Assembly (NCBI GenBank): GCA_947623945.1 | Contig: CANQHU010000001.1 | Coordinates: forward strand, 15,705-79,704 | DNA: 64,000 nt | Reading direction: 5' to 3' | From: an uncultured Clostridia bacterium | GTDB taxonomy: Bacteria; Bacillota; Clostridia; TANB77; CAG-508 | Part shown: one piece after another, positions 1-64,000 of the stretch | Position numbering within the stretch: the first letter of the stretch is position 1 | How the letters are laid out: every line of letters starts with the position of its first letter | The notes under the pieces: generated by a model | Database searches by the model: none | What the model saw: the letters and a program-made list of their open reading frames with translations, nothing else | What the model was told of the DNA's origin: nothing | Translations under genes and position numbers: made by a program

Positions 1-907
1 GCGAACAGCGCTGAAACGCATATTTTTCCACCTCTATTGTTGTGTTTGGCAGAACAATGTTTTGTAACTGGTCACAATCCTGAAAGGCATGGGCGGAAAT
101 CTTTTCAAGAGACTCCGGAAAAGTTACTGTTTGTAATTTGGAACAGTGTTCAAATGCATTTTCGCCAATCTCTTTTAACTGACCGGATAATTGAATGTCA
201 GACAGTTCTGAACAGTTTAAGAATGCGCCATATCCAAGTTGTGTCACTGCATCCGGAAGAGACATATTTGACAGGGAAGTGCAATCTTCAAACGCAAAGG
301 ACGAAATGGTCTGTACACTGTCAGGCAACGCAACCTGCTGTAATGCTCCACACTGGTTAAACATGGTACTGGAAATGTCTTTGACAGGACCTAATATTTC
401 TACTTTTACTAAATCGTTGCATTGAGCAAAAGCACCATACCCAATCACATCAACGGCAGCGGGAACCGATGCCTCTACCAATCCACTGCCTGTAAAGGCA
501 TTGTCTCCAATATATCGCAAGGATTCTGGCAGTAAAATATTTGTCAATTCGGAACACTGTTGAAATGCAGAGCGTCGAATTTTTGTCAGTCCATTTGGCA
601 AATCCACCTGTTCCAATTGGTAACAGCCTTGAAATACGCCATCCTCCAATTTGGTGACCTTCTCCGGTAATGTCATCTGTTTTAATTCAATACAACCGGC
701 AAAGGCAAAAGCACCAATCATTTCTACCGTATCCGGCAGATGAATTTCCGTACATTCACAATCTGCAAAAGCCCGAAATCCGATTCCGGTAACCGGCTTG
801 CCGTCCAATTCTTTCGGCACGGTGACTACATCTTTGGAAAATCCCATATATTCCGTAATCGTCACCCCTGTTTCATTTGTAACATACTCATAAAGTTCTT
901 CTTTCAC
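1..907 (-). CDS. BspA-type leucine-rich-repeat (LRR_5-like) protein, N-terminal ~302 codons; 3' end runs off the window
   Basis: My translation of the minus strand from GTG 905-907 (SD aaaggag upstream) is stop-free to position 1: VKEELYEYVTNETGVTITEYMGF...GKPVTGIGFRAFADCECTEIHLPDTVEMIGAFAFAGC... It has the same N-cap and ~23-aa xLPxSVxxIGxxAFxxC repeats as the LRR genes at 2759-8086. The GTG overlaps the TGA of the upstream gene (GTGA). It is absent from the ORF track because no stop lies inside the window. Confidence 0.7.
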   Translation of the reverse strand, partial: MKEELYEYVTNETGVTITEYMGFSKDVVTVPKELDGKPVTGIGFRAFADCECTEIHLPDTVEMIGAFAFAGCIELKQMTLPEKVTKLEDGVFQGCYQLEQVDLPNGLTKIRRSAFQQCSELTNILLPESLRYIGDNAFTGSGLVEASVPAAVDVIGYGAFAQCNDLVKVEILGPVKDISSTMFNQCGALQQVALPDSVQTISSFAFEDCTSLSNMSLPDAVTQLGYGAFLNCSELSDIQLSGQLKEIGENAFEHCSKLQTVTFPESLEKISAHAFQDCDQLQNIVLPNTTIEVEKYAFQRCS

Positions 908-2169
908 GATATCACTCCTTTCTGGTTCGTTGTAATCATTTCTATTTTCTTATGCCGATGAATGGCAATCCCATAACAAGTTAATCGGATGAGTTCCAAT
1001 CCCAAAATATTGCCCCAAATTCCGGCTATATATCCATGACCAAGATACACCAAGAACCAAGTTCCTGCGACGGCACCAAGAAAGCCAAGAATGGAAGAAG
1101 TCAGTAATACGGTATCCCAAAGATGAATGTTAATGACTGCATAGACTGTTTCGGATACCGAGATAGCGAGCAGAGCCAATAACATCAGTAACAAATAAGG
1201 GAAACATTCCAAAAAACTCAGTTTTCCGTGACAGAGGAACAAAAAGAAAATTCCCAAAGTCATATTGGCAAAAAAGGATGTTCCGAGCAATTCCCGGAAC
1301 ATTCGCAGAGCATAGGCTAAATCTCGTTGAAACATCCGTCGGGAAGTCTGAAACAATTTTCGTACAATGTTCTTATAACAGGCGTCTGTCGAAGTCGTTT
1401 TGATGTACAACATCACGGAAGAACAGACGCCAATAATAGCGTATTGCCGACTGGGCAATACACTTAACGCCATATTTGCAATGCTTCTGGTGCCCCGGGC
1501 GAAGAAATTCATGATAACACGAGGCAAACCAATTTGGAATACTTCCAAAAAAGCACTTCGGTTCATTACACCAGCTACTTCCGGCTCAAAGAAATGTCCG
1601 GAAAGTATCAAACCCCCGACAAAAACTAAAACCTGTAAAAAGGAACTCACACCCGACATCACCAACATACCCGGCAGACCCCAGCCAAGGTGTAAGGCAA
1701 GAATATCCGTCGCAATCAATGCAATCATCCATACCACAGAGGAAATACTATATAATTTATGATACCCCTTCAACTGAATATGATAGTCATAAAACCAGTT
1801 GACGCCACGGAACGGGAACATGATAGCCATACTCTTAATGCAAATAATCAATAACTTCTGTTGGGCCGTAGAAAAAGCAAACAAACTGGCAATTCTCTCA
1901 CTTCCAAAGAATGTGAGGACACTAATCAATAAGGAAACAACCAACTGTACCAGACAACACATTCTTCGGTTACGGTTGGTTGTACGATTCGTCTGGCTGC
2001 CGATGGAAACTAACGCATAGCACACACTTTCAATGGCTCCACAGGCAGAGGCAACACAAATCTCATCAAGACCAAGATGATTGGCAAACGATGAGTCGAT
2101 AATCCCTGCCATACTCGTCATAACGCCCATCACCGTCAATGCCAGAAAATTTTTCTTCAAGGTTGTCAT
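904..2169 (-). CDS. Polytopic membrane transporter, MATE/MOP-superfamily-like (421 aa)
   Basis: ORF track. Hydrophobic throughout. The N-terminus LKKNFLALTVMGVMTSMAGIIDSSFANHLGLDEICVASACGAIESV resembles the MATE N-terminal consensus. Paralogous to 39398-40612. SD GGAGG is separated from the ATG by an A10 run (T10 at 2171-2180 on +). Confidence 0.5.
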   Translation of the reverse strand: MTTLKKNFLALTVMGVMTSMAGIIDSSFANHLGLDEICVASACGAIESVCYALVSIGSQTNRTTNRNRRMCCLVQLVVSLLISVLTFFGSERIASLFAFSTAQQKLLIICIKSMAIMFPFRGVNWFYDYHIQLKGYHKLYSISSVVWMIALIATDILALHLGWGLPGMLVMSGVSSFLQVLVFVGGLILSGHFFEPEVAGVMNRSAFLEVFQIGLPRVIMNFFARGTRSIANMALSVLPSRQYAIIGVCSSVMLYIKTTSTDACYKNIVRKLFQTSRRMFQRDLAYALRMFRELLGTSFFANMTLGIFFLFLCHGKLSFLECFPYLLLMLLALLAISVSETVYAVINIHLWDTVLLTSSILGFLGAVAGTWFLVYLGHGYIAGIWGNILGLELIRLTCYGIAIHRHKKIEMITTNQKGVIS

Positions 2170-2255
2170 GTTTTTTTTTTGTTCCTCCTAAACGATATTC
2201 TTAGTTTATTATAAGGGGAACTGGTCTAAAATTCAAGAGACTGTCAAGCAGTCTC

Positions 2256-2735
2256 TTACAAAGACGACGGGTCTAATATTTGAGAAACGGTCAAACCACT
2301 GCCAACAGCGCCTACGGAATATGACTTTGCAGAATGCGGTTCTTCTAAGTCCGCAAGGTCTTCATCCGATAACTGTATCTCATTGTTTTCTGCTAACAAG
2401 GATTGTTTGAGGGAATTTGGAATTGTGCCTTTTTCAACAATTTCTTTGTTCACAGTAAAATAATTCTGGCTTATCTTTTTGATACTGTCACTTACTTCTT
2501 CCACCATAGTACAGGATGGCATTGAATTAGCACTGGCATCGTATTCGCACCCGATATACCGGTTTTTATTCGTCCCATTTATCAATGTCAAATCAACGAG
2601 TAAATTTGCTTTCTCCGCCTGTATCTCCTTTTCAATCTCGTCCATAGAATTTAGTGGATTTTCATAAGATGTGGCAATGACAAGAAAATCATATGCCTCA
2701 TTCTTTAACTTAAAAACTTCAAAATTGTGATTCAT
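2256..2735 (-). CDS. Hypothetical leaderless protein (159 aa) carrying the IQLSDEDLADL tail motif
   Basis: ORF track 2256-2759. The internal ATG (M9, MNHNFEVF) has SD aaaggaga 6 nt upstream, and the longer start would overlap the preceding stop. The motif lies ~30 aa before the C-terminus. Confidence 0.6.
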   Translation of the reverse strand: MNHNFEVFKLKNEAYDFLVIATSYENPLNSMDEIEKEIQAEKANLLVDLTLINGTNKNRYIGCEYDASANSMPSCTMVEEVSDSIKKISQNYFTVNKEIVEKGTIPNSLKQSLLAENNEIQLSDEDLADLEEPHSAKSYSVGAVGSGLTVSQILDPSSL

Positions 2736-2758
2736 AATAAATCTCCTTTTTCCAATCA

Positions 2759-3013
2759 TTATTTTGCTAGGTCATTTTCTTCTAAATCTGCAAGGTCATC
2801 AGCCGATAATTGCATCTCATATGGAGTACCTGTAAAAGCGGTTTCTGCTATTTGTGCATCCGTTGGAATAGAAATTTCTTTCAAAGTACAATTTTTAAAC
2901 GCTTCTTTTCCGATGTGTGTTACACTGTCCGGGATTGTAATGTTTGTAAGAGATTTTTGTGTCAAAGTAATACCATTTTCTGCTGTTTCATATTCAAAAT
3001 TTACATTTTCCAT
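2759..3013 (-). CDS. Minimal BspA-type LRR protein (84 aa): N-cap + ~2 repeats + acidic tail
   Basis: MENVNFEYETAENGITLTQ...IPDSVTHIGKEAFKNC...AETAFTGTPYEMQLSADDLADLEENDLAK. SD aaggaagg. The 3' ~70 nt are near-identical to the 3' end of 3043-3699. Confidence 0.65.
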   Translation of the reverse strand: MENVNFEYETAENGITLTQKSLTNITIPDSVTHIGKEAFKNCTLKEISIPTDAQIAETAFTGTPYEMQLSADDLADLEENDLAK

Positions 3014-3042
3014 TGTTTAATACCTTCCTTTCTTATCTGTTA

Positions 3043-3699
3043 CTACTTCAATATGTCCTTTTCTGAGTCTGCAACATCATCATCTGATAATTGCATTGCA
3101 TATGGAGTATCTGTAAAAGCGGTTTCTGCTATTTGTGCATCCTTTGGAATGATAATTTCTTGTAAGCCACATAAAGCAAATGCAGAGTCTCCAATTTTTG
3201 TCACACTATTGGGAATTGTAGCATGAACCAGCTCATAACAGCAGCTAAATGTACCACATTTAATTTCTTTCACACCCTCTGGGATTGTGATTTCTGTAAG
3301 GGACTCACAGTTTGCAAATGCAAAGGCTCCAATTTCTTTCACACCCTCTGGGATTGTAATTTCTGTAAGGGACGCACAGTCTTCAAATGTACTATCTTCA
3401 ATTTCTTTCACACCCTCTGGGATTGTGATTTCTGTGAGAGACTCACAGCCATGAAACGCCCTATCTCCAATGCTTGTTACCGTATCTGGAATGATAACGG
3501 TTTTTATCTCCTCTCCATATTGATAGCCACGACCCTTATAACCATAACCGATTGGAGAAAATAGACTACGGCCAAGAGAAACTACCTTCTTTCCATCTAT
3601 CTCTTCCGGGATATCAATATGAATTTTTTCCTCTCCAAGATATTTGGTCAAAGTGATACCGTTTTCTGTTGTTTCATATTCATAATTTGCATTCTTCAT
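3043..3699 (-). CDS. BspA-type LRR protein (218 aa), leaderless, acidic tail
   Basis: ORF track 3043-3783. Start moved to M29 (MKNANYEYETTENGITLTKY), which has SD aaggaagg. Contains repeats EITIPEGVKEIxxxAFxxCxSLT and the tail MQLSDDDVADSEKDILK. Confidence 0.75.
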   Translation of the reverse strand: MKNANYEYETTENGITLTKYLGEEKIHIDIPEEIDGKKVVSLGRSLFSPIGYGYKGRGYQYGEEIKTVIIPDTVTSIGDRAFHGCESLTEITIPEGVKEIEDSTFEDCASLTEITIPEGVKEIGAFAFANCESLTEITIPEGVKEIKCGTFSCCYELVHATIPNSVTKIGDSAFALCGLQEIIIPKDAQIAETAFTDTPYAMQLSDDDVADSEKDILK

Positions 3700-3724
3700 T
3701 GTTTGATACCTTCCTTTCTTATTT

Positions 3725-5536
3725 TTATACTTCAGGACCGTATATGGCCATTTCACTCGATTTAAGCGGTTCCAGCTCTGCAATATCTTCTATAGATAAT
3801 CTCATGCTGTCATATGGAGTTCCGTGAAAGGGTTCCCCCTCCATTTCCACACTTTCCGGAATTGAAGCGTGTTGCAGCGATTCACAGTTTGCAAAGGCAC
3901 GAGCGTTCAGATGTACATTTTCCGGCAAGGTAAGCCGCTCCAAATGATAACAGTTTTGGAACGCCCAGCCACCAATTCTGATTACCGCATCCGGTATAGT
4001 CAGTTCTTTGATGTGGGTTTCTTCAAAGGTATATCCGTTAATCCACTCCAATGTATCCGGGAATGTAACCTCTTCCAAGCTGGAGCAGTGAGAAAATGCC
4101 TTAGATGCAATACGACGCAGATTATCCGAAAATGCTATCGACTCTAAATGGGAACAGTTCATAAATGTCCCGTCCTTGATTTCGGTTACCCCATTTGGAA
4201 TCGAAGCCGTCCATAAGGAGGAGCAATTGCGGAATGCATATTCCCCAATTTCGATTACCGAATCCGAAATGAAAACTTCTTTTAAGTTACTGCACCATGC
4301 AAACGCCATTGGTCCAATTTTTGTGACCGTATCCGGGATTTCCACACTTTGCACCAAATCCCATTGTTGAAATGCCCGGTCTCCGATTTCTGTCACCGGT
4401 TTTCCATCAATTTCTCTTGGAATGGATACAATAAATGCGTTCCCCCGATAGCGGGTAATCGTAATCCCGGTATCATTTTCCACATAATCATATGGTTTTG
4501 TTGTTTCCTGCCGTCCATAATGCAGGGTACCGGCAAAGGTATTCCGGTCAAATTTTGCATCTTCGGGAAAGGAAAGGGATTCTAATGCGACACAGTTTTG
4601 AAACGCCTGTACGCCGACCTCTTTTATCGTATCCGGAGAGGTAAGGGCACTTAGATGAATACAATTATGAAATGCATTATCCCCAATGCGGGTCGTTTCC
4701 TCCCCAAAAGACACAGCCTGCAATGCGGTACAATCTTCCATGGCGCCATTTGGAATTTCAGAGACGCCGTCCGGAAACGCAATGGTTTTTAATGAACGAC
4801 AGCCAGAAAAGGCATAGGCGCCAATCCGTTTTAGCGTACTTGGCATTTGAATATCCTGTAAGGAAACGCAGCCTTCCAACACACCCGAACCTTGTGAATT
4901 TTCTTCGTTTTCCATGCCGTCGCCGAAAGTCAATAACCCTTCCGGCAGAGAAAGGAGCTCCAAGCGTTTACAACCGTGAAAGGCGCCGTCCCAGATGTGT
5001 TGTACGGAATTGGGTACAACAACTTCTTTTAGATTGACACAGTTTTGAAACATATGATAATTTAATATTTCTAGCTGATTGGATAACTGCACTTCTTTTA
5101 ACTTCGTACACTCGGCAAACACACCGACATCCATGCGCGTAACGGAATCTGGAATCGTCATTCGTTCCAAGTTGCTGCATTCCGCAAAGGCATACCGATG
5201 AATCGCTGTTACCGTATCCGGAATTTCTACTTCCGTTAAAGAGGGACACTTTTGGAAAACATGACCACTTAATTCTGTTAAATTTCGAGACAACCACACT
5301 TTCTGTAACGCACGGCAATTATGAAAGGCCCCAACTCCGATGTTGGTGACAGAGTCGGGAATATGAACTTCCTGAATGATAGAATTGCCGGCAAAGGCAT
5401 TGTCTGCAATTTGAGTCACCGGCCTTCCACCCAAACTTTCCGGAATCCAAATCTTCGTTTCCGTGAAAGAATCCGGAATGACCGGTTCGTAATTTACAAT
5501 GGTCACGCCGGTGTCGTTATTTTGATATTCATACAT
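3725..5536 (-). CDS. BspA-type LRR protein (603 aa), leaderless, acidic tail
   Basis: ORF track 3725-5563. Start moved to M10 (MYEYQNNDTGVTIVNYE), which has an SD. Contains more than 20 IPDSVTxIGxxAFxxC repeats and the tail MRLSIEDIAELEPLK. Confidence 0.8.
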   Translation of the reverse strand: MYEYQNNDTGVTIVNYEPVIPDSFTETKIWIPESLGGRPVTQIADNAFAGNSIIQEVHIPDSVTNIGVGAFHNCRALQKVWLSRNLTELSGHVFQKCPSLTEVEIPDTVTAIHRYAFAECSNLERMTIPDSVTRMDVGVFAECTKLKEVQLSNQLEILNYHMFQNCVNLKEVVVPNSVQHIWDGAFHGCKRLELLSLPEGLLTFGDGMENEENSQGSGVLEGCVSLQDIQMPSTLKRIGAYAFSGCRSLKTIAFPDGVSEIPNGAMEDCTALQAVSFGEETTRIGDNAFHNCIHLSALTSPDTIKEVGVQAFQNCVALESLSFPEDAKFDRNTFAGTLHYGRQETTKPYDYVENDTGITITRYRGNAFIVSIPREIDGKPVTEIGDRAFQQWDLVQSVEIPDTVTKIGPMAFAWCSNLKEVFISDSVIEIGEYAFRNCSSLWTASIPNGVTEIKDGTFMNCSHLESIAFSDNLRRIASKAFSHCSSLEEVTFPDTLEWINGYTFEETHIKELTIPDAVIRIGGWAFQNCYHLERLTLPENVHLNARAFANCESLQHASIPESVEMEGEPFHGTPYDSMRLSIEDIAELEPLKSSEMAIYGPEV

Positions 5537-5575
5537 AGGGTAAACTTCCTTTCTTAAAATCATTGCATATTCTTA

Positions 5576-6634
5576 TCAGCGCACCAGCCCGGTATCTCCC
5601 AAGCCTGCAATATTCCCATCCGATATTCGCATAGCTCCATAAGGTGTATCTTCAAATGCAGTTTCCGCTACTTTCACATTCTTTGGAAGAGAAACCTCTT
5701 TCAAAGACGGACAGTAAGAAAATGCTCCGCCCTCAATTTCTGTTACGGAGTCCGGAATGATAACCTGTTTCAGATTTGGACACTGGGAAAAACCGCCCGG
5801 ACCAATCGTGGTGATTCCCTCCGGAATCTCCAACTTTTCCACATCATAGGTATTCCATCCAAAATTGGAATACGGGGCCATAATCGTCGTCACTTTTCTT
5901 CCATAAACTTCTGTTGGAATCGGCGTATGGCTGTTTGGGCCAGACACATCAATGCCAAGAATGGTCACGGTTTCGTCATCGTCCTCTACTCGGCACAGCA
6001 AATCCTCTATTTGTACAGAAATTCCGCCAAGATTTTGGTTGGCCGCCCATGTGGCTTCATAGGGTGTATGGGTAAAGGGGCATCCGTCCCAAAAAAATTC
6101 CTCATCTTTCGCGTATTTTGGCAAAACCACTTCTGTTAAACGCTCACAATCTGCAAACGACTTGTATCCAATTCTTATCACAGCGTCCGGAATTTCCACT
6201 TTCTCTAACCGGCTGCAATGAGCAAAGGCATAACCTGAAATAGTGCCTAATGACTTGGATAAGGTTACGCTTTCCAATTCCACACAGTTTGAAAAGACAC
6301 TGGGGCCCATAAGGGCCACGCTATCCGGGATAGTAATCGCTTTCAATTTACAATCCCGAAACGCCTCTCCTCCGATTTCCCTTAATCCATCGGGTAACGA
6401 AACCGTGGTTAATTGATTATACTCGGCAAAAGCGTAAGCTCCGATTTCTGTCACCGGCTTCCCGTCAATGGTATCCGGAATGGTAAGCTCTGTAACGGTA
6501 CGGTCTGCATATTCCTCCACAGTGATGCCGGTTTCATTTTCCGTATATGTCCATAGACCACTGGTCATTCGTGTTTTCCCTGCCTCTTCCCATTCTGCTT
6601 CTAAAACGGATAGTTCTGTTTCTTCATTTCTCAT
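5576..6634 (-). CDS. BspA-type LRR protein (352 aa), leaderless, acidic tail
   Basis: ORF track 5576-6661. Start moved to M10 (MRNEETELSV), which has SD aaggaag. Contains LRR repeats and the tail MRISDGNIAGLGDTGLVR. Confidence 0.8.
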   Translation of the reverse strand: MRNEETELSVLEAEWEEAGKTRMTSGLWTYTENETGITVEEYADRTVTELTIPDTIDGKPVTEIGAYAFAEYNQLTTVSLPDGLREIGGEAFRDCKLKAITIPDSVALMGPSVFSNCVELESVTLSKSLGTISGYAFAHCSRLEKVEIPDAVIRIGYKSFADCERLTEVVLPKYAKDEEFFWDGCPFTHTPYEATWAANQNLGGISVQIEDLLCRVEDDDETVTILGIDVSGPNSHTPIPTEVYGRKVTTIMAPYSNFGWNTYDVEKLEIPEGITTIGPGGFSQCPNLKQVIIPDSVTEIEGGAFSYCPSLKEVSLPKNVKVAETAFEDTPYGAMRISDGNIAGLGDTGLVR

Positions 6635-6673
6635 ATTGGATTTCTTCCTTCTTAAAATCATTGCATATTCTTA

Positions 6674-8086
6674 TCAGCGCACCAGCCCGGTATCTCCCAA
6701 ACCGTCAAGGTCATTGCTGGACAGTCCGAACGGCCCCTGTTCCATTTCCTCTTTGGCAATCGGTGTATTCCGAAAGGCTTCCGGGTGTACCCGTACTGAA
6801 TCGGCAGCGTCGTCATAGGTGACATCGGATAGTCTGGTACAAGAACGGAACGCATCGGCCTGAATTTCCTCCACCGATTCCGGAATTTCCATCTTCGTAA
6901 TATTGGTGCAATAGCCAAACGCCCCGGAATCTATGGATTCTAACTGCTGCGGCAGGGCTACATCGGTTAAGGACTCGCATCCATAGAAAGTTCGCTCTTT
7001 TAAATAAATCACACTGTTGGAAAGCTGTACCTGTTTTAAATTCGTACACTGATTGAACGCATCAGCTCCGATGTTGGTTACCGTATTGGGAAGAGAAACA
7101 GACTCTAACTGATTACAGCAATGGAATGCATGGTCTCCAATCGAAACCATACCGGCTTTTTCCGAAATGTCCAAATTGCATTCCTGCAAGGCAATACAAT
7201 TTTCAAAGGCAGCCAGTCCAATGGATTGAATCGTCGGCGGAAGAGTGACCTTCTCCAAATCCCAACATTCCGCAAAGGCATAATTTTCAATACGGGTTAC
7301 CGGCTTTCCGTTAATGGTCTCCGGAATCTCAATCTCGTGATGTACTCGTTTGCCGGCAAATCCGGTAATCGTGATTTCCTCGTCGCGTTCCAGATAAGTG
7401 AAATCTTCTGGCCGTTTGCCGCCTCGTTTTGCCTCCGGCATATCCAAGGACTTACAGCCATCAAACGCCCGCTCGGCAAGGTCTGCTTTTGCCTTATCAT
7501 CAAAGCGAATGCCCAATAATTTATGACAGCCATAAAAGGCATAATCATCAATTCGTTCCAACTGGTCAGAAAAGTGCAGCCAAGTTAAGCTGTTACAACA
7601 GCCGAATGCATCTTGTCCCACTTCTTTGACGGCCGGTGGAATGGTTAGGTTTTGTAAGACCAGACAGTTATAAAAGGTACAGGGAGCAATCTTTGTCATC
7701 TGTTCCGATAATTTGGCCGTGTGAAGCTGTACATCGTTGGCAAACACCTCAGAGCCTAAATAGTTTACACTGTCCGGAAGAGAAATAGACGGTAACACGG
7801 TACAATCCCGAAAGGCACCATCGTTTATCCGCTGCAAACCCTCCGGCAACTGAATGGACGCCAGATTCGTACACCCTTCAAAGGCATAGGCACCAACGGT
7901 TTTTACCTCTCTTGGTAACGAGACAAATTTGACATCATTATTTCCACAAAAGGCATATTCGCCAATCTCATCTACCGGTTTTCCGTTAATGGTATCCGGT
8001 AAAGTCACCATCTCTTCTTTTCCCATATATCGGGTAATCGTAATACCATCTGCTTTTTCCTTATATTCTACATTTCCTAATCGCAT
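6674..8086 (-). CDS. BspA-type LRR protein (470 aa), leaderless, acidic tail
   Basis: ORF track 6674-8098. Start moved to M5 (MRLGNVEYKEKADGITITRY), which has SD aaaggatgg. Tail LSSNDLDGLGDTGLVR. The last 8 codons plus the downstream spacer are identical to those of 5576-6634. Confidence 0.8.
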   Translation of the reverse strand: MRLGNVEYKEKADGITITRYMGKEEMVTLPDTINGKPVDEIGEYAFCGNNDVKFVSLPREVKTVGAYAFEGCTNLASIQLPEGLQRINDGAFRDCTVLPSISLPDSVNYLGSEVFANDVQLHTAKLSEQMTKIAPCTFYNCLVLQNLTIPPAVKEVGQDAFGCCNSLTWLHFSDQLERIDDYAFYGCHKLLGIRFDDKAKADLAERAFDGCKSLDMPEAKRGGKRPEDFTYLERDEEITITGFAGKRVHHEIEIPETINGKPVTRIENYAFAECWDLEKVTLPPTIQSIGLAAFENCIALQECNLDISEKAGMVSIGDHAFHCCNQLESVSLPNTVTNIGADAFNQCTNLKQVQLSNSVIYLKERTFYGCESLTDVALPQQLESIDSGAFGYCTNITKMEIPESVEEIQADAFRSCTRLSDVTYDDAADSVRVHPEAFRNTPIAKEEMEQGPFGLSSNDLDGLGDTGLVR

Positions 8087-8158
8087 ATTTGTGACCATCC
8101 TTTCTATTTTTACATGAAATAATTATACCATAGTTTCTTTCCACTGAAAATGCAGTTG

Positions 8159-9214
8159 TCACTTCGTCGGGGCTTTCTTAACTTCTTCTTTCTCTGCTTC
8201 CTCATTCAATTCTGCAAGGTCTTCGTCGGCAATCACTACTTCTTCTTTGGGAAGCGGTGGCAACTGCGCCTCGGCCAGTTCCACCATGCGTTTGATAATA
8301 TCCTCTTTTTCACCTTCTATCCGGCATCCCGCTGCCTGTTTGTGTCCACCGCCGCCAAATTCAGCGGCTATCTGATTGGCGTCCACCAATCCATTCGAGC
8401 GGATGGAACAGCCAAACTCACCGGATTCATGGCAGTTGTGCAGCCAGATAGCGCATTCGACGCCGTCCGTAGACCGCAGGGTATCAGCAATGCCGCCGGT
8501 ATCCTTTGCCGTGGCGCCACATTCATCAAAGACATCTTTGGTCACGCAGGATACAATAATGCGTCCGCCGGAGTATAAGGTCGCCGCGTCTAAGGCTTTG
8601 GCCCACATCTTATTTTGCGTAAAATTTTTCTTGTAAAAGGTTTCCTCAATCACATATCGGTTTCTGGCGCCCTTTCCCATTAAAGTTCCCGCTATTTGCA
8701 TGGTTTCCGGACTGGTATTTTCATATTTGAACACACCGGTGTCATGCACCATGCCCAGATACAAGGCTTCCGCGCATTCCTGCCCAATCTTTGCTTCGTC
8801 TAAGAAATGAAAAACCATCTCCGACGCCGAACTGGCATTGGCGTCAATATAACAAAGGTCACCAAACCCCGGATTGCTGGCATGGTGGTCGATACACACC
8901 GTTCGTTTTGCCGACTCATAAAGCGGCGCAAAATCTCCCAGCCGTTCGAGTGTGGCGCAATCCAATGACAGACACAAATCATAAGTCTTCTCCTGCGGCT
9001 CCAATAAGACTTCATCCGCGCCTCCCAAAAAGGCGAGCTTTTCTTTGACGCCGCCTAAATACACATCGACCGGTTTTTCCGGATAATTGTCCTTCATATA
9101 GTTATAAAATCCCAGACACGAGCCGACGCAATCTCCGTCCGGCCCGATATGTCCCAGCACTACAATGTTCTTTGCCTCTTCGATTTCTTTCCAAAAATCC
9201 TGTTTCGTTGCCAT
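8159..9214 (-). CDS. nrnA: DHH/DHHA1 phosphoesterase, NrnA-like (nanoRNase/pAp phosphatase family) with a ~40-aa C-terminal extension carrying the acidic tail motif
   Basis: Motifs HIGPDGDCVGS, CIDHHASN (DHH) and GGGGHKQAAG (DHHA1). The extension is ...LPPLPKEEVVIADEDLAELNEEAEKEEVKKAPTK. Confidence 0.8.
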   Translation of the reverse strand: MATKQDFWKEIEEAKNIVVLGHIGPDGDCVGSCLGFYNYMKDNYPEKPVDVYLGGVKEKLAFLGGADEVLLEPQEKTYDLCLSLDCATLERLGDFAPLYESAKRTVCIDHHASNPGFGDLCYIDANASSASEMVFHFLDEAKIGQECAEALYLGMVHDTGVFKYENTSPETMQIAGTLMGKGARNRYVIEETFYKKNFTQNKMWAKALDAATLYSGGRIIVSCVTKDVFDECGATAKDTGGIADTLRSTDGVECAIWLHNCHESGEFGCSIRSNGLVDANQIAAEFGGGGHKQAAGCRIEGEKEDIIKRMVELAEAQLPPLPKEEVVIADEDLAELNEEAEKEEVKKAPTK

Positions 9215-9230
9215 TTTTCTCTTCCTTTCT

Positions 9231-9257
9231 GAAAATGGGAGGAATAGTTCCTCCCAT
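9231..9257 (-). terminator. Hairpin ATGGGAGGAA-tag-TTCCTCCCAT + U run between the 579-aa gene and nrnA
   Basis: A perfect 10-bp stem read directly, followed on the minus strand by TTTTC. It sits ~20 nt upstream of the nrnA start. Confidence 0.45.
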
Positions 9258-9330
9258 TAGTGATTGGTTTCCTCTTCTTCCGAATGTATGCTTAGGTAAA
9301 CGGTATAACCGAATTCCGTGTTACGATTTC

Positions 9331-11070
9331 CTATTTTGCCGGCGGCGCCGCACCTTCACTTAAATCATGAATGGCTTCTTCAAAGTCGAAATCGCCTGCC
9401 TGCGCCGTTTCCAAGAGTACCTTTCCATCTATCCGGCAAAAGGTTTCATATAATGCTTTGGTGGACATTTCTCTATAAGTGGAAAGGTCCACTCTTTGTT
9501 CCTCTACTACCTCAGACAATAATTTGTCTGCCCAACTGGCGTCTACCGTTAAGGAATGCAAATGGGAAAGTTTTCGTTTGGTTTCGACCGGATAATACTG
9601 GCCGGACGCTGTTGTAATGTCTAAGTCTCCCTTTTGGTGTGTGGGCAAGGAAATCGTCCACTTTCCCTTCACATCCGTGCGGCCGGTTACATAATCACAC
9701 ATATCCGGAATGATGCCCTCCTGCGCCAATACCGTGCGCATTTCGTCCGGAGATAAGGTTTGTATCGTGCGTTTTGTCGCTGCATCTTGGATAAGCAATC
9801 GGGACATTTTTAAATCTTCCGTAATTTCTACCAGCATCGGTTTCACATTTAACAGACCTTGTTCCCGTAATTGGTGTACTTTCACGGCTGCTACAGCGCG
9901 AGAGCCAAAATTCACAATCTCTCTGTCCATCGCGTCTAAAAACCGGTCTTTATTCTGCGGTTTGGAAAAATCCAATGGGCCGCCTTCGCCCATACAAGGC
10001 GCATAGCAATTCCAAATATGGTCGGGAATCAAATTGCCGGATTTCGTCAAAATGGAAAACAAATCGGGTGTCGAAAGCTCTCGCAGCGTCTCCCGCTGTT
10101 CCTTCGTTATCGTCGGCTCCGTGTGTGCCGTAATGCCCGGGTTTTGATAATAATATCCATTGGCCTGCATAATCTGAAAAATTCCACCATATACCGGCGT
10201 CGTTCCTTCTCCAAAGAGTTTTCCTTTCGCTTCGGTTACCATACTTTTTCGGTCTAACTTCCAAAGAGCATCGTATGCCTGTTCATGACCGGATTGATAG
10301 GCCCATTTCATCACCTGATTGGCCTGCTGCCAGCCCCGGATATTCGCCGTTACCCGTTCTTCCAATGCACCCTGCGTATGCAGACGACCGTCTTGATGTG
10401 GGTCTTTTTGATAATCTTCATAGGTATAATCTGGATGATATCCCGGAAGACGCTTTCCATCTTCTAACACATTCTCCAGCCGCTTGGCAAAATCCGGTGT
10501 CGTATAAGCGAGAAGAAGTAAGAACTGCTCCTGCTCTTTTAATCCATCGGCACCTTCCAAACGAGCCGTATGTCGTTCGATATAATCAGCTATATCATCT
10601 AAATTCTCCAGATAGAATATGGTCGTAAACGGCGTCTTTTCCGAAAGTGGTTCGGTTCCTGCCCATCGGTTTCGCCCCTCCTCATTGACATAAAGCGGAG
10701 CCACCTCCGGGTGACTGTAACAAAAATCAGCCATCTGCTCCGGCGTATATTGAATAAAGACATCAAGCGTCTCTTTTGGCAGTATTTCCGTAATGGACTT
10801 TGCCCGGCGCACAACCAATGGAGAGTTGTCTCGTAATTGGTCTTTCGCATATTTATGAAATAGCTTTTGAGAGGAAACGCCTTCTCGGAAATCTTCGCTG
10901 GTTGTCAAAGTCTCATAATCAATCAAGCCCGACTCATATAAGAGCCGTCCCATTTCTTTTGGACCAACTGTCTGTCCCAAACGGGCGCCCTCTACCTGAA
11001 TTTCATTGCCGCGTCCGGTAATGCTCTTTCCCTGTACCGTGCGTGACAATGCTTCATAATCTGTCAGCAT
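9331..11070 (-). CDS. Hypothetical protein (579 aa), paralog family with 11080-11703 and 11780-13828
   Basis: ORF track. Shares blocks with the 682-aa protein, e.g. VGPKEMGRLLYESGLIDYETLTTSEDFREGV vs MGPKELARLIYQSDYIDYKTLVSSPDFREGI, and REIVNFGSRAVAAVK vs KEIINFGPRASAMIK. Weak tail FDFEEAIHDLSEGAAPPAK. No known domain recognised. Confidence 0.7.
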   Translation of the reverse strand: MLTDYEALSRTVQGKSITGRGNEIQVEGARLGQTVGPKEMGRLLYESGLIDYETLTTSEDFREGVSSQKLFHKYAKDQLRDNSPLVVRRAKSITEILPKETLDVFIQYTPEQMADFCYSHPEVAPLYVNEEGRNRWAGTEPLSEKTPFTTIFYLENLDDIADYIERHTARLEGADGLKEQEQFLLLLAYTTPDFAKRLENVLEDGKRLPGYHPDYTYEDYQKDPHQDGRLHTQGALEERVTANIRGWQQANQVMKWAYQSGHEQAYDALWKLDRKSMVTEAKGKLFGEGTTPVYGGIFQIMQANGYYYQNPGITAHTEPTITKEQRETLRELSTPDLFSILTKSGNLIPDHIWNCYAPCMGEGGPLDFSKPQNKDRFLDAMDREIVNFGSRAVAAVKVHQLREQGLLNVKPMLVEITEDLKMSRLLIQDAATKRTIQTLSPDEMRTVLAQEGIIPDMCDYVTGRTDVKGKWTISLPTHQKGDLDITTASGQYYPVETKRKLSHLHSLTVDASWADKLLSEVVEEQRVDLSTYREMSTKALYETFCRIDGKVLLETAQAGDFDFEEAIHDLSEGAAPPAK

Positions 11071-11079
11071 CTTGCTTTC

Positions 11080-11703
11080 CTACCTTTCTGGTCCTGCCAC
11101 TGTCAAATCTGCTATATCGGTATCCGATAAGTGAAGAAGTTCATTTGCCCGTTCTGTCGCCAACTCGGCAAACTGCGGAATCGTATTTTCCAAATAATTG
11201 CATAAAATCTGCGTATGCTGCCGTGTCGTTTCCGCATCAAAATGCTGTCTTGCTTCCTCTTCTACCGCTTCTTTGATATGGTACTGCTTTCCCACGCCAT
11301 AGTCAATTTCATCGACTCGTTCTAACAAAGTGAATAATTCTTTGGGTGTCAGTTGGTCAAAAACCGTGTAGACCGATTCCGGTATCAAATGCTTTGTATC
11401 CACCCGAATCGGCGTTTCTTCTCCAATGCGGTCACCATATACAGCAAACAGCCTATCCGTTTCTATCTCTGCAAGGTCTAACCCATAATTCGTTTCCTGC
11501 TCATATTCTATATCCGATAACAAACCGGACTGATAAAATGCCCGCATCCATTCTGCACCGGATAAGCGTCCGGAAACGGATTCTCCTTCTTCCCGGCGAT
11601 AACACACCATATGCAGGTCATTTTGTCTGGCAATTAAGGGAACCGTCTGTTCCTGTCCAGACCCATCTTGATAAGTCATTGGGTTTCGATTTGATGTTTG
11701 CAT
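11080..11703 (-). CDS. Hypothetical protein (207 aa), short paralog of the N-terminal region of the 579/682-aa family; acidic tail
   Basis: MRAFYQSGLLSDIEYEQE resembles the shared N-terminal block. Tail LHLSDTDIADLTVAGPER. SD ggaggaataaaATG. Confidence 0.65.
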   Translation of the reverse strand: MQTSNRNPMTYQDGSGQEQTVPLIARQNDLHMVCYRREEGESVSGRLSGAEWMRAFYQSGLLSDIEYEQETNYGLDLAEIETDRLFAVYGDRIGEETPIRVDTKHLIPESVYTVFDQLTPKELFTLLERVDEIDYGVGKQYHIKEAVEEEARQHFDAETTRQHTQILCNYLENTIPQFAELATERANELLHLSDTDIADLTVAGPER

Positions 11704-11779
11704 TTTATTCCTCCTTTCCCATACTACTACGATTCCCTTACGAATAGGAGAAATGTTTCCTATTCGTAAGGGAAGAATG

Positions 11780-13828
11780 TTACTGCTTTAAGGTTTCTTC
11801 TTCCGATAAGTCCTCAATATCGGAATCGGCAACATCATACAATATGTTTGGTCCCGGTTCCGGGAATGGGTCCAGAAGCCAGTTGTCTGGACCATCTTCT
11901 TCCCCCGGTAATGGACGCGGACCCGGAAGTGATGATGGTTTTGGACCACTTTCTGGACCATCTTCTTCTCCCGGTGATGGACTTGGACCACCTTCCGGGC
12001 CATTCTCTCCTCCCGGTGATGGACTTGGACCATTATCCGGGCCATTGTCCGGTTTATCATCTTTTCCCGGAAATTCCGGAAATGTTGGCCAGTCTCTTTC
12101 ATCTGGCGATAAGGAATGCCCATCAGACCCATAATCTCCATACCATGGTCGTGAATCATCCGGGCCAAACAAGCCCGCTATATCTTCATCCGTTAAATCT
12201 AAGTCTGTTGGTTTCTTCTGCCGTTCCTCATCCATATAGTAAAACCGGTCTAACAACTGTTCCGTCGTCATGGTTTGAAAGTCCTGATAAGAGACGGCAT
12301 AGGTTTCCACACAGTTGCGATATTTCCAAAATTTCTGCTTATCATTTAAGCTGTCTCGAAGAGACCAATCTGTCACTAATATCTCCGGAGTCACAGAATA
12401 AAAGATGCCATTTTCTTTGGTGATGTCCTGTTCCTTTTTATAAACATTTCCAGAAATGTTCCATGCTGCAAAATCATATGGGTCCGGAACTATCTGATGC
12501 ATAATGACATAGGCTCGTACCAAATCCGGGTCAGACGCCAATAAGATATCTTTTGTGGGAGTATCTTTGATACACAGCTTTGGAATCGTAACGCCTTCCA
12601 CTTCCGGCACCGGCATATCATTTCGCTCCAAATGGACAAAATCCTCTTCGATATAATGATTGGCTTTTATCATCGCAGACGCGCGAGGGCCAAAGTTGAT
12701 AATCTCTTTATCCAAGGCGTTTAGCAGATAATCATAACGATGCGGCGCTTTATAATCCAGCGGTTTTCCGGATGTAATGCATTTTCGGTATACTTCCTGC
12801 TGCTTTTCATTGGAAAAGAACGAATGGCCGCATTTCGTTTCGTCCGTAATATAGGTAAACAGCTCACTTGCGGATATCTTATGGAAATCGTCCCGAATGT
12901 CGTCTGTTATCGTCGATTCCTGATGCACTGTGACGCCATAACGCTCTATCTTTGGAGAATTCATGGCAATCAGCACATGAGAGGCCGGATACTCACTCTT
13001 CGGCCGTTTGACAGAAAAGCCGCTTTGCTCCATCCATTTTGCCGTCTGTTCCGCTTCCTGCCAGCCGCGTTCCATGCCGTCTAATTTGTCAAGTACTTTC
13101 CATTGGTTTTTCATTTTCGGCGATACCTCGGCGTCCTGAAAGTGAATAAAGGCTTTCGCATCTTCTAAATAGGTCTCCATCCGCTCGGCAAAATCATAAT
13201 TCGGAGAAGTATTCATTAACAGATAAATAAATTGTTCCCTGCTTTCCGACTGTAACGCCATATCGTGCAAATCGGTGCTGTGGATTTTTATTTCTTTCTG
13301 CTCCCATGTTTCCATCGGATTATTTTCGATAATACGGTCATCCACGCTCCACCGGGATTGGTCACGATTGTAATACATCGGAGCCAAATCCGGATGCTTT
13401 TCACAAAAATCAGCCAGCCGTTCGGATGGGAACGACATCAATACGGCCATGGTCTCATCGGGAATGTCCCATTTGTTTACATCCACTAAAAAGGGATGCT
13501 CCGGACTGATATTCGGGGCCACATACTTGTCAAACAATTCATCGGTAGAAATCCCTTCCCGGAAATCGGGGCTGGAGACTAAGGTTTTATAGTCGATGTA
13601 ATCCGACTGATAAATCAATCGCGCCAGCTCTTTGGGGCCCATCATTTGAGAAAGCTCCTCTTTCAGATTGGCCGCATCCCCCGTCAAATCCGTATATTCT
13701 GCCGTTTTACGGTTGCCCTTGGCCCACGGATGTTTTTCTCCGTAGCCAAGGTGAAGCGCGTGCCGCTCTTTGGAATTTAAGTCTTCTTGTGCAAACAGCC
13801 GTTTAGCTGCATCAACATCACTTACCAT
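11780..13828 (-). CDS. Hypothetical protein (682 aa), paralog of 9331-11070, with a Pro/Gly-rich insertion flanked by two copies of the acidic motif
   Basis: ORF track. Has an internal DLDLTDEDIAGL, then ~110 aa of PG-rich low complexity (GPDNGPSPSPGGENGPEGGPSPSPGEEDGPESGP), then the terminal YDVADSDIEDLSEEETLKQ. Confidence 0.7.
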   Translation of the reverse strand: MVSDVDAAKRLFAQEDLNSKERHALHLGYGEKHPWAKGNRKTAEYTDLTGDAANLKEELSQMMGPKELARLIYQSDYIDYKTLVSSPDFREGISTDELFDKYVAPNISPEHPFLVDVNKWDIPDETMAVLMSFPSERLADFCEKHPDLAPMYYNRDQSRWSVDDRIIENNPMETWEQKEIKIHSTDLHDMALQSESREQFIYLLMNTSPNYDFAERMETYLEDAKAFIHFQDAEVSPKMKNQWKVLDKLDGMERGWQEAEQTAKWMEQSGFSVKRPKSEYPASHVLIAMNSPKIERYGVTVHQESTITDDIRDDFHKISASELFTYITDETKCGHSFFSNEKQQEVYRKCITSGKPLDYKAPHRYDYLLNALDKEIINFGPRASAMIKANHYIEEDFVHLERNDMPVPEVEGVTIPKLCIKDTPTKDILLASDPDLVRAYVIMHQIVPDPYDFAAWNISGNVYKKEQDITKENGIFYSVTPEILVTDWSLRDSLNDKQKFWKYRNCVETYAVSYQDFQTMTTEQLLDRFYYMDEERQKKPTDLDLTDEDIAGLFGPDDSRPWYGDYGSDGHSLSPDERDWPTFPEFPGKDDKPDNGPDNGPSPSPGGENGPEGGPSPSPGEEDGPESGPKPSSLPGPRPLPGEEDGPDNWLLDPFPEPGPNILYDVADSDIEDLSEEETLKQ

Positions 13829-13842
13829 AGCTTATCCTCCCC

Positions 13843-15288
13843 TTACAAAGTCTCTTCAGCCGATTCCGTAATTTCATCCAAATCGCCATCGCCTAATGAA
13901 TACGGATTCTGCTTTTCCATCGTCATATGTGCATAATCGGCATACCGCTCGGTAACATCGGACAGCCGGTAGGTGTTGCTTACCCAGTCAAAGGAAATCA
14001 TCTCTCCATCTCCCAAGTCTACAAACTCATCATCTTCGTCATCCCAATCGTCCCATGTGGTATAAGCAAATTGCTGCTGCTCAAAGCTCTCGCCAATCCC
14101 ATCGGAATTCTGACCCTCAATCCAATTAGAAATTTTATAAAGCTCATAATCATCTAACGGCTCATTTGCCACTAACAGGATGTCGCCCTCGTAACCGTTG
14201 TCATTCAATATCCATTCAATATTGGCCACTTTATCTTTTATCTCTGGCAACGCCTCGGTCAAAAACTTAGTCATTGGCGGCTCTGTCAAATATTCTTTGG
14301 CGGCTTCTACATCATTCACCGTACCGGTTAAGCTGAAGTGTGTGCCGTATACCTTCGTTGTATCCTGATTCTCGTCCATATCCAAGGTATCATCTAAGGA
14401 ATATTCCTGCACATTCCACTGGAACCAGCCATAATCCTCTAAATGCGCCTGTAAGAACTGCGTCAAATCAGACTGGAGCTCTCTATCTGTCAGCTCCCGA
14501 TGAGCGACAACCGTAACAACATTAAACTCATCCCCGTCACAAGTCCATGTGACATCGGCAATATCCCGTTTTAAAGCCGGATTTTGATTGAATTCTTTGA
14601 ACCGCTCCGTCATGGTATCGGTATTCTGATTGATAAAATCATTTTCCGTATCCGTATTATAATAATTGAACTGCGTTGTATATACATAGAGCTTTTCTTC
14701 CGGCATCTGCTGGTGAGTCAACTGATTTTCCTCGACATCCACAGCCAGAGAATAAGAGATAACCTTAAATTTTCCGTTCGACCAATCGCTCAAATAGCCC
14801 TTGGTCATCATATCTTCTGTCATCGGATACTTTGCTGCAAATTCTTTGTTCAAGTATCCAATCTGATGCTCCTGCCCATCCGTCTGTTCCACATATACGG
14901 CAATCGCATTGGGGTCCACCGGATTTGTCGGTTCCGGCACGAGATGAAAGTCCATCTCATAAGTTGTCTTCTTATCCGTCTTTCCAATTTCGTCTTTGAC
15001 AAAAGAAGACGGGTCGCTGTCACGAAAAGTAATCCCAACGACCTTCATTTCCGGCACCGTGGCAGCCGCAAAATGATGCACCAGCGTATAGAACTGCTTC
15101 TCACTCATGGCATAATCCTTTGCCTGAAAACCTCTTGCCATCTCTTCGACCGGGAACTTTCGCCGGTTTCCCTCTTCATCATAATTGAGTACAGTAGCGT
15201 CTGGAAACTCCAAAATTCTATCCACCAGCTCCCGTGGCGTCAACTGTTTTAATTCGTCCCGCTTTTCATTGACTAATTTTTTTCGCAT
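13843..15288 (-). CDS. HIRAN-domain protein (481 aa) with acidic tail
   Basis: ORF track 13843-15294 (TTG). ATG M3 has SD aaagggga. The HIRAN-like block is VVGITFRD...FHLVPEPTNPVDPNAIAVYVEQTDGQEHQIGYLNKEFAAKY. Tail YSLGDGDLDEITESAEETL. Confidence 0.6.
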   Translation of the reverse strand: MRKKLVNEKRDELKQLTPRELVDRILEFPDATVLNYDEEGNRRKFPVEEMARGFQAKDYAMSEKQFYTLVHHFAAATVPEMKVVGITFRDSDPSSFVKDEIGKTDKKTTYEMDFHLVPEPTNPVDPNAIAVYVEQTDGQEHQIGYLNKEFAAKYPMTEDMMTKGYLSDWSNGKFKVISYSLAVDVEENQLTHQQMPEEKLYVYTTQFNYYNTDTENDFINQNTDTMTERFKEFNQNPALKRDIADVTWTCDGDEFNVVTVVAHRELTDRELQSDLTQFLQAHLEDYGWFQWNVQEYSLDDTLDMDENQDTTKVYGTHFSLTGTVNDVEAAKEYLTEPPMTKFLTEALPEIKDKVANIEWILNDNGYEGDILLVANEPLDDYELYKISNWIEGQNSDGIGESFEQQQFAYTTWDDWDDEDDEFVDLGDGEMISFDWVSNTYRLSDVTERYADYAHMTMEKQNPYSLGDGDLDEITESAEETL

Positions 15289-15477
15289 AATCAATTTCCC
15301 CTTTCTAATTTATTACTATTTGTATTCTATCATACTTTAACAAAATCTGCTATCTGCTTGTCACTCAAAAAAAGACCGGAGGAAACCACTCCCCCGGCCA
15401 AAACCGAAAAGACTCTGTATTCCATTTAGGAATTCATTGTCCACATTATCATATCATGAAATACTTGAAAAAGCAAC

Positions 15478-15852
15478 CTACAGTGCCAAGCCGTCTGCTT
15501 CTAAAGAAAAGTTCAAATCGTCGTCGGTTAATCCCTGCTCCTCCTGTTCCTCTTCTACATTCCATTCCCCTTTGGCTGCTACGCCTGCATGGAATTCTGC
15601 AAATTGAGATGCGACAAAGCCAGAAAGCGCCAGCTTATCCCGCTGTCCCAATGGCTCTTCGGTAGCAATCCGCACCATATTGAACTTATCCGGGTTGGGG
15701 TCATTTTCATTGTAAAACCAATCCATCTCCGTGATGTGTTTTCCGGTTTCCGGATACTGCTCGACCATCCTGTCCAATAAATCATCGGACTCTATGGCAG
15801 TAACCATAGCTTCCGGCAAGGTTCGATTAAAAGTATATCCATAAATAAACAT
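15478..15852 (-). CDS. Small acidic protein (124 aa) with tail LTDDDLNFSLEADGLAL
   Basis: ORF track 15478-16005. Start moved to MFIYGYTFNRT, 7 nt after SD gggagg. It resembles the repeated modules in the C-terminal half of the HIRAN protein (W...V...EPL...EL pattern). Confidence 0.55.
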   Translation of the reverse strand: MFIYGYTFNRTLPEAMVTAIESDDLLDRMVEQYPETGKHITEMDWFYNENDPNPDKFNMVRIATEEPLGQRDKLALSGFVASQFAEFHAGVAAKGEWNVEEEQEEQGLTDDDLNFSLEADGLAL

Positions 15853-15974
15853 ATTCATTCCTCCCTTTGTCGTTGTTGTCCTCATTGTAACACAAAGTAA
15901 GAGCCACTTCCACTGAATTGTCACTTGTGTTATAATAATTTCAAAGGAGACATTTGATAAGGAGGGGAAACCAT

Positions 15975-16238
15975 ATGGCAAAGAACGCACGCTTAAATAT
16001 TGCAATTATGCCAAGCACGAAAGACCGGTTAGTACGATTTTGCAAGGAAAAAGATATCAGTATGGGCGATGTCGTCGACGACGCGCTAAAGAATTTCTTT
16101 GAACGGTTAGACCGGTCCAATTCGGCGCCCGATTTGGTGTTAGACCGTATCAATCAATTGACGCTATCGGTTATGCAGGCCAATTTGACACTCGGTCAAA
16201 TTAAAGATTATATGGAAAGCGAGAACAATAATGGATGA
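15975..16238 (+). CDS. Ribbon-helix-helix (CopG/Arc/MetJ-type) DNA-binding protein (87 aa)
   Basis: ORF track 15954-16238. ATG M8 follows SD aaggagggg. MAKNARLNIAIMPSTKDRLVRFCKEKDISMGDVVDDALKNFFE has a typical RHH beta-strand plus two helices. Confidence 0.6.
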   Translation: MAKNARLNIAIMPSTKDRLVRFCKEKDISMGDVVDDALKNFFERLDRSNSAPDLVLDRINQLTLSVMQANLTLGQIKDYMESENNNG

Positions 16239-16842
16239 AGGATTAAACTTAGAACAATTATTAGAGGGTATGACCGGTAATCTGGTCACGCCAAAATTAT
16301 CCGAAATTTTAGCCGCCAACAGCAAGGTGCGACCCAAGCTCATTTCGTATGAGATTATCCGGGGGCTGGCCAAAACTTTAAAGACCCCCGTGCAGAAAGA
16401 AATTTTACACAACGGCGAAGTCCATCAGATTCGCTATGTGGATGTTGAGCCGCTTTGTACCGGTTCGTGGGCTATGCTCTCATTGATGCTGCTCTGTTTG
16501 TCTTACGGAGAACAAAGCACCTTAATTGACGCCTTGTATCCGCCCAATTTACAGCTTTGCGCCAAAGCCTTTGCCGTAGTCTTCACGCCGGGCATTAAGG
16601 GGGAAACAGTTATTATGAAACAGGATTCCGCACTCCTTGACGGCATTGAAAGCGCAAATGCCGGAATTGCTATGATACTTACCAAATTAAAGGATATCGG
16701 TACCATTCCTCATGCCGATGAAGTGGACAAGAACCGTCGGGCCATGCGGGACTTGGTGGATGCGTCCAGACAACGAGATATCTATCATAAACAGTATACA
16801 GCGTCTGTTGATGCGGCCAAGCATCAGGATTTGTCTCGTTAA
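16231..16842 (+). CDS. Hypothetical protein (203 aa), translationally coupled to the RHH gene
   Basis: ORF track. ATGGATGA overlap with the upstream stop. No motif recognised. Confidence 0.55.
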   Translation: MDEGLNLEQLLEGMTGNLVTPKLSEILAANSKVRPKLISYEIIRGLAKTLKTPVQKEILHNGEVHQIRYVDVEPLCTGSWAMLSLMLLCLSYGEQSTLIDALYPPNLQLCAKAFAVVFTPGIKGETVIMKQDSALLDGIESANAGIAMILTKLKDIGTIPHADEVDKNRRAMRDLVDASRQRDIYHKQYTASVDAAKHQDLSR

Positions 16843-16850
16843 ACGCAAAA

Positions 16851-16880
16851 TGGGTGACAGGGATTGCAACCTGTCACCCG
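16851..16880. terminator. Bidirectional hairpin GGGTGACAGG-gattgcaa-CCTGTCACCC between convergent genes
   Basis: A perfect 10-bp stem read directly. Confidence 0.5.
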
Positions 16881-16979
16881 GAGGAAAACTACCTGCAAAG
16901 TAAGTCAATCTTTGCAAAGGCCAAAATGAAAACAGCAACTTCTTCATCACCCAAAAAGAAGATTCGCTATGATGTCATT

Positions 16980-17348
16980 CTAACACGCTTTGCGTCTTCT
17001 GTCAATACGATACTCGGATTGCGGATACGCTATCAGTAGAAAATTTTTTCGGATTTTAATCGTAAACGCCGGTTCCCGATAGCCATACTCACCCGAAGTA
17101 AAAATTCCCGGCTTTCCAAAAAATTCAGACAACCATTCTATATAATCGGATTCCTGCCAACCCGGGCAGCGAATCGTAAAACTTAACAGCTTATCCCGCT
17201 CAAAATAAGCAGATAAGAAACAGGAGATACCAAAGCAGGAAATCTCTGCTTTTGATATCCATAAATCATACAGCGGAGAAACCGTTTTATCAAATTCTGT
17301 CGTCCTCTCTTCCAACATTCGTTTTATTGTAGCTTGTTCAAAGTCCAT
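16980..17348 (-). CDS. Hypothetical protein (122 aa), last gene of the apparatus operon
   Basis: ORF track only. Confidence 0.45.
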   Translation of the reverse strand: MDFEQATIKRMLEERTTEFDKTVSPLYDLWISKAEISCFGISCFLSAYFERDKLLSFTIRCPGWQESDYIEWLSEFFGKPGIFTSGEYGYREPAFTIKIRKNFLLIAYPQSEYRIDRRRKAC

Positions 17349-17365
17349 TTTCTCATTCGTGCTTT

Positions 17366-18319
17366 CTAAATTTTGTGTTCATCAAATAATTTGCAAAACA
17401 ATTTTACTAATAAGGTTACCCGAAATTCTGGTGATACCTTACTGTTTAAGGTGCGATTGGCCAATTCTGTCGTCAAAGTATGTGGAATTTTAAATTGCAG
17501 TTCACAATACTCCGTGACCTCTCGTAAATCTTTAAATGTCTGAGCCAATAACTGCGTCGACCGGGCGTCCTGCCCTGCGGTCTCCGGCGGAGGCGTCGGT
17601 GCCGGTGGTTCTTCGTAATTGTCATATCCCGGCTCTTCATAATCATCGTATCCCGATTCTTCATAAGCATTGTATCCCGGTTCTTCATAATCATCGTAGC
17701 CGGGTTCTTCATAAGCATCATATCCCGGTTCTTCATAATTATCATACCCTTCATAATCCGACTCGGGTGGTTCCTCAATAAATTCGTCCGGCGGCGGCCC
17801 TTCTGCAAAGGTTTCTTCTGCCGGTGGAGCTTCTGTAGGCGCTGCCTGCGAAGCAGGAGGCGTTTCCGGCGGTTTTTGCATCTTATCTGCCATCTGTTCA
17901 ATCACACCGATGGGAATATCAATATCCTTTTCCGGCGGCGTCAAATCCTTAACCAAATCCCGGAGAGTGCCTTTTCCCTGCACCGTACCCTGAAATCCGC
18001 CATCGGTAAAGACCATACGAGTAACCTGCAAATCAATTAGCCCAAAGGCCGGGTCGAACAATTTATCCAAAGGTGGAAATAAAATTAATCGGGGTGGTTC
18101 ATGAATATCAGAACACATGGCATAAATTGTATGCTTTCCAATTCCAATTAAGGCGAATCCGGATAAGGCTTGGTCCATTTCCGTATCGACCTCAAATCCA
18201 ATAATTGAGTTTTCCTCCCGTAAGTACGCCAATTCTTCTACCACCATTAACCGACGGAACAAAGGATTCTTCGCCGACGGGGCCAATTCTTTAATTTGTG
18301 TTTGAATCTCTACTCCCAT
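17366..18319 (-). CDS. Hypothetical protein (317 aa) with six tandem YEEPGYD(A/D/N) acidic repeats
   Basis: ORF track. SD aaggagattgttATG. 24-nt DNA repeats at ~17620-17760. Confidence 0.6.
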   Translation of the reverse strand: MGVEIQTQIKELAPSAKNPLFRRLMVVEELAYLREENSIIGFEVDTEMDQALSGFALIGIGKHTIYAMCSDIHEPPRLILFPPLDKLFDPAFGLIDLQVTRMVFTDGGFQGTVQGKGTLRDLVKDLTPPEKDIDIPIGVIEQMADKMQKPPETPPASQAAPTEAPPAEETFAEGPPPDEFIEEPPESDYEGYDNYEEPGYDAYEEPGYDDYEEPGYNAYEESGYDDYEEPGYDNYEEPPAPTPPPETAGQDARSTQLLAQTFKDLREVTEYCELQFKIPHTLTTELANRTLNSKVSPEFRVTLLVKLFCKLFDEHKI

Positions 18320-18329
18320 AACAATCTCC

Positions 18330-18863
18330 TTACTGCTTCGTTTCCGTGGTAGCGGCAGCCGCTCCTGCTAATTCATTGCGGAGCTGTTCCTCCCTTGCTT
18401 GACTGGCAGCCAGTTCTTCCTTACTGGCGTTTAATTCGTTCGTCGTTCCTTCCAGCATGGACTTCGCATTGCTTAACTCCTGCTCTAACATCGCCGCTTG
18501 GTTTTTTGCCTCAATCAACTGCTGTTCCAATGCTGCCTTCTCTTCCTGCAAGGTCTGCACATCGGTCGGCGCTTCTGCTTCCGTCACTTCTTCGGTTGCC
18601 TCTGTTGTCGGCTGTTCTTTCTTTACATTGTCCGCCACAAATTTTGCATTGACGGCAAACAGGACAAATCCGCCCAATATCACGGCGATAATAATTGCGC
18701 TGACTACCTTCGATTTTTGGTGAATGTACTCTTCCTGTTCCTCTTCTGTCTGCTCAGAAACCGGTTGTTCCGGGGCCGGTTTTTTTGCCTTTGGTTTCTT
18801 TTCCGGTTTCTTTGCCGGTTGTTCGGGCTCCACGCCCATAATTTCATTCGCATCAAATTTCAT
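18330..18863 (-). CDS. Bitopic membrane protein (177 aa): Lys-rich N-terminus, one TM, T/E-rich linker, coiled coil
   Basis: ORF track 18330-18926. Start moved to M22 (MKFDANEIMG), which has SD aaaggaga and avoids overlap with the upstream gene. TM VVSAIIIAVILGGFVLFAV. Confidence 0.6.
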   Translation of the reverse strand: MKFDANEIMGVEPEQPAKKPEKKPKAKKPAPEQPVSEQTEEEQEEYIHQKSKVVSAIIIAVILGGFVLFAVNAKFVADNVKKEQPTTEATEEVTEAEAPTDVQTLQEEKAALEQQLIEAKNQAAMLEQELSNAKSMLEGTTNELNASKEELAASQAREEQLRNELAGAAAATTETKQ

Positions 18864-18882
18864 TCGATGTGGTCTCCTTTCT

Positions 18883-19590
18883 CTAATTTGCCAGTGTGTA
18901 AGGCCGAATATTGGTAATGGCGCCATCTGCGGTTATCTGATATAATACCATAACCTTTCCGTTGCCGCTTCGTCCTTTGACATTCGAGCTGATATAGCAA
19001 AGCGCCGCATAGGAGGTGACGCCGTCAGACTCCTGTAACACATAGGGTGTAAAATCCTTTAATTTCATATTCAAATTACCAAAGGCTTCCTGCGTCACTT
19101 CCGGCATAAATTGAATGAAGACATCACTGGCCGGGTCTGCCCCATAGGTCGAAATTAAGGTATTCCGATTGTTGATGTAAGTTGTATAATCGCTCCAGTT
19201 TAACAAGGCGTTTAACATCGGTTCTGCCGTTTCTTTGGCTATCATTTTGGCGTCTTTCGGCTCTTCCGTAGCCGGCGCCTCGGTATTTTCTGCCACTGTT
19301 GTCCCTTCCGTTGCCGTCTGTCCTTCCTCTGTCGTTTCCATATTGACCGGCTCGACATCATCATAGTTCTTTAACTCTTTGTCTAACTTGGCAATTTCCT
19401 TCTTCTGTTCCGCAATGTGATTCAATACATTCTGTCTGGCAAATAACATATGCACAACCGATACGAGGATGCCAATTACAAAGACGATGAATAATAACCG
19501 GTTTCTCGTTGCCGTCGGCAGATTGATGCGGGACGAGGATGAGTAAAAGGTTAAGTCTTCATCCTGTTCTTCTTTGTTTTCAATAATCAT
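18883..19590 (-). CDS. Bitopic membrane protein (235 aa), T/E-rich linker + globular ectodomain (VirB8/TcpC-like position)
   Basis: ORF track. TM LLFIVFVIGILVSVVHMLF. SD ggaggaaacgaaATG. Confidence 0.55.
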   Translation of the reverse strand: MIIENKEEQDEDLTFYSSSSRINLPTATRNRLLFIVFVIGILVSVVHMLFARQNVLNHIAEQKKEIAKLDKELKNYDDVEPVNMETTEEGQTATEGTTVAENTEAPATEEPKDAKMIAKETAEPMLNALLNWSDYTTYINNRNTLISTYGADPASDVFIQFMPEVTQEAFGNLNMKLKDFTPYVLQESDGVTSYAALCYISSNVKGRSGNGKVMVLYQITADGAITNIRPYTLAN

Positions 19591-19608
19591 TTCGTTTCCT
19601 CCTTATTC

Positions 19609-20406
19609 TCACTGTTGCTGCTGTTCCTGTCTCAATGCCTCTCTGGCTTCATAAATACTGGACATATCCTCAGTGGTTTCCGTATCTTCATCTCCGGTAT
19701 CTACTTGTTTGATTTGTTCTGCCATATCGTTAATGGCTTCCACATTCTTATCCACTTCGTCCCCATTTGGACCACTTGCCGCCACGGATTGCATCCCTGC
19801 CGATGTCATCGCATACACCATATTAGAAAAACACTGATTTGCCGGAACAAAGGTGCCTGTCGCATATCCCAGCAATTGTCCGGAATCCGGGTTCGTACAA
19901 AGCCAAAGGCCGGACATTCCGTCGGCGTAAAAGGCCCAATTCCCGGGAATCGAACCATAATACCATGCCACTCTTGCCGTTTTCGATTCGGAAGAAAACA
20001 AAGCATCTAAGGCGCTTACATTGGCAGCAAACTTTTCCGTGTCATTGACATCCAGCCCAAACTTCTCATTTTGCAGGGCGGCGACCTGATTGCCTTTTTC
20101 TAACGCGCTGGCCTTATCGGCCTCTTCGTCACGGGCTTCCGTGGTCGGCGTTTCCGTTCCTTCCGTTGTTTCTTCGGCTGTCAATACTTCCTCTTCGGTT
20201 AAGGGATTGCTGGTGACGCCGGATTGTGCTTCAATTAACTGTTGATAGTTTTTGGCATTTTCCAAATCCGTTTCCCGTTCAGAGATTGCTACTTCATTGT
20301 GGGTTTCCTTTGCCCGTAATTGATTCAAGGTTGCCATGCATCGCAAAAATACAAATATAAATACAATGCCGCCGGCAATCGCCAAGCGTTTCCATACTTT
20401 TTCCAT
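19609..20406 (-). CDS. Bitopic membrane protein (265 aa), T/E-rich linker + globular ectodomain
   Basis: ORF track 19609-20436 (GTG). ATG M11 (MEKVWKRLAIAGGIVFIFVFL) has SD aaaggaga. Confidence 0.55.
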   Translation of the reverse strand: MEKVWKRLAIAGGIVFIFVFLRCMATLNQLRAKETHNEVAISERETDLENAKNYQQLIEAQSGVTSNPLTEEEVLTAEETTEGTETPTTEARDEEADKASALEKGNQVAALQNEKFGLDVNDTEKFAANVSALDALFSSESKTARVAWYYGSIPGNWAFYADGMSGLWLCTNPDSGQLLGYATGTFVPANQCFSNMVYAMTSAGMQSVAASGPNGDEVDKNVEAINDMAEQIKQVDTGDEDTETTEDMSSIYEAREALRQEQQQQ

Positions 20407-20419
20407 ATTTGTCTCCTTT

Positions 20420-22177
20420 CTACTTTGTGGCCACACCGGCCCCTACATCTTTATATTTATCCGAATTATCGGGTTTAATGCATCGGTATACATCATAGAC
20501 TTCACCGCCAGAAGTCAAATAAATGGTAACATCATTTCCACAGCCCGGAGAACGCCCACCCGGATAGCTGCGTCCTGCAATGGAACCACTCACAGTATCT
20601 GAATCCACATCCGCCGCCGCTCCATGAATGGATTGAATGGTTTCTTTTCCTACAAAAATAACGGTATGTCCGTCTCGGACAAATACATCACCCGGCTGTA
20701 AGTCTTCATATTTTACCGTTTGTGAGGTTCCTAACTTTTGCCATTTGGGGTCATCACCAAGACATAATCCTTTTAAATATTCATGTTGTTTGTTTGTATT
20801 ACCATTTGGATATCCAATGTCTGTACCGCTCCAAACAATCGCACACGCGACACTTCTGTCACATGACCGATAGGTTCTATCACCCGGAAAAACGCCATCA
20901 TGGACGGCCTTATATAATTCGGTACCATCATTATTGATTCCATCTGCTTTCTTTGCATACGCATAAGAAACAGCGGCTCTTGCGGCGCTACTATTATCCA
21001 CACTATTATTTTTTACACCACATTTTTTTGCAGCCTGCGCGCTTCCGGTATTTTCAATGGCCAGTCCAATCGAATCTGCAAGCGCCAAAATCGAATTGAC
21101 ATAGGTTTCATCGACCGACCAAGTGGTAATTTTATCATACCAGTCTTGTGCCTCTGTAAAACGGTTATGTTCTCCATCAAATCCATATTTTGTATTCCCT
21201 TCATATCCGGCTGCAAAATGATAGGCAGCATCTTTTACATTCGTTGTACATTGATGAGTTGTCTCAAAATTTCCTGTTGCACAGGCGGCTACAGAGCAAG
21301 TACCTGATTTCCACTTTGAAAAGAAATTTGGTCGATATTTTGCATCACTTAACATATAAGCCATCTGAAAATCAAAATCATACCAATTTTGTCCAACTCC
21401 GTTTGCAACTTCCTGTAAGGTGATTCCGGCAGGGCCTGTCCATTGCACCAATCCAAGACCGCAACAGTAAACTCCATCTTTTTGATACGCACTTTGGGTG
21501 ATGGATTTATTAGCTCTCGCATATGCCGGAAATACCGTTCCTAATGTGAAGGCACTTAAATCCTGCAATGCGGCTGATTTCTTAGGACCAGACACCGTGT
21601 ATGCTTCTGCATTATCTGAAATTGTTTCAATCGCTGTTGAATCGACATGACTTTCGATTGCTATATTTCCCAGCATTCCGGCAATTTGTTCATCAGTTAA
21701 TCCATAGATTTTAAAGACCGAATAAATTTTTTTCGCATTTTCTTCCATGGCACCTTCTGTCGCTCCCGTTGCCCCCACATCTTTATTCACGCTGGGACAA
21801 TCGGATAACAACAAAGCGACCTCATCATCCGATTCCGTGGAAAACCATGCGGAAGTATCTGCATCTTTATCGCTACAGGAATGCAGCAACAATAACGCCA
21901 ATAAGACGGCCAAAATCACCCAGCCGACCGGGTTGGATACCAAAAACTTTAAGATAGCGAGCAATCCCTTTCCTAAGGCTTTGAATGCCGCTTTTGCTCC
22001 TGCCTTTAAGCCCTGTTTAACCAATCGTTTCAAATGATTGATACCGGTGGCTTCCATCAGAGCATTTTTCAGTCCCCGTTTGGCTTTTTTCTCCGCTTGG
22101 TCTATCATTTGATAGCCGTTATCCTGTTCGGCCATTTTATCCAGTTCATTTTTGTTATAATCATCTAATCGTGCCAT
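20420..22177 (-). CDS. Membrane-anchored bifunctional cell-wall hydrolase: lysozyme-like (phage tail lysozyme type) + NlpC/P60-CHAP-like peptidase; VirB1/TcpG/CwlT analogue
   Basis: TM GWVILAVLLALLLL. The lysozyme block is IAGMLGNIAIESHVD...CCGLGLVQWTGP. The C-terminal Cys...His block is SCDRSVACAIVWSG...LQPGDVFVRDGHTVIFVG. Confidence 0.75.
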   Translation of the reverse strand: MARLDDYNKNELDKMAEQDNGYQMIDQAEKKAKRGLKNALMEATGINHLKRLVKQGLKAGAKAAFKALGKGLLAILKFLVSNPVGWVILAVLLALLLLHSCSDKDADTSAWFSTESDDEVALLLSDCPSVNKDVGATGATEGAMEENAKKIYSVFKIYGLTDEQIAGMLGNIAIESHVDSTAIETISDNAEAYTVSGPKKSAALQDLSAFTLGTVFPAYARANKSITQSAYQKDGVYCCGLGLVQWTGPAGITLQEVANGVGQNWYDFDFQMAYMLSDAKYRPNFFSKWKSGTCSVAACATGNFETTHQCTTNVKDAAYHFAAGYEGNTKYGFDGEHNRFTEAQDWYDKITTWSVDETYVNSILALADSIGLAIENTGSAQAAKKCGVKNNSVDNSSAARAAVSYAYAKKADGINNDGTELYKAVHDGVFPGDRTYRSCDRSVACAIVWSGTDIGYPNGNTNKQHEYLKGLCLGDDPKWQKLGTSQTVKYEDLQPGDVFVRDGHTVIFVGKETIQSIHGAAADVDSDTVSGSIAGRSYPGGRSPGCGNDVTIYLTSGGEVYDVYRCIKPDNSDKYKDVGAGVATK

Positions 22178-22183
22178 AATCCT

Positions 22184-24199
22184 TTATACTCCTACGATAT
22201 ATACCGACTCCCCGTCTATTTCGCTTCGGAATTTATTATACCCCTGCATGGCCAAATTGGCAATATCTTGTGTAAAAGTCGACAGGGGCGTTGTCACTGG
22301 CAGATATAAGCCCCGGTTAAACAACGGTTTTCCGATTTTGTCCGCCAACTGCTTTAAGACGGAATCCACGACGGCAATGTCATAGCATTCCGTAATGGCA
22401 ATCGAGGCATTTAACGGGTCCGCAATCTCCTTATATTTGAAACGGGGTTTGCCTTTCACATAGATGAGCAGCGGGACTTCCGCCGTGGCATAGGTCATAT
22501 AGTGCGCTAACTCCTGTACGACGATGTTCTTGACATTTCTCTTTGCGTCACGGGCGCCGCCTCGTTCGGTATCCGTGCTGGTTCTATCCTTTACAATATA
22601 CGGAATCACATCATCAGAAACAATGATACGCCGCTCATCGGTCTCTGCCACCTCAATGACATCCTTTAAGGTTCGTCTTGCAATTTTCTCCAATGCTTCG
22701 CTGGGGAGCGGGTGGAACGGAACGATAGCATCCAGACGGCCAAGTACCGCGGTCTCAAAGACATCGGAATCCGCTAACGCCTTATACACCAGCTCCGAAT
22801 CGGCTTTGGCGTCCAGACTTTGATGTTTGGCCATGTTCTGATATACTTCCGAGCCTAAGTTCGTTGTCAGATTGATAATCGCACCGCAAAAGGAGGCCAC
22901 CCGGTCCGGGTTTTCCGAATCCGTCAAGCGGGCGTCGTCTAATACCTGCAATAAGATATTCATCGCTGCCCGGGAGGACTTATCAACCTCATCAATCAAG
23001 ATATAGGCATTCGGCGTCGACCAAACGGCCCGGAACAGGGCATCAGCAAATTCGCTTGCCGTCTCCTTATTGGAATATCTTGACATATCAAATCGCTTTA
23101 GTGGAAGACGCATGGTCTCTGAAATAATCTTCGCCAGCTCGGTTTTACCGGTACCGGTGGTTCCAGTGCTGATAAAGGAGCATTTCGGCCGGTCAATGTC
23201 CCCAAAGCCGCAGGCCGCCATTTCAAGGAGATGCACGACCACGGAAATCGCATTATCCTGATGATAAAGTCTGGTCTGTAATGCAGAAATCACATCGGTC
23301 ACATTGACCTCATTATCAATATCAATCCCATGCGTTCGCCGGACGACCCGCTTTAATAACGGACGGCTGATGACCTTTTCCGTGGCCAGTCCCAGCTCCT
23401 TTGGTGAAAAGAACTCCTTGCAGAGCGTGCCGTCTTTCACATACTCCCGTTTGACGGTATCGCCAATAACGGAATTTAACAAATCAATGCTGGCACGAGG
23501 CTGGGCATTGCTTAAAAGAATCCGCTTGGATTCCATATAAATATCCTCTAAGATATTTTCATCTAACAATTCATACACCCCATGCTGTTTGGCCCGGTTT
23601 TCCAAAATATGAATAACCGCCTTTTTCGGCAATTCGGTCAATTTTATCTGTAAGAAACGCTGGTCTAACGCCCGGTTCTTTGCAATGGAATCATTATACT
23701 CCTGAAAGGTGGTCGCCGCTATCAGACGAAATCCGTTGATAGCGCTTTTCTCCAGACGGGGCTTTAAGGACTCCATTAGGCTTGGAGAAATCTCCGCAAT
23801 TTTGTGAAACTCATCAATGAATAAGACAACAATCACATCATGGTCTTTGGAATATTGCCCGGCCTCATCCAACAGTTGATTAAATCCGGTGAGCAGGGCG
23901 TTATCCCGGTCGGTGTCTTTGTCAATCAATCGCTCCGGATTAACCTCTAATACCAGATAATAAGGAATGGAATCCTTATCATAGGCAAAGCCCTGCACAT
24001 AGGCGGTTTTACCGGTACCGGGCTCGGCCAAGAGCACGATGTTTGCCTTTTCCGGATTTCGTAATCCCCTTCTCAATTCTCCGATATCCCGTCCGATGAT
24101 ATCGGCCGGAGGCGGCGGCATAATATTGGCGCCTTTATATAACATAGGATAATTTTTACTTTCGTTCAAAAATGTCGTTGCGTGTTTGGCTGTTCGCAT
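22184..24199 (-). CDS. Clp/Hsp100-type double AAA+ ATPase (671 aa)
   Basis: ORF track 22184-24283. Start moved to M29 (MRTAKHA), which has SD aaaggagagg. D1: IIGRD...VLLAEPGTGKTAYVQGFA, Walker B VLFIDEFH, LIAATTFQEY...ALDQRF. D2: FISTGTTGTGKTELAKII, YILIDEVDK, LQVLDDARLTD. Collinear with ClpA/ClpB/ClpV. Confidence 0.8.
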   Translation of the reverse strand: MRTAKHATTFLNESKNYPMLYKGANIMPPPPADIIGRDIGELRRGLRNPEKANIVLLAEPGTGKTAYVQGFAYDKDSIPYYLVLEVNPERLIDKDTDRDNALLTGFNQLLDEAGQYSKDHDVIVVLFIDEFHKIAEISPSLMESLKPRLEKSAINGFRLIAATTFQEYNDSIAKNRALDQRFLQIKLTELPKKAVIHILENRAKQHGVYELLDENILEDIYMESKRILLSNAQPRASIDLLNSVIGDTVKREYVKDGTLCKEFFSPKELGLATEKVISRPLLKRVVRRTHGIDIDNEVNVTDVISALQTRLYHQDNAISVVVHLLEMAACGFGDIDRPKCSFISTGTTGTGKTELAKIISETMRLPLKRFDMSRYSNKETASEFADALFRAVWSTPNAYILIDEVDKSSRAAMNILLQVLDDARLTDSENPDRVASFCGAIINLTTNLGSEVYQNMAKHQSLDAKADSELVYKALADSDVFETAVLGRLDAIVPFHPLPSEALEKIARRTLKDVIEVAETDERRIIVSDDVIPYIVKDRTSTDTERGGARDAKRNVKNIVVQELAHYMTYATAEVPLLIYVKGKPRFKYKEIADPLNASIAITECYDIAVVDSVLKQLADKIGKPLFNRGLYLPVTTPLSTFTQDIANLAMQGYNKFRSEIDGESVYIVGV

Positions 24200-24223
24200 T
24201 CCGTTCCTCTCCTTTCCGCACTT

Positions 24224-24274
24224 ATTATAACAGGAAATGACTGTCTTGAAAAGACACTCTTTTTTTACTATAAT
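24224..24274. promoter_or_regulatory. Back-to-back promoters with overlapping -35 elements (AAA+ operon leftward, zinc-ribbon genes rightward)
   Basis: Plus strand: TTGAAA 24246-24251, 17 nt, TATAAT 24269-24274. Minus strand: TTTTCA (24247-24252), 17 nt, TGtTATAAT (24224-24232). Confidence 0.45.
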
Positions 24275-24300
24275 GAAACACAAGAGAGGAGGAAAATCCG

Positions 24301-24624
24301 ATGATGCAAATTACACGAATTGTCTTAACCGTGATACCGGTGACCTTGAGCATTCTTGTCTTTGCCGGGGCCATTGCCGTCATCATCCATGTGATGCGGG
24401 CTATGTATCAGGACGAAAAAGAGGCCAAGCGGAGCCGAAATGCCAAGCAGGAAGAACCCGAATTTATCTTAGAACCGCAAAAGTCCAAAAAGAAACAAAA
24501 AATCCTTTGTCCGTCGTGCGGCAAATTAAACAAAGGTGGCGACACCTGCCGGTATTGCGGCTGTTTCTTGCCAAGGGAAAACCGCCCGGAGACGGCCAAG
24601 CCCAATGTAGAACGGGAGGACTGA
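24301..24624 (+). CDS. Small membrane protein with C-terminal zinc ribbon (107 aa)
   Basis: TM VLTVIPVTLSILVFAGAIAVIIHV. Zinc ribbon CPSCGKLNKGGDTCRYCGC. Confidence 0.6.
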   Translation: MMQITRIVLTVIPVTLSILVFAGAIAVIIHVMRAMYQDEKEAKRSRNAKQEEPEFILEPQKSKKKQKILCPSCGKLNKGGDTCRYCGCFLPRENRPETAKPNVERED

Positions 24625-24625
24625 T

Positions 24626-24943
24626 ATGATGTCTCTTATCTTTACTTTATTGGTTTATCTTCTCATGTTGATTGCCATGCTGTCTCCCTATTTGATAGTC
24701 ATTGCCATTCTATATCTCCGTCATAAACGGAACAAAGAAGCTGCCATTTACGCCAAGCTCGCCAGACAGCGGGAAATCGAACGAAATGAGCAGGAACAAG
24801 AGGAACTGGAGCTTAAGAAACAGAAATTTAAGCGTAAACGCTGTTCCTATTGCGGACGGCTTAACCTCATGGATGCTCCCGTCTGTTTTTCCTGCGGCGG
24901 CGTATTTGAGGAGACAAAAGAAGAAGACGCCACGACATCGTGA
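24626..24943 (+). CDS. Small membrane protein with C-terminal zinc ribbon (105 aa), paralog of 24301-24624
   Basis: TM LLVYLLMLIAMLSPYLIVIAILYL. Zinc ribbon CSYCGRLNLMDAPVCFSCGG. Confidence 0.6.
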   Translation: MMSLIFTLLVYLLMLIAMLSPYLIVIAILYLRHKRNKEAAIYAKLARQREIERNEQEQEELELKKQKFKRKRCSYCGRLNLMDAPVCFSCGGVFEETKEEDATTS

Positions 24944-24956
24944 GCGTCTTCTTTAC
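24923..24956 (+). terminator. Hairpin GAAGACGC-N13-GCGTCTTC spanning the stop codon of 24626-24943
   Basis: An 8-bp stem followed by TTT. Confidence 0.4.
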
Positions 24957-25015
24957 TGGGAAATCATCCACCGATTCTCATCCTCTGCACCTCACTTTCC
25001 TTCATCAAGGGAAAG

Positions 25016-25111
25016 AAAAAGACCGAAAGTATCCGGCCTTTTCCCCAAAGGATTAAAATATGAAACTATTAATGACAAAACTATCGTATCATAACCCATT
25101 CTATCTGTCAA
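25016..25111 (-). ncRNA. Promoter - ~60-nt transcript - terminator unit (m4)
   Basis: Minus strand: TTGACA (25106-25111), 17 nt, TGaTACGAT (25083-25091). Terminator AAAAGGCCG-loop-CGGUCUUUUU (25016-25042). No start codon in the transcript. Confidence 0.4.
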
Positions 25112-25225
25112 GACAAAGAACAAGACCGGACGTCTCCGGTCTTGTTCTCTTTCAAAGTTTAAAAGGAGGCAGTTACGCCTAAGTCACTACACTTTTAGAT
25201 TACCATAAATAGTTTTTGCTGTCAA
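25112..25225 (-). ncRNA. Promoter - ~78-nt transcript - terminator unit (m3) containing UGCCUCCU
   Basis: Minus strand: TTGACA (25220-25225), 17 nt, TGgTAATCT (25197-25205). Perfect 12-bp terminator stem 25119-25146. The anti-SD-like UGCCUCCU is the complement of 25164-25171. Confidence 0.4.
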
Positions 25226-25232
25226 GACAAAG

Positions 25233-25338
25233 AAAAAGACCGAAAGTTTCCGGCCTTTTCCAAAGAATGGTTTCACTAAATGAGCGAGTTAGTGAATATC
25301 AACATCATCAGTTTATCATGAGCGTATTTCCTTGTCAA
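25233..25338 (-). ncRNA. Promoter - ~70-nt transcript - terminator unit (m2)
   Basis: Minus strand: TTGACA (25333-25338), 17 nt, TGaTAAACT (25310-25318). Internal 8-bp hairpin TTCACTAA/TTAGTGAA. Terminator 25233-25259. Confidence 0.4.
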
Positions 25339-25345
25339 GATAAAG

Positions 25346-25495
25346 AAAAAGACCGGAGACAACCCGGTCTTTTCCGGTGTGGGAAACACTTGGTTTCCTA
25401 ACACTAGGAGGCAGCGATTCCTTGCGAAATCGCCCGTAATGAAAAGAAATTATCTTACGCATTCTTATCATAGCATACTGTTCATGAAAAAACAA
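25346..25495 (-). ncRNA. Promoter - ~115-nt transcript - terminator unit (m1) containing UGCCUCCU
   Basis: Minus strand: TTGTTT (25490-25495), 17 nt, TGcTATGAT (25467-25475). Hairpins GCGATT/AATCGC and GGAAAC/GTTTCC. UGCCUCCU is the complement of 25406-25413. Terminator GACCGG/CCGGTC 25351-25369 plus a U5 run. Confidence 0.35.
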
Positions 25496-25509
25496 GAGAC
25501 TCTTCTGTC

Positions 25510-25550
25510 AAAAAAAACCGGCTTGCGTTACCAAATGCAACGCAAGCCGG
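25510..25550 (-). terminator. Intrinsic terminator of the 71-aa gene
   Basis: CCGGCTTGCGTT-9 nt-AACGCAAGCCGG (25518-25550) followed on the minus strand by U8 (25510-25517). Preceded by UGCCUCCU (complement of 25561-25568). Confidence 0.6.
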
Positions 25551-25654
25551 AAAAAACTTAAGGAGGCACACCAAAATGATTGCCATATTCAGTATATCAA
25601 ATTTTCTTCCCAAATGCAAGAGAAAATCCCATATCCGAAGATATGGGATTTTTA

Positions 25655-25870
25655 CTATACAGCTTCGTCAAGTTCTGACTCTGTTGGAGCTTCCTCGATG
25701 GACTGCCCGTTTAAGTATGCTTCCAATTCCGCTTTGCCTTCCGGATTGTCCTTTACATATAGAGCAATCATTTGGAACAGTAACGGCTTCATTGCATCAA
25801 ACTTTGCCTTTTCTGCCGCATATTCCGCCGGTTTGGCATTGGGAATGGATGTTTTCACTGCAAATTTCAT
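25655..25870 (-). CDS. Small acidic protein (71 aa)
   Basis: ORF track. SD aaaggaggg 5 nt before the ATG. The antisense 107-aa ORF 25576-25899 is judged spurious. Confidence 0.6.
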   Translation of the reverse strand: MKFAVKTSIPNAKPAEYAAEKAKFDAMKPLLFQMIALYVKDNPEGKAELEAYLNGQSIEEAPTESELDEAV

Positions 25871-25899
25871 ATGTGCCCTCCTTTTCTAGCTGCATTTAA

Positions 25900-26373
25900 T
25901 TAGAAGAATTTAAACGGGGATATTCCCATTGCAGCAATTCCCAGCGTACCCAAGATAAAATCACTCAATTTGTCAATTCCCTTTTCAAATGGTCCAATTC
26001 CATTGGTTGCCACAAGGCCCACGCAGCCAATCAAAATACAGGTAATCCAACCGGGCATTCGGGTCTGCGGGTTAAATTTGTGCATAGCAAAGGAAATAAT
26101 ACCGGCAACAATTGAGATTGCGAAAATACACCAGCCTACACCGGCCAGACCGCCGCCGCCTAAGCCTTTCTCAAAAAAAGTTTGCATCTTAGTGCCAAAT
26201 TCATTCCAACCGGCAGTACCATCTCCACTGCCGCCCGACATTACTAACAAATTGGTCGTCTGGCTCATTACGGCTGTTATTACCGCAAAGAGAAGCAAGG
26301 ATACCACCTGTCCACGCTTTTTACTGGTTACACTTGTTGTTCCCTTGTACTGGGCGCCTAATTTTGTTTTCAT
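25900..26373 (-). CDS. Small polytopic membrane protein (157 aa), Gly-rich; pilin/VirB2-like or channel subunit position
   Basis: ORF track. SD aaaggagttttaaaATG. Has 3-4 hydrophobic segments (VVSLLLFAVITAV, GVGWCIFAISIVAGIISFAM, WITCILIGCVGLVA). Confidence 0.55.
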   Translation of the reverse strand: MKTKLGAQYKGTTSVTSKKRGQVVSLLLFAVITAVMSQTTNLLVMSGGSGDGTAGWNEFGTKMQTFFEKGLGGGGLAGVGWCIFAISIVAGIISFAMHKFNPQTRMPGWITCILIGCVGLVATNGIGPFEKGIDKLSDFILGTLGIAAMGISPFKFF

Positions 26374-26432
26374 TTTAAAACTCCTTTCGTATGAAATGTT
26401 TTGTATGAAATTTCGTTCTGATTGACAAGTCT

Positions 26433-26461
26433 ATCGTATCATAGTTTTCATTGGTTTGCAA
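26433..26461 (-). promoter_or_regulatory. Promoter upstream of the 157-aa gene
   Basis: Minus strand: TTGCAA (26456-26461), 17 nt, TGaTACGAT (26433-26441). Confidence 0.45.
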
Positions 26462-26470
26462 GAGGATTGT

Positions 26471-36439: not shown

Positions 36440-37440
36440 CTAAAAATCACCTTCTAAAAACACGCGAAAAATCACCCTCAAAAAATACCCCTTCCAAACG
36501 GGCTAAAAAACAGGCAAAATTGGAAAAATTTTCCAAGGGGACAAAATGGGGACAAAATTGGGCCTTCGGGGACAAAATTTTGTCCCCATCCTAACACGCA
36601 TAAACACTGGGTTTTTTCGATTTTGGCACTTTTGAGGGGACAAAATGGGGGACATTTTAAAAGTCCAACAAAGCTAGGAAATAAGCCACTTTTTGGGATT
36701 TCTTTTCTCTTTTTGCCCCCATTCTCAAAATCTATATATAGAGCGTAAAATAGAAAAGTTAAGTTTTATATAAAGAGTTGTCAAAAATGGGGACAAAATT
36801 GCAAAAATGCCTTTTCGCCCTTTGTTTATGCGGGTTTGCGGTACTTTTCGGGCGGGGACAAAATTCTCGAACATCTGTTTGGGTGAGCCTCGGAGCCCTT
36901 GATTTTCCTAGCCAAAACAGGGGGACAAAATGGGGACAAAATCGGGGACATTTTTGTCCCCTCGGCGAAATTTTGTCCCCGATTTTTCGTACATATGTTT
37001 GGCAAAATGCCGATTCTTGAGACTATACTTAGGTTTATCGGCATTTTTCGTACATATGTTCGTTTTTTTCGTACATATGTTCGTTTTTTCGTACATATGT
37101 TCTGAACATATGTTTGTTTCCAAACATATGTTTGGGGTTGAATTTCCAAAAACAAACATATGTTCGAGATTTTTGGCTTTATTTTTTCCAAATTTTTCCA
37201 ATTTTGAACCGAACAAGTGTTTGTTTTCTCGAACACTTGTTTGGGTGTTTCTTCGTACATATGTTCGAGAGTGTTTGATACCTCTACCTTATCGAACCCT
37301 TTTGTGTTCAATTACTCCGATTCATCGAACTCCATTTGGTATTCATTCTCTCCCACCCATCGAATACTTTGTGTTCAATCACTCTGACGCATCGAACCCC
37401 AAAAACCATTCGATGTCTCCCACTCATCGAACAAAATAAG
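36440..37440. repeat. Iteron field / probable replication origin (three repeat families + AT-rich DUE)
   Basis: About a dozen GGGGACAAAAT copies (36537-36980), including perfect palindromes ggggacaaaattttgtcccc and ggggacatttttgtcccc. AT-rich tctatatatagagcgtaaaatagaaaagttaagttttatataaag at 36730-36776. About ten (C/T)G(T/A)ACATATGTT(C/T)G palindromes (36988-37270). Six CATCGAA(C) copies and a 32-bp direct repeat (37290-37435). Lies directly upstream of the helicase gene. Confidence 0.6.
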
Positions 37441-37544
37441 AACAGATGTTTTCGTCTTGTTTTTCTGTTTTACCTATGATAAGATAGTAGCACGATGACA
37501 TACGAGACGGAAACCAAATTCCGTCATGAAAGAGGTGAAAGCAT

Positions 37545-39152
37545 ATGAAAGAGGGGTTACGAGACCCGTTGTTCCTGCGTGTGCAATTTTTGAATGTACA
37601 TATGAAGGACAAGGGTACGCCAAGTATCTCTGTACGGTTAAATCTAACCAAAGATAACCTGATTTATGTACAAAATCGAAAGGGACGCGTGGAAGTCATT
37701 GGCTACCAAGACCCGGATTCCGGGCTGTTTGTGGCGGAAGAAAAGGGACAGGCTGAGTGCGTGTACCAGCAATTCCGCAAGAAAGCGGTGGCGTATGCAA
37801 ATGAAGAATTAAATCAGTTCCTTTCCCAATTAGAAAGTTTATCGGACGAGGATTATAAGGAACGGGGCTACCGTCCGTATCCGATATTGGCGGCGGCTTT
37901 AAAGCAATGCCTTGTGGATAGACAAGCCTTATATGCCGATTTGCAAAAGCAGGTGAATTTAATTGCGTCGACCAAATTTCCCAAGGTCAATGAATTTGTG
38001 GCATTTTCCAATGATGAGGTCTTATCGTTTCCGGTGACCGCGCGTCTGCCGTATCGCAATCCGCAGACCGTGACCTTATCGGAAGAACAGAAGATGGAAG
38101 TGGAAACCTTTTTATCCGTTTTCTTCGATGATTATAACCGGTATGTCTTTTCATGGTACTTTGGGGCCGTGTTATCCAATATTCCGATTTATGATGACCG
38201 CATCGGCAAAATGGCCATTTTGAGTAGTCACTTGGGTGGCAGTGGAAAGTCAACCTTGGTCACGGCGCTTTGTGACGCCATGTTATCCGGCTTTTGCGAT
38301 ATCCAAGATGATTTTGATTCATTTTTTGTGGTAGGAAATCGGTTTGGCACTTCGACTTTATCCAGCAAGCGGCTGTCTGTCTATTCCGAGGCTTCGTTTT
38401 CCAACGACCCGTTATCGGATGACCACAATTTTACCGGACTCAATGTCTCCTCTTTAAAGTCGATGATAACCGAGGGCTACATTGCGGCGGAAGAAAAGTT
38501 CGGTGACCGGAATATGGAACGCTTATCGGGTTTTCATCTGGTGCTGACAAACTTCCCTCCATTGGTGACCGCAGAAAACCAAGCGATGAACCGGCGAATT
38601 CTTCCGATTATGATGCGTCCCACGCCGATGAGTGAGAAAGCTAAGCAGTTAAAGCTATGGGGACGACAGACCATGGACGCTTACTTACGGGAAAAGGCGG
38701 AGCTCTTTGCCGCTTACTTTGTTTCTGTTTTCCGGGAAAATGAATATGCGTTTTTGGATATAGACTACAACCATCGGGATTATTTGCGGGATATCAAGGA
38801 TTCCGGTGATGATTTAAATGAAGAATTGAAACAAGACAGAAAGAAATTGGACGCCTTGCGGGCCGATGGATTCTTAAAATGGGTGGAAGGTGTGGAAAAG
38901 AAAGACCAGCTAGACTTATCCGTCTTTAAAGCCGATGTCATGGAAATTGCGGCAGGGGGCGCCCGGGACGGCATTTGTGACCATATTCGGATTTCTACCG
39001 AGTTAAACGGCCGTTTCCTTTATGTGGATGCGTCCAAATCCTTCCTGTTACGCTATGGAACGGCGTCCACCAATTTACGCAACCGGTTAAAGGAATATTA
39101 TGGGGAACCGGCCAAGAAATTCCATCTTCGGATGTTTACAATACCATTTTGA
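37545..39152 (+). CDS. Replication protein: SF3 helicase of the D5 / P4-primase C-terminal type (535 aa)
   Basis: ORF track. Walker A LSSHLGGSGKSTLVTAL, preceded by YNRYVFSWYFGAVLSN. Walker B-like GFHLVLTNFPP. Positioned next to the iterons. Confidence 0.65.
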   Translation: MKEGLRDPLFLRVQFLNVHMKDKGTPSISVRLNLTKDNLIYVQNRKGRVEVIGYQDPDSGLFVAEEKGQAECVYQQFRKKAVAYANEELNQFLSQLESLSDEDYKERGYRPYPILAAALKQCLVDRQALYADLQKQVNLIASTKFPKVNEFVAFSNDEVLSFPVTARLPYRNPQTVTLSEEQKMEVETFLSVFFDDYNRYVFSWYFGAVLSNIPIYDDRIGKMAILSSHLGGSGKSTLVTALCDAMLSGFCDIQDDFDSFFVVGNRFGTSTLSSKRLSVYSEASFSNDPLSDDHNFTGLNVSSLKSMITEGYIAAEEKFGDRNMERLSGFHLVLTNFPPLVTAENQAMNRRILPIMMRPTPMSEKAKQLKLWGRQTMDAYLREKAELFAAYFVSVFRENEYAFLDIDYNHRDYLRDIKDSGDDLNEELKQDRKKLDALRADGFLKWVEGVEKKDQLDLSVFKADVMEIAAGGARDGICDHIRISTELNGRFLYVDASKSFLLRYGTASTNLRNRLKEYYGEPAKKFHLRMFTIPF

Positions 39153-39167
39153 AAGGGGGTAAATTTG

Positions 39168-39371
39168 ATGAAAGAAACGATGTGTTATGTCATCATTTCC
39201 GATTGTGAGCAGACAAGCTGTACGAAAGACTGCAACGGCTGTTCCTTTTACAAGGAAGCGATTGTCCGCCGGCCGTTGTTGCCGGAAATGCAGTCGGAAC
39301 TCGGTCATTCGGTATTCCTCACAAGAGCAGAGGCAGAAGCCCATTTGGTCGAGCCGGCCGTTTTCGTTTGA
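39168..39371 (+). CDS. Small Cys-rich protein (67 aa)
   Basis: ORF track 39165 (TTG). ATG at 39168, 8 nt after GGGGG. Motif CEQTSCTKDCNGC. Confidence 0.45.
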   Translation: MKETMCYVIISDCEQTSCTKDCNGCSFYKEAIVRRPLLPEMQSELGHSVFLTRAEAEAHLVEPAVFV

Positions 39372-39397
39372 ATTTTGTGACAAAAGGAGACAGGATT

Positions 39398-40612
39398 ATG
39401 AAACATTCGATAAAACACCTTTCACCCTCCTTTTTCTTTCTGCTATTTCACGGAATTTATACGATTATCGTCTGTTTGATTGACGATGGATTTGCCAACC
39501 GGTTTGATGTGGATTCCGTGTGCGCGTTTGGCAGCTATTTAGCCATTTCTTGGATAGCTTATATCATATGTAAGATTGGAAAATATGCGTACCGGGCCAC
39601 TGGAGCCCGTGGCTCGACCTGCTTATTGTTGGGCACCTTCAGTGGTGTTTTCAGTGGATGGCTTCTCTTTTTTACGCATCAGACGATTCCGCTTCTTTTT
39701 GCCTTAACGACACGGCAGCGGGAGATAATGAGCCGGCTTTTATTTGCCACAGGTATTAACTGCTGTATCAATGGGGCGAGCGCCGTGTTGGAATTTGATA
39801 TTATCTTTCACGAGCAAAACAAAAAGGTCGTATGGAGTGATATTCTATACTGGGTATTAGCCATTTCATTGGATATGGTGGTTTACTTATCTCACTTACC
39901 GGTACACTGGCTGATTTATGCCACGGTCATTTCCAATTTAGTGTATACCATTGTGTTACTCATTGGCAGCCCCTTATTACAGGAACCGATTCAGTTCTCT
40001 TTCCTTGCCACCGGCCTGCGTCGGGGCGTCGAGGTTGCCATACAGGATATTCTCGCCGTATGTATCACCGTTTGTTATACGATTGGGGCCAGCCATTTAC
40101 CGGAAAAGCAGTATGCCTTGCATTGTATTGCCTTTGGCATTGTCACGATGGGCGAGGAGCTGGCAGTCAGCTTTGACTTTTATACCTTGCAGCGGCTATC
40201 CCACCGAACACAGAATGTGGTAACATATGCGGAGCGGCATATCAAATGGGCCGGATATCTTTTACTGGGAATCACTTTATTCTTATTGCCTCCCTTTTTG
40301 TGGCTGTATCATGGCGTTGTACCATACGGAGAAGTATTCGGCTGGTGTCTGATTTATATGAGCAGTAATGTGCCATTAGTATTTTACTATTTTTACGACG
40401 CTATTTTAAACAGCTTGTCAGAAACAAAGTATCTCTGGATAAGCTCCGTGATTGGGCTCTTTGTCCGACTGCCGTTATTATATTTGGTATTACACTATCA
40501 TTGGGGCCTACTTGGTATGGGTCTGATTGCTCCCATTGACTTTGCGGCTCGGGTTATCTATTTAAAAGCATATGCCCACCGTGCGGAGCAGCATCTCTTG
40601 ACAAAAAGGTAG
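39398..40612 (+). CDS. Polytopic membrane transporter, MATE/MOP-like (404 aa), paralog of 904-2169
   Basis: ORF track 39368-40612. ATG M11 has SD aaaggaga. LIDDGFANRFDVDSVCAFGSY parallels IIDSSFANHLGLDEICVASAC. Confidence 0.5.
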   Translation: MKHSIKHLSPSFFFLLFHGIYTIIVCLIDDGFANRFDVDSVCAFGSYLAISWIAYIICKIGKYAYRATGARGSTCLLLGTFSGVFSGWLLFFTHQTIPLLFALTTRQREIMSRLLFATGINCCINGASAVLEFDIIFHEQNKKVVWSDILYWVLAISLDMVVYLSHLPVHWLIYATVISNLVYTIVLLIGSPLLQEPIQFSFLATGLRRGVEVAIQDILAVCITVCYTIGASHLPEKQYALHCIAFGIVTMGEELAVSFDFYTLQRLSHRTQNVVTYAERHIKWAGYLLLGITLFLLPPFLWLYHGVVPYGEVFGWCLIYMSSNVPLVFYYFYDAILNSLSETKYLWISSVIGLFVRLPLLYLVLHYHWGLLGMGLIAPIDFAARVIYLKAYAHRAEQHLLTKR

Positions 40613-40701
40613 CATTGTGGTATTATGATGTTGGGTGTAATCCACTTTCTTTCCAGTGGGTTTGATGGGGAAAAGTGCTTTGTGAGGCAAAGCACTTTTT
40701 T
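40598..40701 (+). ncRNA. Promoter - ~69-nt transcript - terminator unit (x1)
   Basis: TTGACA 40598-40603, 17 nt, TGgTATTAT 40618-40626 (overlaps the MATE stop codon). Hairpin CCACT/AGTGG. Terminator AAAGTGCTTTG-tgagg-CAAAGCACTTT 40672-40698 plus T run. Confidence 0.4.
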
Positions 40702-40708
40702 CTTTGTC

Positions 40709-40737
40709 TTGACGAAGCATTCGATTCCCCTTATAAT
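40709..40737 (+). promoter_or_regulatory. Promoter TTGACG-17-TATAAT driving the leader of the 65-aa gene
   Basis: TTGACG 40709-40714, TATAAT 40732-40737. Preceded by the module tttttctttgtcttgac, also seen (reverse strand) at 25100-25340. Confidence 0.5.
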
Positions 40738-40795
40738 AAAACTGCTCGCAGTAATACTTTCATTGGCGCCTCTCGTTTTTTACGCAGGGGCGTCA

Positions 40796-40863
40796 TCCCT
40801 AAAAGGAGAAATATCACAAAATGTGAATCTCCCTAAAAGGAGAAATATCACAAAATGTGAATC
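40796..40863 (+). repeat. Perfect 34-bp tandem duplication, each copy with SD-like aaggag, palindrome TCACA-aaa-TGTGA and an ATG-TGA start-stop
   Basis: tccctaaaaggagaaatatcacaaaatgtgaatc occurs twice (40796-40829, 40830-40863). Confidence 0.8.
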
Positions 40864-40927
40864 AAAATCAATTAACCGATTTGTGTCGTAAGTATATAAC
40901 GGAAGTCACCATTTCTTAGGAGGGAAT

Positions 40928-41125
40928 ATGGACTTGTTTATGATGTGTTTGCCATTCATGATATATGTTCATGGAATAGGCAACCAAATTGATTACATTA
41001 CACGGTATTATACAGAAGAGGATATCGAACAGTTAAAACAGCAGAGTCCGGATACGACGATTCCGGCGTGTTTGTTCTTTTTCCTTTCCGTGGGATTAAG
41101 TTTGTGGTCATTATTATCGTTTTAA
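40928..41125 (+). CDS. Small membrane protein (65 aa)
   Basis: ORF track. SD aggagggaatATG. C-terminal TM CLFFFLSVGLSLWSLLSF. Confidence 0.45.
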   Translation: MDLFMMCLPFMIYVHGIGNQIDYITRYYTEEDIEQLKQQSPDTTIPACLFFFLSVGLSLWSLLSF

Positions 41126-41151
41126 TCAGAAAGTTTAGGAGATAACTTCTC

Positions 41152-41328
41152 TTGACAATTTTTTCCATATATGGTATTCTATATATATCACAAAAGATAT
41201 TCTATGTTTCACAAATGAATTTCACATTGCTGTACGAAAGAAAGAAGAACTCTATGTTTCACAAATGAATTTCACATTGCTGTACGAAAGAAAGAAGAAC
41301 CGTCTTGTCCCCGCAAGGCGGTTCTTCT
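41152..41328 (+). ncRNA. Promoter - ~140-nt non-coding transcript built from two 50-nt repeats - long hairpin (x2)
   Basis: TTGACA 41152-41157, 17 nt, TGgTATTCT 41172-41180. The hairpin AGAAGAACCGTCTTG-loop-CAAGGCGGTTCTTCT at 41293-41328 has only a weak U tract. Confidence 0.4.
41201..41300 (+). repeat. Perfect 50-bp tandem duplication containing four TTTCACA half-sites
   Basis: tctatgtttcacaaatgaatttcacattgctgtacgaaagaaagaagaac occurs twice. Confidence 0.85.
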
Positions 41329-41329
41329 C

Positions 41330-41358
41330 TTGCGTATTTGTTTCCTTTCTATTATAAT
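41330..41358 (+). promoter_or_regulatory. Promoter TTGCGT-17-TATAAT of the adhesin gene
   Basis: TTGCGT 41330-41335, TATAAT 41353-41358. SD aaaggaga 5 nt before ATG 41396. Confidence 0.5.
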
Positions 41359-41395
41359 GAAGATAGTGAATGTCACAATAAGAAAGGAGAAATGA

Positions 41396-44300
41396 ATGAT
41401 GCAACATAAAACCATACTTTTGGTTGTGTTCTGTTTACTGGGATTGTTCCTTCATCCGATAATCGGAAAAGCGGAAAGCAAAATGATTTCCATTTCCTCT
41501 TCGGAAGAATGGGATATCTTTTTATCGCAGTCTGACAGTACATGGGACAACCATGAGAATACAATTCATTTACAGGAGGAGACGGATGTTACCATTTCCT
41601 TGTCGGAAGAAATTTCTCTTAAAGAAAATATCACTTTTATGGCGCCGCCTTCGACGACTATCACATTTGATTTTACAAATGGTCAATTTACCGGAATGGG
41701 ACATCTTCTTGTGTCCGATGTATCTTCCGTCATCTTTTCCGGCGAAATGGTCAGTCATATGGAGGTTTCTAATACGAATGTGTCTTGGACGCAATCCCCA
41801 TCTCAAAACTCTTTGGGAATCTTAGATAGCATTTTTACGGAAGCACCCATTACTGTAACGCCAAATAAACCGATTCCCTTTATCTTAAAAGATAGTTCCT
41901 TAACCAATTCGCCTATTATGACACCTCGCACGACTACCGTTTTGATTGACGGCGTGACCTTAGACCATAGTGATGTGCACATCAATACGATACGAATGGG
42001 CGCTGATGTACCATCTCATCAAATTCTGGACAGTACATGGACAGACAGCTCTTTGATATTAGAAGGGGAAACCAGCGGCGGTGGTGTGTTTACTTTTCAA
42101 CAATTAACTTCTTATGATAACACAAAGGGACTTGTTACTTATAACCGGCCTTCTACTTCCGCTAATCTGGGCTTTTTAGCAATGCGTTTAAATGAGGTTC
42201 ATGCCTATCGCTGCAAGGAAAGTCCAACCAAATTCGTCGATGTTTCAATGGGTTGTTATATTTCTTATATTAGAAATTGTTCTTTTGAAGGTACAACAGA
42301 GGCGTCTGACAAAACTGGCCTTCTGGTAGATTATGGTGGAGTGGAAGAAATTAATGGTTTAACGGTTGACCACTTTGGCACGGGTATTTCCATACAATAT
42401 GGAAATGTGAGAGGAGATGCAGTGCAAGCCGTTGGTGATACAGATAAGTTAATCACCAGCGGATATACATCCAGATGTAAAGCTAGTTGGCAGGATTTTC
42501 ATATCAAAAATTGTACAAATGGTGTGGCTGCAAATTATCAGAGTTTTTTTTCTGCGGACAGTGAAATTTTTGATTTTTCTATAGAAGGAATAGAAGACAA
42601 CACGACTGGAGAAGGCTTTGTCATGTATAACGGTTTATCAGATTCTAATTTAACAGACGGGCCAGAATATTTGATACCGAAAGGAAATCTTTATATTCAT
42701 GATGGAGACATTAAAAATTTTAAGATTGGAATGCACTGTTATTCCAGCTCTGCGTGGTATGTTGACAACATTGCGATTCAAAATGTAAATCAAGGCTTAT
42801 ATGCGCAAAATAGTATTGCCGGTATTTTCCGACGAATGCATATCATGAATGGTGTCGGTGAGAATAATCAAGGTCTTTATACAACATCTGCAACAGATTT
42901 TGTATTATTAGATGGCCATATTGATAATTTTAAGACAGGTGGTTATACAGATAGTGGAGTGCCTTTGATAATAGGCGGAACCATTGAAAATTGTGATGTT
43001 GGTTTGACAACTTATCATACTGCAATCTATGGTGTAAAATTCATTCATAATAAAATTGGTTGGAAACAACGCAGTGCACCAAACAGTCTTGGATTTTGTT
43101 TATTTGACGGACAAGATAAAGAAAACGCAATCGGTATAGATTTAAACAATATAGGTACAAGAGCGTGTGTTGGTGTATCAGATGTTTTTGTATTATACCC
43201 GGAGGCTAACACAAAAGAAGGAGAGGGATGTTTTGAAAATTATAATTATATCAAACAATTAGCGTCTATTTCTGAAACTTATTCAGATATCAAAAAATTT
43301 GAAATTAAAAACTGTAAAATAGGAATTGACGCGAATGGAAAAAGTGGAGCGGCCGATGTTGCAGCCGTTTCTATTCACGATTGCCAAACAGGTATGAATT
43401 TACCAAATTATCAGAGTTATTTTGGAGGAGGTGTAGAAGTATATAATTGTGATATTGGTTGTTATTTTGGTTCCATTTATACCATATCAAATATCATGGC
43501 AAAAGACGAGAGTGTAAATTATCCGGTTACTTTCCGAGATTGCAAAATTGGTATGAAACAAAATAAAGAAGAAAATGGGACCATATTAACCAGTGGTATG
43601 GTATCACCCAATTATCCGGCTATTTTATTTGAACAATGTGAAATTGGATTTTATTCTGCTCTTACACTATTACGACAAGTTCCTCTTGGATTTGTCGATA
43701 ATGAAATTGGCTGGAAAATTCCAAATGAATATGGAGAAACCAAAGTAAATAGCTGGTCTCCATTATTGTATCTGAAAGGCAATGAAGTCGGTGTAGATGC
43801 AGAAGAAGACACGCTCCCTGATACTGGGAATGATTTTAACAACTTTACCGCAGATAAATTATATATGCGTGACAATGAAATTGGTTTGCGTCTTACCGGC
43901 CGTGTTTATGTGAATACTTTAATGGATGTAAAAAATTCAGATATTGAAATTGCCAACGAACATGGCCTATTAATTATAGGGGGAGGGGCGTCTAAAGACA
44001 ATGCTCTTACTTTCACGGTTCCAGATACCAGTTTACAAGAAACAGGCCGTTTTGTTGCCACGGGAAAAACCTCTTCTCAAGAGGCAGTCAAAAATGCAGA
44101 AATTACTAATGAAGGTCTGGTGTTAAATCCTGAAGACCCCGGTATTTATCGGTTCACACCAAAAGAGGGAGGTGGTCATCAGCATGATGATAAATTTATC
44201 TCCGGCAGCCCCGGCGACCCCGGCAGCAACTGGTATTTGGTCATCCATAGCGGCTGCTATGTCAATTATGATTATGAAACGAACGGTGGCGAAAGCTGGA

Positions 44301-47047
44301 CGGGTGACAATACAAGGGTATCCTATTTAGACGGAGAGGAAATTGATATTTCATATACCGCAGAACGAACCGGTTATCGGTTTTTAGGCTGGAGCTTATC
44401 ACCGGATAATGCGACCGGTCTTGTGGAAGAGCCGCTCTTTGCCGAAACCGAAGAAATCACTTTATATGCTATCTTTGAAAAGATTGTGACGGTGACTTAT
44501 GATTATGAGACCAACGGTGGTACGGGAATATCCAGTCCAACTGAATTGGCTCCTGCTAATTCTTATGAAACCAAACCGGGTGTCCCTGTCAATTTGACTT
44601 ATACCGGACTCAAAGCAGACTATGCCTTTGTTGGCTGGAATACAAACCCGGAGGCTCATACCGGACTTTCTGAACTTATTACCGAAGAAGAGGATATTAT
44701 CTTATATGCCATTTACGAACGAACCTATACCATTACTTATCATGCCTATCAGAATACCTTTTCTGAGGAGTATACCATCTATAATAACGATGTGTATGCA
44801 TATTCATATGCGGATTATGCGCTGAAGCCAAAATCCGTGGAGCAGTTCCGGTATTACCAGCCGCGGGGAACTTCAGAACAAGCATCTCCGGGAGACACCA
44901 TGTCTTCTTATTATACAGATGTCGATTGCTATTATGATATTGAATATTTCTTACGCTATGTGGAATATACAAGCTATTATCCACCTGCATTAAAAGAAAT
45001 TGCGAGAGATACGCATTTATATCAGGATAAGAAATACGATGAATTGGACGATATCGAACAGACTTGGAATATCAAAGAATATGCAGACTGTTTGGAAACA
45101 GAAGTTCCAAAGGATACTTTATTTCAGTATTGGTATCAATTTGATAGGGAGGAAACCATCAGTCATCCGGGAGATACTTTAAAAGCGACAGCACCTGCCA
45201 TGGATATATGCGCTGAAATCAAGTATATCAAAACGGAGGCGCCAACGATAACGGTATCCGATGTGTATCAGGTGACGCTCACCCCGGGTAATATTGAAAA
45301 TGATACGCTTGATACGATATATTACCGGATAAATGGCGGAGATTATATGGAATATACAAAACCATTCCCAGTCTATAAAGACTATACGATTGAGGCATAT
45401 CAAACGACCACGCGTGGTATTTCATCTGATACCGCCAAAGTGACCGGACGGGAAAAGCCAATCGGCATTACCGCCACTTACAACGGTGGAGACAAAGAAC
45501 TCTTTGAGCGGGTAATTCCGGAGGAGGTCACCGTGACCTTGCATTATCCAAATTCGCCGGACGAGACGACAACTGATTTTACCCTTCGAGATGATGTTAT
45601 TATGAAAGAAGGCCCCAACACCGTGACCGCCGTGTACCAAGACTCGGATGAGATGGAACCCTTGACTGATTCCTTTCCCGTAAACGGCGTGCTTCCTAAG
45701 CATCCGAAGACGGCGCCGCCGGTCATCACAGTCAGTCCGGACTGTAAGGTCACCATTGCGGCAGGGCCGATACAGGACGATTTGTTAGATACGATTTATT
45801 ATCGCATCAATGGAGGTGCTTGGACAGCTTATACCGATATTTTCCCGGTTTATGGAAAGTATCAGGTGGACGCTTATCAGACCACAAAGCTATATGCCTT
45901 ATCCTCTGAGATTGCTACGGTATCCGGCACGGAGTATCCGACCGGTATCACGGCAACTTATACCGGAGACGACAAGCCGGTAGGCGACACCGTGTCCAAA
46001 TCGGAGGTGACTGTTACCGTGCATTATCCCAATTCGCCGGATAAGGAGACGACCGACTTTACCTTAGAGGACACGGAAATTACACATCCGGGATTAAATG
46101 AGGTCACGGTACACTATACAGAATATCCGGACGACCCGAAGTGCCCAACTTATACGACAACGGTCAGTGTCAATGGGGTGCTGCCGCCGGAGCCGCCAAA
46201 GGTGACGACCGACCCGCCAACGATTACCGTGCAGTCCGATTATAAAGTAAGCCTTACGCCGGGCGCCATTCAAAATGATACTTTAGACCACATTTATTAC
46301 AGGATTAACGGCGGCGACTGGCATATTTACAAGGATTTGTTCCCCGTATATAAAACCTTTACGGTCGAGGCATACCAGACTACCAAGCGGGAAGGCGTCA
46401 AATCTGACATTGTGAAACAAAGCGGCAGAGAATATCCATCCGGTATTACGGCAGAATATATCGGTGACCTGAAGGATATTGGAGAAACAGTACCGCCGGA
46501 GGAAATCATTGTCACCGTGCACTATCCAAATTCACCGGATGAGACGACCACGGATTTTACGCTTACCGATGATGTCATCACAAAAGAGGGGCCCAACACC
46601 GTGACCGTCCATTATACGGAATATCCGGATGACCCGGAATGCCCGACTTATACGACTACGGTAGAAGTCATTGGCGTTAAGACACCGGACGAACCGTCAA
46701 CTGAGCCAAAAGAAGAGACATCCACCGAAACAACAACGGAGCAGGAAAAGACGACGGAGGTTTTAACAACGGAAGAGAAGACCACCGAAGTGTCGACAAC
46801 GGAAGTGGTTACTACAACAGAGGCAACCACCGATGTTCCAAATATTACAGAGGAAGTGACAGAATCAGAAACGGTAACCGAAATGGTAACGGAAGAAGAA
46901 ACAACGGAAGAGGAAACAACAGAGAATAGCAGTGAAACGATAACGGAGGTAAAAACCGGAGATGAGGGACATCCTCTACTGGTATTATGCATCTTCCTGC
47001 TTTCTACTTTGGGATTTCTGTTCTTGGGCTTTCGTAAAAAGAGATAA
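41396..47047 (+). CDS. Giant cell-wall-anchored surface protein/adhesin (1883 aa)
   Basis: Signal peptide MMQHKTILLVVFCLLGLFLHPIIGKAES. Parallel beta-helix repeats (NCKIGIDA, DCQTGMNL, NCDIGCYF, DCKIGMKQ, QCEIGFYS). Two or three Listeria-Bacteroides (Flg_new-type) repeats (YDYETNGG...GYRFLGWS...ITLYAIFEK). Three ~165-aa repeats (IYYRINGG.W..Y...FPVY + HYPNSPDETTTDFTL). T/E-rich stalk. Sorting-signal-like TEVKTGD + hydrophobic segment + RKKR. Confidence 0.85.
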   Translation: MMQHKTILLVVFCLLGLFLHPIIGKAESKMISISSSEEWDIFLSQSDSTWDNHENTIHLQEETDVTISLSEEISLKENITFMAPPSTTITFDFTNGQFTGMGHLLVSDVSSVIFSGEMVSHMEVSNTNVSWTQSPSQNSLGILDSIFTEAPITVTPNKPIPFILKDSSLTNSPIMTPRTTTVLIDGVTLDHSDVHINTIRMGADVPSHQILDSTWTDSSLILEGETSGGGVFTFQQLTSYDNTKGLVTYNRPSTSANLGFLAMRLNEVHAYRCKESPTKFVDVSMGCYISYIRNCSFEGTTEASDKTGLLVDYGGVEEINGLTVDHFGTGISIQYGNVRGDAVQAVGDTDKLITSGYTSRCKASWQDFHIKNCTNGVAANYQSFFSADSEIFDFSIEGIEDNTTGEGFVMYNGLSDSNLTDGPEYLIPKGNLYIHDGDIKNFKIGMHCYSSSAWYVDNIAIQNVNQGLYAQNSIAGIFRRMHIMNGVGENNQGLYTTSATDFVLLDGHIDNFKTGGYTDSGVPLIIGGTIENCDVGLTTYHTAIYGVKFIHNKIGWKQRSAPNSLGFCLFDGQDKENAIGIDLNNIGTRACVGVSDVFVLYPEANTKEGEGCFENYNYIKQLASISETYSDIKKFEIKNCKIGIDANGKSGAADVAAVSIHDCQTGMNLPNYQSYFGGGVEVYNCDIGCYFGSIYTISNIMAKDESVNYPVTFRDCKIGMKQNKEENGTILTSGMVSPNYPAILFEQCEIGFYSALTLLRQVPLGFVDNEIGWKIPNEYGETKVNSWSPLLYLKGNEVGVDAEEDTLPDTGNDFNNFTADKLYMRDNEIGLRLTGRVYVNTLMDVKNSDIEIANEHGLLIIGGGASKDNALTFTVPDTSLQETGRFVATGKTSSQEAVKNAEITNEGLVLNPEDPGIYRFTPKEGGGHQHDDKFISGSPGDPGSNWYLVIHSGCYVNYDYETNGGESWTGDNTRVSYLDGEEIDISYTAERTGYRFLGWSLSPDNATGLVEEPLFAETEEITLYAIFEKIVTVTYDYETNGGTGISSPTELAPANSYETKPGVPVNLTYTGLKADYAFVGWNTNPEAHTGLSELITEEEDIILYAIYERTYTITYHAYQNTFSEEYTIYNNDVYAYSYADYALKPKSVEQFRYYQPRGTSEQASPGDTMSSYYTDVDCYYDIEYFLRYVEYTSYYPPALKEIARDTHLYQDKKYDELDDIEQTWNIKEYADCLETEVPKDTLFQYWYQFDREETISHPGDTLKATAPAMDICAEIKYIKTEAPTITVSDVYQVTLTPGNIENDTLDTIYYRINGGDYMEYTKPFPVYKDYTIEAYQTTTRGISSDTAKVTGREKPIGITATYNGGDKELFERVIPEEVTVTLHYPNSPDETTTDFTLRDDVIMKEGPNTVTAVYQDSDEMEPLTDSFPVNGVLPKHPKTAPPVITVSPDCKVTIAAGPIQDDLLDTIYYRINGGAWTAYTDIFPVYGKYQVDAYQTTKLYALSSEIATVSGTEYPTGITATYTGDDKPVGDTVSKSEVTVTVHYPNSPDKETTDFTLEDTEITHPGLNEVTVHYTEYPDDPKCPTYTTTVSVNGVLPPEPPKVTTDPPTITVQSDYKVSLTPGAIQNDTLDHIYYRINGGDWHIYKDLFPVYKTFTVEAYQTTKREGVKSDIVKQSGREYPSGITAEYIGDLKDIGETVPPEEIIVTVHYPNSPDETTTDFTLTDDVITKEGPNTVTVHYTEYPDDPECPTYTTTVEVIGVKTPDEPSTEPKEETSTETTTEQEKTTEVLTTEEKTTEVSTTEVVTTTEATTDVPNITEEVTESETVTEMVTEEETTEEETTENSSETITEVKTGDEGHPLLVLCIFLLSTLGFLFLGFRKKR

Positions 47048-47056
47048 GGGATGTTC

Positions 47057-47148
47057 TTGACAAAGAAATCAGCCTTTGTTATACTCAAGTTGCGTGAAAT
47101 CTTTGAATATTTGGGAATGGAGCTGGGTATTACCCGGCTCTTTCCTTT
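47057..47148 (+). ncRNA. Promoter - ~57-nt transcript - terminator unit (p1)
   Basis: TTGACA 47057-47062, 17 nt, TATACT 47080-47085. Terminator GAGCTGGGT/ACCCGGCTC 47120-47140. Confidence 0.4.
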
Positions 47149-47152
47149 CGTC

Positions 47153-47300
47153 TTGACAAGAAATGTTTCTTATGATACGATAATCTTACCTTGTAAGTTT
47201 GTTTTTGGACACCTCCAAAACAGATACAGGTGCGGTACTCATTCACGAGACCAACCTATCCTCAAATGCCTTTGCGAAAGCAGGGGCATTTCCCCATTCT
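47153..47300 (+). ncRNA. Promoter - ~110-nt transcript - GNRA-capped hairpin unit (p2), contains CCUCC
   Basis: TTGACA 47153-47158, 17 nt, TGaTACGAT 47173-47181. CCTCC at 47212-47216. An 11-bp stem AATGCCTTTGC-gaaa-GCAGGGGCATT at 47265-47290. Confidence 0.35.
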
Positions 47301-47316
47301 AATTTCTACTATTGTA

Positions 47317-47420
47317 GATACAACGGTATAACCTTATGATATAATAACAATGCATAAATTGTCTTCTTATAAGCATAAATTCCGGAAAAGAGCCTGCTCT
47401 GTCAGGTTCTTTTCTATTTT
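47317..47420 (+). ncRNA. Promoter - ~68-nt transcript - terminator unit (p3)
   Basis: Extended -10 TGaTATAAT 47337-47345 (weak -35 GATACA). Terminator AGAGCCTG/CAGGTTCT 47389-47410 plus T run. Confidence 0.4.
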
Positions 47421-47424
47421 CCCA

Positions 47425-47530
47425 TTGACAAATTCAATTCGTTATGTTATGATTATCATGGAATTTGTATTGACTTTCATGGCATAAGTCAACTTACTGG
47501 AAAAGAGCCTGCTTTGTCAGGCTCTTTTTC
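47425..47530 (+). ncRNA. Promoter - ~70-nt transcript - terminator unit (p4)
   Basis: TTGACA 47425-47430, 17 nt, TATGAT 47448-47453. Hairpin TTGACTT/AAGTCAA. Terminator AAGAGCCTG/CAGGCTCTT 47503-47526 plus T5, near-identical to the p3 terminator. Confidence 0.45.
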
Positions 47531-47543
47531 ATTGACAATTCGG

Positions 47544-47685
47544 TTGACAAGGTTTTCTGTTTTTTTTATAATAAGAGTGTCGAGTGTTACTCTTTTTGTG
47601 TTTGCTTGTTCTACGAGTTAGGACGAGAATAGTGTCTCCTTAAAAGTATCCGAAAATGGACGGTTCTTGCCGTTCATTTTTGGTT
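47544..47685 (+). ncRNA. Promoter - ~105-nt transcript - terminator unit (p5)
   Basis: TTGACA 47544-47549, 17 nt, TATAAT 47567-47572 (full consensus). Terminator ATGGACGG/CCGTTCAT 47656-47677 plus T5. Confidence 0.45.
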
Positions 47686-47701
47686 TTTGTTCACCACCCG
47701 A

Positions 47702-47825
47702 TTGACAGAATTTGTGAACTTATGGTAGAATGAAATTGCCATAGATAGGTTCTCATTTGGACGGTCCAAATGCGTCCTATACCATTCCGAGGCTCCCTAT
47801 CTCATAGGGAGCCTCCTTTTTTTTC
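47702..47825 (+). ncRNA. Promoter - ~88-nt transcript - terminator unit (p6)
   Basis: TTGACA 47702-47707, 18 nt, TGgTAGAAT 47723-47731. A 12-bp terminator GAGGCTCCCTAT/ATAGGGAGCCTC at 47789-47815 plus T8. Confidence 0.45.
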
Positions 47826-47873
47826 GGCTGCGAATACTCGCAGCCTTTTTCTTGGGGCTAAGCCCCATACCCC
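47826..47873 (+). repeat. Two-hairpin module copy 1 (variable stem with TAC loop + TGGGGC..GCCCCA + CCCC)
   Basis: GGCTGCG-aatact-CGCAGCC, ttttt, TGGGGC-taa-GCCCCA, ta, CCCCA. Confidence 0.5.
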
Positions 47874-47957
47874 AATTAATTTTTGAATTCCTTAATTTGC
47901 CATCGGCCGGCTGTTACAGGTCGGCCATTTCCTCCCCTTATTTATTTTTTGTTAGTA

Positions 47958-48085
47958 AGACGAATGGAGCATCAGGCAAGCATAGCTTAAGGTGGATGCC
48001 GGGGCTATGAACAGTTTCCGTTGTAGAGGGTACGCTGAATCCCGGGCCGGGATATTCGACTGGTATCCCTGTTCCATTCGTTTTT
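47958..48085 (+). ncRNA. Candidate ~125-nt structured RNA closed by a 9-bp stem and ending in a U run
   Basis: ACGAATGGA (47960-47968) pairs with TCCATTCGT (48073-48081), followed by TTTT. Internal helices GCATC/GATGC, AAGC/GCTT and GGGATA/TATCCC. CCGGGAT (48047-48053) can alternatively pair with ATCCCGG (48039-48045). No promoter identified. Confidence 0.25.
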
Positions 48086-48103
48086 CTTCTTTGTAAGAGG
48101 GTG

Positions 48104-48132
48104 TTGCTTTCCGCTTTCGATTCTATTATAAT
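48104..48132 (+). promoter_or_regulatory. Promoter TTGCTT-17-TATAAT of 48163-49002
   Basis: TTGCTT 48104-48109, TATAAT 48127-48132. Confidence 0.45.
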
Positions 48133-48162
48133 AGACATAGGAATGGAAAGGAGAGAGAATCT

Positions 48163-49002
48163 ATGGCCAAAATTAAATTACATTTGCCTCCCATGTATAA
48201 TCGGTGGCATCAGATAAAAAAGGAAAATACGAAATTTGCGCTGTATCAGTATTTGAGCGCATTGACTGATATAATGGATAGAATAAACGGAACTACATCG
48301 GAATTGGTCGGTTACTTGGAAGACCATGCCTTTCCCGATGCTTATGTGCCAGATATTCCGGTGGTAGAGGGTGAGCTATCCAGTCAATCGTCAATTACGA
48401 TTCCGGAGGAATATGAGGAATTGTTGGACGAGCCGGGATTATCCCCTGCTACGGCATTTCTATTAATCATTCAGATAACGATGCGATTATCGGCCCAATA
48501 TGGGACTTCCCTGTTAAAATTAACACGAGTCGTTGAAAAGTTGATTCCTGATTCCGATGAAGAACCAGAGGAAATCATAGCACATCAGCTGCATATTACA
48601 AAGCAGTCAAGGAGTAGGAACGATACAATTTCGCAAAAGGAGCGAAATCAAGTTCAGCAGGACGAGTCGAACGATACTGTTCCGCATGACAAGTCGAACG
48701 CCGTTCCTTCCCGGTCGAACGATACAGTTCGACCTACCGCGTCGAACGATACAGTTCGACCCAACCCGTCGAACGATACAGTTCGACCCAACCCGTCGAA
48801 CGATACAGTTCGACCCAACGCGTCAGAGAAGAAAATGCCTCCAAAGGCGTCCTCTTCGCCTCAGCCGGTCGAGTCTTCACCTACTGAGGAGCCAGTAAAT
48901 GAAGAACTTCTCTCCCGCTTACAAGGATTGGTGGACCGGGGCAAAGACCTTATGGAAGAAACCCCAGTGGAAACCAATCCCCTTTTAAAAGATTTCCTGT
49001 AA
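48163..49002 (+). CDS. Hypothetical protein (279 aa) with SNDTVRP(N/T)(P/A) nonapeptide repeats
   Basis: ORF track. SD aaaggagagagaatctATG. Confidence 0.6.
   Translation: MAKIKLHLPPMYNRWHQIKKENTKFALYQYLSALTDIMDRINGTTSELVGYLEDHAFPDAYVPDIPVVEGELSSQSSITIPEEYEELLDEPGLSPATAFLLIIQITMRLSAQYGTSLLKLTRVVEKLIPDSDEEPEEIIAHQLHITKQSRSRNDTISQKERNQVQQDESNDTVPHDKSNAVPSRSNDTVRPTASNDTVRPNPSNDTVRPNPSNDTVRPNASEKKMPPKASSSPQPVESSPTEEPVNEELLSRLQGLVDRGKDLMEETPVETNPLLKDFL
48666..48821. repeat. 27-bp phased repeats inside the CDS, four of them perfect 20-bp palindromes GTCGAAC-gataca-GTTCGAC
   Basis: Palindromes at 48714-48733, 48741-48760, 48768-48787 and 48795-48814. Degenerate copies at 48666 and 48693. Confidence 0.85.
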
Positions 49003-49015
49003 AGGAGGGCCAATT

Positions 49016-49531
49016 ATGACACACTTCTTTGATATGGACGGGACATTAGCTGTCTATGAACCGGAAATCTTTCAAACGCAACCGTGGTATGAAAATTTAC
49101 CACCTCATTATTTTGCAAATTTACCGCCAATATCTTCGGCTGTCAATTACATCTTATCGTTGTTGGAAATGGACCGACGGTCTATTTATGTGTGTACGAC
49201 CGTGGCCATTTTGGACAACGATAAAGCATTCTATGAGATTACAACGGATAAAATCCGTTGGATACAGATGCATTTAAAAGGCCGGCTTTTGGCTGACCAC
49301 TTTTTGGTAGCACGGTTGCCCCGAGGTGATAATTTGACACAGGCGGGCAGTTATACCAAATCGGCGGTTGCAATGGCACGCTTAGAGCGGCCCTTACAAG
49401 AAACCGATTACCTCTATGATGATTTCAATCCCAATTTAAATGATTGGAGAGACCACGGAGGTACACCCATTAAGGTATTAAATGGAATCAATTCTTATCG
49501 GGACGATATGAATTGCATTTCCTTTTCCTAG
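49016..49531 (+). CDS. HAD-superfamily phosphatase, 5'(3')-deoxyribonucleotidase-like (171 aa)
   Basis: N-terminal DxDxT motif FFDMDGTLAVY. Size and layout resemble NT5C-type enzymes. Confidence 0.55.
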   Translation: MTHFFDMDGTLAVYEPEIFQTQPWYENLPPHYFANLPPISSAVNYILSLLEMDRRSIYVCTTVAILDNDKAFYEITTDKIRWIQMHLKGRLLADHFLVARLPRGDNLTQAGSYTKSAVAMARLERPLQETDYLYDDFNPNLNDWRDHGGTPIKVLNGINSYRDDMNCISFS

Positions 49532-49626
49532 CTCATCTATCAAATCATAGATAGAAGGAGTAACGAAGGCGCTTGGAAACGAGCGTCTTTTTGTATAAAA
49601 AAAAGAAATGAAAGGGAGGAAACCAA

Positions 49627-50034
49627 ATGAACACATTATTAGAAAACTCTGCCATTTTAGCAGCACTGGAACACATTCGGAATCATCCGAATTATGAAGT
49701 TGTCACCGTATCACCCATTCAGCAAATTGAGACAGAAACCTTTCCGTTTGAAACCGTGTCTTATGGACAACGGATTTCCATTACGGAGAATGAAGACCCG
49801 GCAAATCCGGTTGTTGTGCAGTTTTCCGCCATGCAAAAGATGACGGTTACTTATTTTGGTGCACTTCGACGGTTGGTCAAAGCAACGATTATCGGCGGGT
49901 GTGACGGTGTGCGTTATATCTATGGAAGTGCAAAAGACCAAGATAATAAGGTCATTGCACAAAAACAGGGCGTTGGATTAATATCCTGCGAATTCGTAGG
50001 AGATGTTGCCATCACCCAATGTGTCAATTTATAA
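49627..50034 (+). CDS. Hypothetical protein (135 aa), paralog of 50113-50553
   Basis: VQFSAMQKMTVTYF / GGCDGVRYIY vs IRFSATEKMEVTYY / AGFDGVRWYY. Confidence 0.55.
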   Translation: MNTLLENSAILAALEHIRNHPNYEVVTVSPIQQIETETFPFETVSYGQRISITENEDPANPVVVQFSAMQKMTVTYFGALRRLVKATIIGGCDGVRYIYGSAKDQDNKVIAQKQGVGLISCEFVGDVAITQCVNL

Positions 50035-50048
50035 TCTTTGTTTCTTCA

Positions 50049-50075
50049 GGGACACCCAGCGTGTCCCTTTTTTTA
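50049..50075 (+). terminator. Intrinsic terminator GGGACAC-ccagc-GTGTCCC + T8
   Basis: Read directly. Confidence 0.6.
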
Positions 50076-50112
50076 TATGTCACTTATTTTTTCATTTGAA
50101 AGGAGAATCATT

Positions 50113-50553
50113 ATGTTAAAGTATGTAAAGGGAGACTATGAAACGGTACCGGCGAAAAATAGTGCATTGGAGGCATTGTTTGAGCGCTTTCAGAAAGAAG
50201 TCTTTGTCATATCCCATTCTGAGGTGACCTTTGTGGACACGGAAAAAGAGGTCTTAGACCCATGTTCCACCATTCGCCATGGAGAGACCATTAAAACCAT
50301 CGACGATTCTTGCATTGATGTTGCAGAAATTCGTTTTTCCGCAACGGAGAAAATGGAAGTTACTTATTACGACGAGACAAAGGCGGAACCACAAAAAGCG
50401 GTTTTGTTAGCAGGCTTTGATGGCGTTCGCTGGTATTATGAAGATGTGGAAGAGACATCGGAGGCCAAGGGACTCTGGGGCGTGTACCGCGGCTGTACGA
50501 AAATGGAGTTTGTTGGCGAAGCCGCTTCCCTTCACAAGTGTTTACAGTATTAA
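50113..50553 (+). CDS. Hypothetical protein (146 aa), paralog of 49627-50034
   Basis: ORF track 50038-50553. ATG M26 (MLKYVKGDYE) has SD ggagaatcattATG. Confidence 0.55.
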   Translation: MLKYVKGDYETVPAKNSALEALFERFQKEVFVISHSEVTFVDTEKEVLDPCSTIRHGETIKTIDDSCIDVAEIRFSATEKMEVTYYDETKAEPQKAVLLAGFDGVRWYYEDVEETSEAKGLWGVYRGCTKMEFVGEAASLHKCLQY

Positions 50554-50617
50554 GAAGCATTCGGCGTCTGGGAGACCTCTCAGGCGCCTTATTTTTGAAA
50601 AAGAGAGGAGAACAAAA

Positions 50618-50929
50618 ATGGTAGCACAAGAATTCATAAAAGAATGGAAAAAATTGGGATATACCCAAATCCGCTTTAATTTATGGCGGGGCTGCCGGTT
50701 ATATGTCAATTTAAAGGATGTGCCGGCATTTTGTTATGCTCTTGATGAGCGGCATCATGGGATTTGTTACATTAAGACGCCGAAGAAGTTGCAGGGACAG
50801 CAGTTTGCAGACGCTAAGAAAATGGGTAAGTTTGTTTCTTCTCATTTACAGGAGATTTTAGACGAGCTGGAAGACGGCGTTTATTACAATGAAACAAAAT
50901 TTGACGAAAGGGAGGAATTGGCGGTATGA
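50618..50929 (+). CDS. Hypothetical protein (103 aa)
   Basis: ORF track 50417-50929. ATG M68 (MVAQEFIKEW) has SD gagaggag. Confidence 0.5.
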   Translation: MVAQEFIKEWKKLGYTQIRFNLWRGCRLYVNLKDVPAFCYALDERHHGICYIKTPKKLQGQQFADAKKMGKFVSSHLQEILDELEDGVYYNETKFDEREELAV

Positions 50930-51102
50930 AAATCATTGACAACAACATTGAGGATTTAAATATTCCGGACGATGTGGAGACACTGGTCATCTCCTCCGGA
51001 GTGCACATTGGAACTTTAACAGTCCATAGCTTACAGTCACTTATCATCTCTTCACAGGTATTTCCTGCGGAGGACGGAAAATTATGTTTGCCAAAGAAAT
51101 AG
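50926..51102 (+). CDS. Small ORF (58 aa), ATGA-coupled to the previous gene
   Basis: My translation is MKIIDNNIEDLNIPDDVETLVISSGVHIGTLTVHSLQSLIISSQVFPAEDGKLCLPKK. It is below the ORF-track length cutoff. Confidence 0.35.
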   Translation: MKIIDNNIEDLNIPDDVETLVISSGVHIGTLTVHSLQSLIISSQVFPAEDGKLCLPKK

Positions 51103-51115
51103 GGAGGGATAAAGT

Positions 51116-51631
51116 ATGGATAAAACCACAATTGTCAGTAAAGTATATGCATTGCAAAAGGGCTTATCGGTCGGTATGGACATTTTAGTACATACCAACG
51201 AAGAAGATGTGGTACAGAAATTACAGGATATCAAAGAACCATATCCCGGTGAGGATATCTTAAAGTTAAACTTTAATCAGGGTATTGAACAGATACTGGA
51301 TTTGATTGGTTTTGCTGAAGTGAAGACGAAGCTGCCGTTTCTTGTTTATCGCTGGTGGGACGAGGAAACGGTCCAGTATTTAATCACCGGAGAGACTTCG
51401 GATTTGATACGGTTATTAAATCATCCGGAGGTGGAACAGTACCGGCTGTTTTGTGCAAAACCGGAGCTCATACCGGGTCGGAACTATGCCATCCACTTTG
51501 ATGACAAGAAGAGATGGACCGTTCATACGCTTTCCAGTATGCAGCAGGCCATCGACGAGGGCGACTGGAAGCGTTTGGCTGGTACCGGCGTCTTTTCTAC
51601 CGTGACCGGCGCATTCATTTGGGACGATTAA
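51116..51631 (+). CDS. Hypothetical protein (171 aa)
   Basis: ORF track. SD agggagggataaagtATG. Confidence 0.55.
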   Translation: MDKTTIVSKVYALQKGLSVGMDILVHTNEEDVVQKLQDIKEPYPGEDILKLNFNQGIEQILDLIGFAEVKTKLPFLVYRWWDEETVQYLITGETSDLIRLLNHPEVEQYRLFCAKPELIPGRNYAIHFDDKKRWTVHTLSSMQQAIDEGDWKRLAGTGVFSTVTGAFIWDD

Positions 51632-51636
51632 GTGTC

Positions 51637-51692
51637 TTACCCGATTGTTACACAATCGGGTAAATCTGGGGACACAAGTGTCCCCATACCCC
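51637..51692 (+). repeat. Two-hairpin module copy 2
   Basis: TTACCCGATTGT-tac-ACAATCGGGTAA, atc, TGGGGACAC-aa-GTGTCCCCA, ta, CCCC. Confidence 0.5.
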
Positions 51693-51777
51693 TTATTATT
51701 TCTGATAAAATCAAATTTCTTATCATCATTCATCACGGTCACTCAAACATATTACATATAAAATTAGGAGGTATCTT

Positions 51778-52053
51778 ATGAGTACAAGAAAGAAACTGGG
51801 AGAAATCACAAAAGAAGTATTAGACGTAACCATCGAAACAGAGGATTTATTTCCTTATGTAGAGTCAGACAAGCCAAGCACAGACCCGGATGTTATGGGC
51901 ATTGCTGTCACAAAGAAAGAGAATTTTCTTGTGTATTCTACAGATGCGCGCGGTAAGATGTATCACACATCTGTTCACTTTACGCGCGGTGCAGCGTATG
52001 CAATGTTGTTAAAGCGTATGCGTGCCAGAGTTGCATCTGTCGCAGAGGCATAA
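51778..52053 (+). CDS. Small protein (91 aa), paralog of 52184-52444
   Basis: LGEITKEVLDVTIETEDL...MGIAVTKKENFLVYSTDARGKMYHTSVH vs LTAITKKVLMNTIAEENL...MAIGKTKAGNFIVYETKENGKMKNMSVH. Confidence 0.6.
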   Translation: MSTRKKLGEITKEVLDVTIETEDLFPYVESDKPSTDPDVMGIAVTKKENFLVYSTDARGKMYHTSVHFTRGAAYAMLLKRMRARVASVAEA

Positions 52054-52063
52054 GCGTCATTTA

Positions 52064-52095
52064 CAGGCTGGGGTGATACCCCGGCCTGATTTTAT
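52064..52095 (+). terminator. Intrinsic terminator CAGGCTGGGGT-gat-ACCCCGGCCTG + T run
   Basis: Read directly. Confidence 0.55.
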
Positions 52096-52183
52096 TTTTA
52101 AAAGGAAAATCTTACGGGATTTACAGTTTGTTTCATACAAACTCACATACAAATCATTTCATTTATTTTAGGAGGTATGGATT

Positions 52184-52444
52184 ATGAAGAAATTAACAGC
52201 AATTACAAAGAAGGTTTTAATGAACACTATCGCAGAAGAGAATCTGGGCGAGTTTATCGACGATACGAAGAACATCATCAAAGAGCCGAACAAGATGGCA
52301 ATCGGTAAGACAAAGGCCGGAAACTTCATTGTCTATGAAACCAAAGAGAATGGGAAGATGAAGAATATGTCTGTCCATCCAACCCATCAGTTAGCTTGGG
52401 GTATGATGTTACGGCGTCTTCGGGAACAGGCAGCAAACGCGTAA
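52184..52444 (+). CDS. Small protein (86 aa), paralog of 51778-52053
   Basis: ORF track. SD ttaggaggtatggattATG. Confidence 0.6.
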   Translation: MKKLTAITKKVLMNTIAEENLGEFIDDTKNIIKEPNKMAIGKTKAGNFIVYETKENGKMKNMSVHPTHQLAWGMMLRRLREQAANA

Positions 52445-52451
52445 TACAAAA

Positions 52452-52490
52452 GGGTCAGTGATTTTCACTGGCCCTTTTCTTTTTTTTTCG
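52452..52490 (+). terminator. Intrinsic terminator GGGTCAGTG-atttt-CACTGGCCC + T run
   Basis: Read directly. Confidence 0.55.
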
Positions 52491-52526
52491 TGGTTTTTAA
52501 AACATATCTATATGAGGGGGTAAAAA

Positions 52527-52691
52527 ATGCGAAACGATGCAATTAGAATGTCAATTATCATTTGTATGATACAATATCTCTTTCTATTTCTTTTCTATCA
52601 TTTGCTGTCAACAGAAATGTATGCCGGAATTCTAATTGGTATGGTCATTGGGCTCATCAACTCTATCACGCAAGAAAAACTTAAGGGGTGA
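52527..52691 (+). CDS. Small hydrophobic peptide (54 aa), two predicted TM segments
   Basis: My translation is MRNDAIRMSIIICMIQYLFLFLFYHLLSTEMYAGILIGMVIGLINSITQEKLKG. SD gagggggtaaaaaATG. It is below the ORF-track cutoff. Confidence 0.4.
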   Translation: MRNDAIRMSIIICMIQYLFLFLFYHLLSTEMYAGILIGMVIGLINSITQEKLKG

Positions 52692-52696
52692 TTTTT

Positions 52697-52837
52697 ATGT
52701 TAAATGGATTACAACAAGCATGGGAAACGGTCACAAAATCCAAACCAAACGAGGTTATTTCAAATTTGGAGCAGTTACAGCCATCCGACGGCGTGCGTTT
52801 GGTATTGTTATTTGCACAGGAGTTTCAGAACAAATAA
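52697..52837 (+). CDS. Small ORF (46 aa)
   Basis: My translation is MLNGLQQAWETVTKSKPNEVISNLEQLQPSDGVRLVLLFAQEFQNK. SD aaggggtg, and a terminator follows directly. The overlapping track ORFs 52636-52890 and the 5' part of 52704-53294 run through that terminator. Confidence 0.35.
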   Translation: MLNGLQQAWETVTKSKPNEVISNLEQLQPSDGVRLVLLFAQEFQNK

Positions 52838-52868
52838 GGCCAGTGCATCACACTGGTCTGTTTTTTTT
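52838..52868 (+). terminator. Intrinsic terminator GGCCAGTG-catca-CACTGGTC + T8
   Basis: Read directly. Confidence 0.55.
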
Positions 52869-52886
52869 ATTAGAAAGGAGACAATC

Positions 52887-53294
52887 ATGATACGGATAAC
52901 AAGTATGAAAAATGTAGGCACAAGCGGCGAGGTCTGGGCCATTGTGCGAAGTTTAAAAAATCCTAAACCGGGAATGAAACAGGTAAAAGCCTTAAGTCCA
53001 AGCTGGAATTTATTTCAGGCATATCGGAAAGCGAAGGACGCAGGCCAATTTAATGCAGACTGGTTTGCGGCACATTATGTGCCTCAGTTTTTGGAAGAAC
53101 TGAAAGCAAACGAGGAAGCAAAGCAATTATTAAATGAGTTGGCAGCGCGGGAAGACAACATTACGCTCTGCTGTTTTTGTACAGACGAGACACTTTGTCA
53201 TCGGAGTATCATCGGCGGATTGCTGGAGGCTATGGGTGCGACAGTACGCTATGATAGCAGTCAGTCATACAAACATTATGCAGATTTATTATAA
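52887..53294 (+). CDS. DUF488-family protein (135 aa)
   Basis: ORF track 52704-53294. ATG M62 has SD aaaggagacaatcATG. LSPSWNLFQAY...ITLCCFCTDETLCHRSIIGGLL matches the DUF488 pattern (LaPs..L...Y...LlC.e....CHR). Confidence 0.6.
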   Translation: MIRITSMKNVGTSGEVWAIVRSLKNPKPGMKQVKALSPSWNLFQAYRKAKDAGQFNADWFAAHYVPQFLEELKANEEAKQLLNELAAREDNITLCCFCTDETLCHRSIIGGLLEAMGATVRYDSSQSYKHYADLL

Positions 53295-53450
53295 GAAGGG
53301 AGAATACGATGGAATTTACGGGAGTACCTATGATGATTTATTGACTGCCGTGGAAGACCACATTTGTGAGCTGTTAGAGCGGCATCAGACAAATACCGAA
53401 ATAATTCGTGATGAATTTTCGGGAAATGCATAAGAAAGGGAGGACTTACG

Positions 53451-53705
53451 ATGTTATTTGAATATAGCAAAGAAAAATCAGAAACCATTATCAATCATAT
53501 GTTTCAGGAATTAATAGAAAGCCGGACAAACGCACATATGAACCGCATACAGGAGGGTATCTGTCCCTATGCAGTTTCTCATATGGAACGGCCGGAAGAG
53601 GAAAATTGCACGGATATCGAATGCTGGGAGTGCAGGAATACCTATCGGGAGCGTTATGCCCAGACAGTAAAAGAAGCGTTGACGAAAGAATTGCAGGCAT
53701 TATAG
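53451..53705 (+). CDS. Small Cys-containing protein (84 aa)
   Basis: ORF track. SD aagggaggacttacgATG. Motif CPYAVSH...CTDIECWEC. Confidence 0.5.
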   Translation: MLFEYSKEKSETIINHMFQELIESRTNAHMNRIQEGICPYAVSHMERPEEENCTDIECWECRNTYRERYAQTVKEALTKELQAL

Positions 53706-53718
53706 AGGGAGGATACCT

Positions 53719-54183
53719 ATGATAAATCTACTACTGATGAGCTTATTATTGGGAGAACCCATGATAAAACCCGATATGATTGAATCTCTGGTTCAGCCGG
53801 TGCTGGCTCAGATGGAACAGGAGGCAAAGCGGCTGGCAGAAGAAGAGAAAGAAGAAGCGTTTGTGCTTCCACCGGAGGCGTTGGACCCCACGCTTGGCGT
53901 CACTTGGTATCAGGGTCATTATGAAACTTATTACAACCTACCGATGGACCAAGTGGTTCGGAATATGGCTGACCGGGGCACGGAATATGAAAATCCGGAG
54001 ATTACCGTTCGGGAGGACGGCATGAAATTATTCAATGGACTCATTATGGTAGCGGCGGATACCAATCGTCTGCCTTATGGAACTTTAGTAGAAACTTCCA
54101 GAGGACCGGGCATCGTAGTTGACCATTGCGCGTCAGCAGCGTCCGTGGATTATATCTGGTATGATTTGGCCGTGACTTGGTAG
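53719..54183 (+). CDS. 3D-domain (RlpA-like double-psi beta-barrel) protein (154 aa), probable peptidoglycan-acting
   Basis: N-terminal hydrophobic segment. GLIMVAADTNRLPYGTLVETSRGPGIVVDHCASAASVDYIWYDL resembles the 3D-domain consensus (vAvD...p.Gt.v.i.g.G...v.D.G......iDi). Confidence 0.45.
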   Translation: MINLLLMSLLLGEPMIKPDMIESLVQPVLAQMEQEAKRLAEEEKEEAFVLPPEALDPTLGVTWYQGHYETYYNLPMDQVVRNMADRGTEYENPEITVREDGMKLFNGLIMVAADTNRLPYGTLVETSRGPGIVVDHCASAASVDYIWYDLAVTW

Positions 54184-54213
54184 AAGAGGGAACCATCCCT
54201 CTTCTTTTTTTTT
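54183..54213 (+). terminator. Intrinsic terminator AGAAGAGGG-aaccat-CCCTCTTCT + T run
   Basis: Read directly. Confidence 0.6.
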
Positions 54214-54289
54214 CGTGGTTTTTTGATTTGAAAAATGAGATGAATTTCATTTACCCACCATGAAGTTTACAAACGGACAACCATCTTGC

Positions 54290-56250
54290 TACTGCGACTG
54301 CTGAAGCCATATTCTGATTGGAATATCAATATGCGTATTAGGAATAATCATATTCCTTTTGGAATATCAATATGCGTGTAAGGAATGAAACATCACCATT
54401 CGGTGGTGAATTCGGAATCTTCTTATTCCTGCTGGAAATATTTTATCAACCGCGTTGATATCCTATCAACAGCGTCAATGTAATTGTCCCGCTGCCGCAG
54501 GGAGGAAAAGGGAACCAAAGAGACAAACATTCTCTTTTATTTGCTATGATGGGAGGTCTCTATACAAAAAGGGAATAAAAAGGGACGAAAATTATCTTAT
54601 TTGTACGAAAAGGGAACCAAAGGGACGAAAAGGGACAAAGGATACCAAAAGGGAACCAAAGGGACAAAAAGTGCAATCGAACACCAGTTCCTCTGAACAC
54701 CAGTTCGACCTCAAACAGCGGGCCCGCGGGAACCGAGGAACTCGAATCGAGGAACTCGAATCGAGGAACTCGAATCGAGGAACTCGATATCTTCTGCCTG
54801 AGGCAGAGAAATCTTCTCCATTTCTCGTGAAGAAAAGAAGAATCTTCTCTTTGGAGGAGGAAGTAGATGCATATTCTCTTTGGAAGCAGAGGTAGAAGTA
54901 TTCTCTTTTGCAGGTATTTGGAGTATTCTCTATCTACTCTATTTTATTATGATTCTCAATCTTTGCGGGTATTTGGAGTATTCTCTATTTGTTCTATTTT
55001 CTCTATATATACTTTTTTGCGGGTATTTGGAGTATTCTCTATCCGCTATGTTTTCTTACTATTCTCAATCTTTGCGGGTATTTAAAGTATTCTCTATCCG
55101 CTATGCTTTCTCTATATATACTTTCTTTGCGGTTATTTAGAATATTCTCTATCCGCTACATCTCGCTATATAGCATTTTGTAGCAAGTGTTCAGAAGTCT
55201 TCTATCTGCTCTATTTTTTTATATATACTTTCTTTGCGGGTATTTGAAATATTCTCTATCTTGATAACATATAACATCTTGTAGGTTAGTCATCATCTGT
55301 ATCTCCTCCGGGTTTTGCGGGTGGTAGAAAGACCCTGCAAGGTAGAGACCTTAAGAGGCTAAGACGCTGAGATATCCAGACCTTAAGACTTTGAGACATT
55401 AAGACGGCCAGAGACTGAGACCTTGAGACGGCCAGACTATAAGACCTTGAGACGCCCAAAGGCTGAGACAGCCAGAGGAGGAGACCTTGAGACGCCCAGA
55501 GACCAGCAGGGAGTGAGAGGGAGAAGAGGGGAAGAAGAGAGAGGAGAAATGAGTAAAAAGTACCAAAAAGGGAACCAAAGGGACGAAAAGGGACAAAAAG
55601 GGAGGATAAATAATAGCTATCTCGGGAACCCTTGCAGTTACTGGGTTTTCTACCCTTTTCCGGGGTCTTGTTTGCGGTGATTTGGTACTAATAAAGGAGG
55701 CAAAATGACCAAAAAGGGACGAAAAGGGACAAAAAGGGACGGAAAAGAGATGACAGGTAGGAGGCTTTGGGAAGGAGGGGCAAATAAGTGGGTAATTTTG
55801 CCCTAATTTAGTTGACATAATATTGGAATGTAACCACAAAGGGACAAATAAGGACGAAAAGGGATAAATAGAGAACAAAAGGAGCTATTGCACTTGGCGT
55901 GTGAAGGTAAGTGGGGCTACCGGAGAGGAGAAAAGAGGGACAAAAGAGGATAAAAAGGGAACAAAAGGGATTGAAAGAGAGGGAAAAACCCCTAAAGGGA
56001 CGAAAAGGAGATATTGGTGCCATTTTTGCGGAAAATGCAACATCTGGAGGGGTATATCAGAGGCGAATCGGGGTGGTTTGGTGACTGATGAGGGCGTGTG
56101 TGTAATTTGGGGCGTGTAGAGGATATCGTTGGCGAGCGGGGCGTGTAAACATCAGTGCTGGAGGGTGTGTGAGAGGAGGGGGAAGAGCATAAGGGAAAAT
56201 TGGTGTTTCAACCAATTTCACAACCCTCTTTCTCTTTCGTTTGATGTGTG
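54290..56250. repeat. ~2-kb non-coding island packed with at least seven short-repeat families
   Basis: Families seen: ggaatatcaatatgcgt x2 (54320, 54361). Palindrome TATCAAC-cgc-GTTGATA (54445-54461). AAAGGGA(A/C)(C/G/A)AAA, more than 20 copies in five clusters. tcgaacaccagttc...gaacaccagttcga (54675-54712). gaggaactcgaatc x4 at 14-bp period (54735-54790). gcgggtatttggagtattctctat x6-7 at ~55-bp period (54908-55260). (c)cttgagacg(g/c)cca x~8 (55340-55500). ggggcgtgt x4 (56090-56170). The track ORFs here are low-complexity artefacts. Confidence 0.75.
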
Positions 56251-56289
56251 ATATAATAAGAGCAAACGAAGAGAAAGGAGCATGAGGAA

Positions 56290-56634
56290 ATGGAAGAAAA
56301 ATTAGCAGCCATGCGAAACTACTTTGGAAAATCTTCCGGCACAGAAATCAATCAACGATTACAAGCTATGTCTAAGGAAGAGTTACAGACCCTCTATCAT
56401 AAGTTTGGACTTCTTCCGGTCATTACCTATTTTCAAGGAAAGACCATGGGAGAGGATATCAAGGGCTTTGTCCGATATATGGATAACTATTTAATTGAGT
56501 GTTCCGGTGGAAACCGACAGAATCTCATTCGTCTGGGGGAGGAGTTGACAGGGCAGTCTATCAAGGGGAACTCACTACGGATTATCCGGTCTGAAATTAT
56601 TTCCCATTATTTGCGGAAGTGTGAAAATCGGTAA
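56290..56634 (+). CDS. Hypothetical protein (114 aa)
   Basis: ORF track. SD gaaaggag 9 nt upstream. Confidence 0.5.
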   Translation: MEEKLAAMRNYFGKSSGTEINQRLQAMSKEELQTLYHKFGLLPVITYFQGKTMGEDIKGFVRYMDNYLIECSGGNRQNLIRLGEELTGQSIKGNSLRIIRSEIISHYLRKCENR

Positions 56635-56641
56635 TTGTTTT

Positions 56642-56694
56642 TTTTTCGTTTGCCTACGCAAACGAAAAATTTTGGGGCTTTGCCCCAAACCCCA
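56642..56694 (+). repeat. Two-hairpin module copy 3
   Basis: TTTTTCGTTTGC-ctac-GCAAACGAAAAA, t, TTTGGGGC-ttt-GCCCCAAA, CCCCA. Confidence 0.5.
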
Positions 56695-56787
56695 TTTCAT
56701 TGATGATATGTTTTTCTTTTTTTTTAAAGAGGCGTATCCGAATATACCCCTTAAATACCCCCTAAGTCGTGAAGGAGTCGTAGCTTT

Positions 56788-56838
56788 TCCGAAATTGTAC
56801 CAATTTCGGAGAGGCTGGGGCGTCCCGCCCCAATCCCC
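56788..56838 (+). repeat. Two-hairpin module copy 4
   Basis: TCCGAAATTG-tac-CAATTTCGGA, gaggc, TGGGGCG-tcc-CGCCCCA, at, CCCCA. Confidence 0.5.
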
Positions 56839-56883
56839 AAAACATTTATAAAATAAAAAAAATTTAAAGAAAGGGTGAGTACA

Positions 56884-57123
56884 ATGTTAGAGGTATTTCG
56901 TAAAATTGCAAAAGTAAATAGCAACAAGTGGTCTACATTAAGCACAGGGGAAAAGGCTTTGAAAGTTGTGCTTATCGCTTTAAAAGTCGGTTTGATAGTA
57001 GCCTTGGGCTTATTAGCAGTTGTAGTAGCATTATCCTTCTATGTAGCAAAAGAAATTTGCAATGGTTGGGTTGACGCTGCAAACTATTGTTATTATAAAA
57101 GTGAAACCAAGAATTGGTGGTAA
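56884..57123 (+). CDS. Small membrane protein (79 aa)
   Basis: ORF track 56875 (GTG); ATG at M4. TM ALKVVLIALKVGLIVALGLLAVVVALSFYV. Confidence 0.45.
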   Translation: MLEVFRKIAKVNSNKWSTLSTGEKALKVVLIALKVGLIVALGLLAVVVALSFYVAKEICNGWVDAANYCYYKSETKNWW

Positions 57124-57254
57124 AAGAGAAGAGAAACGGTATGGAGGGGTTTCCTTCATACCGTTTATTTTTTTTCCTGATTTTTTGACAAAACAAAACG
57201 GAGCCAATAGAAAAGATGTTATAATAGAAGAAAACGATGAAAGGAGCGTTGCCT

Positions 57255-58058
57255 ATGGGTGTGCATTTAGGACGCTACCGTACCGTGAAAAGTCTTCGAC
57301 GGGGAGACATCATTAATATAGATGTCCCATATGAAGAAAACACCAGAGACTATTATAATGGGTATACGGCAGAACAAATCAGAGGACATCGGTTTACCAA
57401 TCGTTGGGGAGAATCCTATAAAAACCGCATGGTGATTTTTATCGGACGAGACAACGACATCGTGTATTATTTGCCGTTGACCAGTCAGAGTTCTTCTGAA
57501 TATGATACCTATCACCAATATCCATTAAAGGATAACTCGATGACGCCACACAAAGACCCCAATTTAAAATCCTATGTAGAAATGGATTCCTTACGGACAC
57601 TTTCCATTCCCGTGGAAAAGGCAGTTCCCTATACAGGGCGTCTGGCGAAAGAGGATTTTCATAATGTGATTCATCGGTTAGCGAACAAGACCTTGCAACT
57701 GAGTTCCAAACGAGACGCCAGAGGATATGTGCCTGATTATATGGTAGAAACCTTTGAATCCGAATTGGAACAACAAGGGTATGTCCGTCACGAACGGGAA
57801 GACCGTGTATTATATATTAAAGAGAATAAAAGCATTACCCGTACCAAATACGGAATGGTTCACTATCATGTAGAATTATCAAAACAGAAAGTACGAGAAA
57901 TGGTCAGCCGCCGAGAGGGACATGATATAGCAAAAGAAATCAGACGGCCAAGACCACAAGGAAGAAAAGCCCCACATTCCGTGGATAACGACTTTTCCAA
58001 TTCCATAGAACAATTATCACAGAAAGGTGGAAATTATGCGTATGCAAACTCTGGTTAA
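57255..58058 (+). CDS. Protein with MazF/PemK-like N-terminal domain + ~110-aa basic C-terminal extension (267 aa)
   Basis: ORF track 57237-58058. ATG M7 has SD aaaggag. RRGDIINIDVPYEE...NRMVIFIGRDNDIVYYLPLTSQ...SYVEMDSLRTLSIPVEKAVPYTGRLAKEDFHNVIHRL follows the PemK pattern (GDI..v.f......RP.vV......v...PlTs....S.v....l.tid..r....G.l....v...l). Confidence 0.4.
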   Translation: MGVHLGRYRTVKSLRRGDIINIDVPYEENTRDYYNGYTAEQIRGHRFTNRWGESYKNRMVIFIGRDNDIVYYLPLTSQSSSEYDTYHQYPLKDNSMTPHKDPNLKSYVEMDSLRTLSIPVEKAVPYTGRLAKEDFHNVIHRLANKTLQLSSKRDARGYVPDYMVETFESELEQQGYVRHEREDRVLYIKENKSITRTKYGMVHYHVELSKQKVREMVSRREGHDIAKEIRRPRPQGRKAPHSVDNDFSNSIEQLSQKGGNYAYANSG

Positions 58059-58416
58059 TGGAATCATAAAAACAAAAGACGGCTTTGCCGTGAAAAACTT
58101 TACCGACCCCGATACCGTCATTGAGATAGGAACCTTATCCTTTGACAACTATCCGCAGGCCGTACATTATCTGGCAAACCTGTTATATCCCGAAAGTTAT
58201 CGTTCGTATTTGTTAGCGGTGGAAAAAATCACACCCAATCGCGATACTTGGAACAACTTAATCTTTCTGGGAACCTCAAAAGGCTTGTATGATTATGAGC
58301 AGAAATGTTACAAATCGGCAAGACAGTTGGATATGAGTGCAGCCAGTGAAGTCGAAGTAGCCTATGTGGAGGCATTACATTCCACATATGAGAGCATCCA
58401 AGCCATGATTCAGTGA
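58036..58416 (+). CDS. Hypothetical protein (126 aa) overlapping the 3' end of the MazF-like gene by ~23 nt
   Basis: ORF track 58027 (GTG). ATG M4 has SD aaaggtgg. Confidence 0.45.
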   Translation: MRMQTLVNGIIKTKDGFAVKNFTDPDTVIEIGTLSFDNYPQAVHYLANLLYPESYRSYLLAVEKITPNRDTWNNLIFLGTSKGLYDYEQKCYKSARQLDMSAASEVEVAYVEALHSTYESIQAMIQ

Positions 58417-58511
58417 CCTCATTGCCTCTGGCACCGTGTTGTGTCAGAGGTATTTTTGTGTTACAATAGTGTTAGATGAATAACACTAATCGAACAGAAA
58501 GGAGTAGCACG

Positions 58512-58964
58512 ATGAGAGTACCAATTTCGTTTTCCTTGCATCGGAGTACCAAAGGCTCCAAAGGACTATCGGTAGGAAATGAAATGATAAATGCCAACGA
58601 CCGGTTGCATTTTCGGACAAAAGCGGCTTTGACCGACTTTTTACGACAAAAGGCAACGGAGACGGCAATGGAAATTTTAGGAAATTTACAGGAACCGCTG
58701 TTTACAGAGGAACATCCATGTTGCCTGTTCGTAGAGGTTTGTCCGCCAAGTAACCGAAGAATGGATACGCCAAACTGGTATCCCACGGTCAAAGCCTTAA
58801 TTGACGGATTGGTGGACGCCAAGGTCTTAAGCGACGATAACGACAAAATCATTCGTTCGACGACTTTTCTGCCCAGAGGGCATTGTACGCCGGACAAACA
58901 ATATCAGGTTCACTTGATTTTTTGTGATAAAGAATCACTGCAATCCGAGTGGAATATCTTATGA
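58512..58964 (+). CDS. rusA: RusA-family Holliday-junction resolvase (150 aa)
   Basis: ORF track 58476-58964. ATG M13 has SD gaaaggag. INANDRLHFRTKAALTDFLRQKA ... RRMDTPNWYPTVKALIDGLVDAKVLSDDNDKII matches the RusA catalytic-core pattern (D.dN..K...D.L.....i.DD..v). Confidence 0.55.
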   Translation: MRVPISFSLHRSTKGSKGLSVGNEMINANDRLHFRTKAALTDFLRQKATETAMEILGNLQEPLFTEEHPCCLFVEVCPPSNRRMDTPNWYPTVKALIDGLVDAKVLSDDNDKIIRSTTFLPRGHCTPDKQYQVHLIFCDKESLQSEWNIL

Positions 58965-58980
58965 AAGGGGACAATAACAA

Positions 58981-59628
58981 ATGCCGGATTTAAGTTGGGA
59001 GCAGTTAGCCCATGAGCAAGACAAGGCTTCCGGATTGACGAAGAGTATTGTGGCCGGATTGGACGAGGCAGGACGAGGCCCGTTTGCCGGTCCATTGATT
59101 GCTGCGGCGGTTATCCTGCCGGAAATGGTCAATTTACCGGGGATTACCGACAGCAAACAGATAGAAAAACGATTTCATCAATCTTATGCCAAACGCATTA
59201 TCGAACAGGCGGTTGCCGTCGGTATCGGTGTGGCAGATGTGGAATATATCAATCAGTACGGCGTGGGAGCTGCCAACCGCTATGCGTTGGAACTGGCAGT
59301 CAAAGACTTAGCCGTGACCCCAACCCATTTATTGATTGACGGAGGCCCACAGCAAAAGATACAGAGTGAGATTCCCCAGATACAGATTACCAAAGGGGAT
59401 ACCAAATCATTATCCATCGCCGCCGCATCCATCGTGGCAAAGAGCATTCATGATGAATTAATGCGGGGCTATGCCAAAGAATTTCCGCAATACAACTGGG
59501 AGAAAAACGCCGGATACGGCACTCCGGACCATTTTGAGGCGTTGCGGAAATATGGAATTTGCAAATATCACCGGACCAGTTTTCGTCCGATTCAAAAAAT
59601 CATGCAGGAAAGGGGGCAAAAACAGTGA
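58981..59628 (+). CDS. rnhB: Ribonuclease HII (215 aa)
   Basis: VAGLDEAGRGPFAGPLIAAAVIL...ITDSKQ...ADVEYINQ...KGDTKSLSIAAASIVAK are canonical RNase HII motifs. Confidence 0.85.
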   Translation: MPDLSWEQLAHEQDKASGLTKSIVAGLDEAGRGPFAGPLIAAAVILPEMVNLPGITDSKQIEKRFHQSYAKRIIEQAVAVGIGVADVEYINQYGVGAANRYALELAVKDLAVTPTHLLIDGGPQQKIQSEIPQIQITKGDTKSLSIAAASIVAKSIHDELMRGYAKEFPQYNWEKNAGYGTPDHFEALRKYGICKYHRTSFRPIQKIMQERGQKQ

Positions 59629-61571
59629 CCACCGCAGTGTATTTACACAGGCAGCCAAGTCGGGAAATGTTAAAGATTATTGAGAGTGCAACCAAAGCGG
59701 ATACCATTTTAACCAATTTTCCGTTATCCTTACCGCATACAGTGGTATATAAATTAAAGAAGAACAACAATCAAAAAAGTGGCGTTTGGGGTACAACAGA
59801 AACCGTGCATTATATTGACACGGGTTCTTTGCCGTTTAACTGGACATTGCCTTATGCGTCCCTTGCCGGTATCGTGGCGTCACTGGCAAAAGATAGTGAC
59901 CGAATGTTAATGATGTTTCCGACGGATAGTGAAATTCCGCCTTTATTGCCTTTTTTGGCCTCTGTCTTAAACAAAACGGTACGATTATTCAAAGGGACAA
60001 ATTCGGTCAAACTGGATATAGAGGCATTGACTGGAAAAGAGGTCAAAGAAAGCTATGAACAATTATTATTGCCGGAGATAGCGCCGCTGCCGACGCCGAC
60101 GAAACTCATGACCACGCCAAACGGAGCTACCGTGCGTCCATATCAACAGCAGATGATTGATTTTGCGTTATCGAAACCCGCTTGTGGTTGGTTTGTGGAC
60201 ATGGGACTGGGAAAAACCCTCGCCACACTGGTATTACTGGACGAGTGGATAAAACGGGGCGAAATCAACCCGGAAAAACCAATTTTGATTGTAGCGCCAA
60301 TTATGGTGGCGTTGGACACTTGGAGCCGAGAGGTAGAAAAGTGGGGCTACGATTGGAATGTATTAATTAATGTGCGATTGACGCCCAAGAAACGGGAAAC
60401 CCTCTTGCGAGAGGCATTACTGCCGTGTGAGAAACCGACGCTGTTCTTGACCAATCCGGCACAGTTGGAGGCCATTCGGGATTACTATTATTCGTTTAAT
60501 ATCCCACTGCCATTTGAGGTATTAATCATCGACGAGTTGTCGATGTTTAAATCCCCAACGACCAAACGCAACGATGTTATTAGCGATTATCGGAGAGGCG
60601 CTGTAAAATTTCTGGGACTTACCGGAACACCGGCCGCCAATCATCTGATTGACATCTGGAATCAGGCAAAGCTGATTTCTAAATCTGAAACGGCTTGGGC
60701 CGGAGATACGATTTACGAGTTTCAAGCAAAATATTTCAATCCGGGTTCAACCACCTCCTCTGGAAAAGTGATTACTTGGATACCAAAGTTCGGAACCAAA
60801 GAGGCTATTTACCGTAATCTGGCAACCCATGTGGTTTCCATGCAGACAAAGGGATTGGTGGAACTGCCGGAGATTTCCTATTCCGATATGTATATTACAT
60901 TACCAAGTGAGGCTCGGCAGGAGTATCATACCTTGGAAGAGGAAATTGGAAACAAGCTGGAGGAGGGTAACGGAGCCACCTTTACGACCGGTACGGGCGC
61001 CCAGATTTATCTGCCAACCAGTGATGTATTAAGTGGAAAGCTATTGCAACTGGCAGGTGGCGCCTTATATACCGATGAAAATCACAATTTCACGGTGTCT
61101 CACAATGAAAAGTTGGACGCTTTGGACGATTTAATAGAATCGGCAACCACCCCGTTGTTGGTATATTATTATTTCAACAGTGATAAACAGCGTATCTTAG
61201 AACGCCATAAACGAGGCGGCGTCGAAGTGCTGGATTCCAAACGGGCAGATGTCCAAAACACCATTTCCCGTTGGAACCGGGGCGAAATACCCGTACTGTT
61301 AGCCCATCCGGCGTCCGTTGGACACGGACTGAACTTGCAAGAGGGAGGACATACGATTGTCTGGTTCTCTCTGCCAAACTGGGATAACGAGAAATACCAG
61401 CAGGCGAACAAACGATTATATCGTTCCGGACAGACCCATCCGGTCAGCGTCATTCACATTGTTGCCAAAGATACGATTGAAGAAGTGATGTTGCTGTCCT
61501 TACAGGCTAAAGAGAAAGAAAATCATAAACTCATGGAGGCACTTGGCCGCCGGAATGGAGGCAAGGCATGA
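59625..61571 (+). CDS. SNF2-family (SF2) helicase/translocase (648 aa)
   Basis: ORF track 59559-61571. The GTG at 59625 makes a GTGA overlap with the rnhB stop and has SD agggggc. Motifs RPYQQQMIDFAL, DMGLGKTLATL (I), IIDELSMFK (II), LTGTPAANHL (III), LLAHPASVGHGLNLQ, QANKRLYRSGQ (VI). Confidence 0.8.
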   Translation: MTTAVYLHRQPSREMLKIIESATKADTILTNFPLSLPHTVVYKLKKNNNQKSGVWGTTETVHYIDTGSLPFNWTLPYASLAGIVASLAKDSDRMLMMFPTDSEIPPLLPFLASVLNKTVRLFKGTNSVKLDIEALTGKEVKESYEQLLLPEIAPLPTPTKLMTTPNGATVRPYQQQMIDFALSKPACGWFVDMGLGKTLATLVLLDEWIKRGEINPEKPILIVAPIMVALDTWSREVEKWGYDWNVLINVRLTPKKRETLLREALLPCEKPTLFLTNPAQLEAIRDYYYSFNIPLPFEVLIIDELSMFKSPTTKRNDVISDYRRGAVKFLGLTGTPAANHLIDIWNQAKLISKSETAWAGDTIYEFQAKYFNPGSTTSSGKVITWIPKFGTKEAIYRNLATHVVSMQTKGLVELPEISYSDMYITLPSEARQEYHTLEEEIGNKLEEGNGATFTTGTGAQIYLPTSDVLSGKLLQLAGGALYTDENHNFTVSHNEKLDALDDLIESATTPLLVYYYFNSDKQRILERHKRGGVEVLDSKRADVQNTISRWNRGEIPVLLAHPASVGHGLNLQEGGHTIVWFSLPNWDNEKYQQANKRLYRSGQTHPVSVIHIVAKDTIEEVMLLSLQAKEKENHKLMEALGRRNGGKA

Positions 61572-62212
61572 AAGAAAAACTCACAAAAATCTATGCAAAG
61601 GGGTTATCCCATTCGACGGCAATAGTGATACTCTTATTGGCTATCTATTATGTAATAAATCGGCAGCTATTGGACGCGCATCGAGCAAAAGAGATAACGA
61701 ACAATCAGGTATATGCCTGTCTGTTTGTCACCATTGCGGTCTTTTATGCCATGTATGTGCTTCGGATTCAGCTTGGCGTTTCGGCGCCAAGTACCGCCGA
61801 TATCCCTGCCGGAATTAAGGACAAACAGACTTACACACTGGTTGGGTTCATTCTCATCATCGGGTTGACAATGATATTTGCCGTCAGGTATGATAAAGGT
61901 ATCAGCCAGATATACCCGCTTATGCGAATGTATTATCCATCGCAGGTTTGTTGTATCTGGGTTGCCGCACCAATTTGGGAAGAGCTTATCTTCCGGTATC
62001 AGTTGTATGATACCATATTAAAGCCAAAATATGGCCGCTTGCTGGGAGCTTTTGGGAGTGGTATCCTCTTTTTATTGATTCACTTTCCGACCAGTCTGCA
62101 TAGTGTGGTGTTGTATGTGATACCAACCGTCTTGTTCTATTTGATTTATGAGAACTTCGGTTTGTACGGCGTGATTGTCATACATTGTATCTACAATGTC
62201 ATTGCAATATAA
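61568..62212 (+). CDS. CPBP-family (CAAX/Abi-type) intramembrane glutamic protease (214 aa)
   Basis: ATGA overlap with the SNF2 stop. Polytopic. Motifs APIWEELIFRYQLY (EExxxR) and GILFLLIHF. Confidence 0.65.
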   Translation: MKEKLTKIYAKGLSHSTAIVILLLAIYYVINRQLLDAHRAKEITNNQVYACLFVTIAVFYAMYVLRIQLGVSAPSTADIPAGIKDKQTYTLVGFILIIGLTMIFAVRYDKGISQIYPLMRMYYPSQVCCIWVAAPIWEELIFRYQLYDTILKPKYGRLLGAFGSGILFLLIHFPTSLHSVVLYVIPTVLFYLIYENFGLYGVIVIHCIYNVIAI

Positions 62213-62231
62213 GGAACAGGAGGAAAGGACA

Positions 62232-64000
62232 ATGGGTGATACCATAACCGTGTTGTCGGATATTGAAAAAATCCGGCAGCGTCCGGGAACCTATATCGGT
62301 GATAATGACCGGCTGGGTATGAATACCATCGTGCGGGAAATCTTAGATAACGCCAAGGACGAGTATCCGAATTTCCCCGATAAAACCAAGCCGATTATCG
62401 TGACATTGGAACCCGACAATATTGTATCCGTAAGGGATTATGGACGGGGCATTTCTCCGTACCAGAGTAAGAAGAACAAAGGAAAGATTGAGGAACGATT
62501 GGCCTATACTTTAATGGGTGCAGGCGGAAAGTTCCGGCAAGACAGAGAACAGAACGGAAACCGGTTCGCCGGGGGATTGAACGGAATCGGAGCGTGTGCG
62601 ACCAACGCCATGTCCGAGTTTTTTACCGTGGAAATCTGGAAAGACGGTTACTATTTTAAGGACGAGTATCAGGAGGCCGTACCTATCACGCCGTTAGAAA
62701 ATGGAAATCTGCCCAAGAAAAAATTAAGTACCCCGGAAACGGGAACCAAAATTACTTTTAAAGCCAGTCCCAAATATATGCGGACGACAAAAGTGGATGT
62801 CAATCAGTTGATTATGGATATGCAGCAGGCAGCCTATTTAAACCCCGGACTGCGCATTCAATTTATCAACAATCGAGACGATGAATGTGAGACGGTGTTC
62901 TATTCGGAAAACGGATTGTTAGACTATATGAAAGAAATTGCCGTAGACGAAGACGACCATCCGATTTCTTATTTAGTAGAGCCATTTTTGGTACACGGAA
63001 CCGCAGAGGCCGAGGTCATGGGACAGATGAACCAAATGGAGGCTACCATTGCCGTTGCCTTTGCCAGAGGAGAATCGTCCGACGCGAAAACCTTTACCAA
63101 CGGCGTTGAAAATGTATCCGGTGGAACCCATTTACAGGGATTTTATCAAGGACTGGTGGATTTGCTTCGCCATTATTATGAAGAATTCCAAAGTGATTTT
63201 ACCAGCCGGTATAAAACCCAGCTAGAATTAATCCGAAAGGTACACAATATGCCGTCTATCGGGGATGTGTTTAAACTGGTCAAGCCACGGAGCATTGCCC
63301 GAAAAACTTTTGTCATCATCGACTTTAAACACGATGACCCGGTGTTGCGTCCACAGACCAAAGATGAGCTTTGCTCTCCAGAGGCAAAACCGGCGGTAGC
63401 AAGTATCTTTTATGAAAAAGCGGCATTGTATCTGGATAAGAACATTACCGCCGTGCATGAATTGATTACCTATTTAATCAAAGACCTATATGAGAAGGCA
63501 AAGGAAGAGGACACCAACATCAATTTAACAAAAAATGAGAGCAAACAGGTCATTTCTTCCAAGCTGGCAGCGGCAAAGAGCCGGGATACCAGTAAGAAAG
63601 CCTTATTTATCGTAGAGGGAGATTCGGCTGCCGGAAGTTTAAAGAAATTCCGAAACCCGATGTATCAGGCAGTGCTTCCATTGCGGGGAAAAGTGTTAAA
63701 TGCAAAGAAAGCCTTGCTTTCCAAGCTGTTAGCCAATCCGGAGATTGCCACCTTTGTCTTGGCGGTAGGAACCGGCATCGGCAGCAAATACGACGAATCC
63801 AAACTACAATATGATAAAATCATCATTACCGCAGACCAAGATGTAGACGGAGACCATATTTCTATCCTGTTAATCACCTTGATTTTGATTTATATGCCAG
63901 ATTTGATTCGCAACGGCCATGTGTACATTCTGGATACCCCGTTGTATGTCAATGTGATGAAAAAGGGCGAAGACTGTTACACCTATTCGGAAGACGAACA
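62232..64000 (+). CDS. Type IIA DNA topoisomerase, GyrB/ParE/T4-gp39-like ATPase-TOPRIM subunit; 3' end beyond the window
   Basis: My translation from ATG 62232 (SD aggaggaaagg) is stop-free to 64000. MGDTITVLSDIEKIRQRPGTYIGD, REILDNAKDE, GGLNGIGACATNA (GHKL). VSGGTHLQGF. LFIVEGDSAAGS and IIITADQDVDGDHI (TOPRIM). Not in the ORF track because no stop lies inside the window. Confidence 0.85.
   Translation, partial: MGDTITVLSDIEKIRQRPGTYIGDNDRLGMNTIVREILDNAKDEYPNFPDKTKPIIVTLEPDNIVSVRDYGRGISPYQSKKNKGKIEERLAYTLMGAGGKFRQDREQNGNRFAGGLNGIGACATNAMSEFFTVEIWKDGYYFKDEYQEAVPITPLENGNLPKKKLSTPETGTKITFKASPKYMRTTKVDVNQLIMDMQQAAYLNPGLRIQFINNRDDECETVFYSENGLLDYMKEIAVDEDDHPISYLVEPFLVHGTAEAEVMGQMNQMEATIAVAFARGESSDAKTFTNGVENVSGGTHLQGFYQGLVDLLRHYYEEFQSDFTSRYKTQLELIRKVHNMPSIGDVFKLVKPRSIARKTFVIIDFKHDDPVLRPQTKDELCSPEAKPAVASIFYEKAALYLDKNITAVHELITYLIKDLYEKAKEEDTNINLTKNESKQVISSKLAAAKSRDTSKKALFIVEGDSAAGSLKKFRNPMYQAVLPLRGKVLNAKKALLSKLLANPEIATFVLAVGTGIGSKYDESKLQYDKIIITADQDVDGDHISILLITLILIYMPDLIRNGHVYILDTPLYVNVMKKGEDCYTYSEDE

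Follow-up and report, generated by a model that had tools for sequence, protein, structure and literature searches.

The 64-kb stretch of DNA analysed here (the window) is part of an uncultured gut conjugative element of 182 kb, whose family is known almost solely from metagenomes, and approximately 15 unrelated soluble proteins of this one element share an acidic C-terminal tail of about 20 residues. Within the window the genes concerned form a block (Table 1), in which the tail is limited to soluble proteins. The twelve ORFs for which the first-pass annotation had reported a tail all lie on the minus strand, at the positions given there, and agree with independent gene calls. The extent first given for the block is too small, as three further tailed genes lie past window position 1. 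Beyond the gene cut by the window edge, on the same strand, are genes for a 541-aa LRR protein (tailed), a 134-aa protein (tail-less) and a 230-aa protein (tailed), and the block ends at the gene of a 1255-aa VirD4-type coupling protein (matches to PF02534 and PF12696). It should be noted that locus L149 is the same contig as the window, a window position being 12170 minus the L149 position.

Table 1. Features of the block and of the adjoining region. All tailed genes are putative cargo genes, four of which are numbered 1 to 4; tails run to the stop codon unless indicated.
Position	Strand	Feature	Tail and motif position
1..907	-	LRR protein, putative cargo, 348 aa (first ~302 codons in window)	TQLSENDIAGLEEDGLTL, beyond window
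904..2169	-	Polytopic membrane protein, 421 aa, inside block	tail-less
2256..2735	-	RnlB-antitoxin-like protein, 159 aa	QLSDEDLADLEE, then 27 more residues ending in LDPSSL; 2346-2372
2759..3013	-	Single LRR_5 unit, 84 aa	QLSADDLADLEENDLAK; 2783-2809
3043..3699	-	LRR_5 protein, 218 aa	QLSDDDVADSEKDILK; 3064-3090
3725..5536	-	LRR_5 protein, 603 aa	RLSIEDIAELEPLKSSEMAIYGPEV; 3773-3799
5576..6634	-	LRR_5 protein, 352 aa	RISDGNIAGLGDTGLVR; 5600-5626
6674..8086	-	BspA-type LRR_5 protein, 470 aa	GLSSNDLDGLGDTGLVR; 6698-6724
8159..9214	-	NrnA-like DHH/DHHA1 phosphoesterase, 351 aa	VIADEDLAELNEEAEKEEVKKAPTK; 8207-8233
9331..11070	-	Orphan-family protein, 579 aa, inside block	no convincing tail (HMM)
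11080..11703	-	Gene 4, 207 aa	HLSDTDIADLTVAGPER; 11104-11130
11780..13828	-	Gene 3, orphan family, 682 aa	VADSDIEDLSEEETLKQ (terminal copy); 11807-11833
13843..15288	-	Gene 2, HIRAN protein, 481 aa	SLGDGDLDEITESAEETL; 13870-13896
15478..15852	-	Gene 1, no known family, 124 aa	GLTDDDLNFSLEADGLAL; 15505-15531
15954..16842	+	RHH-like protein (94 aa) and 203-aa protein, divergently oriented pair	
16980..35864	-	Transfer-apparatus operon, synteny kept in relatives	
17366-18319	-	Conserved 317-aa protein (operon)	
20420-22177	-	CwlT-like hydrolase (operon): lysozyme domain and C-terminal Cys/His peptidase-like region	
22184-24199	-	Clp/Hsp100-like AAA+ ATPase (operon)	
26471-30160	-	1229-aa polytopic protein (operon)	

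Gene 1 is followed by a strong terminator-like hairpin (15399-15374), and its counterpart at the same position in a relative (L201, 127 aa; matched by position, unaligned) ends in TISDQDLKTIEDVNKVTEQL. In the gene 2 product, a conserved N-terminal module that includes a HIRAN domain (Pfam) is joined by a second domain of ~135 aa. Gene 3 carries two copies of the motif, namely an internal LTDEDIAGL (12170-12196) and, after a Pro/Gly/Glu-rich repeat linker, the terminal one, which argues for selection for the terminal position. Its product is a paralogue of the 9331-11070 protein (29% identity over 557 aa) and of the 230-aa protein encoded left of the window, while that of gene 4 is a distant paralogue of the orphan N-domain, with a helix over residues 194-203 in a low-confidence AF2 model. 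The phosphoesterase matches the Pfam families DHH and DHHA1, and the RnlB-like protein matches RnlB_antitoxin (E=2.6e-18, residues 24-110).

The shared tail of these proteins is confirmed as a real feature. In 10 of the 12 genes, a motif model sets the tail copy cleanly apart from all other window ORFs; a tail HMM scores the carriers at 12-22 bits, against a best score of 1.5 bits among ~330 other ORFs. In a six-frame scan of the window, matches to the motif regular expression are confined to these ORFs, in line with the original claim that window proteins outside it lack the motif. When one protein family was withheld from the HMM per round (leave-one-out), the tails of the RnlB-like protein (16.7 bits), the DHH protein (rank 1), the orphan family, gene 1 and 3 of 5 LRR proteins ranked above all non-member ORFs; this did not hold for the tails of the HIRAN protein and of two LRR proteins. 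The HIRAN tail is weak alone and is validated by the clear tails of its orthologues (see below). The supposed weak copy EEAIHDLSE in 9331-11070 gave no HMM match above noise and was dropped.

From 56 tails we derived the consensus x-L-[ST]-[DE]-x-D-[LI]-x-[F/x]-[L/A], with Asp at 98%, S/T at 93% and Leu at 86%. The core is followed by 5-12 mostly acidic residues, 52 of the 56 tails have a hydrophobic amino acid among their final four residues, and the mean charge is -4.3. Among the window's carriers, the motif ends 4-13 residues before the C-terminus in most cases (27 in the RnlB-like protein), and the net charge of the last 25 residues is -2 to -10, with the RnlB-like protein (0) as the sole exception. 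The ends of the DHH, 11080 and 3725 tails are less canonical. The carriers are unrelated, leaderless and soluble, as first described: none has a hydrophobic segment (maximum 19-residue Kyte-Doolittle mean <1.4). No Pfam or NCBIfam model covers the tail.

Such a pattern could arise with no specific function if common descent, or recombination at the 3′ ends of adjacent genes, acted along with a generic helix-capping sequence. There is paralogy among the seven LRR genes and among three or four orphan genes, and LSDEDLAEL-like 9-mers are common helix-start peptides found at any position of unrelated proteins, with at least 96 in-frame matches in viral contigs, about 11% of them near a C-terminus. 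The core 9-mer alone is a generic helix-start sequence; only when it stands at the C-terminus, in an acidic tail with a hydrophobic end, is it diagnostic, and control ORFs almost never show this full combination (0-3 of 4507 and 1 of 1245, about 0.08%), which bears out the expected rarity at unrelated C-termini. Near-identical DNA, at first noted only between 2759-3013 and 3043-3699, also occurs at 5551-5610/6649-6708. DNA repeats account for only two junctions, the latter and 2961-3036/3647-3722, together with the resemblance between the 3′ ends of 2759 and 3043; the 3′ end and junction of 5576 and 6674 are 95% identical (D13). Tail copies are encoded by differing codons, and selection therefore acts on the peptide, as the first-pass annotation had held. 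Furthermore, at least nine unrelated protein families bear the tail, and it lies outside the catalytic domains. The NCBIfam NrnA model stops at residue 309 of 351, 42 before the C-terminus, so the tail of the DHH protein is an appended extension; the RnlB domain stops at residue 110 of 159/167, with the tail beyond.

The HIRAN family provides an orthologue test. By a simple tail criterion, 27 of 43 cluster representatives carry the tail, compared with 3 of 106 stand-alone homologues of the protein's second domain; by the same criterion, the count for homologues of the AAA+ protein is 0 of 120, and those for control ORFs are 3 of 4507 and 1 of 1245. The orthologues retain the tail at the C-terminus even though the rest of the C-terminal half is far less conserved than the N-terminal module (~55% identity), and the bipartite 20-residue motif is maintained over about 40 clusters at 50% identity. 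Together with the leave-one-out results and the control ORFs, these counts already largely refute the view of the tails as a by-product, which we consider extremely unlikely.

Related loci, sampled within 10 kb of anchor genes, are arranged in the same way, and the opposite edge of their cargo region carries a MobL relaxase gene. The initial proposal would have failed had related elements lacked the tail, but divergent relatives bear it on orthologues and, in the same variable relaxase-to-coupling-protein interval, on other protein families (L139, L142, L146, L147, L148, L198, L201 and L202). In L203, four small membrane proteins encoded between the HIRAN and coupling-protein genes are all tail-less. 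An acidic peptide resembling the tail, GEVSDEDLEQLLEDVEGIPNTPIRE, is found at the end of some proteins with a MobL relaxase domain. The family is further characterized by a CwlT-like hydrolase and an LPXTG adhesin, and these human-gut elements of 160-230 kb are probably from Firmicutes. In the portion of the contig examined, the relaxase gene of the window's own element was not found.

In every relative examined, the RHH-like and 203-aa pair (the former assigned by eye, with no family-model match) is conserved where the cargo region has its upstream edge, and its members are candidate relaxosome accessory proteins or regulators. Next to it, as had been recognized, are genes for an envelope-spanning transfer apparatus, whose operon also encodes bitopic membrane proteins, among them some of VirB8-like size, and a 157-aa three-TM protein. 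The apparatus belongs to the conjugative type IV secretion systems (T4SSs) of Gram-positive bacteria, but the 84 kb examined yielded no VirB4 homologue, and it is thus not a textbook T4SS. The gene order (polytopic protein, small three-TM protein, ATPase, hydrolase, bitopic proteins) puts the ATPase at what we take, from comparison with pCF10 and ICEBs1, to be the VirB4 position.

In one reading, after the first-pass annotation, the AAA+ protein would be an unfoldase that binds the tail and delivers cargo to a secretion channel, with no part for a coupling protein. Its Clp/Hsp100 fold with two AAA+ modules and its place in the operon are compatible with this, and T4SS substrates do require unfolding (PMC5826034). 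Nevertheless, the KYR motif of D1 is absent or deleted, and so is the D2 pore loop GYVG; the protein also lacks an N-domain, an M-domain and a ClpP-binding (IGF/IGL) loop. With both pore-loop tyrosine motifs missing, the unfoldase link is weak and the name unfoldase is unsupported. In addition, a VirD4-type coupling protein is present, and pAYP1020 and pGKT2 encode homologous ATPases but show no tails in their sequenced parts. We regard this version as very unlikely. In favour of the secretion-signal reading proposed below, the tail-less sequenced part of pAYP1020 has the same T4SS subtype and a homologous coupling protein, which differs in not matching the C-terminal domain of the element family's coupling protein (~95 residues, repeated four times in the next protein). 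From known T4SSs, the receptor to expect is the coupling protein and not the AAA+ protein.

The same ATPase bears on two intracellular readings. As a degron, the tail would shorten protein lifetime, whether by way of the host's Clp or Lon proteases or aided by the AAA+ protein of the element, such that leading-region proteins have a brief period of action once they have entered or remain scarce in the donor. Classic degrons are disordered C-terminal tags with a hydrophobic end, a Clp-family ATPase gene is nearby, and, like a leading region, the block adjoins the side of the element with the relaxase and RHH genes; yet the missing ClpP loop and pore-loop tyrosines, the strongly acidic tail with its defined helix-cap motif, unlike ssrA/LAA-type tags, and a degree of conservation exceeding the usual needs of a degron make this distinctly improbable. 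Alternatively, the tail may dock its carriers to a shared cytoplasmic partner (a hub, chaperone, adaptor, the Clp-like ATPase or the relaxosome), where they would be assembled, sequestered or regulated without export. A short acidic amphipathic helix is typical of linear interaction motifs, the ATPase is a conserved core gene adjoining the block, small tail-less proteins (134 aa, 122 aa) are scattered through it, and the conserved RHH pair borders it. Docking, which we judge unlikely, leaves unexplained the strict C-terminal position, the terminal hydrophobic residue and the location of unrelated, anti-defence-looking carriers between relaxase and coupling-protein genes; moreover, the ATPase lacks pore loops and the N-domain, the usual docking site for adaptors and substrates.

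Given its site beside relaxase and RHH genes, the block could equally be a ‘leading region’, whose genes are switched on in the recipient once the DNA has entered, in which case protein export is not by itself required.

Taken together, the analysis supports the interpretation of the first-pass annotation in part. With somewhat less than even confidence, we propose that the tail directs cargo with establishment or anti-defence roles to type IV secretion, as a C-terminal signal; signal, receptor and delivery are all inferred. Precedents exist: plasmid proteins are transferred by conjugative T4SSs (PMC8406263), effectors escort DNA in transfer (PMC5512222), and the Dot/Icm coupling complex reads acidic C-terminal signals (PMC5802825). 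The tail would serve as a modular recruitment signal of ~20 residues, its core forming a short, capped acidic amphipathic helix with a Leu...Leu hydrophobic staple and an S/T...D capping box. The apparatus operon is on one side of the block and the gene of the VirD4/TraG-type coupling protein on the other, and in the donor cell this coupling protein, or an adaptor bound to it, would recognise the exposed tail. The putative cargo, namely the RnlB-like antitoxin, the NrnA-like oligonucleotide phosphoesterase, HIRAN DNA-end binders, LRR binders and a pentapeptide-repeat protein of the DNA-mimic kind, would pass through the conjugation channel with or before the DNA, and once in the recipient the delivered proteins may act immediately as establishment or anti-defence factors.

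The window comes from a 181,759-bp contig of a human-gut metagenome (record position = window position + 78,250). The first-pass annotation had proposed that twelve genes at one end of the window share an acidic C-terminal peptide, hereafter the tail. All twelve ORFs are found on the minus strand, in agreement with independent gene calls (see table), and the claim that the motif is confined to this block also holds, since a regular expression run over the six frames of the window matches these ORFs only. A tail HMM gives its members 12-22 bits, against 1.5 bits for the best-scoring other ORF among ~330. As this test is circular when applied to its own members, protein families were left out one at a time: the tails of the RnlB-like protein, the DHH protein, the orphan family, the orphan g15478 and 3 of the 5 LRR proteins still rank above all non-member ORFs, and those of the HIRAN protein and two LRR proteins fail to do so. 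The copy claimed in 9331-11070 goes undetected by the HMM.

Positions of the cargo genes, transfer genes and associated features in the window and in related loci
Feature	Position	Strand	Remarks
RnlB-antitoxin-like protein	2256	-	
BspA-type LRR_5 proteins	2759, 3043, 3725, 5576, 6674	-	
NrnA-like DHH/DHHA1 protein	8159	-	NrnA model
Orphan family, mutual paralogues	9331, 11080, 11780	-	
HIRAN protein	13843-15288	-	
Orphan	15478	-	
Membrane protein, the only one in the block	904-2169		tail absent
LRR gene cut by window edge	left of window position 1		ends in TQLSENDIAGLEEDGLTL
541-aa LRR gene	left of window position 1		ends in VLSDADLSMLDQTATDEMSL
134-aa gene	left of window position 1		tail absent
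230-aa orphan-family paralogue	left of window position 1		ends in SLSESDLTELDSADAYSL
1255-aa VirD4/TraG-type coupling protein	after the 230-aa gene, directly downstream of block		PF02534, PF12696
Coupling protein with C-terminal domain copies	L149 (same contig) 15152-21265, left of window position 1		
38-nt direct repeats of g11780	11886-12031, 11780-12196		three repeats
LRR gene junctions	5551-5610 vs 6649-6708		95% identical
LRR gene junctions	2961-3036 vs 3647-3722		89% identical
Strong terminator-like hairpin	15399-15374	-	after g15478
Strong terminator-like hairpin	16879-16852	-	after last apparatus gene
RHH pair	15954-16842	+	
Apparatus operon	16980-35864	-	
Clp/Hsp100-like AAA+ ATPase	22184-24199	-	neighbours 20420-22177, 25900-30160
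1883-aa LPXTG-anchored protein	41396-47047	+	Listeria-Bacteroides repeats
CAAX/CPBP intramembrane protease	61568-62212	+	
Split coupling-protein gene, relatives	L202 14146-22028; L203 13444-20970		apparent split
NAD salvage/synthesis cluster, relative	L198 2820-8445		
Flg_new-repeat proteins, relative	L202 2901-5492, 8851-9888		end in GFGNSLSSGDGLDGIWGILGE and GLGNSVSDDGLAGLWNSLEE

The tail carriers span at least nine unrelated families, all soluble and without Sec or Tat signals; the 19-residue hydropathy maximum is <1.4 in every carrier, consistent with the earlier description of them as lacking signal peptides and TM segments. In most of them, 4-13 residues separate the end of the motif from the C-terminus (window-type example, QLSDEDLADLEENDLAK; canonical example, SLTDADLDFAKQMDLSDFGLY). 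The net charge of the last 25 residues is -2 to -10 in carriers whose tail falls within those residues, and is 0 in the RnlB-like protein because its motif lies further in, 27 residues from the end. The NrnA and RnlB domain models stop short of the motif, which places the tail outside the folded domain; in the DHH protein the NrnA model stops at residue 309 of 351, so that the tail is an add-on. As to the other carriers, the 682-aa product of g11780 returned only itself as a homology query, its low-complexity region having probably swamped the word index, and an AF2 model of the orphan N-domain built from three paralogues (pLDDT 46) had too low a quality to be used in a fold search. In the HIRAN cargo, the second domain (residues ~313-445) is a widespread ~135-aa domain with no Pfam model and with >100 stand-alone cluster representatives, many of which have the ending SFDWxTNxYK.

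Codon choice for the motif varies from copy to copy, and direct repeats account only for the LRR units and two near-identical junctions. This indicates selection on the peptide, as had been suggested from the sequence, and rules out a shared DNA or RNA element, a promoter or an attC-like site. Each of the two junctions extends from the last codons of one LRR gene across the spacer into the beginning of the following gene, and they point to recent local duplication or gene conversion. In g11780, the 38-nt repeats encode a Pro/Gly/Glu-rich linker between an internal tail copy and a second, terminal one, as if the original tail had turned internal and was then replaced.

The block runs on beyond window position 1, where 10 kb of further contig were read, and occupies the interval from the apparatus operon to the coupling-protein gene. 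The hairpins make it probable that the cargo block and the apparatus operon are not a single transcript. The presence of a VirD4/TraG-type coupling protein beside the block marks the element as conjugative. The operon upstream of the block, on the same strand, encodes bitopic and polytopic membrane proteins, a hydrolase (a lysozyme domain with a C-terminal Cys/His peptidase-like region) and a two-module Clp/Hsp100-like ATPase; around the ATPase gene, the order is polytopic, small three-TM, ATPase, hydrolase and bitopic proteins. A 1229-aa protein with seven TM segments is the polytopic VirB6-like candidate, and the LPXTG-anchored protein is probably a mating adhesin. Together, these give the set expected of a Gram-positive conjugative type IV secretion system (T4SS) of the MPF-FATA class, namely coupling protein, relaxase, cell-wall hydrolase, VirB6-like protein and adhesin, with the relaxase (MobL) present in relatives only. 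A CPBP protease like that of the window is also encoded near the transfer genes of plasmid pAYP1020.

The ATPase has two AAA+ modules with two Walker A motifs and matches ClpB, ClpA and ClpC with E-values down to 1e-39. Recognition of the tail by this AAA+ protein is one of the alternatives. The ATPase gene sits in the slot of VirB4 in Gram-positive T4SS operons, and no match to VirB4, AAA_10 or CagE was obtained among the proteins scanned over 84 kb of the contig (a 690-aa protein lacks any Walker A motif); a VirB4 gene may lie on the part of the contig beyond the 84 kb read. Against recognition by the ATPase, alignment with ClpB shows another sequence in place of the D1 KYR motif and a deletion of the D2 GYVG pore loop, homology to ClpA begins at ClpA residue ~189 and the N-domain is absent, and the sequence has neither an M-domain nor an IGF/IGL ClpP-binding loop. 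The earlier proposal of a cargo tag for the adjacent machine remains plausible, this machine being a conjugative T4SS that includes a VirD4-type coupling protein, but its link to an AAA+ unfoldase is weak now that the pore loops are seen to be lost. The AAA+ protein also prompted a look at payload loading of an eCIS/PVC or T6SS; no family of sheath, tube or baseplate proteins turned up.

The ATPase has >500 homologues at E <= 1e-40 on metagenome contigs of 90-230 kb, the closest ~120 of which are 69-81% identical. At these loci the synteny of the apparatus is kept, and the genes that come next encode a MobL relaxase-domain protein, sortase/pilin proteins or a T2SSE ATPase. About one third of the close homologues (P0005, P0007, P0013, P0014 and others) are ~1000-1050 aa long and contain LAGLIDADG/homing-endonuclease domains (PF14528, PF05204), which indicates that their genes are interrupted by inteins. 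Neither species-representative genomes nor IMG/VR contain a relative of the conserved 317-aa apparatus protein, and tblastn of the HIRAN cargo against PLSDB gave no match; the element family is known essentially from metagenomes and appears to be undescribed so far. A phage identity was rejected: nothing matched capsid, terminase or portal proteins, PHROGs returned only lysozyme/tail-lysozyme and Clp-like families, searches of phage and plasmid collections gave no match at the DNA level, and IMG/VR contains no relatives. More distant homologues of the ATPase and the coupling protein occur together with MobL on pAYP1020-like plasmids of Staphylococcus and on plasmids of Gordonia, Rhodococcus and Streptomyces, a co-location that defines a T4SS subtype. 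No convincing tails were found on pAYP1020, and pairwise comparison of the apparatus proteins with the pAYP1020/pGKT2 neighbours gave no significant similarity.

To follow the tail outside the window, the 317-aa protein served as the anchor for 14 metagenome loci, whose copies are 40-49% identical to that of the window, and HIRAN-family proteins as anchors for further loci. Their layout is that of the window: apparatus, MobL, a pair of RHH and ~205-aa genes, variable region and coupling protein, with L202 and L203 sharing it and having a VirD4-type coupling protein downstream. The tail is present in these related elements, both on HIRAN orthologues and on other proteins of the variable region, including a pentapeptide-repeat protein ending in VELSDDDLSDLNDVKKGLEL and further proteins ending in LSLSLDDLDALKPDENMEL, LALTDADLARLSDEDSLKL, VTLTAEDLNFSQDSKRLEL and ILQESDLTFADDTIDFVSDTSL. 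The HIRAN orthologues are ~55% identical over the N-terminal 190 residues and much weaker in their C-terminal halves; the tail is nonetheless kept.

Several other features of these loci were recorded. The RHH pair consists of a putative RHH-like 94-aa protein, assigned by eye with no family-model match, and a 203-aa protein; the pair is conserved in all the relatives studied, where it borders the cargo region on its upstream side and adjoins the MobL gene. In the window element no MobL gene lies beside it, and no oriT was found when the surroundings of the RHH gene were searched for inverted repeats. In L202 and L203 the coupling-protein gene is apparently split, which could reflect an insertion or an intron-like element: an N-terminal piece of ~310 aa ends just past the Walker A region in ITRGGKGKLARLVG, and the remainder lies 3-5 kb downstream (812 aa in L203; a 899-aa product that runs off the locus in L202), with a 640-aa DUF7487 protein between the two pieces. 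The Flg_new-repeat proteins of L202 share a different C-terminal peptide outside the tail consensus; of the two, only one starts with a signal peptide. In L198, a full NAD cluster (NrtR-like NUDIX, isochorismatase, NMN adenylyltransferase-like protein, NAPRTase and NAD synthase) adjoins the RHH gene and tailed HIRAN-family genes, and may counter NAD-depleting defence systems.

The frequency of the tail was assessed using a fixed criterion, [LIVM][ST]xx[DN][LIVMF] at 6-20 residues from the end and a charge <= -3. In a full HMMER search against 1.84 billion cluster representatives, the HIRAN N-module was recovered in 43, of which 27 pass (about 31-35 by eye). Among stand-alone homologues of the second domain of the HIRAN protein, 3/106 pass, and none of 120 ATPase homologues does. 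The tail is rare at the C-termini of control proteins: 3/4507 viral-contig ORFs pass, two of the three having been deliberately seeded, as does 1/1245 ORFs from random genome loci, and a stricter bipartite regular expression matches 0/4507 controls. A functionless inherited feature is largely excluded, with the leave-one-out ranks, the orthologue tails and the control ORFs all telling against it.

The canonical form is P-L-x-L-T-[DE]-x-D-L-x-F-[AG]-x-Q-[ML]-x-L-S-D-F-G-L-x, ending at the C-terminus. Across 56 tails, the key-position Asp is present in 98%, the preceding Leu in 86% and S/T in 93%; the stretch after the D-L pair is 9-18 residues long, the mean charge is -4.3, and 52 tails have a hydrophobic residue among the last four positions. 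When the canonical bipartite pattern was searched in 185,579 species-representative genomes, 47 chance matches were returned, none of them C-terminal. The core 9-mer is common at internal positions in unrelated proteins (degenerate DNA patterns for it, run on viral contigs as what became a control, returned unrelated proteins only), and its sequence reads as a helix N-terminus with a hydrophobic staple and capping box. The identifying mark of the tail is thus the combination of motif, C-terminal position, acidity and hydrophobic end. No Pfam or NCBIfam model covers it, and literature searches found no description of it.

The best-supported reading of these sequence features is that the tail would act as a C-terminal recruitment signal for the T4SS of the element. 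It is terminal, exposed and common to soluble proteins that are unrelated and have no Sec signal; the membrane proteins examined in this interval, one in the block of the window and four in L203, do not carry it; the genes lie between the relaxase and coupling-protein genes; the tail is conserved across the family; and a similar peptide, GEVSDEDLEQLLEDVEGIPNTPIRE, is found at the end of some MobL relaxase-domain proteins. An alternative is that the same terminal peptide serves as an intracellular docking motif, and another that it is a degron. As for the latter, the tails are acidic with a conserved internal motif and with endings that vary (L, V, R, K, Q), which does not fit the ssrA/ClpX type. 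With recruitment as the preferred reading, one candidate for the tail receptor would be the coupling protein's family-specific C-terminal repeat domain. This domain, the last ~95 residues, is kept in relatives of the element, and tblastn matches to coupling proteins of the pAYP1020/pGKT2 type stop before residues 1157-1253, leaving it without a counterpart there. Four copies of it are found in the next protein (500 aa), and one each in the 102-aa and 662-aa proteins that come after; in the 662-aa protein the N-terminus is also similar to coupling-protein residues 1040-1129.

The choice of protein substrates by conjugative T4SSs is poorly understood. We know of no consensus signal for Gram-positive conjugative systems, and literature searches returned none. 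In the Dot/Icm systems, a Glu-rich block lies at about -10 to -17. This type IVB C-terminal signal of Legionella and Coxiella combines the E-block with a hydrophobic residue at -3/-4 and is read by the DotL-DotM coupling complex (PMC5802825). Like it, the tail lies within the last ~20-30 residues, is acidic, has a hydrophobic residue near its end and occurs on many unrelated soluble carriers in a system with a VirD4-family coupling protein (PMC5802825). Unlike the loose Dot/Icm block, it is a fixed Asp-centred helix-cap motif, L-[ST]-[DE]-x-D-[LI], in a Gram-positive host with a conjugative MobL-type system and presumably bacterial targets; Pfam/NCBIfam scans of the apparatus found no DotL, DotM or IcmSW families. 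The signals of Agrobacterium VirB/VirD4 and Bartonella consist of an Arg-rich C-terminus of positive charge, accompanied in some cases by a BID domain. These unstructured, coupling-protein-dependent signals share the C-terminal position with the tail, but their charge is opposite to its net -2 to -10.

In Xanthomonas, X-Tfe effectors carry an XVIPCD domain that is bound by the all-alpha domain of VirD4 (PMC8740702). As in the present case, a conserved C-terminal module is found on diverse T4SS proteins, and there the system targets bacteria and the module is recognised by the coupling protein (PMC8740702). XVIPCD differs in being a folded domain of ~120 residues, with no sequence similarity to the ~20-residue tail. 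The RP4 TraC and ColIb Sog primases are plasmid proteins moved by conjugation. The F-like plasmid pED208 transfers PsiB, SSB and ParB (PMC8406263), and effectors of conjugative elements escort DNA in transfer (PMC5512222). The element resembles these systems, including the escort effectors and polyvalent proteins of Firmicutes, in the proposed T4SS delivery of establishment or anti-defence proteins to recipients and in the location of their genes beside transfer genes (PMC8406263, PMC5512222). Such substrates and effectors have no common sequence consensus, whereas here one recognisable tag marks a cohort of single-domain proteins.

The block also partly resembles leading-region anti-defence islands, being co-directional, near the relaxase/accessory side (it adjoins the RHH pair and, in relatives, MobL) and anti-defence-like in content (RnlB, DHH, HIRAN, pentapeptide repeat). 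Leading-region genes are thought to work by early expression in the recipient and share no peptide tag. Encapsulin cargo-loading peptides and the N-terminal payload leaders of PVC/eCIS are similarly short terminal peptides on unrelated cargo encoded beside a machine, but the machines and the consensus are different, and no capsid-like or contractile-sheath genes were found.

Taken together, it is plausible that the tail is a C-terminal T4SS signal of a known general kind in an apparently undescribed element family, and the cargo domains (RnlB antitoxin, NrnA-like phosphoesterase, HIRAN, pentapeptide repeat and LRR) suggest roles in establishment and anti-defence. Only tentatively, and with considerable doubt, do we suggest the fuller account, i.e. 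that this would be the first sequence-defined protein signal of a Gram-positive conjugative T4SS, marking the injected anti-defence/establishment repertoire of an undescribed subtype with a Clp/Hsp100-like ATPase in the VirB4 position and the coupling-protein repeat domain as receptor.

With such a short tag, the cargo of a whole family of abundant uncultured gut megaplasmid-like elements would become predictable from sequence alone. The tag would also allow a direct test of whether anti-defence factors enter the recipient as injected proteins or are only expressed there early, and it would serve as a portable label for engineered protein delivery among gut Firmicutes. Finally, it draws attention to a T4SS subtype, defined by a MobL relaxase, a large coupling protein and a Clp-like AAA+ ATPase, that is common to Staphylococcus and actinobacterial plasmids.

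What the first reader, a model, noticed from the sequence alone, without database searches (positions are those of the whole stretch)
22184..24199. ClpA/ClpB/ClpV-like double AAA+ ATPase encoded at the head of the hydrolase/bitopic-protein operon
Both AAA modules are intact: GTGKTAYV/FIDEFH and GTGKTELA/LIDEVDK, with the collinear signature LQVLDDARLTD. The gene is immediately followed (7-nt gap) by the VirB1-like hydrolase gene. Hsp100-family ATPases thread or unfold substrates, and ClpV serves the Gram-negative T6SS. I am not aware of one being an integral part of a Gram-positive T4SS-like locus. It is the obvious candidate receptor or unfoldase for the acidic C-terminal tails.
Basis: partly seen in the sequence, partly recalled or inferred. 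Interest (0 to 1): 0.75.

Follow-up and report, generated by a model that had tools for sequence, protein, structure and literature searches.

The report
Clp-like motor of plasmid-transfer machinery

Summary
Window 22184-24199 (-) encodes a 671-aa double AAA+ protein with every catalytic motif intact. It starts its own operon, and the lysozyme-type hydrolase gene follows after 6 nt (not 7).

It is not ClpA, ClpB, ClpC or ClpV:
- It has no N-domain, no M-domain and no ClpP-docking loop.
- A 12-residue deletion, present in 66 of 66 diverse relatives, removes the D2 tyrosine pore loop.
- The D1 pore loop is a variable, non-aromatic stretch.

It belongs to a large unnamed family (at least 150 clusters at 50% identity, many carrying inteins at the P-loops). 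The family is confined to conjugation modules with a MobL relaxase, a giant coupling protein (T4CP), a lysozyme and a VirB4-like protein that has lost its Walker A.

In 72,556 plasmids, all 12 that carry the giant T4CP also carry this ATPase. They come from Streptomyces, Gordonia, Rhodococcus, Staphylococcus and Lactococcus. None is typed "conjugative", although pGKT2 does transfer.

Being an integral part of a Gram-positive T4SS is therefore supported. The proposed role as tail receptor or threading unfoldase is untested and weakened by the anatomy. My best reading is a dedicated cytoplasmic motor or remodeller working with the T4CP and the inactive VirB4-like protein.

The parts
22184..24199 (-). 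Gene for the 671-aa (75 kDa) double AAA+ Hsp100-like ATPase
   Evidence: ORF and translation. Pfam AAA_2 and AAA. NCBIfam ClpA 208 bits against a cutoff of 993. PDB ClpB at E 6e-39. AF2 pLDDT 92.7 with Foldseek hits to ClpA/C/B.
24005..24028 (-). D1 Walker A (AEPGTGKT, residues 58-65)
   Evidence: G61, G63 and K64 are invariant in the 66-member family alignment.
23804..23830 (-). D1 Walker B (VVLFIDEFH, residues 124-132)
   Evidence: D129, E130 and H132 are invariant.
23882..23941 (-). D1 pore-loop position (residues 87-106, NPERLIDKDTDRDNALLTGF). It replaces the ClpB AGAKYRGEFEE loop (Tyr251), is acidic, has no conserved aromatic residue and varies across the family.
   Evidence: Alignments. 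ClpB KYRG at residue 250.
23132..23164 (-). D2 Walker A (GTTGTGKTELA, residues 346-356). This is also where an intein is inserted in many relatives.
   Evidence: Intein-bearing relatives split at about residues 350-354.
23021..23056 (-). Site of the family-wide 12-residue deletion (SEFADA|LFRAVW, residues 382-393) that removes the D2 pore loop (ClpB GAPPGYVGYEEGG, Tyr653). The model shows one continuous helix, residues 378-394.
   Evidence: (66 of 66 members).
22979..23005 (-). D2 Walker B (YILIDEVDK, residues 399-407)
   Evidence: D403 and E404 are nearly invariant and K407 is invariant.
22919..22951 (-). Pre-sensor-1 hairpin signature LQVLDDARLTD (residues 417-427), retained from ClpA/B-type D2 modules
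22187..22381 (-). C-terminal extension (residues 607-671, alpha-alpha-beta-beta, pLDDT about 95) that ClpA and ClpB lack. It is present in the close subfamily, partly present in the Lactococcus and Staphylococcus relatives, and absent from the Gordonia/Erysipelotrichaceae branch.
   Evidence: No sequence match in the PDB.
24224..24252 (-). Promoter-like site (TTTTCA, 17 nt spacer, TG-extended TATAAT) directly upstream of the ATPase gene
   Evidence: Consensus match only.
20420..22177 (-). 585-aa cell-wall hydrolase with an N-terminal TM helix and a Phage_lysozyme2 domain. It starts 6 nt after the ATPase stop, with its ribosome-binding site inside the ATPase 3' end.
   Evidence: The adjacency is conserved in relatives whose ATPase is 71-75% identical.
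18330..20406 (-). Three single-pass (bitopic) membrane protein genes: 19609-20406, 18883-19590 and 18330-18863
   Evidence: TM prediction, gene calls. Two of the three are conserved in L003 and L004.
16980..18319 (-). Last genes of the operon: a 317-aa acidic repeat protein (conserved at about 45% identity in L003/L004) and a 122-aa protein. A terminator-like hairpin follows at 16852-16879.
30171..32243 (-). 690-aa divergent VirB4-like protein without Walker A (GNDTxNxTxTL aligns to GNAGMGKSTLL) and without a Walker B DE pair
   Evidence: (hhalign probability 89%, E 2e-6, 349 columns).
26471..30160 (-). 1229-aa protein with 7 predicted TM helices and a long disordered C-terminal region. It is a candidate VirB6-type channel subunit.
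   Evidence: Weak similarity to the Lactococcus 1048-aa protein. The role is inferred.
2256..16005 (-). Run of genes whose products end in a shared LS[DE]xD[LI]xxL-type tail. They include BspA-type LRR proteins, a DHH/DHHA1 phosphoesterase, an RnlB-like protein, a HIRAN protein and unknowns. The run lies between the hydrolase operon and the T4CP.
   Evidence: The T4CP lies downstream, beyond window position 1.

Best explanation
**What it is.** The gene encodes the dedicated Hsp100-derived ATPase subunit of a divergent Gram-positive conjugative type IV secretion system. That system combines:
- a MobL-type relaxase;
- a giant coupling protein (T4CP) of about 1100-1400 aa;
- a lysozyme-type wall hydrolase;
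- large polytopic and single-pass membrane proteins;
- a VirB4-like protein that has lost its own ATP-binding loop.

**Shown.**
- The protein has two AAA+ modules, and every residue needed to bind and hydrolyse ATP is conserved in both.
- It lacks the N-domain, the M-domain, the ClpP-docking loop and both tyrosine pore loops. It therefore cannot work as ClpA, ClpB, ClpC or ClpV do.
- It is found only inside such transfer modules.

**Inferred.**
- It forms a two-tier hexamer at the cytoplasmic face of the machine.
- It acts together with the T4CP and the inactive VirB4-like platform.
- It uses ATP to remodel, load or release transfer substrates (the relaxase-DNA complex, and possibly the tail-bearing proteins) or to drive assembly of the channel. 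It would supply motor activity that the degenerate VirB4-like protein can no longer give.
- It would engage its targets by a non-canonical route, such as the retained pre-sensor-1 hairpin, the D2-small domain or the C-terminal extension, rather than by tyrosine-loop threading.
For: **Identity and fold:**

**Catalytic residues.** These are invariant or nearly so in 66 members that share 27-79% identity with the query: both Walker A and B motifs, R181, T445/N447, R488 and R550. Inteins are inserted at both P-loops in many relatives, which marks these sites as indispensable.

**Losses:**
- No N-domain or M-domain.
- D2 pore loop deleted in 66 of 66 members.
- D1 loop non-aromatic and variable.
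- IG[FL] present in only 4 of 66, consistent with chance.

**System context in the window:**
- A T4CP lies on the same strand 13 kb beyond window position 1.
- A VirB4-like protein lacks Walker A and B.
- The hydrolase is translationally coupled to the ATPase.

**Co-occurrence:**
- Giant-T4CP orthologues occur in only 12 of 72,556 plasmids, and all 12 carry the ATPase.
- The best matches of the Walker-A-less VirB4-like protein are the same 13 plasmids.
- The one ATPase-bearing plasmid without the T4CP is an IS905-bounded deletion derivative.
- Independent metagenomic lineages show MobL-ATPase-X-T4CP or MobL-X-ATPase arrangements.

**Other ATPases and transfer:**
- In the complete plasmid pAYP1020, the only ORF of at least 150 aa with a canonical Walker A is this ATPase. 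Its only VirB4 homologue lacks the P-loop.
- pGKT2, which carries the module, transfers between actinobacteria (Jung et al. 2011, as cited in PMC5640721).
- None of the T4CP-bearing plasmids is typed 'conjugative' by MOB-suite.
Against: - No experiment bears on this protein or any relative.
- Hexamer formation and docking to the T4CP or the VirB4-like protein are inferred, not modelled.
- With both pore loops gone, the physical way it would act on a substrate is unknown.
- Only about 81 kb of the 181.8-kb element could be read. An intact VirB4 elsewhere on it cannot be excluded.
- In Ligilactobacillus salivarius megaplasmids, a related Clp-like gene sits in a pLS20-type cluster that also has a VirB4 with an intact Walker A. 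The ATPase is therefore not always paired with a dead VirB4.
- Gene order next to the ATPase differs between lineages. The hydrolase follows it here, while MobL or the T4CP are its neighbours elsewhere. No single partner is indicated.
- The Walker A of the pAYP1020 T4CP is slightly deviant but present. The T4CP may supply all the energy needed.
Confidence: 0.5

Rival explanations
1. The ATPase is the receptor and unfoldase for the acidic C-terminal tails. It would recognise the LSDxDIxxL-type tails of the cargo proteins and unfold or thread them for export through the apparatus.
For: - At least 10 proteins encoded between the ATPase operon and the T4CP share a C-terminal LS[DE]xD[LI]xxL motif.
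- Conjugative T4SS substrates must be unfolded to pass (Trokter and Waksman 2018, PMC5826034, listed), and no unfoldase is known.
- The close subfamily has an extra, confidently folded C-terminal domain of unknown function that could bind peptides.
- In pAYP1020 and the Erysipelotrichaceae contig, the gene just upstream of the ATPase encodes a protein with a strongly acidic C-terminus.
Against: - Both canonical tyrosine pore loops are missing in every family member.
- In this subfamily the D1 pore-loop position is itself acidic (DKDTDRD), which is unfavourable for binding acidic tails in the pore.
- There is no N-domain, the usual substrate or adaptor site of Hsp100 proteins.
- The tail motif was not found in the readable flanks of distant plasmids that carry the ATPase.
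- The C-terminal extension is absent from whole branches of the family.
- In characterised T4SSs, C-terminal signals are read by the coupling protein or its adaptors, for example DotL-DotM for Glu-rich signals in Legionella (established knowledge). Here the T4CP carries about 500-700 extra residues.
Confidence: 0.2
2. This is a ClpV-like recycling model. The ATPase does not touch substrates. It would disassemble or recycle a structural part of the apparatus, such as the coiled-coil single-pass proteins or the hydrolase complex encoded in the same operon, after each transfer event.
For: - In this lineage it is co-transcribed and translationally coupled with the hydrolase and three single-pass membrane proteins. 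That block is conserved in relatives whose ATPase is 71-75% identical.
- The precedent is ClpV (TssH), which recycles the contracted T6SS sheath (established knowledge).
Against: - ClpV needs its N-domain to bind VipB and its pore loops to thread it. Both are absent here.
- The ATPase-hydrolase adjacency is not kept in the distant lineages, where MobL and the T4CP are the neighbours.
Confidence: 0.12
3. This is an ordinary Clp model. The gene would be a plasmid-borne stress chaperone or a ClpP partner (like ClpL, ClpK, ClpG or ClpC) carried as cargo and unrelated to transfer. This is how some database records name its relatives ('ATP-dependent Clp protease ATP-binding subunit').
For: - Source annotations of relatives use that name.
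- The best NCBIfam hits are ClpA, ClpB and TssH.
Against: - Every score is far below the family cutoffs: ClpA 208 against 993, ClpB 170 against 1232, TssH 144 against 885, ClpG 120 and ClpK 119 against 1900.
- There is no N-domain, M-domain, IGF/IGL loop or pore loop.
- It is strictly confined to transfer modules.
Confidence: 0.03
4. This is a defence model. The protein would be a ClpB-like ATPase of an anti-phage or anti-plasmid system, such as DolB of Dodola.
For: PADLOC DolB matches at 55.7 bits, E 1e-15, over the D2 module only.
Against: The match is a generic AAA+ hit to one module. No partner defence gene is present, and the neighbours are transfer genes.
Confidence: 0.02

Closest known systems
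ClpB/Hsp104 disaggregases (E. coli ClpB; PDB 6qs4, 4d2q)
   Same: - Two AAA+ modules in the same order.
- Walker A and B, sensor-1, arginine fingers, sensor-2 and the D2-small domain.
- The pre-sensor-1 hairpin signature LLQVLDDGRLTD.
- Best sequence matches in the PDB (E 6e-39), with fold TM about 0.67/0.76.
- No ClpP loop.
   Different: - No N-domain.
- No coiled-coil M-domain, the DnaK-coupling element.
- The D1 KYR loop (Tyr251) is not conserved.
- The D2 GYVG loop (Tyr653) is deleted.
- It has an extra C-terminal domain.
- It is encoded only in conjugation modules.
ClpA/ClpC unfoldases of ClpP proteases (PDB 7uiy, 9gi1, 9if4)
   Same: - Top structural matches (Foldseek E about 1e-35).
- The short D1-D2 linker without a long M-domain resembles ClpA.
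- The NCBIfam ClpA model is the best hit and matches in one stretch.
   Different: - No N-domain (the ClpS or MecA site).
- No IGL/IGF ClpP-docking loop (4 of 66 by chance; ClpA has IGL at residue 617).
- No tyrosine pore loops.
ClpV/TssH of type VI secretion
   Same: It is an Hsp100-type ATPase dedicated to a secretion machine rather than to proteostasis.
   Different: - ClpV acts on the sheath, not on substrates, through its N-domain and pore loops. Both are absent here.
- No T6SS genes are present.
- TssH scores 144 bits against a cutoff of 885.
Unnamed 'AAA family ATPase' genes of Gram-positive plasmids. Examples: S. capitis pAYP1020 WP_047797177.1, Gordonia pGKT2 WP_238553847.1, Lactococcus megaplasmids WP_081196191.1, and more distantly L. 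salivarius WP_069469630.1 and E. faecium WP_002352888.1.
   Same: - These are the true relatives, at 26-33% identity and E 1e-42 to 1e-76.
- All are short, with no N-domain or M-domain, and have the same D2 pore-loop deletion.
- They share the neighbourhood of MobL, giant T4CP, lysozyme and VirB4-like genes.
   Different: - None has been studied.
- The window protein belongs to a gut-metagenome subfamily. It has a beta-hairpin insert at residues 248-276 and a C-terminal extension, and it heads a hydrolase operon instead of following MobL.
Canonical T4SS ATPases VirB4, VirD4 (T4CP) and VirB11
   Same: They are cytoplasmic hexameric motors encoded in transfer operons. The ATPase co-occurs with a VirD4-type T4CP and a VirB4 homologue.
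   Different: - They belong to an unrelated ATPase lineage (FtsK/HerA-type and secretion-ATPase folds, against the Hsp100 HCLR clade).
- In this system the VirB4 homologue lacks Walker A and B.
Substrate-recognising accessory factors of other secretion systems: the EccA AAA+ ATPase of ESX/type VII, and the DotL-DotM-IcmSW coupling complex of Legionella. This comparison is from my own knowledge.
   Same: It gives a conceptual precedent for an accessory cytoplasmic factor that reads C-terminal, sometimes acidic, signals.
   Different: EccA is a single CbbX-type AAA+ module with a TPR domain, and DotM is not an ATPase. Neither shows homology to this protein beyond the AAA+ core. This comparison was not tested here.

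Membership tests
Hsp100/Clp class I (double-ring AAA+) superfamily | Two tandem AAA+ modules (a classic-clade D1 plus an HCLR-clade D2 with a pre-sensor-1 hairpin and a D2-small domain) | tested here: met
   Pfam AAA_2 and AAA hits and a weak ClpB_D2-small hit. Collinear alignment to ClpA and ClpB. Foldseek TM 0.66-0.77 to ClpA, ClpC and ClpB protomers.
Hsp100/Clp class I superfamily | Aromatic-hydrophobic pore loops that grip and thread polypeptide (ClpB Tyr251 and Tyr653) | tested here: not met
   The D2 loop is deleted in 66 of 66 family members. The D1 loop is variable and non-aromatic. Reference positions were checked in E. coli ClpB and ClpA.
ClpB/Hsp104 | N-terminal domain plus a coiled-coil M-domain inserted in D1-small | tested here: not met
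   The alignment starts at ClpB residue 180 or so, and the M-domain columns are empty. TIGR03346 scores 169.5 bits against a cutoff of 1232.
ClpA/ClpC/ClpE (ClpP partners) | IG[FL] ClpP-docking loop in D2 | tested here: not met
   Absent in the query and present in only 4 of 66 relatives, at non-aligned positions.
ClpA/ClpC/ClpE (ClpP partners) | N-domain for ClpS, MecA or substrate binding | tested here: not met
   Only about 33 residues precede D1. TIGR02639 scores 208.5 bits against a cutoff of 993.
ClpV/TssH | ClpV-type N-domain that binds the sheath, plus a T6SS gene neighbourhood | tested here: not met
   There is no N-domain. TIGR03345 scores 144 bits against a cutoff of 885. No T6SS families were found among the neighbours.
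Conjugative T4SS module component (Gram-positive, MobL / giant-T4CP type) | Encoded within, and co-inherited with, T4CP, VirB4-like, hydrolase and relaxase genes | tested here: met
   Same-strand operon reaching the T4CP. Co-occurrence in 12 of 12 plasmids. The VirB4-like protein's top matches are the same plasmids. Independent lineages are L017, L018, L020 and L021.
Conjugative T4SS module component | Required for DNA or protein transfer | not testable with these tools
   I found no genetic data for any family member. pGKT2 as a whole is transferable.
Active AAA+ ATPase (both rings) | Walker A Lys, Walker B Asp-Glu, sensor-1, arginine finger and sensor-2 | tested here: met
   Invariant: K64, D129/E130, T164, R181, K352, T445 and R488. 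Nearly invariant: D403/E404, N447 and R550. Enzyme activity itself was not tested.

The most novel reading that the evidence does not exclude
A widespread lineage of Gram-positive conjugation systems has retired the universal T4SS motor. It occurs in Staphylococcus, Lactococcus, Enterococcus-like, actinobacterial and gut Bacillota plasmids. Its VirB4 homologue survives only as a scaffold without a P-loop. An Hsp100-derived double-ring ATPase that has lost its pore loops has been recruited as the obligatory second motor beside a giant coupling protein.

This would be a new T4SS architecture. Standard typing tools score it as non-conjugative. It would also be a new mode of action for an Hsp100 protein, one without tyrosine-loop threading.
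Probability: 0.3. Interest if true: 0.85.

Novelty: new variant of a known kind. Interest (0 to 1): 0.66.

Why it matters
- **A new kind of T4SS ATPase.** VirB4 is treated as the universal signature ATPase of conjugative T4SSs, and no Hsp100-type ATPase is listed among T4SS components in the reviews I could check. A Clp-derived ATPase locked to a transfer module whose VirB4 homologue lacks its ATP site would alter the parts list for Gram-positive conjugation. It would also give a concrete candidate for an open question: what prepares or unfolds relaxases and other protein substrates.
- **Plasmid mobility typing.** Every plasmid with this module is typed 'non-mobilizable' or 'mobilizable' by MOB-suite, although pGKT2 transfers. 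Mobility predictions for staphylococcal, lactococcal, actinobacterial and gut plasmids may therefore be too low.
- **AAA+ mechanism.** An Hsp100 family under strong selection for ATP hydrolysis in both rings, yet lacking both pore loops, is an unusual natural experiment.

Tried and rejected
- **Near-identical DNA.** Megablast of window 15-36 kb against the plasmid and phage collections found nothing.
- **Species-representative genomes.** The scan returned only two loci, one Erysipelotrichaceae family member and one generic Clp. The host is therefore unassigned beyond 'Gram-positive, probably gut Bacillota' (sortase/LPXTG-type genes).
- **First AlphaFold run.** With 29 close homologues it was poor (pLDDT 63.6). 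It was replaced by a run on a 66-member diverse alignment (pLDDT 92.7).
- **Phage origin.** This was considered because of the Phage_lysozyme2 and PHROG hits. I rejected it: phrog_4871 is a generic ClpA-like family, no capsid or terminase genes appear in the 81 kb read, and the operon holds a T4CP.
- **'Hodor' gut megaplasmids** (PMC12934698). The paper does not mention Clp or AAA proteins, and Hodors have a conserved VirB4. Membership could not be tested.
- **pELF-type enterococcal linear plasmids** (PMC13492992). Their tra operon is a different, minimal system with no Clp-like gene.
- **Tail motif in distant plasmids.** I did not find it in the flanks available.
- **C-terminal extension.** No sequence match in the PDB.
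- **PADLOC.** Only a generic AAA+ match.
- **Rfam.** No hit anywhere in the window.
Full report
**1. The observation**

The minus-strand ORF at 22184-24199 encodes 671 aa. The ATG at 24199 has a GGAAAGGAGAGG ribosome-binding site upstream. A TG-extended -10/-35 promoter match sits at 24252-24224.

Pfam finds AAA_2 (E 4.8e-20, residues 337-491) and AAA, plus a weak ClpB_D2-small match. ClpB, ClpC and ClpA chains are the best sequence matches in the PDB, with E down to 6e-39.

The hydrolase gene (20420-22177) starts 6 nt after the ATPase stop, and its ribosome-binding site lies inside the ATPase 3' end. It carries a TM helix and a Phage_lysozyme2 domain.

Terminator-like hairpins lie upstream at 25232-25550, and the next strong one on this strand is at 16852-16879. 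This fits a seven-gene unit: ATPase, hydrolase, three single-pass membrane proteins, a 317-aa acidic repeat protein and a 122-aa protein. The only slip is the gap length, 6 nt rather than 7.

**2. What kind of Clp-like protein it is**

The NCBIfam equivalog models all score far below their cutoffs:

| Model | Score (bits) | Cutoff (bits) |
|---|---|---|
| ClpA | 208 | 993 |
| ClpB | 170 | 1232 |
| TssH/ClpV | 144 | 885 |
| ClpG | 120 | 1900 |
| ClpK | 119 | 1900 |

Alignment with E. coli ClpA and ClpB shows the following:
- The protein begins about 33 residues before D1, so it has no N-domain.
- It has no M-domain.
- Where ClpB has GAPPGYVGYEEGG (Tyr653) and ClpA has the equivalent GYVG loop, there is a clean 12-residue gap.
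- Where ClpB has AGAKYRGEFEE (Tyr251), the query has DKDTDRDNALL.

I verified the reference positions in the E. coli sequences.

In a 66-member alignment spanning 27-79% identity to the query, the D2 segment has the same shortened length in every sequence. The D1 segment is variable and has no conserved aromatic residue. The ClpP-docking IG[FL] tripeptide appears in only 4 of 66 members, at unaligned positions.

The catalytic residues of both rings, in contrast, are invariant or nearly so. These are K64, D129/E130, T164, R181, K352, D403/E404, T445/N447, R488 and R550.

An AlphaFold2 model built on that alignment is confident (pLDDT 92.7, pTM 0.81). It superposes on ClpA, ClpC and ClpB protomers with TM 0.66-0.77. 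In the model one continuous helix (residues 378-394) replaces the helix-pore loop-helix of D2. A small, confidently folded C-terminal extension (607-671) has no sequence match in the PDB.

The motor parts are therefore intact. The parts that known Hsp100 proteins use to choose and thread substrates are gone.

**3. The family**

Close relatives (69-81% identity) are abundant in metagenome assemblies, on contigs of 180-318 kb.

The window's own protein lies on a 181,759-bp contig. That contig was recovered in two ENA assemblies with different start points, which indicates a circular element.

A scan of 1.84 billion representative proteins finds at least 150 clusters at 50% identity with E of 1e-46 or better. 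Typical length is 580-700 aa.

Many members are 880-1445 aa because inteins are inserted at the D1 and/or D2 Walker A. In the searches, their matches to the query split at about residues 62-65 and 342-354. In L004 the D2 intein interrupts the gene at residue 350-352.

No curated family covers these proteins. Sources call them 'AAA family ATPase' or 'ATP-dependent Clp protease ATP-binding subunit'.

**4. The system it belongs to**

*In the window.* On the minus strand, the ATPase is the only protein with a canonical P-loop.

Reading past window position 1 on the same contig shows that the same-strand gene run continues to a 1255-aa coupling protein with T4SS-DNA_transf and TraG-D_C domains.

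Upstream lies a 690-aa protein (30171-32243) that is a remote VirB4 homologue:
- Profile-profile comparison with the pLS20 and L. salivarius VirB4 gives probability 89% and E 2e-6 over 349 columns.
- A metagenomic intermediate bridges the families. It scores 69.7 bits to VirB4, 231 bits to the pAYP1020 704-aa protein and 53 bits to the window protein.
- In the window, pAYP1020, Lactococcus and L020 versions, the Walker A GxxGxGKS is replaced (GNDTxNxTxTL here) and the Walker B DE pair is lost.
- The pGKT2 version also lacks GK[ST], and the E. faecium version has none at the expected Walker A position.

Together with the hydrolase, the single-pass proteins and a 1229-aa protein with seven TM helices, this is a T4SS-like locus of the Gram-positive kind.

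*In other plasmids.*
- Orthologues of the giant T4CP (E of 1e-96 or better) occur in only 12 of 72,556 PLSDB plasmids: 1 Streptomyces, Gordonia pGKT2, 1 Rhodococcus fascians, 5 Staphylococcus and 4 Lactococcus.
- All 12 carry the ATPase family.
- The Walker-A-less VirB4-like protein has its best matches in the same plasmids.
- The one extra ATPase-bearing plasmid, pJM4A, is a deletion derivative cut at an IS905 next to the gene.
- T4CP and ATPase have diverged to a similar degree (24-34% against 26-34% identity), as expected for co-inherited genes.

*In independent metagenomic lineages.*
- MobL(overlapping)-ATPase-662 aa-T4CP plus a lysozyme (L017).
- ATPase-742 aa-T4CP (L018 and L019).
- MobL-247 aa-ATPase-312 aa-VirB4-like (L020).
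- MobL followed four genes later by the ATPase (L021).
- ATPase-775 aa in an Erysipelotrichaceae genome (L013).

In pAYP1020 the order is MobL-180 aa-ATPase. In pGKT2 it is ATPase-866 aa-T4CP.

*More distant relatives.* Members with the same pore-loop deletion sit in the pLS20-type tra cluster of L. salivarius megaplasmids. There they lie between a topoisomerase and the CD1115-type VirD4, alongside a VirB4 with an intact Walker A. Another sits in E. faecium plasmids. pLS20 itself has no such gene annotated in the 50 kb of the plasmid I read, which covers its transfer operon.

*Mobility typing.* MOB-suite types none of the T4CP-bearing plasmids as conjugative. pGKT2 nevertheless moves between Gordonia, Rhodococcus and Nocardia (Jung et al. 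2011, as cited in PMC5640721).

In the complete plasmid pAYP1020, the ATPase is the only ORF of at least 150 aa with a canonical Walker A.

**5. How it most likely works**

*Shown.* It is an Hsp100-fold protein with two catalytically competent AAA+ modules. It has no N-domain, M-domain, ClpP loop or tyrosine pore loops. It is inherited strictly with a MobL / giant-T4CP / VirB4-like / lysozyme transfer module.

*Inferred.* It forms a two-tier hexamer at the cytoplasmic face of that machine. It spends ATP on loading or remodelling transfer substrates, or on assembling the channel. It works with the T4CP and with a VirB4-like platform that can no longer bind ATP. I give this 0.5.

The shared LS[DE]xD[LI]xxL tail on at least 10 proteins between the hydrolase operon and the T4CP is real, and T4SS substrates must unfold to pass (PMC5826034). 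Several points count against it, however:
- The pore loops are lost.
- The D1 loop is acidic.
- There is no N-domain.
- The motif is absent from the flanks I could read in distant plasmids that carry the ATPase.
- The C-terminal extension is patchily distributed.
- The general rule is that the T4CP reads C-terminal signals.

I give it 0.2.

A ClpV-like recycling role for the co-transcribed membrane proteins gets 0.12. An ordinary chaperone or ClpP partner gets 0.03, and a defence ATPase gets 0.02.

**6. Comparison with what is known, and novelty**

By fold and motifs it is a member of the Hsp100 superfamily. It fails the defining tests for ClpA, ClpB, ClpC and ClpV.

I found no paper that lists a Clp- or AAA+-type protein as a T4SS component:
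- Four searches found none.
- A 2025 T4SS nomenclature review has zero occurrences of Clp, AAA+ or Hsp100.
- The Hodor megaplasmid preprint and the pELF conjugation paper do not mention one.

The library does not cover subscription journals, so an earlier mention cannot be excluded.

I rate it a new variant of a known kind: a derived Hsp100 lineage recruited into a divergent conjugation system.

The most novel reading still open is that this lineage has swapped VirB4's motor function for the Clp-derived ATPase. I put its probability at about 0.3.

**7. Limits**

- Everything here is computational.
- About 100 kb of the element could not be read.
- The host is unknown.
- The VirB4 homology of the window's 690-aa protein rests on remote similarity, although several independent comparisons support it.

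Noticed in passing
window 30171-32243 (-): The 690-aa protein is a remote VirB4 homologue in which Walker A (GNDTxNxTxTL in place of GxxGxGKS) and the Walker B DE pair are lost. The same loss appears in homologues from pAYP1020, Lactococcus megaplasmids and a metagenomic lineage. The pGKT2 homologue has no GK[ST] at all. Its best plasmid matches are the same plasmids that carry the Clp-like ATPase.
   Followed up: yes
window 2256-16005 (-) and L011:11263-15026: At least 10 otherwise unrelated proteins end in a shared LS[DE]xD[LI]xxL-type acidic motif 5-30 residues from the C-terminus. They include four or five BspA-type LRR proteins, a DHH/DHHA1 phosphoesterase, an RnlB-antitoxin-like protein, a HIRAN-domain protein and several unknowns. 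All are encoded between the hydrolase operon and the T4CP. This looks like a translocation signal on candidate transferred (anti-defence?) proteins.
   Followed up: partly
Relatives of the ATPase (e.g. L004:10001-12958; P0004, P0006, P0012; P0121-P0264): Many family members carry one to three inteins (LAGLIDADG_3 or Hom_end domains). They are inserted at the D1 and/or D2 Walker A and lengthen the protein to 880-1445 aa.
   Followed up: partly
window 24984-25370: There are four direct copies of a unit of about 57 nt, spaced 103-114 nt apart. Each has a GC-rich hairpin (AAAAAGACCGG-N5-CCGGTCTTTTT, terminator-like on the minus strand) and a TTGACA box. They lie in the non-coding gap between the upstream apparatus genes and the ATPase operon. 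Rfam gives no match, and the function is unknown (stacked terminators, small RNAs or a regulatory or oriT-like array).
   Followed up: partly
window 24301-24943 (+): Two small genes (107 and 105 aa) are transcribed divergently from the ATPase. Each encodes an N-terminal TM helix, a lysine- and glutamate-rich linker and a C-terminal CxxC...CxxC zinc ribbon.
   Followed up: no
whole window; L005 and L006: The same 181,759-bp contig was assembled in two ENA samples (ERZ27249377, ERZ27249368) with permuted start points. This indicates a circular element of about 182 kb. It has sortase and LPXTG-type adhesin genes, so it is probably a megaplasmid of a gut Gram-positive host.
   Followed up: partly
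L011:15152-18919 (about 13 kb beyond window position 1, same strand as the ATPase): A giant coupling protein (1255 aa) has a TRGGKGQ Walker A and 500-700 residues more than ordinary VirD4 proteins. Its orthologues occur in only 12 of 72,556 PLSDB plasmids.
   Followed up: yes
window 17366-18319 (-): A 317-aa protein has a tandem acidic repeat (EEPGYD[DNA]YEEPGY..., about six copies). It is conserved at about 45% identity in elements whose ATPase is 71-75% identical (L003, L004).
   Followed up: no
L012:10665-15245 (just beyond the window's right end) and window 59559-62212: A fused GyrB-GyrA-like type IIA topoisomerase (1526 aa) follows an SNF2-type helicase, an RNase HII and a CPBP/Rce1-like membrane protease. 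pAYP1020 and pGKT2 also encode a topoisomerase, and pAYP1020 also encodes a CPBP protease, near their transfer genes.
   Followed up: no
L015:25831-27660 (L. salivarius megaplasmid) and L025:1957-3906 (E. faecium plasmid): More distant short Clp-like ATPases sit inside tra-type clusters of lactobacillal and enterococcal plasmids, and the L. salivarius protein shows the same D2 pore-loop deletion. The L. salivarius cluster keeps a VirB4 with an intact Walker A.
   Followed up: partly
PLSDB records: All plasmids with this transfer module are typed 'non-mobilizable' or 'mobilizable' by MOB-suite, including the experimentally transferable pGKT2. Current typing schemes probably miss this T4SS type.
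   Followed up: partly

What the first reader, a model, noticed from the sequence alone, without database searches (positions are those of the whole stretch)
25016..25568. Four tandem promoter - short transcript - terminator units on the minus strand, two with a UGCCUCCU anti-Shine-Dalgarno motif
The four units lie between the convergent 71-aa gene and the zinc-ribbon genes. Each has a -35 TTGACA (one TTGTTT), a 17-nt spacer and an extended -10 (TGnTACGAT, TGnTAATCT, TGnTAAACT, TGnTATGAT). Each gives a 60-115-nt stretch without a start codon and ends in an intrinsic terminator. The terminator-plus-35 junction (GGTCTTTTTCTTTGTCTTGACA) is itself repeated. The same junction recurs on the plus strand at 40695-40714. 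UGCCUCCU occurs in units m1 and m3 and in the 3' UTR of the 71-aa gene (complements of 25406-25413, 25164-25171 and 25561-25568). It is perfectly complementary to the AGGAGG SDs used throughout this element. This suggests translation-repressing sRNAs.
Basis: partly seen in the sequence, partly recalled or inferred. Interest (0 to 1): 0.65.

Follow-up and report, generated by a model that had tools for sequence, protein, structure and literature searches.

The report
Array of five orphan small-RNA genes
A 0.6-kb gap in a 182-kb plasmid-like element from a rabbit gut bacterium holds five back-to-back "promoter, short non-coding RNA, terminator" units, three of which carry a motif that could pair with ribosome-binding sites; they look like regulatory small-RNA genes of a known kind, but their expression and targets are unproven.

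Summary
The minus strand of 25010-25619 has five units, not four. Each has a -35 box, an exact 17-nt spacer, an extended -10 (TGnTAnnnT) and a T(-1)G(+1) start, followed by 65-120 nt with no credible ORF and a strong intrinsic terminator. The promoter pattern occurs 19 times in the window against 2.75 expected, five of them here. Across units only the promoter elements and the hairpins are conserved. The hairpins hold 12 G.U pairs on the sense strand and none on the other, so they work as RNA on that strand. A ~96% variant in another sample has 0 differences in u4/u3, against 4.3% in the flanking genes. UGCCUCCU occurs three times. The third copy lies in its own unit (u0), not in the 71-aa gene's 3' UTR. 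Two more clusters of such units lie at 40598-41340 and 47057-47855.

I found no Rfam match, no homologues, no target beyond generic Shine-Dalgarno (SD) pairing and no usable RNA reads. Related elements carry other cargo at this spot.

Best reading: lineage-specific multicopy small RNAs, like LhrC1-5 in logic and NsiR1 in layout. Transcription is likely. Translational repression is plausible but untested.

The parts
25623..25652 (-). Terminator hairpin of the 71-aa gene (UCCCAUAUC-UUCG-GAUAUGGGA followed by UUUUCUCUU). It separates that gene from unit u0.
   Evidence: A 13-nt perfect inverted repeat, I6; sequence.
25591..25619 (-). u0 promoter: TTGCAT, 17 nt, TGaTATACT. T-G at positions +6/+7 after the -10 puts the predicted start at G 25584.
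25508..25584 (-). u0 RNA, about 77 nt. It has a 5' hairpin, UGCCUCCU (25568-25561), a U-rich linker and a 14-bp terminator (25550-25518) followed by U8.
   Evidence: MFE -32.5, z -5.5; terminator scan; motif.
25467..25495 (-). u1 (= m1) promoter: TTGTTT, 17 nt, TGcTATGAT. A leftover TTGACA sits at 25509-25504, directly after the u0 U tract.
25341..25460 (-). u1 RNA, about 120 nt. It has three 5' hairpins and a fully unpaired UGCCUCCU (25413-25406). The terminator is at 25375-25345.
   Evidence: MFE -43.7, z -4.8; the six CCUCCU bases of the motif have a mean unpaired probability of 0.94.
25310..25338 (-). u2 (= m2) promoter: TTGACA, 17 nt, TGaTAAACT.
25228..25303 (-). u2 RNA, about 76 nt. It has a 5' hairpin and a terminator at 25261-25232 with 3 G.U pairs. 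It has no CCUCC motif.
   Evidence: MFE -22.2 on the sense strand against -14.5 on the antisense strand.
25197..25225 (-). u3 (= m3) promoter: TTGACA, 17 nt, TGgTAATCT.
25114..25190 (-). u3 RNA, about 77 nt. It has UGCCUCCU (25171-25164) and a near-palindromic terminator at 25148-25117. Relative to u1, the stem shows one compensatory change (A-U to C-G).
   Evidence: MFE -32.0, z -6.0; I3; 0 differences in the variant.
25083..25111 (-). u4 (= m4) promoter: TTGACA, 17 nt, TGaTACGAT.
25010..25076 (-). u4 RNA, about 67 nt. The 5' 30 nt are unstructured and end in AAUCCUUUGG. The terminator is at 25046-25013 with 5 G.U pairs.
   Evidence: MFE -18.3 on the sense strand against -7.9 on the antisense strand; 0 differences in the variant.
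24984..25009 (-). Decayed sixth junction. It is in register with the promoters but reads TGATGA/AGGATG, so it is not a promoter.
   Evidence: D1 copy at 61% identity; alignment row 'deg'; one variant difference, at 24994.
24915..24950 (.). Hairpin at the 3' end of the second zinc-ribbon gene. A T-rich tail follows it only on the minus strand.
24301..24943 (+). Two paralogous genes, convergent with the array (107 aa at 24301-24624, 105 aa at 24626-24943). Each protein has an N-terminal TM helix and a C-terminal zinc ribbon. Array and genes form a lineage-specific cassette.
   Evidence: Pfam Zn_ribbon_3 hit that is weak and below the curated cut-off; only one homologue among 5.8 billion proteins.
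40598..41340 (+). Second cluster of the same kind. It holds orphan unit b1 (40598-40708), a long leader (b2) and orphan unit b3 (41152-41335).
47057..47855 (+). Third cluster: about six promoter-short RNA-terminator units (promoters at 47057, 47153, about 47320, 47425, 47544 and 47702). Unit a5 has CUCCUU in the linker before its terminator.

Best explanation
The stretch 25010-25619 (minus strand) is an array of five independently transcribed small non-coding RNA genes, u0-u4, of about 65-120 nt. It sits in a cargo hot-spot of a 182-kb plasmid-like element.

Shown by the sequence:
- Each unit has a housekeeping-sigma promoter of the same class the element uses for its protein genes (TTGnnn, 17 nt, TGnTAnnnT, T-1/G+1).
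- Each has a non-coding body and a strand-specific intrinsic terminator.
- Each terminator's U tract runs straight into the next -35 box.

Inferred:
- The RNAs are trans-acting base-pairing regulators.
- u0, u1 and u3 are siblings. They present a CU-rich anti-Shine-Dalgarno seed (UGCCUCCU) at the 3' foot of a hairpin, in the linker before the terminator. The seed pairs with AGGAGG-type ribosome-binding sites of element or host mRNAs and blocks translation initiation.
- u2 and u4 have other seeds. u4 and u3 may additionally pair with read-through transcripts of the convergent zinc-ribbon operon.
For: - Five extended -10 promoters lie on one strand within about 540 nt, against about 0.012 expected (my estimate; coordinates).
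- When the five units are aligned, the only invariant positions are TC-TTG (-35), TG, TA...T (-10) and TG at the start. The spacers are unrelated.
- The same promoter pattern precedes real genes of the element, for example at 26461, 33742 and 37457.
- All five terminators fold far better than shuffles, with z-scores of -3.7 to -6.0. They fold better on the minus strand than on the plus strand (u2 -22.2 against -14.5; u4 -18.3 against -7.9).
- The five hairpins hold 12 G.U pairs on the sense strand. Across 11 such hairpins in the window the count is 25 on the sense strand and 0 on the antisense strand.
- No SD-led ORF lies within the units.
- In the ~96% variant from another sample, 25010-25196 (u4 and u3) shows 0 differences in 187 nt. 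The adjacent 858 nt show 37 (4.3%). My estimate of the probability is about 3e-4. The switch falls at the end of the u4 terminator. Positions 25567-25621 are also invariant.
- CCTCCT occurs 4 times against 0.37 expected in the predicted short RNAs. TGCCTCCT occurs 3 times in 420 nt.
- The motif is unpaired in u1 and partly exposed in u0 and u3.
- Precedents exist. [quoted passage not shown] NsiR1 has 12 tandem copies, each with its own promoter (PMC9045159).
Against: - There is no direct evidence of transcripts. The only RNA run (X5) is kept as contigs at depth about 5. It has no assembled sequence for 25197-25566 (the u3 promoter, u2, u1 and the u0 terminator).
- No homologue exists in Rfam, IMG/VR or the JGI metagenomes.
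- Related elements have different cargo at this spot and no array. Covariation therefore cannot be tested.
- Target searches give only values of about 2 SD.
- The full octamer complement AGGAGGCA is not the SD of any confident gene in the 64 kb.
- The zero divergence in the variant could reflect a recent recombination tract.
Confidence: 0.45

Rival explanations
1. The array controls the convergent zinc-ribbon operon in cis. Five strong promoters fire head-on against it. The u4 and u3 RNAs are perfectly complementary to any read-through 3' extension of that mRNA. The array would act by transcriptional interference and/or 3'-overlap antisense pairing, as in convergent type I toxin-antitoxin loci or NsiR1.1/hetF.
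For: The array and the two zinc-ribbon genes form one lineage-specific cassette. The plus strand has no good terminator after 24943: the 24915-24950 hairpin lacks a T run on the plus strand, and the u4 hairpin is weak on the plus strand (-7.9). The RNA-run contig is continuous over 24152-25196. In NsiR1, the proximal copy is a cis-antisense regulator.
Against: None of the RNA bodies is complementary to the zinc-ribbon coding regions or 5' UTR. The two other clusters of such units (40598-41340, 47057-47855) have no convergent gene. Nothing marks the zinc-ribbon proteins as toxins. One unit would be enough.
Confidence: 0.15
2. The RNA products have no function. The units are promoter and terminator modules left over from, or duplicated during, cassette turnover at a cargo hot-spot. 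At most they insulate the conjugation-like operon from neighbouring transcription.
For: The site is variable between related elements. The three clusters flank lineage-specific cargo, namely the zinc-ribbon genes and the 1883-aa adhesin. The terminator-promoter junction was clearly spread by local duplication. A decayed sixth junction exists. No homologues of the RNA bodies are found anywhere.
Against: Insulation needs terminators, not five near-consensus promoters with exact spacing and optimal start sites. u4 and u3 are invariant while the neighbouring genes and the decayed junction diverge. The bodies carry stable 5' hairpins and an over-represented 8-mer.
Confidence: 0.2
3. The repeats are DNA-level protein-binding sites, for example a centromere or iteron-like array of palindromes spaced 103-114 bp apart.
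For: There are four 57-nt direct repeats with spacings of 103, 114 and 113 bp, each containing a palindrome.
Against: The palindromes are conserved as structure, not as sequence; the u0 stem is unrelated to the others. They contain G.U pairs that would be A.C mismatches on the other strand (12 against 0 in the five hairpins). The invariant positions are exactly the promoter elements. Iteron-like repeats of the element lie elsewhere, at 54300-56000 and 36900-37400.
Confidence: 0.03
4. The units encode tiny peptides on the minus strand (for example a leaderless 34-aa hydrophobic peptide in u0), or the plus strand carries small genes whose SDs are the complements of the CU-rich motifs.
For: An NTG triplet lies at positions +5 to +7 after every -10 box. 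On the plus strand, AGGAGG-9-ATG at 25576 opens a 107-codon ORF, and AAAGGA-8-ATG at 25060 opens a 40-codon ORF.
Against: The NTG is explained by the T(-1)G(+1) start preference. That places the start at the G, so no AUG remains at the 5' end. The minus-strand ORFs run through terminators and into the next promoter. The 107-codon plus-strand ORF is antisense to the conserved 71-aa gene. The differences in the variant fall on its codon positions 1 and 2, but mostly on position 3 of the 71-aa gene (my count). No plus-strand promoter is found in the array.
Confidence: 0.03

Closest known systems
LhrC1-5 multicopy sRNAs of Listeria monocytogenes (PMC4132741)
   Same: Both have five sibling sRNA genes, each with its own promoter and terminator. 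[quoted passage not shown] In LhrC these motifs pair with the G-rich SD region and block translation.
   Different: There is no sequence or structure homology and no Rfam hit. The motif here is CCUCCU, not UCCC, with one copy per RNA rather than three. The bodies of u0-u4 are unrelated to each other. The promoters look constitutive rather than controlled by a two-component system. The genes are on a mobile element.
NsiR1 tandem array of Nostoc sp. PCC 7120 (PMC9045159)
   Same: The layout is the same: head-to-tail repeats, each a promoter plus an sRNA of about 60 nt. In NsiR1 the peripheral copies diverge and the proximal copy also acts as a cis-antisense RNA.
   Different: NsiR1 copies are identical or nearly identical RNAs with a cell-type-specific promoter. 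Here only the terminator-promoter junction is repeated and the RNA bodies differ. The phylum is different, and the genes are on a mobile element.
csRNAs of streptococci, and sibling sRNAs in general (review PMC4211561)
   Same: Both involve 2-6 sibling sRNAs per genome, some in tandem. From my own knowledge, not checked here, csRNAs carry anti-SD and anti-AUG stretches.
   Different: csRNAs depend on CiaR-type promoters and share a conserved fold. No such repeat or similarity exists here.
Convergent type I toxin-antitoxin loci (for example par/Fst of pAD1; from my own knowledge)
   Same: A short, strongly transcribed RNA gene lies convergent with small membrane-protein genes on a plasmid-like element.
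   Different: There is no complementarity to the neighbouring mRNAs except through hypothetical read-through. The neighbouring proteins are 105-107 aa with zinc ribbons and are not known toxins.

Membership tests
Orphan sRNA gene (promoter + non-coding body + intrinsic terminator) | Sigma-70/SigA-type promoter | tested here: met
   All five units have TTGnnn, 17 nt and TGnTAnnnT with T-1/G+1.
Orphan sRNA gene (promoter + non-coding body + intrinsic terminator) | Rho-independent terminator on the same strand, 50-300 nt downstream | tested here: met
Orphan sRNA gene (promoter + non-coding body + intrinsic terminator) | No translated ORF | tested here: met
   There is no SD-led ORF confined to a unit. 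The sense strands contain no GGAGG or AGGAG.
Orphan sRNA gene (promoter + non-coding body + intrinsic terminator) | A discrete transcript is observed | not testable with these tools
   The only RNA run is held as low-depth contigs, with no strand information or read ends.
Anti-SD (CU-rich seed) translational repressor sRNA, LhrC/RNAIII/RsaE type | A CU-rich motif complementary to the SD lies in a loop or single-stranded stretch | tested here: inconclusive
   The motif is present in u0, u1 and u3. It is unpaired in u1 (0.94) and half paired in u0 (0.60) and u3 (0.41). It is absent from u2 and u4.
Anti-SD (CU-rich seed) translational repressor sRNA, LhrC/RNAIII/RsaE type | A specific target mRNA with extended pairing at its ribosome-binding site | tested here: inconclusive
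   The best translation-initiation-region hits lie only about 2 SD below the mean. The host genome and the other two-thirds of the element were not available.
LhrC / csRNA / other curated sRNA families (Rfam 15) | Match to the family covariance model | tested here: not met
   There are no hits at gathering score. All hits at E<=10 lie far below the cut-offs, and none is to LhrC or csRNA.
NsiR1-type tandem sRNA array | Head-to-tail repeats, each with its own promoter and terminator | tested here: met
NsiR1-type tandem sRNA array | The repeats encode the same or nearly the same RNA | tested here: not met
   Only the 57-nt terminator/-35/-10 junction is repeated (61-77% identity). The bodies are unrelated apart from the 8-mer.
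Type I toxin-antitoxin (RNA antitoxin) | The antitoxin RNA is complementary to the toxin mRNA | tested here: not met
   None of the bodies pairs with 24301-24943. A cis overlap would need untested read-through.
CRISPR or mini-array / tRNA-like RNAs | Short identical repeats with spacers, or a cloverleaf fold | tested here: not met
   The repeats are 57 nt at 61-77% identity and consist of a terminator plus a promoter. ARAGORN finds no tRNA or tmRNA.

The most novel reading that the evidence does not exclude
The element carries a battery of at least 13 orphan small-RNA genes in three arrays that flank its lineage-specific cargo. The members with a 16S-3'-end-like CCUCCU(U) tract (u0, u1, u3, a5) do not act on single targets. 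Instead they act as abundant SD 'sponges' or mimics that bias translation in the host cell between strong-SD and weak-SD messages, which would be a mobile-element strategy for translational control. The terminator U tract doubling as the upstream element of the next promoter would make such units a compact, easily duplicated module.
Probability: 0.07. Interest if true: 0.75.

Novelty: new member of a known kind. Interest (0 to 1): 0.42.

Why it matters
If the RNAs are made, this would be a clear case of a multicopy small-RNA array carried by a large, uncharacterised mobile element of gut Firmicutes, a group in which almost no riboregulation is known. The compact terminator-promoter junction shows how new small-RNA genes can arise by duplicating a junction around a new body. 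The three arrays give about 13 ready candidates for small-RNA-seq. As it stands, the finding is a well-formed prediction of a known type of regulator, not a new mechanism.

Tried and rejected
1. Rfam at gathering score on the whole window, and at E<=10 on 24800-25800 and E<=0.5 on 40500-48250: only noise.
2. tRNA/tmRNA scan: none.
3. blastn of 24300-26400 against PLSDB plasmids and INPHARED phages: no match.
4. Related loci through the ClpB-like ATPase: genome contigs gave only relatives at <=33% identity, and IMG/VR gave none. Among 1800 homologues in the protein collection, contigs at 74-79% identity (L005-L009) and 71% identity (L010) carry other genes and no array at this spot.
5. Zinc-ribbon protein homologues: a single hit, from the RNA-run variant.
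6. Primase (DUF5906) homologues at <=63% identity: four 19-22-kb loci show 3-4 extended -10 promoters each, at operon starts, with no clusters.
7. Junction pattern in IMG/VR: one unrelated jumbo-phage hit behind tRNA genes. The junction is therefore a generic Firmicute terminator/-35 arrangement.
8. Pattern TGCCTCCT..AAGACCGG..CCGGTCTT in IMG/VR and the JGI metagenomes: 12 hits. Several are the reverse complement of an SD plus start codon next to a terminator, one lies in a tRNA-like sequence, and none resembles the units.
9. Complementarity of the RNA bodies to both strands of the window: only self-antisense matches. Pairing of the seeds to translation initiation regions: weak.
10. RNA evidence: X5 contigs end at 25196 and 25567 with nothing assembled between, which is uninterpretable at depth about 5. 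Two other runs of that study lack the element.
11. Pfam, PHROGs, NCBIfam and PADLOC on the neighbouring proteins: no toxin, defence or RNA-chaperone link.
12. Small-peptide and plus-strand ORF readings: rejected (plus the codon-position argument).
Full report
**What is there**

I read the minus strand of 24600-26100. After the 71-aa gene (25870-25655) comes a hairpin, UCCCAUAUC-UUCG-GAUAUGGGA followed by UUUUCUCUU (25652-25623; I6). Five units of the same design follow.

The promoters are:
- u0: 25619-25591 (TTGCAT, TGaTATACT)
- u1: 25495-25467 (TTGTTT, TGcTATGAT)
- u2: 25338-25310 (TTGACA, TGaTAAACT)
- u3: 25225-25197 (TTGACA, TGgTAATCT)
- u4: 25111-25083 (TTGACA, TGaTACGAT)

All five have a 17-nt spacer and a TG extension. 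Each is followed by 65-120 nt and a GC-rich hairpin with a U tract. The hairpins are at 25550-25518, 25375-25345, 25261-25232, 25148-25117 and 25046-25013. In fact that motif lies downstream of that gene's own terminator and of a promoter.

**Is it more than chance?**

- The pattern TTG-N17(ending TGN)-TANNNT has 19 matches in 64 kb, against 2.75 +/- 1.65 in shuffles. Five of them are here, on one strand, within about 540 nt. I estimate the expectation for such a stretch at about 0.012.
- The other matches mostly sit in front of real genes (26461, 33742, 37457) or in two further clusters. This is therefore the element's normal promoter type.
- When the five promoters are stacked, the only invariant positions are TC-TTG, TG, TA...T and a T-G at positions +6/+7 after the -10. 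That T-G is the preferred pyrimidine(-1)/purine(+1) start. The spacers share nothing.
- All five RNAs fold much better than shuffles, with z-scores from -3.7 to -6.0.
- The folds are strand-specific. u2 gives -22.2 on the sense strand against -14.5 on the other, and u4 gives -18.3 against -7.9.
- The five hairpins hold 12 G.U pairs on the sense strand and none on the other. Across 11 such hairpins in the window the count is 25 against 0.
- The u3 stem shows a compensatory A-U to C-G change relative to u1 (sequence).

These features fit RNA terminators. They do not fit double-stranded DNA binding sites.

**Coding potential**

The sense strands contain no GGAGG or AGGAG. No SD-led ORF is confined to a unit.

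A plus-strand ORF (25576-25899, with AGGAGG-9-ATG) is antisense to the conserved 71-aa gene. In the variant, the differences fall on its codon positions 1 and 2 and mostly on position 3 of the 71-aa gene (my count). I therefore treat it as spurious.

**The motif**

- TGCCTCCT occurs five times in the window against 1.4 expected. Three copies are in u0, u1 and u3.
- In 1213 nt of 13 predicted short transcripts, CCTCCT occurs 4 times against 0.37 expected.
- The motif sits at the 3' foot of a hairpin, in the linker upstream of the terminator. It is unpaired in u1 (0.94) and partly exposed in u0 (0.60) and u3 (0.41).
- Unit a5 in the third cluster has CUCCUU in the equivalent position.
- AGGAGG is the SD of only about a dozen of roughly 60 genes here, by my count.
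- The full complement AGGAGGCA is not the SD of any confident gene.

**Surroundings**

- The window comes from a rabbit gut metagenome.
- The element assembles as a 181,759-bp contig in two independent assemblies. Relatives are 165-250 kb.
- The neighbouring genes include a ClpB-like AAA ATPase, a lysozyme-domain protein, a 1229-aa protein, a DUF5906 primase, a 1883-aa surface protein and BspA-type LRR proteins. In relatives there are also a NikA-like protein next to the primase and sortase/pilin genes. I infer that this is a plasmid-like, probably conjugative element.
- In relatives at 74-79% ATPase identity, the gap between the small gene and the ATPase holds quite different genes and no array.
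- The zinc-ribbon protein has a single homologue among 5.8 billion proteins.
- The array plus the two convergent zinc-ribbon genes therefore form a lineage-specific cassette in a cargo hot-spot.

**More of the same**

Two further clusters of the same kind exist on the plus strand, at 40598-41340 and 47057-47855, the latter with about six units. They flank the 1883-aa surface-protein gene, which relatives lack at that place. Four primase-linked loci of relatives have only 3-4 such promoters per 19-22 kb, all at operon starts.

**Conservation**

The only variant is a ~96% identical sequence in an RNA-seq run from another study. Its 1044-nt contig has 37 differences in 24152-25009 (4.3%; 7.6% in the spacer 24944-25009) and none in 25010-25196, which covers u4 with its promoter and the u3 RNA. 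I estimate the probability of that at about 3e-4. Positions 25567-25621 (the u0 promoter and 5' end) are also unchanged. This fits purifying selection, but a recombination tract could give the same result.

**Expression**

This could not be tested. The run is stored as contigs at depth about 5, without strand information or read ends. Nothing is assembled for 25197-25566. Contig ends in the other clusters fall at repeats or at scattered positions. Two other runs of the same study lack the element.

**Homologues and targets**

- Rfam finds nothing.
- The plasmid and phage collections give nothing.
- The junction 22-mer has one unrelated hit in IMG/VR.
- A pattern specific for u1/u3 gives 12 unrelated hits in IMG/VR and the JGI metagenomes.
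- The bodies have no long complement elsewhere in the window.
- Seed pairing to 63 translation initiation regions gives at best about 2 SD. Examples are u0 with the 71-aa gene's own SD, and u1/u3 with AAAGGAGGCAAAAUG at 55695.

**Interpretation**

The most economical reading is an array of five small-RNA genes. It grew by duplicating the terminator-promoter junction (D1; a decayed sixth copy lies at 24984-25009) around different bodies. Three bodies share a CU-rich anti-SD seed.

- In logic the array resembles LhrC1-5 (PMC4132741).
- In layout it resembles the NsiR1 array (PMC9045159).
- It is not a member of either family.

Rivals: cis control of the convergent zinc-ribbon operon (0.15), junk or insulator modules (0.2), DNA binding sites (0.03) and small peptides (0.03).

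I put about 0.75 on the units being transcribed as discrete RNAs. I put about 0.35-0.4 on anti-SD translational repression as the function of u0, u1 and u3.

Noticed in passing
window 47057-47855 (+): A third cluster of about six promoter-short RNA-terminator units lies downstream of the 1883-aa surface-protein gene. Units a3 and a4 share a 30-nt terminator at 93% identity. Unit a5 has CUCCUU in the linker before its terminator.
   Followed up: partly
window 40598-41340 (+): A cluster with orphan unit b1 (promoter 40598-40626, terminator 40667-40703), a leader of about 185 nt (promoter 40709-40737) running to a 65-aa gene at 40928, and orphan unit b3 (promoter 41152-41180).
   Followed up: partly
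window 40796-40863 (+): An exact 34-nt tandem duplication inside that leader. Each copy carries AAGGAG, 12 nt, then ATG-TGA, a start-stop mini-ORF. This may be a translational control device.
   Followed up: no
window 41201-41300 (+): An exact 50-nt tandem duplication inside orphan unit b3.
   Followed up: no
window 47955-48100 (+): A 146-nt multibranch structure closed by a 14-bp stem followed by a U tract, just upstream of the 279-aa gene at 48163. MFE -50.9, z -2.6. It has no Rfam match and is unchanged in the ~96% variant. It is a candidate structured leader or ncRNA.
   Followed up: partly
window 54300-56000 and 36900-37400: Dense iteron-like direct repeats: 10/20-nt AAAAGGGAC units, 55/109-nt units, 14-nt x4 and 24-nt x3, plus 11-, 20- and 32-nt repeats upstream of the primase gene. 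These are candidate replication or transfer origins.
   Followed up: no
relatives of window 22184-24283: Many homologues of the ClpB-like ATPase are about 1040 aa rather than 671 aa. They carry intein/homing-endonuclease domains (PF14528, PF05204).
   Followed up: no
window 25576-25899 (+): A 107-codon ORF with a perfect AGGAGG-9-ATG lies antisense to the 71-aa gene. The substitution pattern in the variant argues that it is not coding. Its SD is simply the complement of the u0 motif.
   Followed up: yes
L001 11025-11046 (IMG/VR jumbo-phage contig): The same terminator/-35 junction (GGTCTTTTTCTTTATCTTGACA) follows a tRNA cluster in an unrelated 194-kb phage contig. The junction may therefore be a common compact design in Firmicute mobile elements.
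   Followed up: no

What the first reader, a model, noticed from the sequence alone, without database searches (positions are those of the whole stretch)
47057..47850. Six consecutive near-consensus promoters, each followed by a 57-110-nt non-coding transcript and a terminator, in 800 bp downstream of the adhesin gene
The -35/-10 pairs are at 47057/47080 (TTGACA-17-TATACT), 47153/47176 (TTGACA-17-TACGAT), 47317/47340 (extended TGaTATAAT), 47425/47448 (TTGACA-17-TATGAT), 47544/47567 (TTGACA-17-TATAAT) and 47702/47726 (TTGACA-18-TAGAAT). Each transcript ends in a hairpin, most with a T run. Units p3 and p4 share a near-identical terminator, which indicates duplication. The only long ORF here (47051-47302) runs through a terminator and two promoters and looks spurious. 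Such a density of strong promoters producing only short RNAs is unusual. Possibilities are an sRNA battery (regulatory, antitoxin-like or anti-defence RNAs) or a polymerase/factor sink.
Basis: partly seen in the sequence, partly recalled or inferred. Interest (0 to 1): 0.65.

Follow-up and report, generated by a model that had tools for sequence, protein, structure and literature searches.

The report
Small-RNA cluster with Cas12a repeat decoy
An 800-base non-coding stretch on a large plasmid-like element from a rabbit-gut bacterium carries a row of strong promoters making short RNAs, and one of these RNAs contains a lone copy of a CRISPR-Cas12a repeat, the hallmark of a known kind of RNA that mobile elements use to disarm CRISPR immunity.

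Summary
The promoter and hairpin pattern is real. Five of the 22 strong sigma-70-type sites on the + strand of the 64-kb window lie within 700 bp. Every predicted RNA folds better than shuffled sequence, and no ORF with a ribosome-binding site is present. Three details need correcting. "P3" is only an extended -10. The "unit 2 terminator" has no T run. The last hairpin belongs to a conserved intergenic module found across the element's relatives.

The main result is that 47301-47319 (+) reads AATTTCTACTATTGTAGAT. This is identical to the 3' handle of type V-A (Cas12a) CRISPR repeats. In bacterial genomes this 19-mer occurs mostly in arrays, one of which I checked lies beside cas12a and cas1. 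In viral contigs it occurs almost always as a single copy. The window has one copy and no cas12a. The copy lies downstream of promoter P2 and is followed by a spacer-like stretch and terminator T3. That is the layout of an RNA anti-CRISPR (Racr/Cracr). No target for the spacer-like stretch was found.

The other four or five RNAs match no known family. One Clostridia genome contig shows the same layout: a Cas12a solitary repeat unit followed by two more promoter-RNA-terminator units.

Verdict: a small-RNA island holding a new member of a known anti-CRISPR RNA class. Transcription is predicted, not measured.

The parts
47057..47085 (+). Promoter P1 (TTGACA-17-TATACT, TG-extended). It lies between the adhesin stop codon (47047) and the first terminator.
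47092..47150 (+). Predicted RNA-1 (about 55-60 nt) ending in hairpin T1 (47119-47141) with a weak U tract. T1 is also the first terminator after the adhesin gene.
   Evidence: z -4.0
47153..47181 (+). Promoter P2 (TTGACA-17-TACGAT, TG-extended); predicted start about 47188.
47188..47300 (+). 5' leader of RNA-2 with three hairpins (47197-47225, 47228-47257, 47264-47291). The last has a GAAA loop and no U tract, so read-through is expected.
47284..47319 (+). Solitary type V-A (Cas12a) CRISPR repeat-like unit. The handle AATTTCTACTATTGTAGAT occupies 47301-47319. It is identical over 19 nt to array repeats beside cas12a, and over 25 nt to the repeat of locus L120. The 5' 11 nt are unlike any array repeat.
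   Evidence: the handle hairpin forms in the MFE and centroid folds of the whole transcript
47320..47343 (+). Spacer-like sequence (ACAACGGTATAACCTTATGATATA) after the handle. No protospacer or cas-promoter target was found.
47337..47345 (+). P3: extended -10 only (TGaTATAAT), lying inside the spacer-like stretch and homologous to the P4 -10 region. Possibly an internal promoter for RNA-3 (about 47352-47420).
   Evidence: not called
47384..47422 (+). Terminator T3 (A tract, GC stem, U tract). It ends the P2 and P3 transcripts, giving RNA-2 a length of about 230 nt.
47425..47453 (+). Promoter P4 (TTGACA-17-TATGAT, TG-extended).
47460..47535 (+). Predicted RNA-4 (about 75 nt), a partial duplicate of RNA-3, with terminator T4 at 47498-47531.
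   Evidence: (z -4.8)
47544..47572 (+). Promoter P5 (TTGACA-17-TATAAT, 12/12).
47579..47692 (+). Predicted RNA-5 (about 110 nt): a long imperfect 5' hairpin plus terminator T5 at 47650-47683.
   Evidence: z -5.9
47702..47731 (+). Promoter P6 (TTGACA-18-TAGAAT, TG-extended).
47738..47824 (+). Predicted RNA-6 (about 87 nt): a 5' hairpin plus terminator T6 at 47789-47815 followed by eight U.
   Evidence: z -9.1 with the next hairpin included
47826..47890 (+). Conserved two-hairpin intergenic module of this element family. It consists of a GC hairpin with a (C/A)TAC loop, a T run, a GGGGC..GCCCC hairpin, AWA-CCCC and an ATTTTTGAA tail. It is not part of unit 6.
40598..40703 (+). A further promoter, short RNA and terminator unit of the same design, upstream of the adhesin gene.
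41152..41335 (+). A further promoter, short RNA (with two exact 50-nt tandem copies) and terminator unit, directly upstream of the adhesin promoter.

Best explanation
The stretch is an island of small non-coding RNA genes, each driven by a host-type (sigma-A/sigma-70) promoter. It sits on a large, probably circular 182-kb plasmid-like element of a gut Firmicute. It lies in an accessory segment (membrane protein plus adhesin) that the element's relatives lack.

The RNA starting at P2 (about 47188) runs through a hairpin that has no U tract. It then carries one copy of the type V-A CRISPR repeat handle (47301-47319), a spacer-like stretch, and terminator T3.

Inferred mechanism: in a host with Cas12a, the nuclease binds the handle and cuts just 5' of it, as it does with its own pre-crRNA. 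Cas12a thereby becomes loaded with a guide that is useless or that acts only as a regulator. This competes with immune crRNAs (Racr type). If the first 9 or more nucleotides of the spacer-like stretch match the host's cas12a promoter, it would also repress cas12a (Cracr type). Either way the element would be protected from Cas12a interference.

The remaining RNAs (1, 3/4, 5, 6, and two more upstream of the adhesin) are independent short RNAs of unknown target. They are most likely further host-manipulating or anti-defence RNAs expressed from strong constitutive promoters.

Shown: the promoter and hairpin anatomy, the absence of coding potential, and the identity and solitariness of the repeat. 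Inferred: transcription, processing by Cas12a, the inhibitory effect, and any role for the other RNAs.
For: Promoter clustering and terminators. Folding z-scores. No ORF with a Shine-Dalgarno sequence.

Repeat identity:
- The exact 19-mer occurs once in the window, against 0.03 expected even when 3 mismatches are allowed.
- The same 19-mer was found in more than 120 genome stretches. Of the 120 stretches retrieved, 80 hold more than one copy, mostly arrays with a 63-66 nt period.
- The L019 array lies beside Cas1 and a 1229-aa protein with Cpf1 REC1, REC2, PI, RuvC and NUC domains.
- The handle lies on the same strand as the promoters.
- tblastn finds no cas12a in the window.

Pattern in mobile elements: of 105 IMG/VR stretches, 102 hold a single copy, typically as promoter, handle, spacer-like stretch, terminator. 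This matches the published definition of viral solitary repeat units. RacrVA1-3 inhibit Cas12a (PMC10651486). CracrVA1 is a single repeat plus spacer-like stretch plus rho-independent terminator, and matures to a 19-nt handle plus 21-nt guide (bioRxiv 10.1101/2024.10.29.618823).

Other support: gut Clostridia carry arrays with this handle (Lachnospiraceae, Christensenella and others). L064, an uncultured Clostridia contig, has the same row design: a V-A solitary repeat unit followed by two more near-consensus promoter, short RNA, terminator units.
Against: - No transcript data are available. The only RNA-labelled run shows flat, low coverage.
- The handle lies 113 nt from the predicted P2 start, whereas many viral units have the promoter immediately upstream.
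- The terminator lies 64 nt after the handle, and an internal promoter sits inside the spacer-like stretch.
- The 5' 11 nt of the 36-nt repeat position do not resemble real repeats.
- No target was found for the spacer-like stretch.
- The host is unknown, so it is unknown whether it has Cas12a.
- Only 64 kb of the 182-kb element was seen, so a cas12a gene or array elsewhere on it cannot be excluded.
- For the other RNAs there is no positive functional evidence. Related elements (49-63% primase identity) lack the cluster. Only one independent analogue of the row design (L064) was found.
Confidence: 0.6

Rival explanations
1. The solitary repeat is a working guide rather than a decoy. The element borrows the host's Cas12a and directs it, through the spacer-like sequence, against a competing mobile element or a host gene.
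For: A Cas12a crRNA needs only a 5' handle plus a spacer, so one repeat followed by 20-24 nt is enough (established knowledge; the mature CracrVA1 in 10.1101/2024.10.29.618823 is of this form). A spacer-like stretch is present at 47320-47343.
Against: No protospacer was found. With PAM TTTV plus 14-16 nt, the 68 hits in IMG/VR and JGI metagenomes extend by 14, 15 or 16 nt in 53, 11 and 4 cases, and none goes further. That is the chance distribution. The window and 225 loci hold no match either. The stretch contains a promoter -10 element, which suggests it is constrained by something other than a target.
Confidence: 0.12
2. The promoters are not separate sRNA genes. They are a series of promoter-plus-attenuator modules that feed the downstream small-gene operon. 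Read-through would be controlled by an antitermination factor or an RNA, as in lambda PR'/6S RNA or in the conjugation operons of Gram-positive plasmids.
For: All units point towards the downstream genes. Relative L007 has one promoter, a roughly 130-nt RNA and a terminator directly upstream of the conserved module and the next gene. The conserved module after T6 could be a regulatory RNA element.
Against: There are five to six terminators in series, two of them with perfect U tracts, followed by the module hairpin. The first downstream gene has its own promoter at 48104-48132. The repeat handle shows that at least one RNA is a product in its own right. The relatives express the same genes without such a cluster.
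Confidence: 0.15
3. The cluster has no function of its own. It would be leftover promoters and terminators of decayed gene cassettes, with a stray CRISPR repeat picked up by recombination, or a sink that titrates RNA polymerase.
For: Related elements lack the cluster. Units 3 and 4 arose by recent duplication. No target was found for any of the RNAs.
Against: Five exact TTGACA boxes with 17-18 bp spacers and mostly TG-extended -10 boxes would not survive decay. The 19-nt handle is intact and in sense orientation, and in viruses this 19-mer is overwhelmingly solitary and promoter-linked. No ORF remnants are visible.
Confidence: 0.08

Closest known systems
Racr: RNA anti-CRISPRs encoded as solitary repeat units, including RacrVA1-3 against Cas12a (Camara-Wilpert et al. 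2023, PMC10651486)
   Same: A single CRISPR-repeat copy without cas genes or further repeats. [quoted passage not shown] It is expected to load the Cas protein with a non-immune RNA.
   Different: Here the repeat lies 113 nt into a structured transcript. It sits on a 182-kb plasmid-like element; the paper found 90 of its 2,193 units on plasmids. It is embedded in a row of other strong-promoter RNA genes. No acr protein gene was recognised nearby. Function is untested.
Cracr: Cas-repressing RNA anti-CRISPRs, e.g. CracrVA1 (Liu et al., bioRxiv 10.1101/2024.10.29.618823)
   Same: One repeat-like unit whose 19-20 nt handle is identical to the host repeat, then a spacer-like sequence, then a rho-independent terminator. 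Found on phages and plasmids of gut Bacillota.
   Different: A Cracr is defined by at least 9 PAM-proximal nucleotides matching the cas promoter or the host CreR. No such match was found for ACAACGGTATAACC in the loci available. It also differs from the CreR-like spacer shared by L076 and the viral loci L183 and L198. The terminator is 64 nt away rather than adjacent.
Multiplexed viral crRNA-like arrays: 'Cracr arrays' and the composite I-C plus V-A units seen here in IMG/VR contigs
   Same: Several anti-CRISPR RNAs are placed side by side on one mobile element.
   Different: Those are several repeats within one transcript (the preprint's section on systematic discovery). Here there are separate promoters and terminators, and only one RNA has a recognisable repeat.
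Tandem sRNA gene clusters such as Listeria LhrC1-5 or Vibrio Qrr1-5 (from my own knowledge)
   Same: A row of short RNA genes, each with its own promoter and terminator.
   Different: Those clusters consist of homologous copies acting on shared targets. Here only RNA-3 and RNA-4 are related.

Membership tests
Racr / solitary repeat unit (PMC10651486) | Sequence matches a known CRISPR repeat | tested here: met
   47301-47319 is identical to the 3' 19 nt of V-A repeats in more than 120 genome stretches. One array (L019) lies beside Cas12a and Cas1. The match is 25 nt contiguous with the L120 repeat.
Racr / solitary repeat unit (PMC10651486) | Solitary: no further full or partial repeats and no cas genes nearby | tested here: met
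   One copy in 64 kb on either strand, even with 3 mismatches allowed. No Cas12a by tblastn. The other 118 kb of the element were not seen.
Racr / solitary repeat unit (PMC10651486) | Intergenic position on a mobile genetic element | tested here: met
   The stretch is non-coding. The contig is 181,759 bp and was assembled twice with a different start point. It carries a primase, adhesins and many small genes of unknown function, and its relatives encode NikA-like proteins, sortases and pilins.
Racr / solitary repeat unit (PMC10651486) | Transcribed from an upstream promoter in the sense orientation | tested here: inconclusive
   P2 (10/12, TG-extended) lies 148 nt upstream on the same strand with no terminator called in between. 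No usable RNA data exist.
Racr / solitary repeat unit (PMC10651486) | Host carries the cognate CRISPR-Cas type | not testable with these tools
   The host is unknown. Gut Clostridia MAGs with V-A arrays using this handle do exist. No spacer in the 120 retrieved genome loci that carry this repeat matches the window.
Racr / solitary repeat unit (PMC10651486) | Binds the Cas protein and inhibits interference | not testable with these tools
   This needs an experiment.
Cracr (10.1101/2024.10.29.618823) | Single repeat-like unit, then a spacer-like sequence, then a rho-independent terminator | tested here: met
   Handle at 47301-47319, spacer-like sequence from 47320, T3 at 47384-47414. The gap to the terminator (64 nt) is longer than in most viral examples.
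Cracr (10.1101/2024.10.29.618823) | At least 9 PAM-proximal nucleotides of the spacer-like sequence match a cas promoter or a host CreR/CreA | tested here: inconclusive
   No TTTV plus 9-nt-or-longer match in the window or 225 loci. One 8-nt hit (L055) lies inside an unrelated ORF. None of the 68 metagenome and viral hits lies next to cas12a. The true host locus is unknown.
CRISPR mini-array / functional guide | A protospacer with a PAM exists in some target | tested here: not met
   Only chance-length matches of 16 nt or less in IMG/VR and JGI metagenomes.
Any Rfam family | Covariance-model score at or above the gathering threshold | tested here: not met
   No match at gathering threshold in the window. 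None at E <= 0.05. Only chance-level hits within the region.
Type I toxin-antitoxin locus | A small hydrophobic-peptide ORF with a ribosome-binding site, overlapped by an antisense RNA | tested here: not met
   No + strand ORF with a Shine-Dalgarno sequence. The two - strand ORFs have a weak SD match, are not hydrophobic, and have only weak (9/12) promoter-like matches nearby.

The most novel reading that the evidence does not exclude
The whole row, including the two units upstream of the adhesin, is a multi-promoter RNA anti-defence island. Each short RNA would be a decoy or mimic for a different host immune RNA or RNA-binding defence protein, with the Cas12a repeat mimic simply being the only one recognisable today. 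The four or five unassigned RNAs would then be founding members of new classes of RNA-based anti-defence factors.
Probability: 0.2. Interest if true: 0.8.

Novelty: new member of a known kind. Interest (0 to 1): 0.55.

Why it matters
RNA anti-CRISPRs were described only in 2023, and few plasmid-borne cases are known. This one sits on a large, otherwise uncharacterised family of 180-250 kb elements from gut Firmicutes. Its handle is the one used by many Cas12a systems, including those of gut Clostridia. The RNA is therefore a candidate natural off-switch for Cas12a and a marker for the element's host range.

The wider value lies in the neighbours. Four or five further strong-promoter RNAs of no known family sit beside a recognisable anti-CRISPR RNA. 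Guilt by association with known anti-defence genes is how most anti-CRISPR proteins were found. These RNAs are short, easy to clone, and can be tested directly.

Tried and rejected
- Rfam, at gathering threshold and by E-value, on the region and the whole window: nothing.
- tRNA and tmRNA search: none.
- Nucleotide similarity of the region to GenBank phages and PLSDB plasmids: none, or chance-level at E <= 10.
- Close relatives for comparative analysis. The downstream 279-aa protein has no detectable homologue other than itself in 5.8 billion clusters. The nearest primase is 63% identical. In relatives L003-L010 the units have no sequence counterpart, so covariation could not be tested for any of the six RNAs.
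- RNA evidence. One RNA-labelled run holds a 98-99% identical strain as low-depth contigs spread evenly over 20 kb, possibly DNA.
- Antisense targets inside the window: the longest complementary runs are 11-13 nt, which is chance level.
- Other CRISPR-type handles recalled from memory (I-B, I-C, I-E, I-F, II-A, III-A, VI): no match above chance. The RNA-2 leader hairpin and the 50-nt repeat upstream of the adhesin are not recurrent in IMG/VR.
- Spacer-like sequence target: none found. Spacers of the retrieved genome loci carrying this repeat do not match the window.
- Anti-CRISPR proteins nearby: Pfam, NCBIfam and PDB sequence searches of the neighbouring small proteins gave nothing. The one exception is a weak 5'(3')-deoxyribonucleotidase-like HAD signal for 49016-49531.
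- Statistical test that solitary repeat units sit in sRNA batteries. The excess of promoter-terminator units near them is mostly the unit's own promoter and terminator. The extra calls in L133 and L215 are in sequences whose promoter-like motifs look Bacteroidetes-type (my reading of the sequence), where a sigma-70 scan is not valid. Only L064 remains as an analogue.
Full report
**Context.** The window is part of a 181,759-bp contig from a rabbit-gut metagenome. It was assembled twice at the same length but with a different start point, so it is probably circular.

- Genes run leftwards up to about 36 kb and rightwards after it. A repeat-rich non-coding stretch at 36.1-37.5 kb lies at the GC-skew minimum.
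- The rightward block starts with a DUF5906 primase (37545-39152). It continues with many small genes of unknown function, a DUF488 protein, RNase HII, an SNF2 helicase and a CAAX protease.
- The leftward block holds BspA-type LRR proteins, a tail-lysozyme-domain protein and an AAA ATPase.
- GenBank phages and PLSDB plasmids hold nothing similar at the DNA level, and only weak distant protein matches (about 21% identity) in two actinobacterial plasmids.
- Primase homologues of 49-63% identity lie on contigs of up to 249 kb. These encode a NikA-like protein next to the primase, followed by many small + strand genes, sortases, pilins, AgI/II adhesins and TnpB elements.

I read this as a family of large plasmid-like elements of gut Firmicutes. 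The strong Shine-Dalgarno sequences and the sortase substrates fit Firmicutes. Homologues of the genes at 48163 and 49016 follow the primase within 1-5 kb in the relatives. The 414-aa membrane protein, the 1,883-aa adhesin and the region under study therefore form an accessory insertion specific to this element.

**The observation.** Five of the six promoters are confirmed at the stated coordinates. All five have an exact TTGACA box and a 17-18 bp spacer, and four have a TG-extended -10.

- The 7-kb surroundings hold 28 promoter-like sites against 14.0 +/- 3.8 in shuffles.
- In the whole window, 5 of the 22 + strand sites scoring at least 10/12 lie within 700 bp.
- P3 is only TGaTATAAT, with GATACA at the -35 position.
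- T1, T5, T6 and the hairpin at 47826-47845 are called as terminators.
- T3 and T4 are near-identical A-tract/U-tract hairpins.
- The hairpin of "unit 2" (47264-47291) has no U tract and is not called.
- Every predicted RNA folds better than its shuffles, with z from -3.4 to -9.1.
- No + strand ORF of at least 8 codons has a Shine-Dalgarno sequence, whereas all eight neighbouring genes I checked do.
- Two more units of the same design lie upstream of the adhesin, at 40598-40703 and 41152-41335.
- Units 3 and 4 align colinearly from promoter to terminator and are tandem duplicates.

**What one of the RNAs is.** Reading the sequence between the unit-2 hairpin and P3, I recognised AATTTCTACTATTGTAGAT (47301-47319, + strand) as the 5' handle of Cas12a crRNAs. 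That was a recollection, so I tested it.

- The 19-mer occurs once in the window on either strand. Only 0.03 occurrences are expected even with three mismatches allowed.
- In one-genome-per-species GTDB contigs it was found in more than 120 stretches. Of the 120 stretches retrieved, 80 hold more than one copy, mostly arrays with a 63-66 nt period.
- In L019 (Lachnospiraceae UBA3762) the array repeat is GCCTAGAGGTTAAAGAAAATTTCTACTATTGTAGAT. It lies next to Cas1 and a 1,229-aa protein carrying all five Cpf1 Pfam domains, on the same strand.
- The genomes with arrays include Lachnospiraceae, Christensenella and other Clostridia, as well as many Bacteroidales.
- In IMG/VR the picture reverses. Of 105 stretches, 102 hold a single copy. 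The usual layout there is promoter, handle, spacer-like sequence, hairpin and T run.
- The window contains no cas12a.
- Beyond the 19 nt, the window copy is identical over 25 nt to the repeat of L120. Its 5' 11 nt resemble no array repeat. The literature describes the same pattern for repeat-like units that keep only the Cas12a-binding handle.
- In a fold of the whole P2-to-T3 transcript, the handle stem-loop UCUAC-UAUU-GUAGA forms in both the MFE and the centroid structure.

**How it most likely works.** Solitary repeat units on viruses and plasmids are RNA anti-CRISPRs. RacrVA1-3 inhibit Moraxella Cas12a (PMC10651486). CracrVA1 is a single repeat plus spacer-like sequence plus rho-independent terminator from a gut phage. 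Cas12a processes it to a 19-nt handle plus a 21-nt guide. It both outcompetes immune crRNAs and directs Cas12a to repress its own promoter (bioRxiv 10.1101/2024.10.29.618823).

The window's unit has the same parts. I therefore propose the following:
- P2 drives an RNA of about 230 nt.
- Host Cas12a cuts it just 5' of 47301 and stays loaded with handle plus ACAACGGUAUAACC...
- Immunity against the element falls as a result.

Whether the unit is a pure decoy (Racr) or also a repressor (Cracr) depends on the host's cas12a promoter, which is unknown. I found no TTTV plus 9-nt-or-longer match in the window or in 225 repeat-bearing loci. The single 8-nt hit lies inside an unrelated ORF. IMG/VR and JGI metagenomes hold only matches of chance length, extending 14, 15 or 16 nt in 53, 11 and 4 cases, and none of them is next to cas12a. 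This also argues against the rival reading that the RNA is a working guide against a competitor.

As a positive control for the approach, L076 (Eubacterium sp.) shows a host CreR-like unit whose spacer-like sequence matches the promoter just downstream, next to a TTTA PAM. Several viral contigs copy that spacer-like sequence.

**The other RNAs.** RNA-1, RNA-3/4, RNA-5 and RNA-6 match nothing.
- No Rfam family.
- No similarity to 1.8 Mb of loci holding the 19-mer, solitary or in arrays, apart from the handle itself.
- No CRISPR handle that I could recall.
- No target within the window.
- No counterpart in related elements, which also lack promoter enrichment.

Two observations keep the "battery" idea alive. 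Viruses do place anti-CRISPR RNAs against different CRISPR types side by side, for example an I-C-like repeat followed by the V-A handle within one transcript. And L064, a contig of an uncultured Clostridia MAG, carries directly after a gene a V-A solitary repeat unit followed by two more near-consensus promoter, short RNA, terminator units. This is the same architecture as here. A broader statistical test was not informative. I give about 0.2 to the reading that the neighbours are further anti-defence RNAs of unknown kinds.

**Rivals.** The promoters could be serial promoter-attenuator modules feeding the downstream operon. In favour, L007 has one such unit before the conserved module. Against this are the five to six terminators in series, the separate promoter of the first downstream gene at 48104-48132, and the repeat handle. 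Decay remnants or a polymerase sink do not explain five intact consensus promoters and an intact, correctly oriented handle.

**Corrections to the anatomy.** Units 2 and 3 are better read as one composite unit: P2, a structured leader, the repeat handle, the spacer-like sequence containing P3, and T3. The hairpin at 47826-47845 together with 47852-47890 belongs to a two-hairpin module. That module recurs on the + strand upstream of genes in this element (four copies in the window) and in all the relatives examined. Its first stem shows compensatory changes, and its GGGG/CCCC/CCCC blocks are invariant. Its function is unknown.

**Novelty and score.** The repeat-bearing RNA is a new member of a known kind (Racr/Cracr), found on a new family of large elements. 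The surrounding row of unrelated strong-promoter RNAs is unusual, and its function is unknown. Everything concerning transcription and function is inferred. Interest 0.55.

Noticed in passing
window 47826-47890, 51640-51712, 56650-56712, 56800-56858; L003 11613-11692 and 17232-17311; L005 11611-11690 and 14699-14778; L007 11890-11972, 15468-15546 and 16297-16378; L009 13986-14064 and 19343-19422: A conserved two-hairpin intergenic module, found on the + strand only and 20-275 nt upstream of genes. It consists of a variable GC stem with a (C/A)TAC loop, a T run, a GGGG(G)C..G(C)CCCC hairpin, A(A/T)A, CCCC, about 5 nt, and ATTTTTGAAA. Eight of the 13 predicted pairs show compensatory changes, and the three G/C blocks are invariant. 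It matches no Rfam family. It could be an RNA-level regulatory or processing signal, or a recognition site on transferred single-stranded DNA.
   Followed up: partly
window 40598-40703 and 41152-41335: Two more near-consensus promoter, short RNA, terminator units flank a 65-aa ORF upstream of the adhesin gene. The second RNA contains two exact 50-nt tandem copies (41201-41300). A 2 x 34-nt exact repeat lies at 40796-40863. The 50-nt unit is absent from IMG/VR.
   Followed up: partly
window 47955-48095: A stretch of about 140 nt between the module and the promoter of gene 48163 folds into a multi-branch structure closed by a 15-bp stem and followed by a U-rich run. The z-score is only -2.2, and there is no Rfam match.
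   Followed up: partly
window 36100-37500 and 54300-56000: Two long non-coding stretches packed with short tandem repeats: periods of 20 and 32 nt in the first, and 14, 20, 55 and 109 nt in the second. The first lies between the divergent gene blocks at the GC-skew minimum and is a candidate replication or transfer origin.
   Followed up: no
L076 57-200 (Eubacterium sp. AM49-13BH); viral loci L183, L198, L208, L214, L223, L233, L143, L221: A host V-A repeat is followed by the spacer-like sequence CGAAGTGATTTG. Its partial target (TTTA-CGAAGTGATG) lies in the promoter about 60 nt downstream, which is a CreR-like autoregulator. Eight viral contigs carry nearly the same spacer-like sequence behind a consensus promoter, making them Cracr-type mimics.
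   Followed up: partly
IMG/VR loci such as L133, L163, L165, L201, L215 (around the V-A handle): Composite units occur in phages whose promoter-like motifs look Bacteroidetes-type to me. They consist of a type I-C-like repeat (GTCAACCCTATCAAGGGTTGTGGATTGAAAC), 14 nt, the V-A handle, a spacer-like sequence and a terminator. One transcript appears to be aimed at two CRISPR types.
   Followed up: partly
L064 3979-4306 (- strand): A contig of an uncultured Clostridia MAG carries three consecutive near-consensus promoter, short RNA, terminator units directly after a gene. The first is a V-A solitary repeat unit. It is the only independent analogue found for the window's layout.
   Followed up: partly
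window 48163-49002 and 49016-49531: The first downstream gene (279 aa) contains four 27-nt repeats encoding SNDTVRPNP. It has no detectable homologue at normal sensitivity, although 30%-identical syntenic genes exist in the relatives. The next gene is a weak 5'(3')-deoxyribonucleotidase-like HAD protein that is conserved at 44-48% identity in the relatives.
   Followed up: partly
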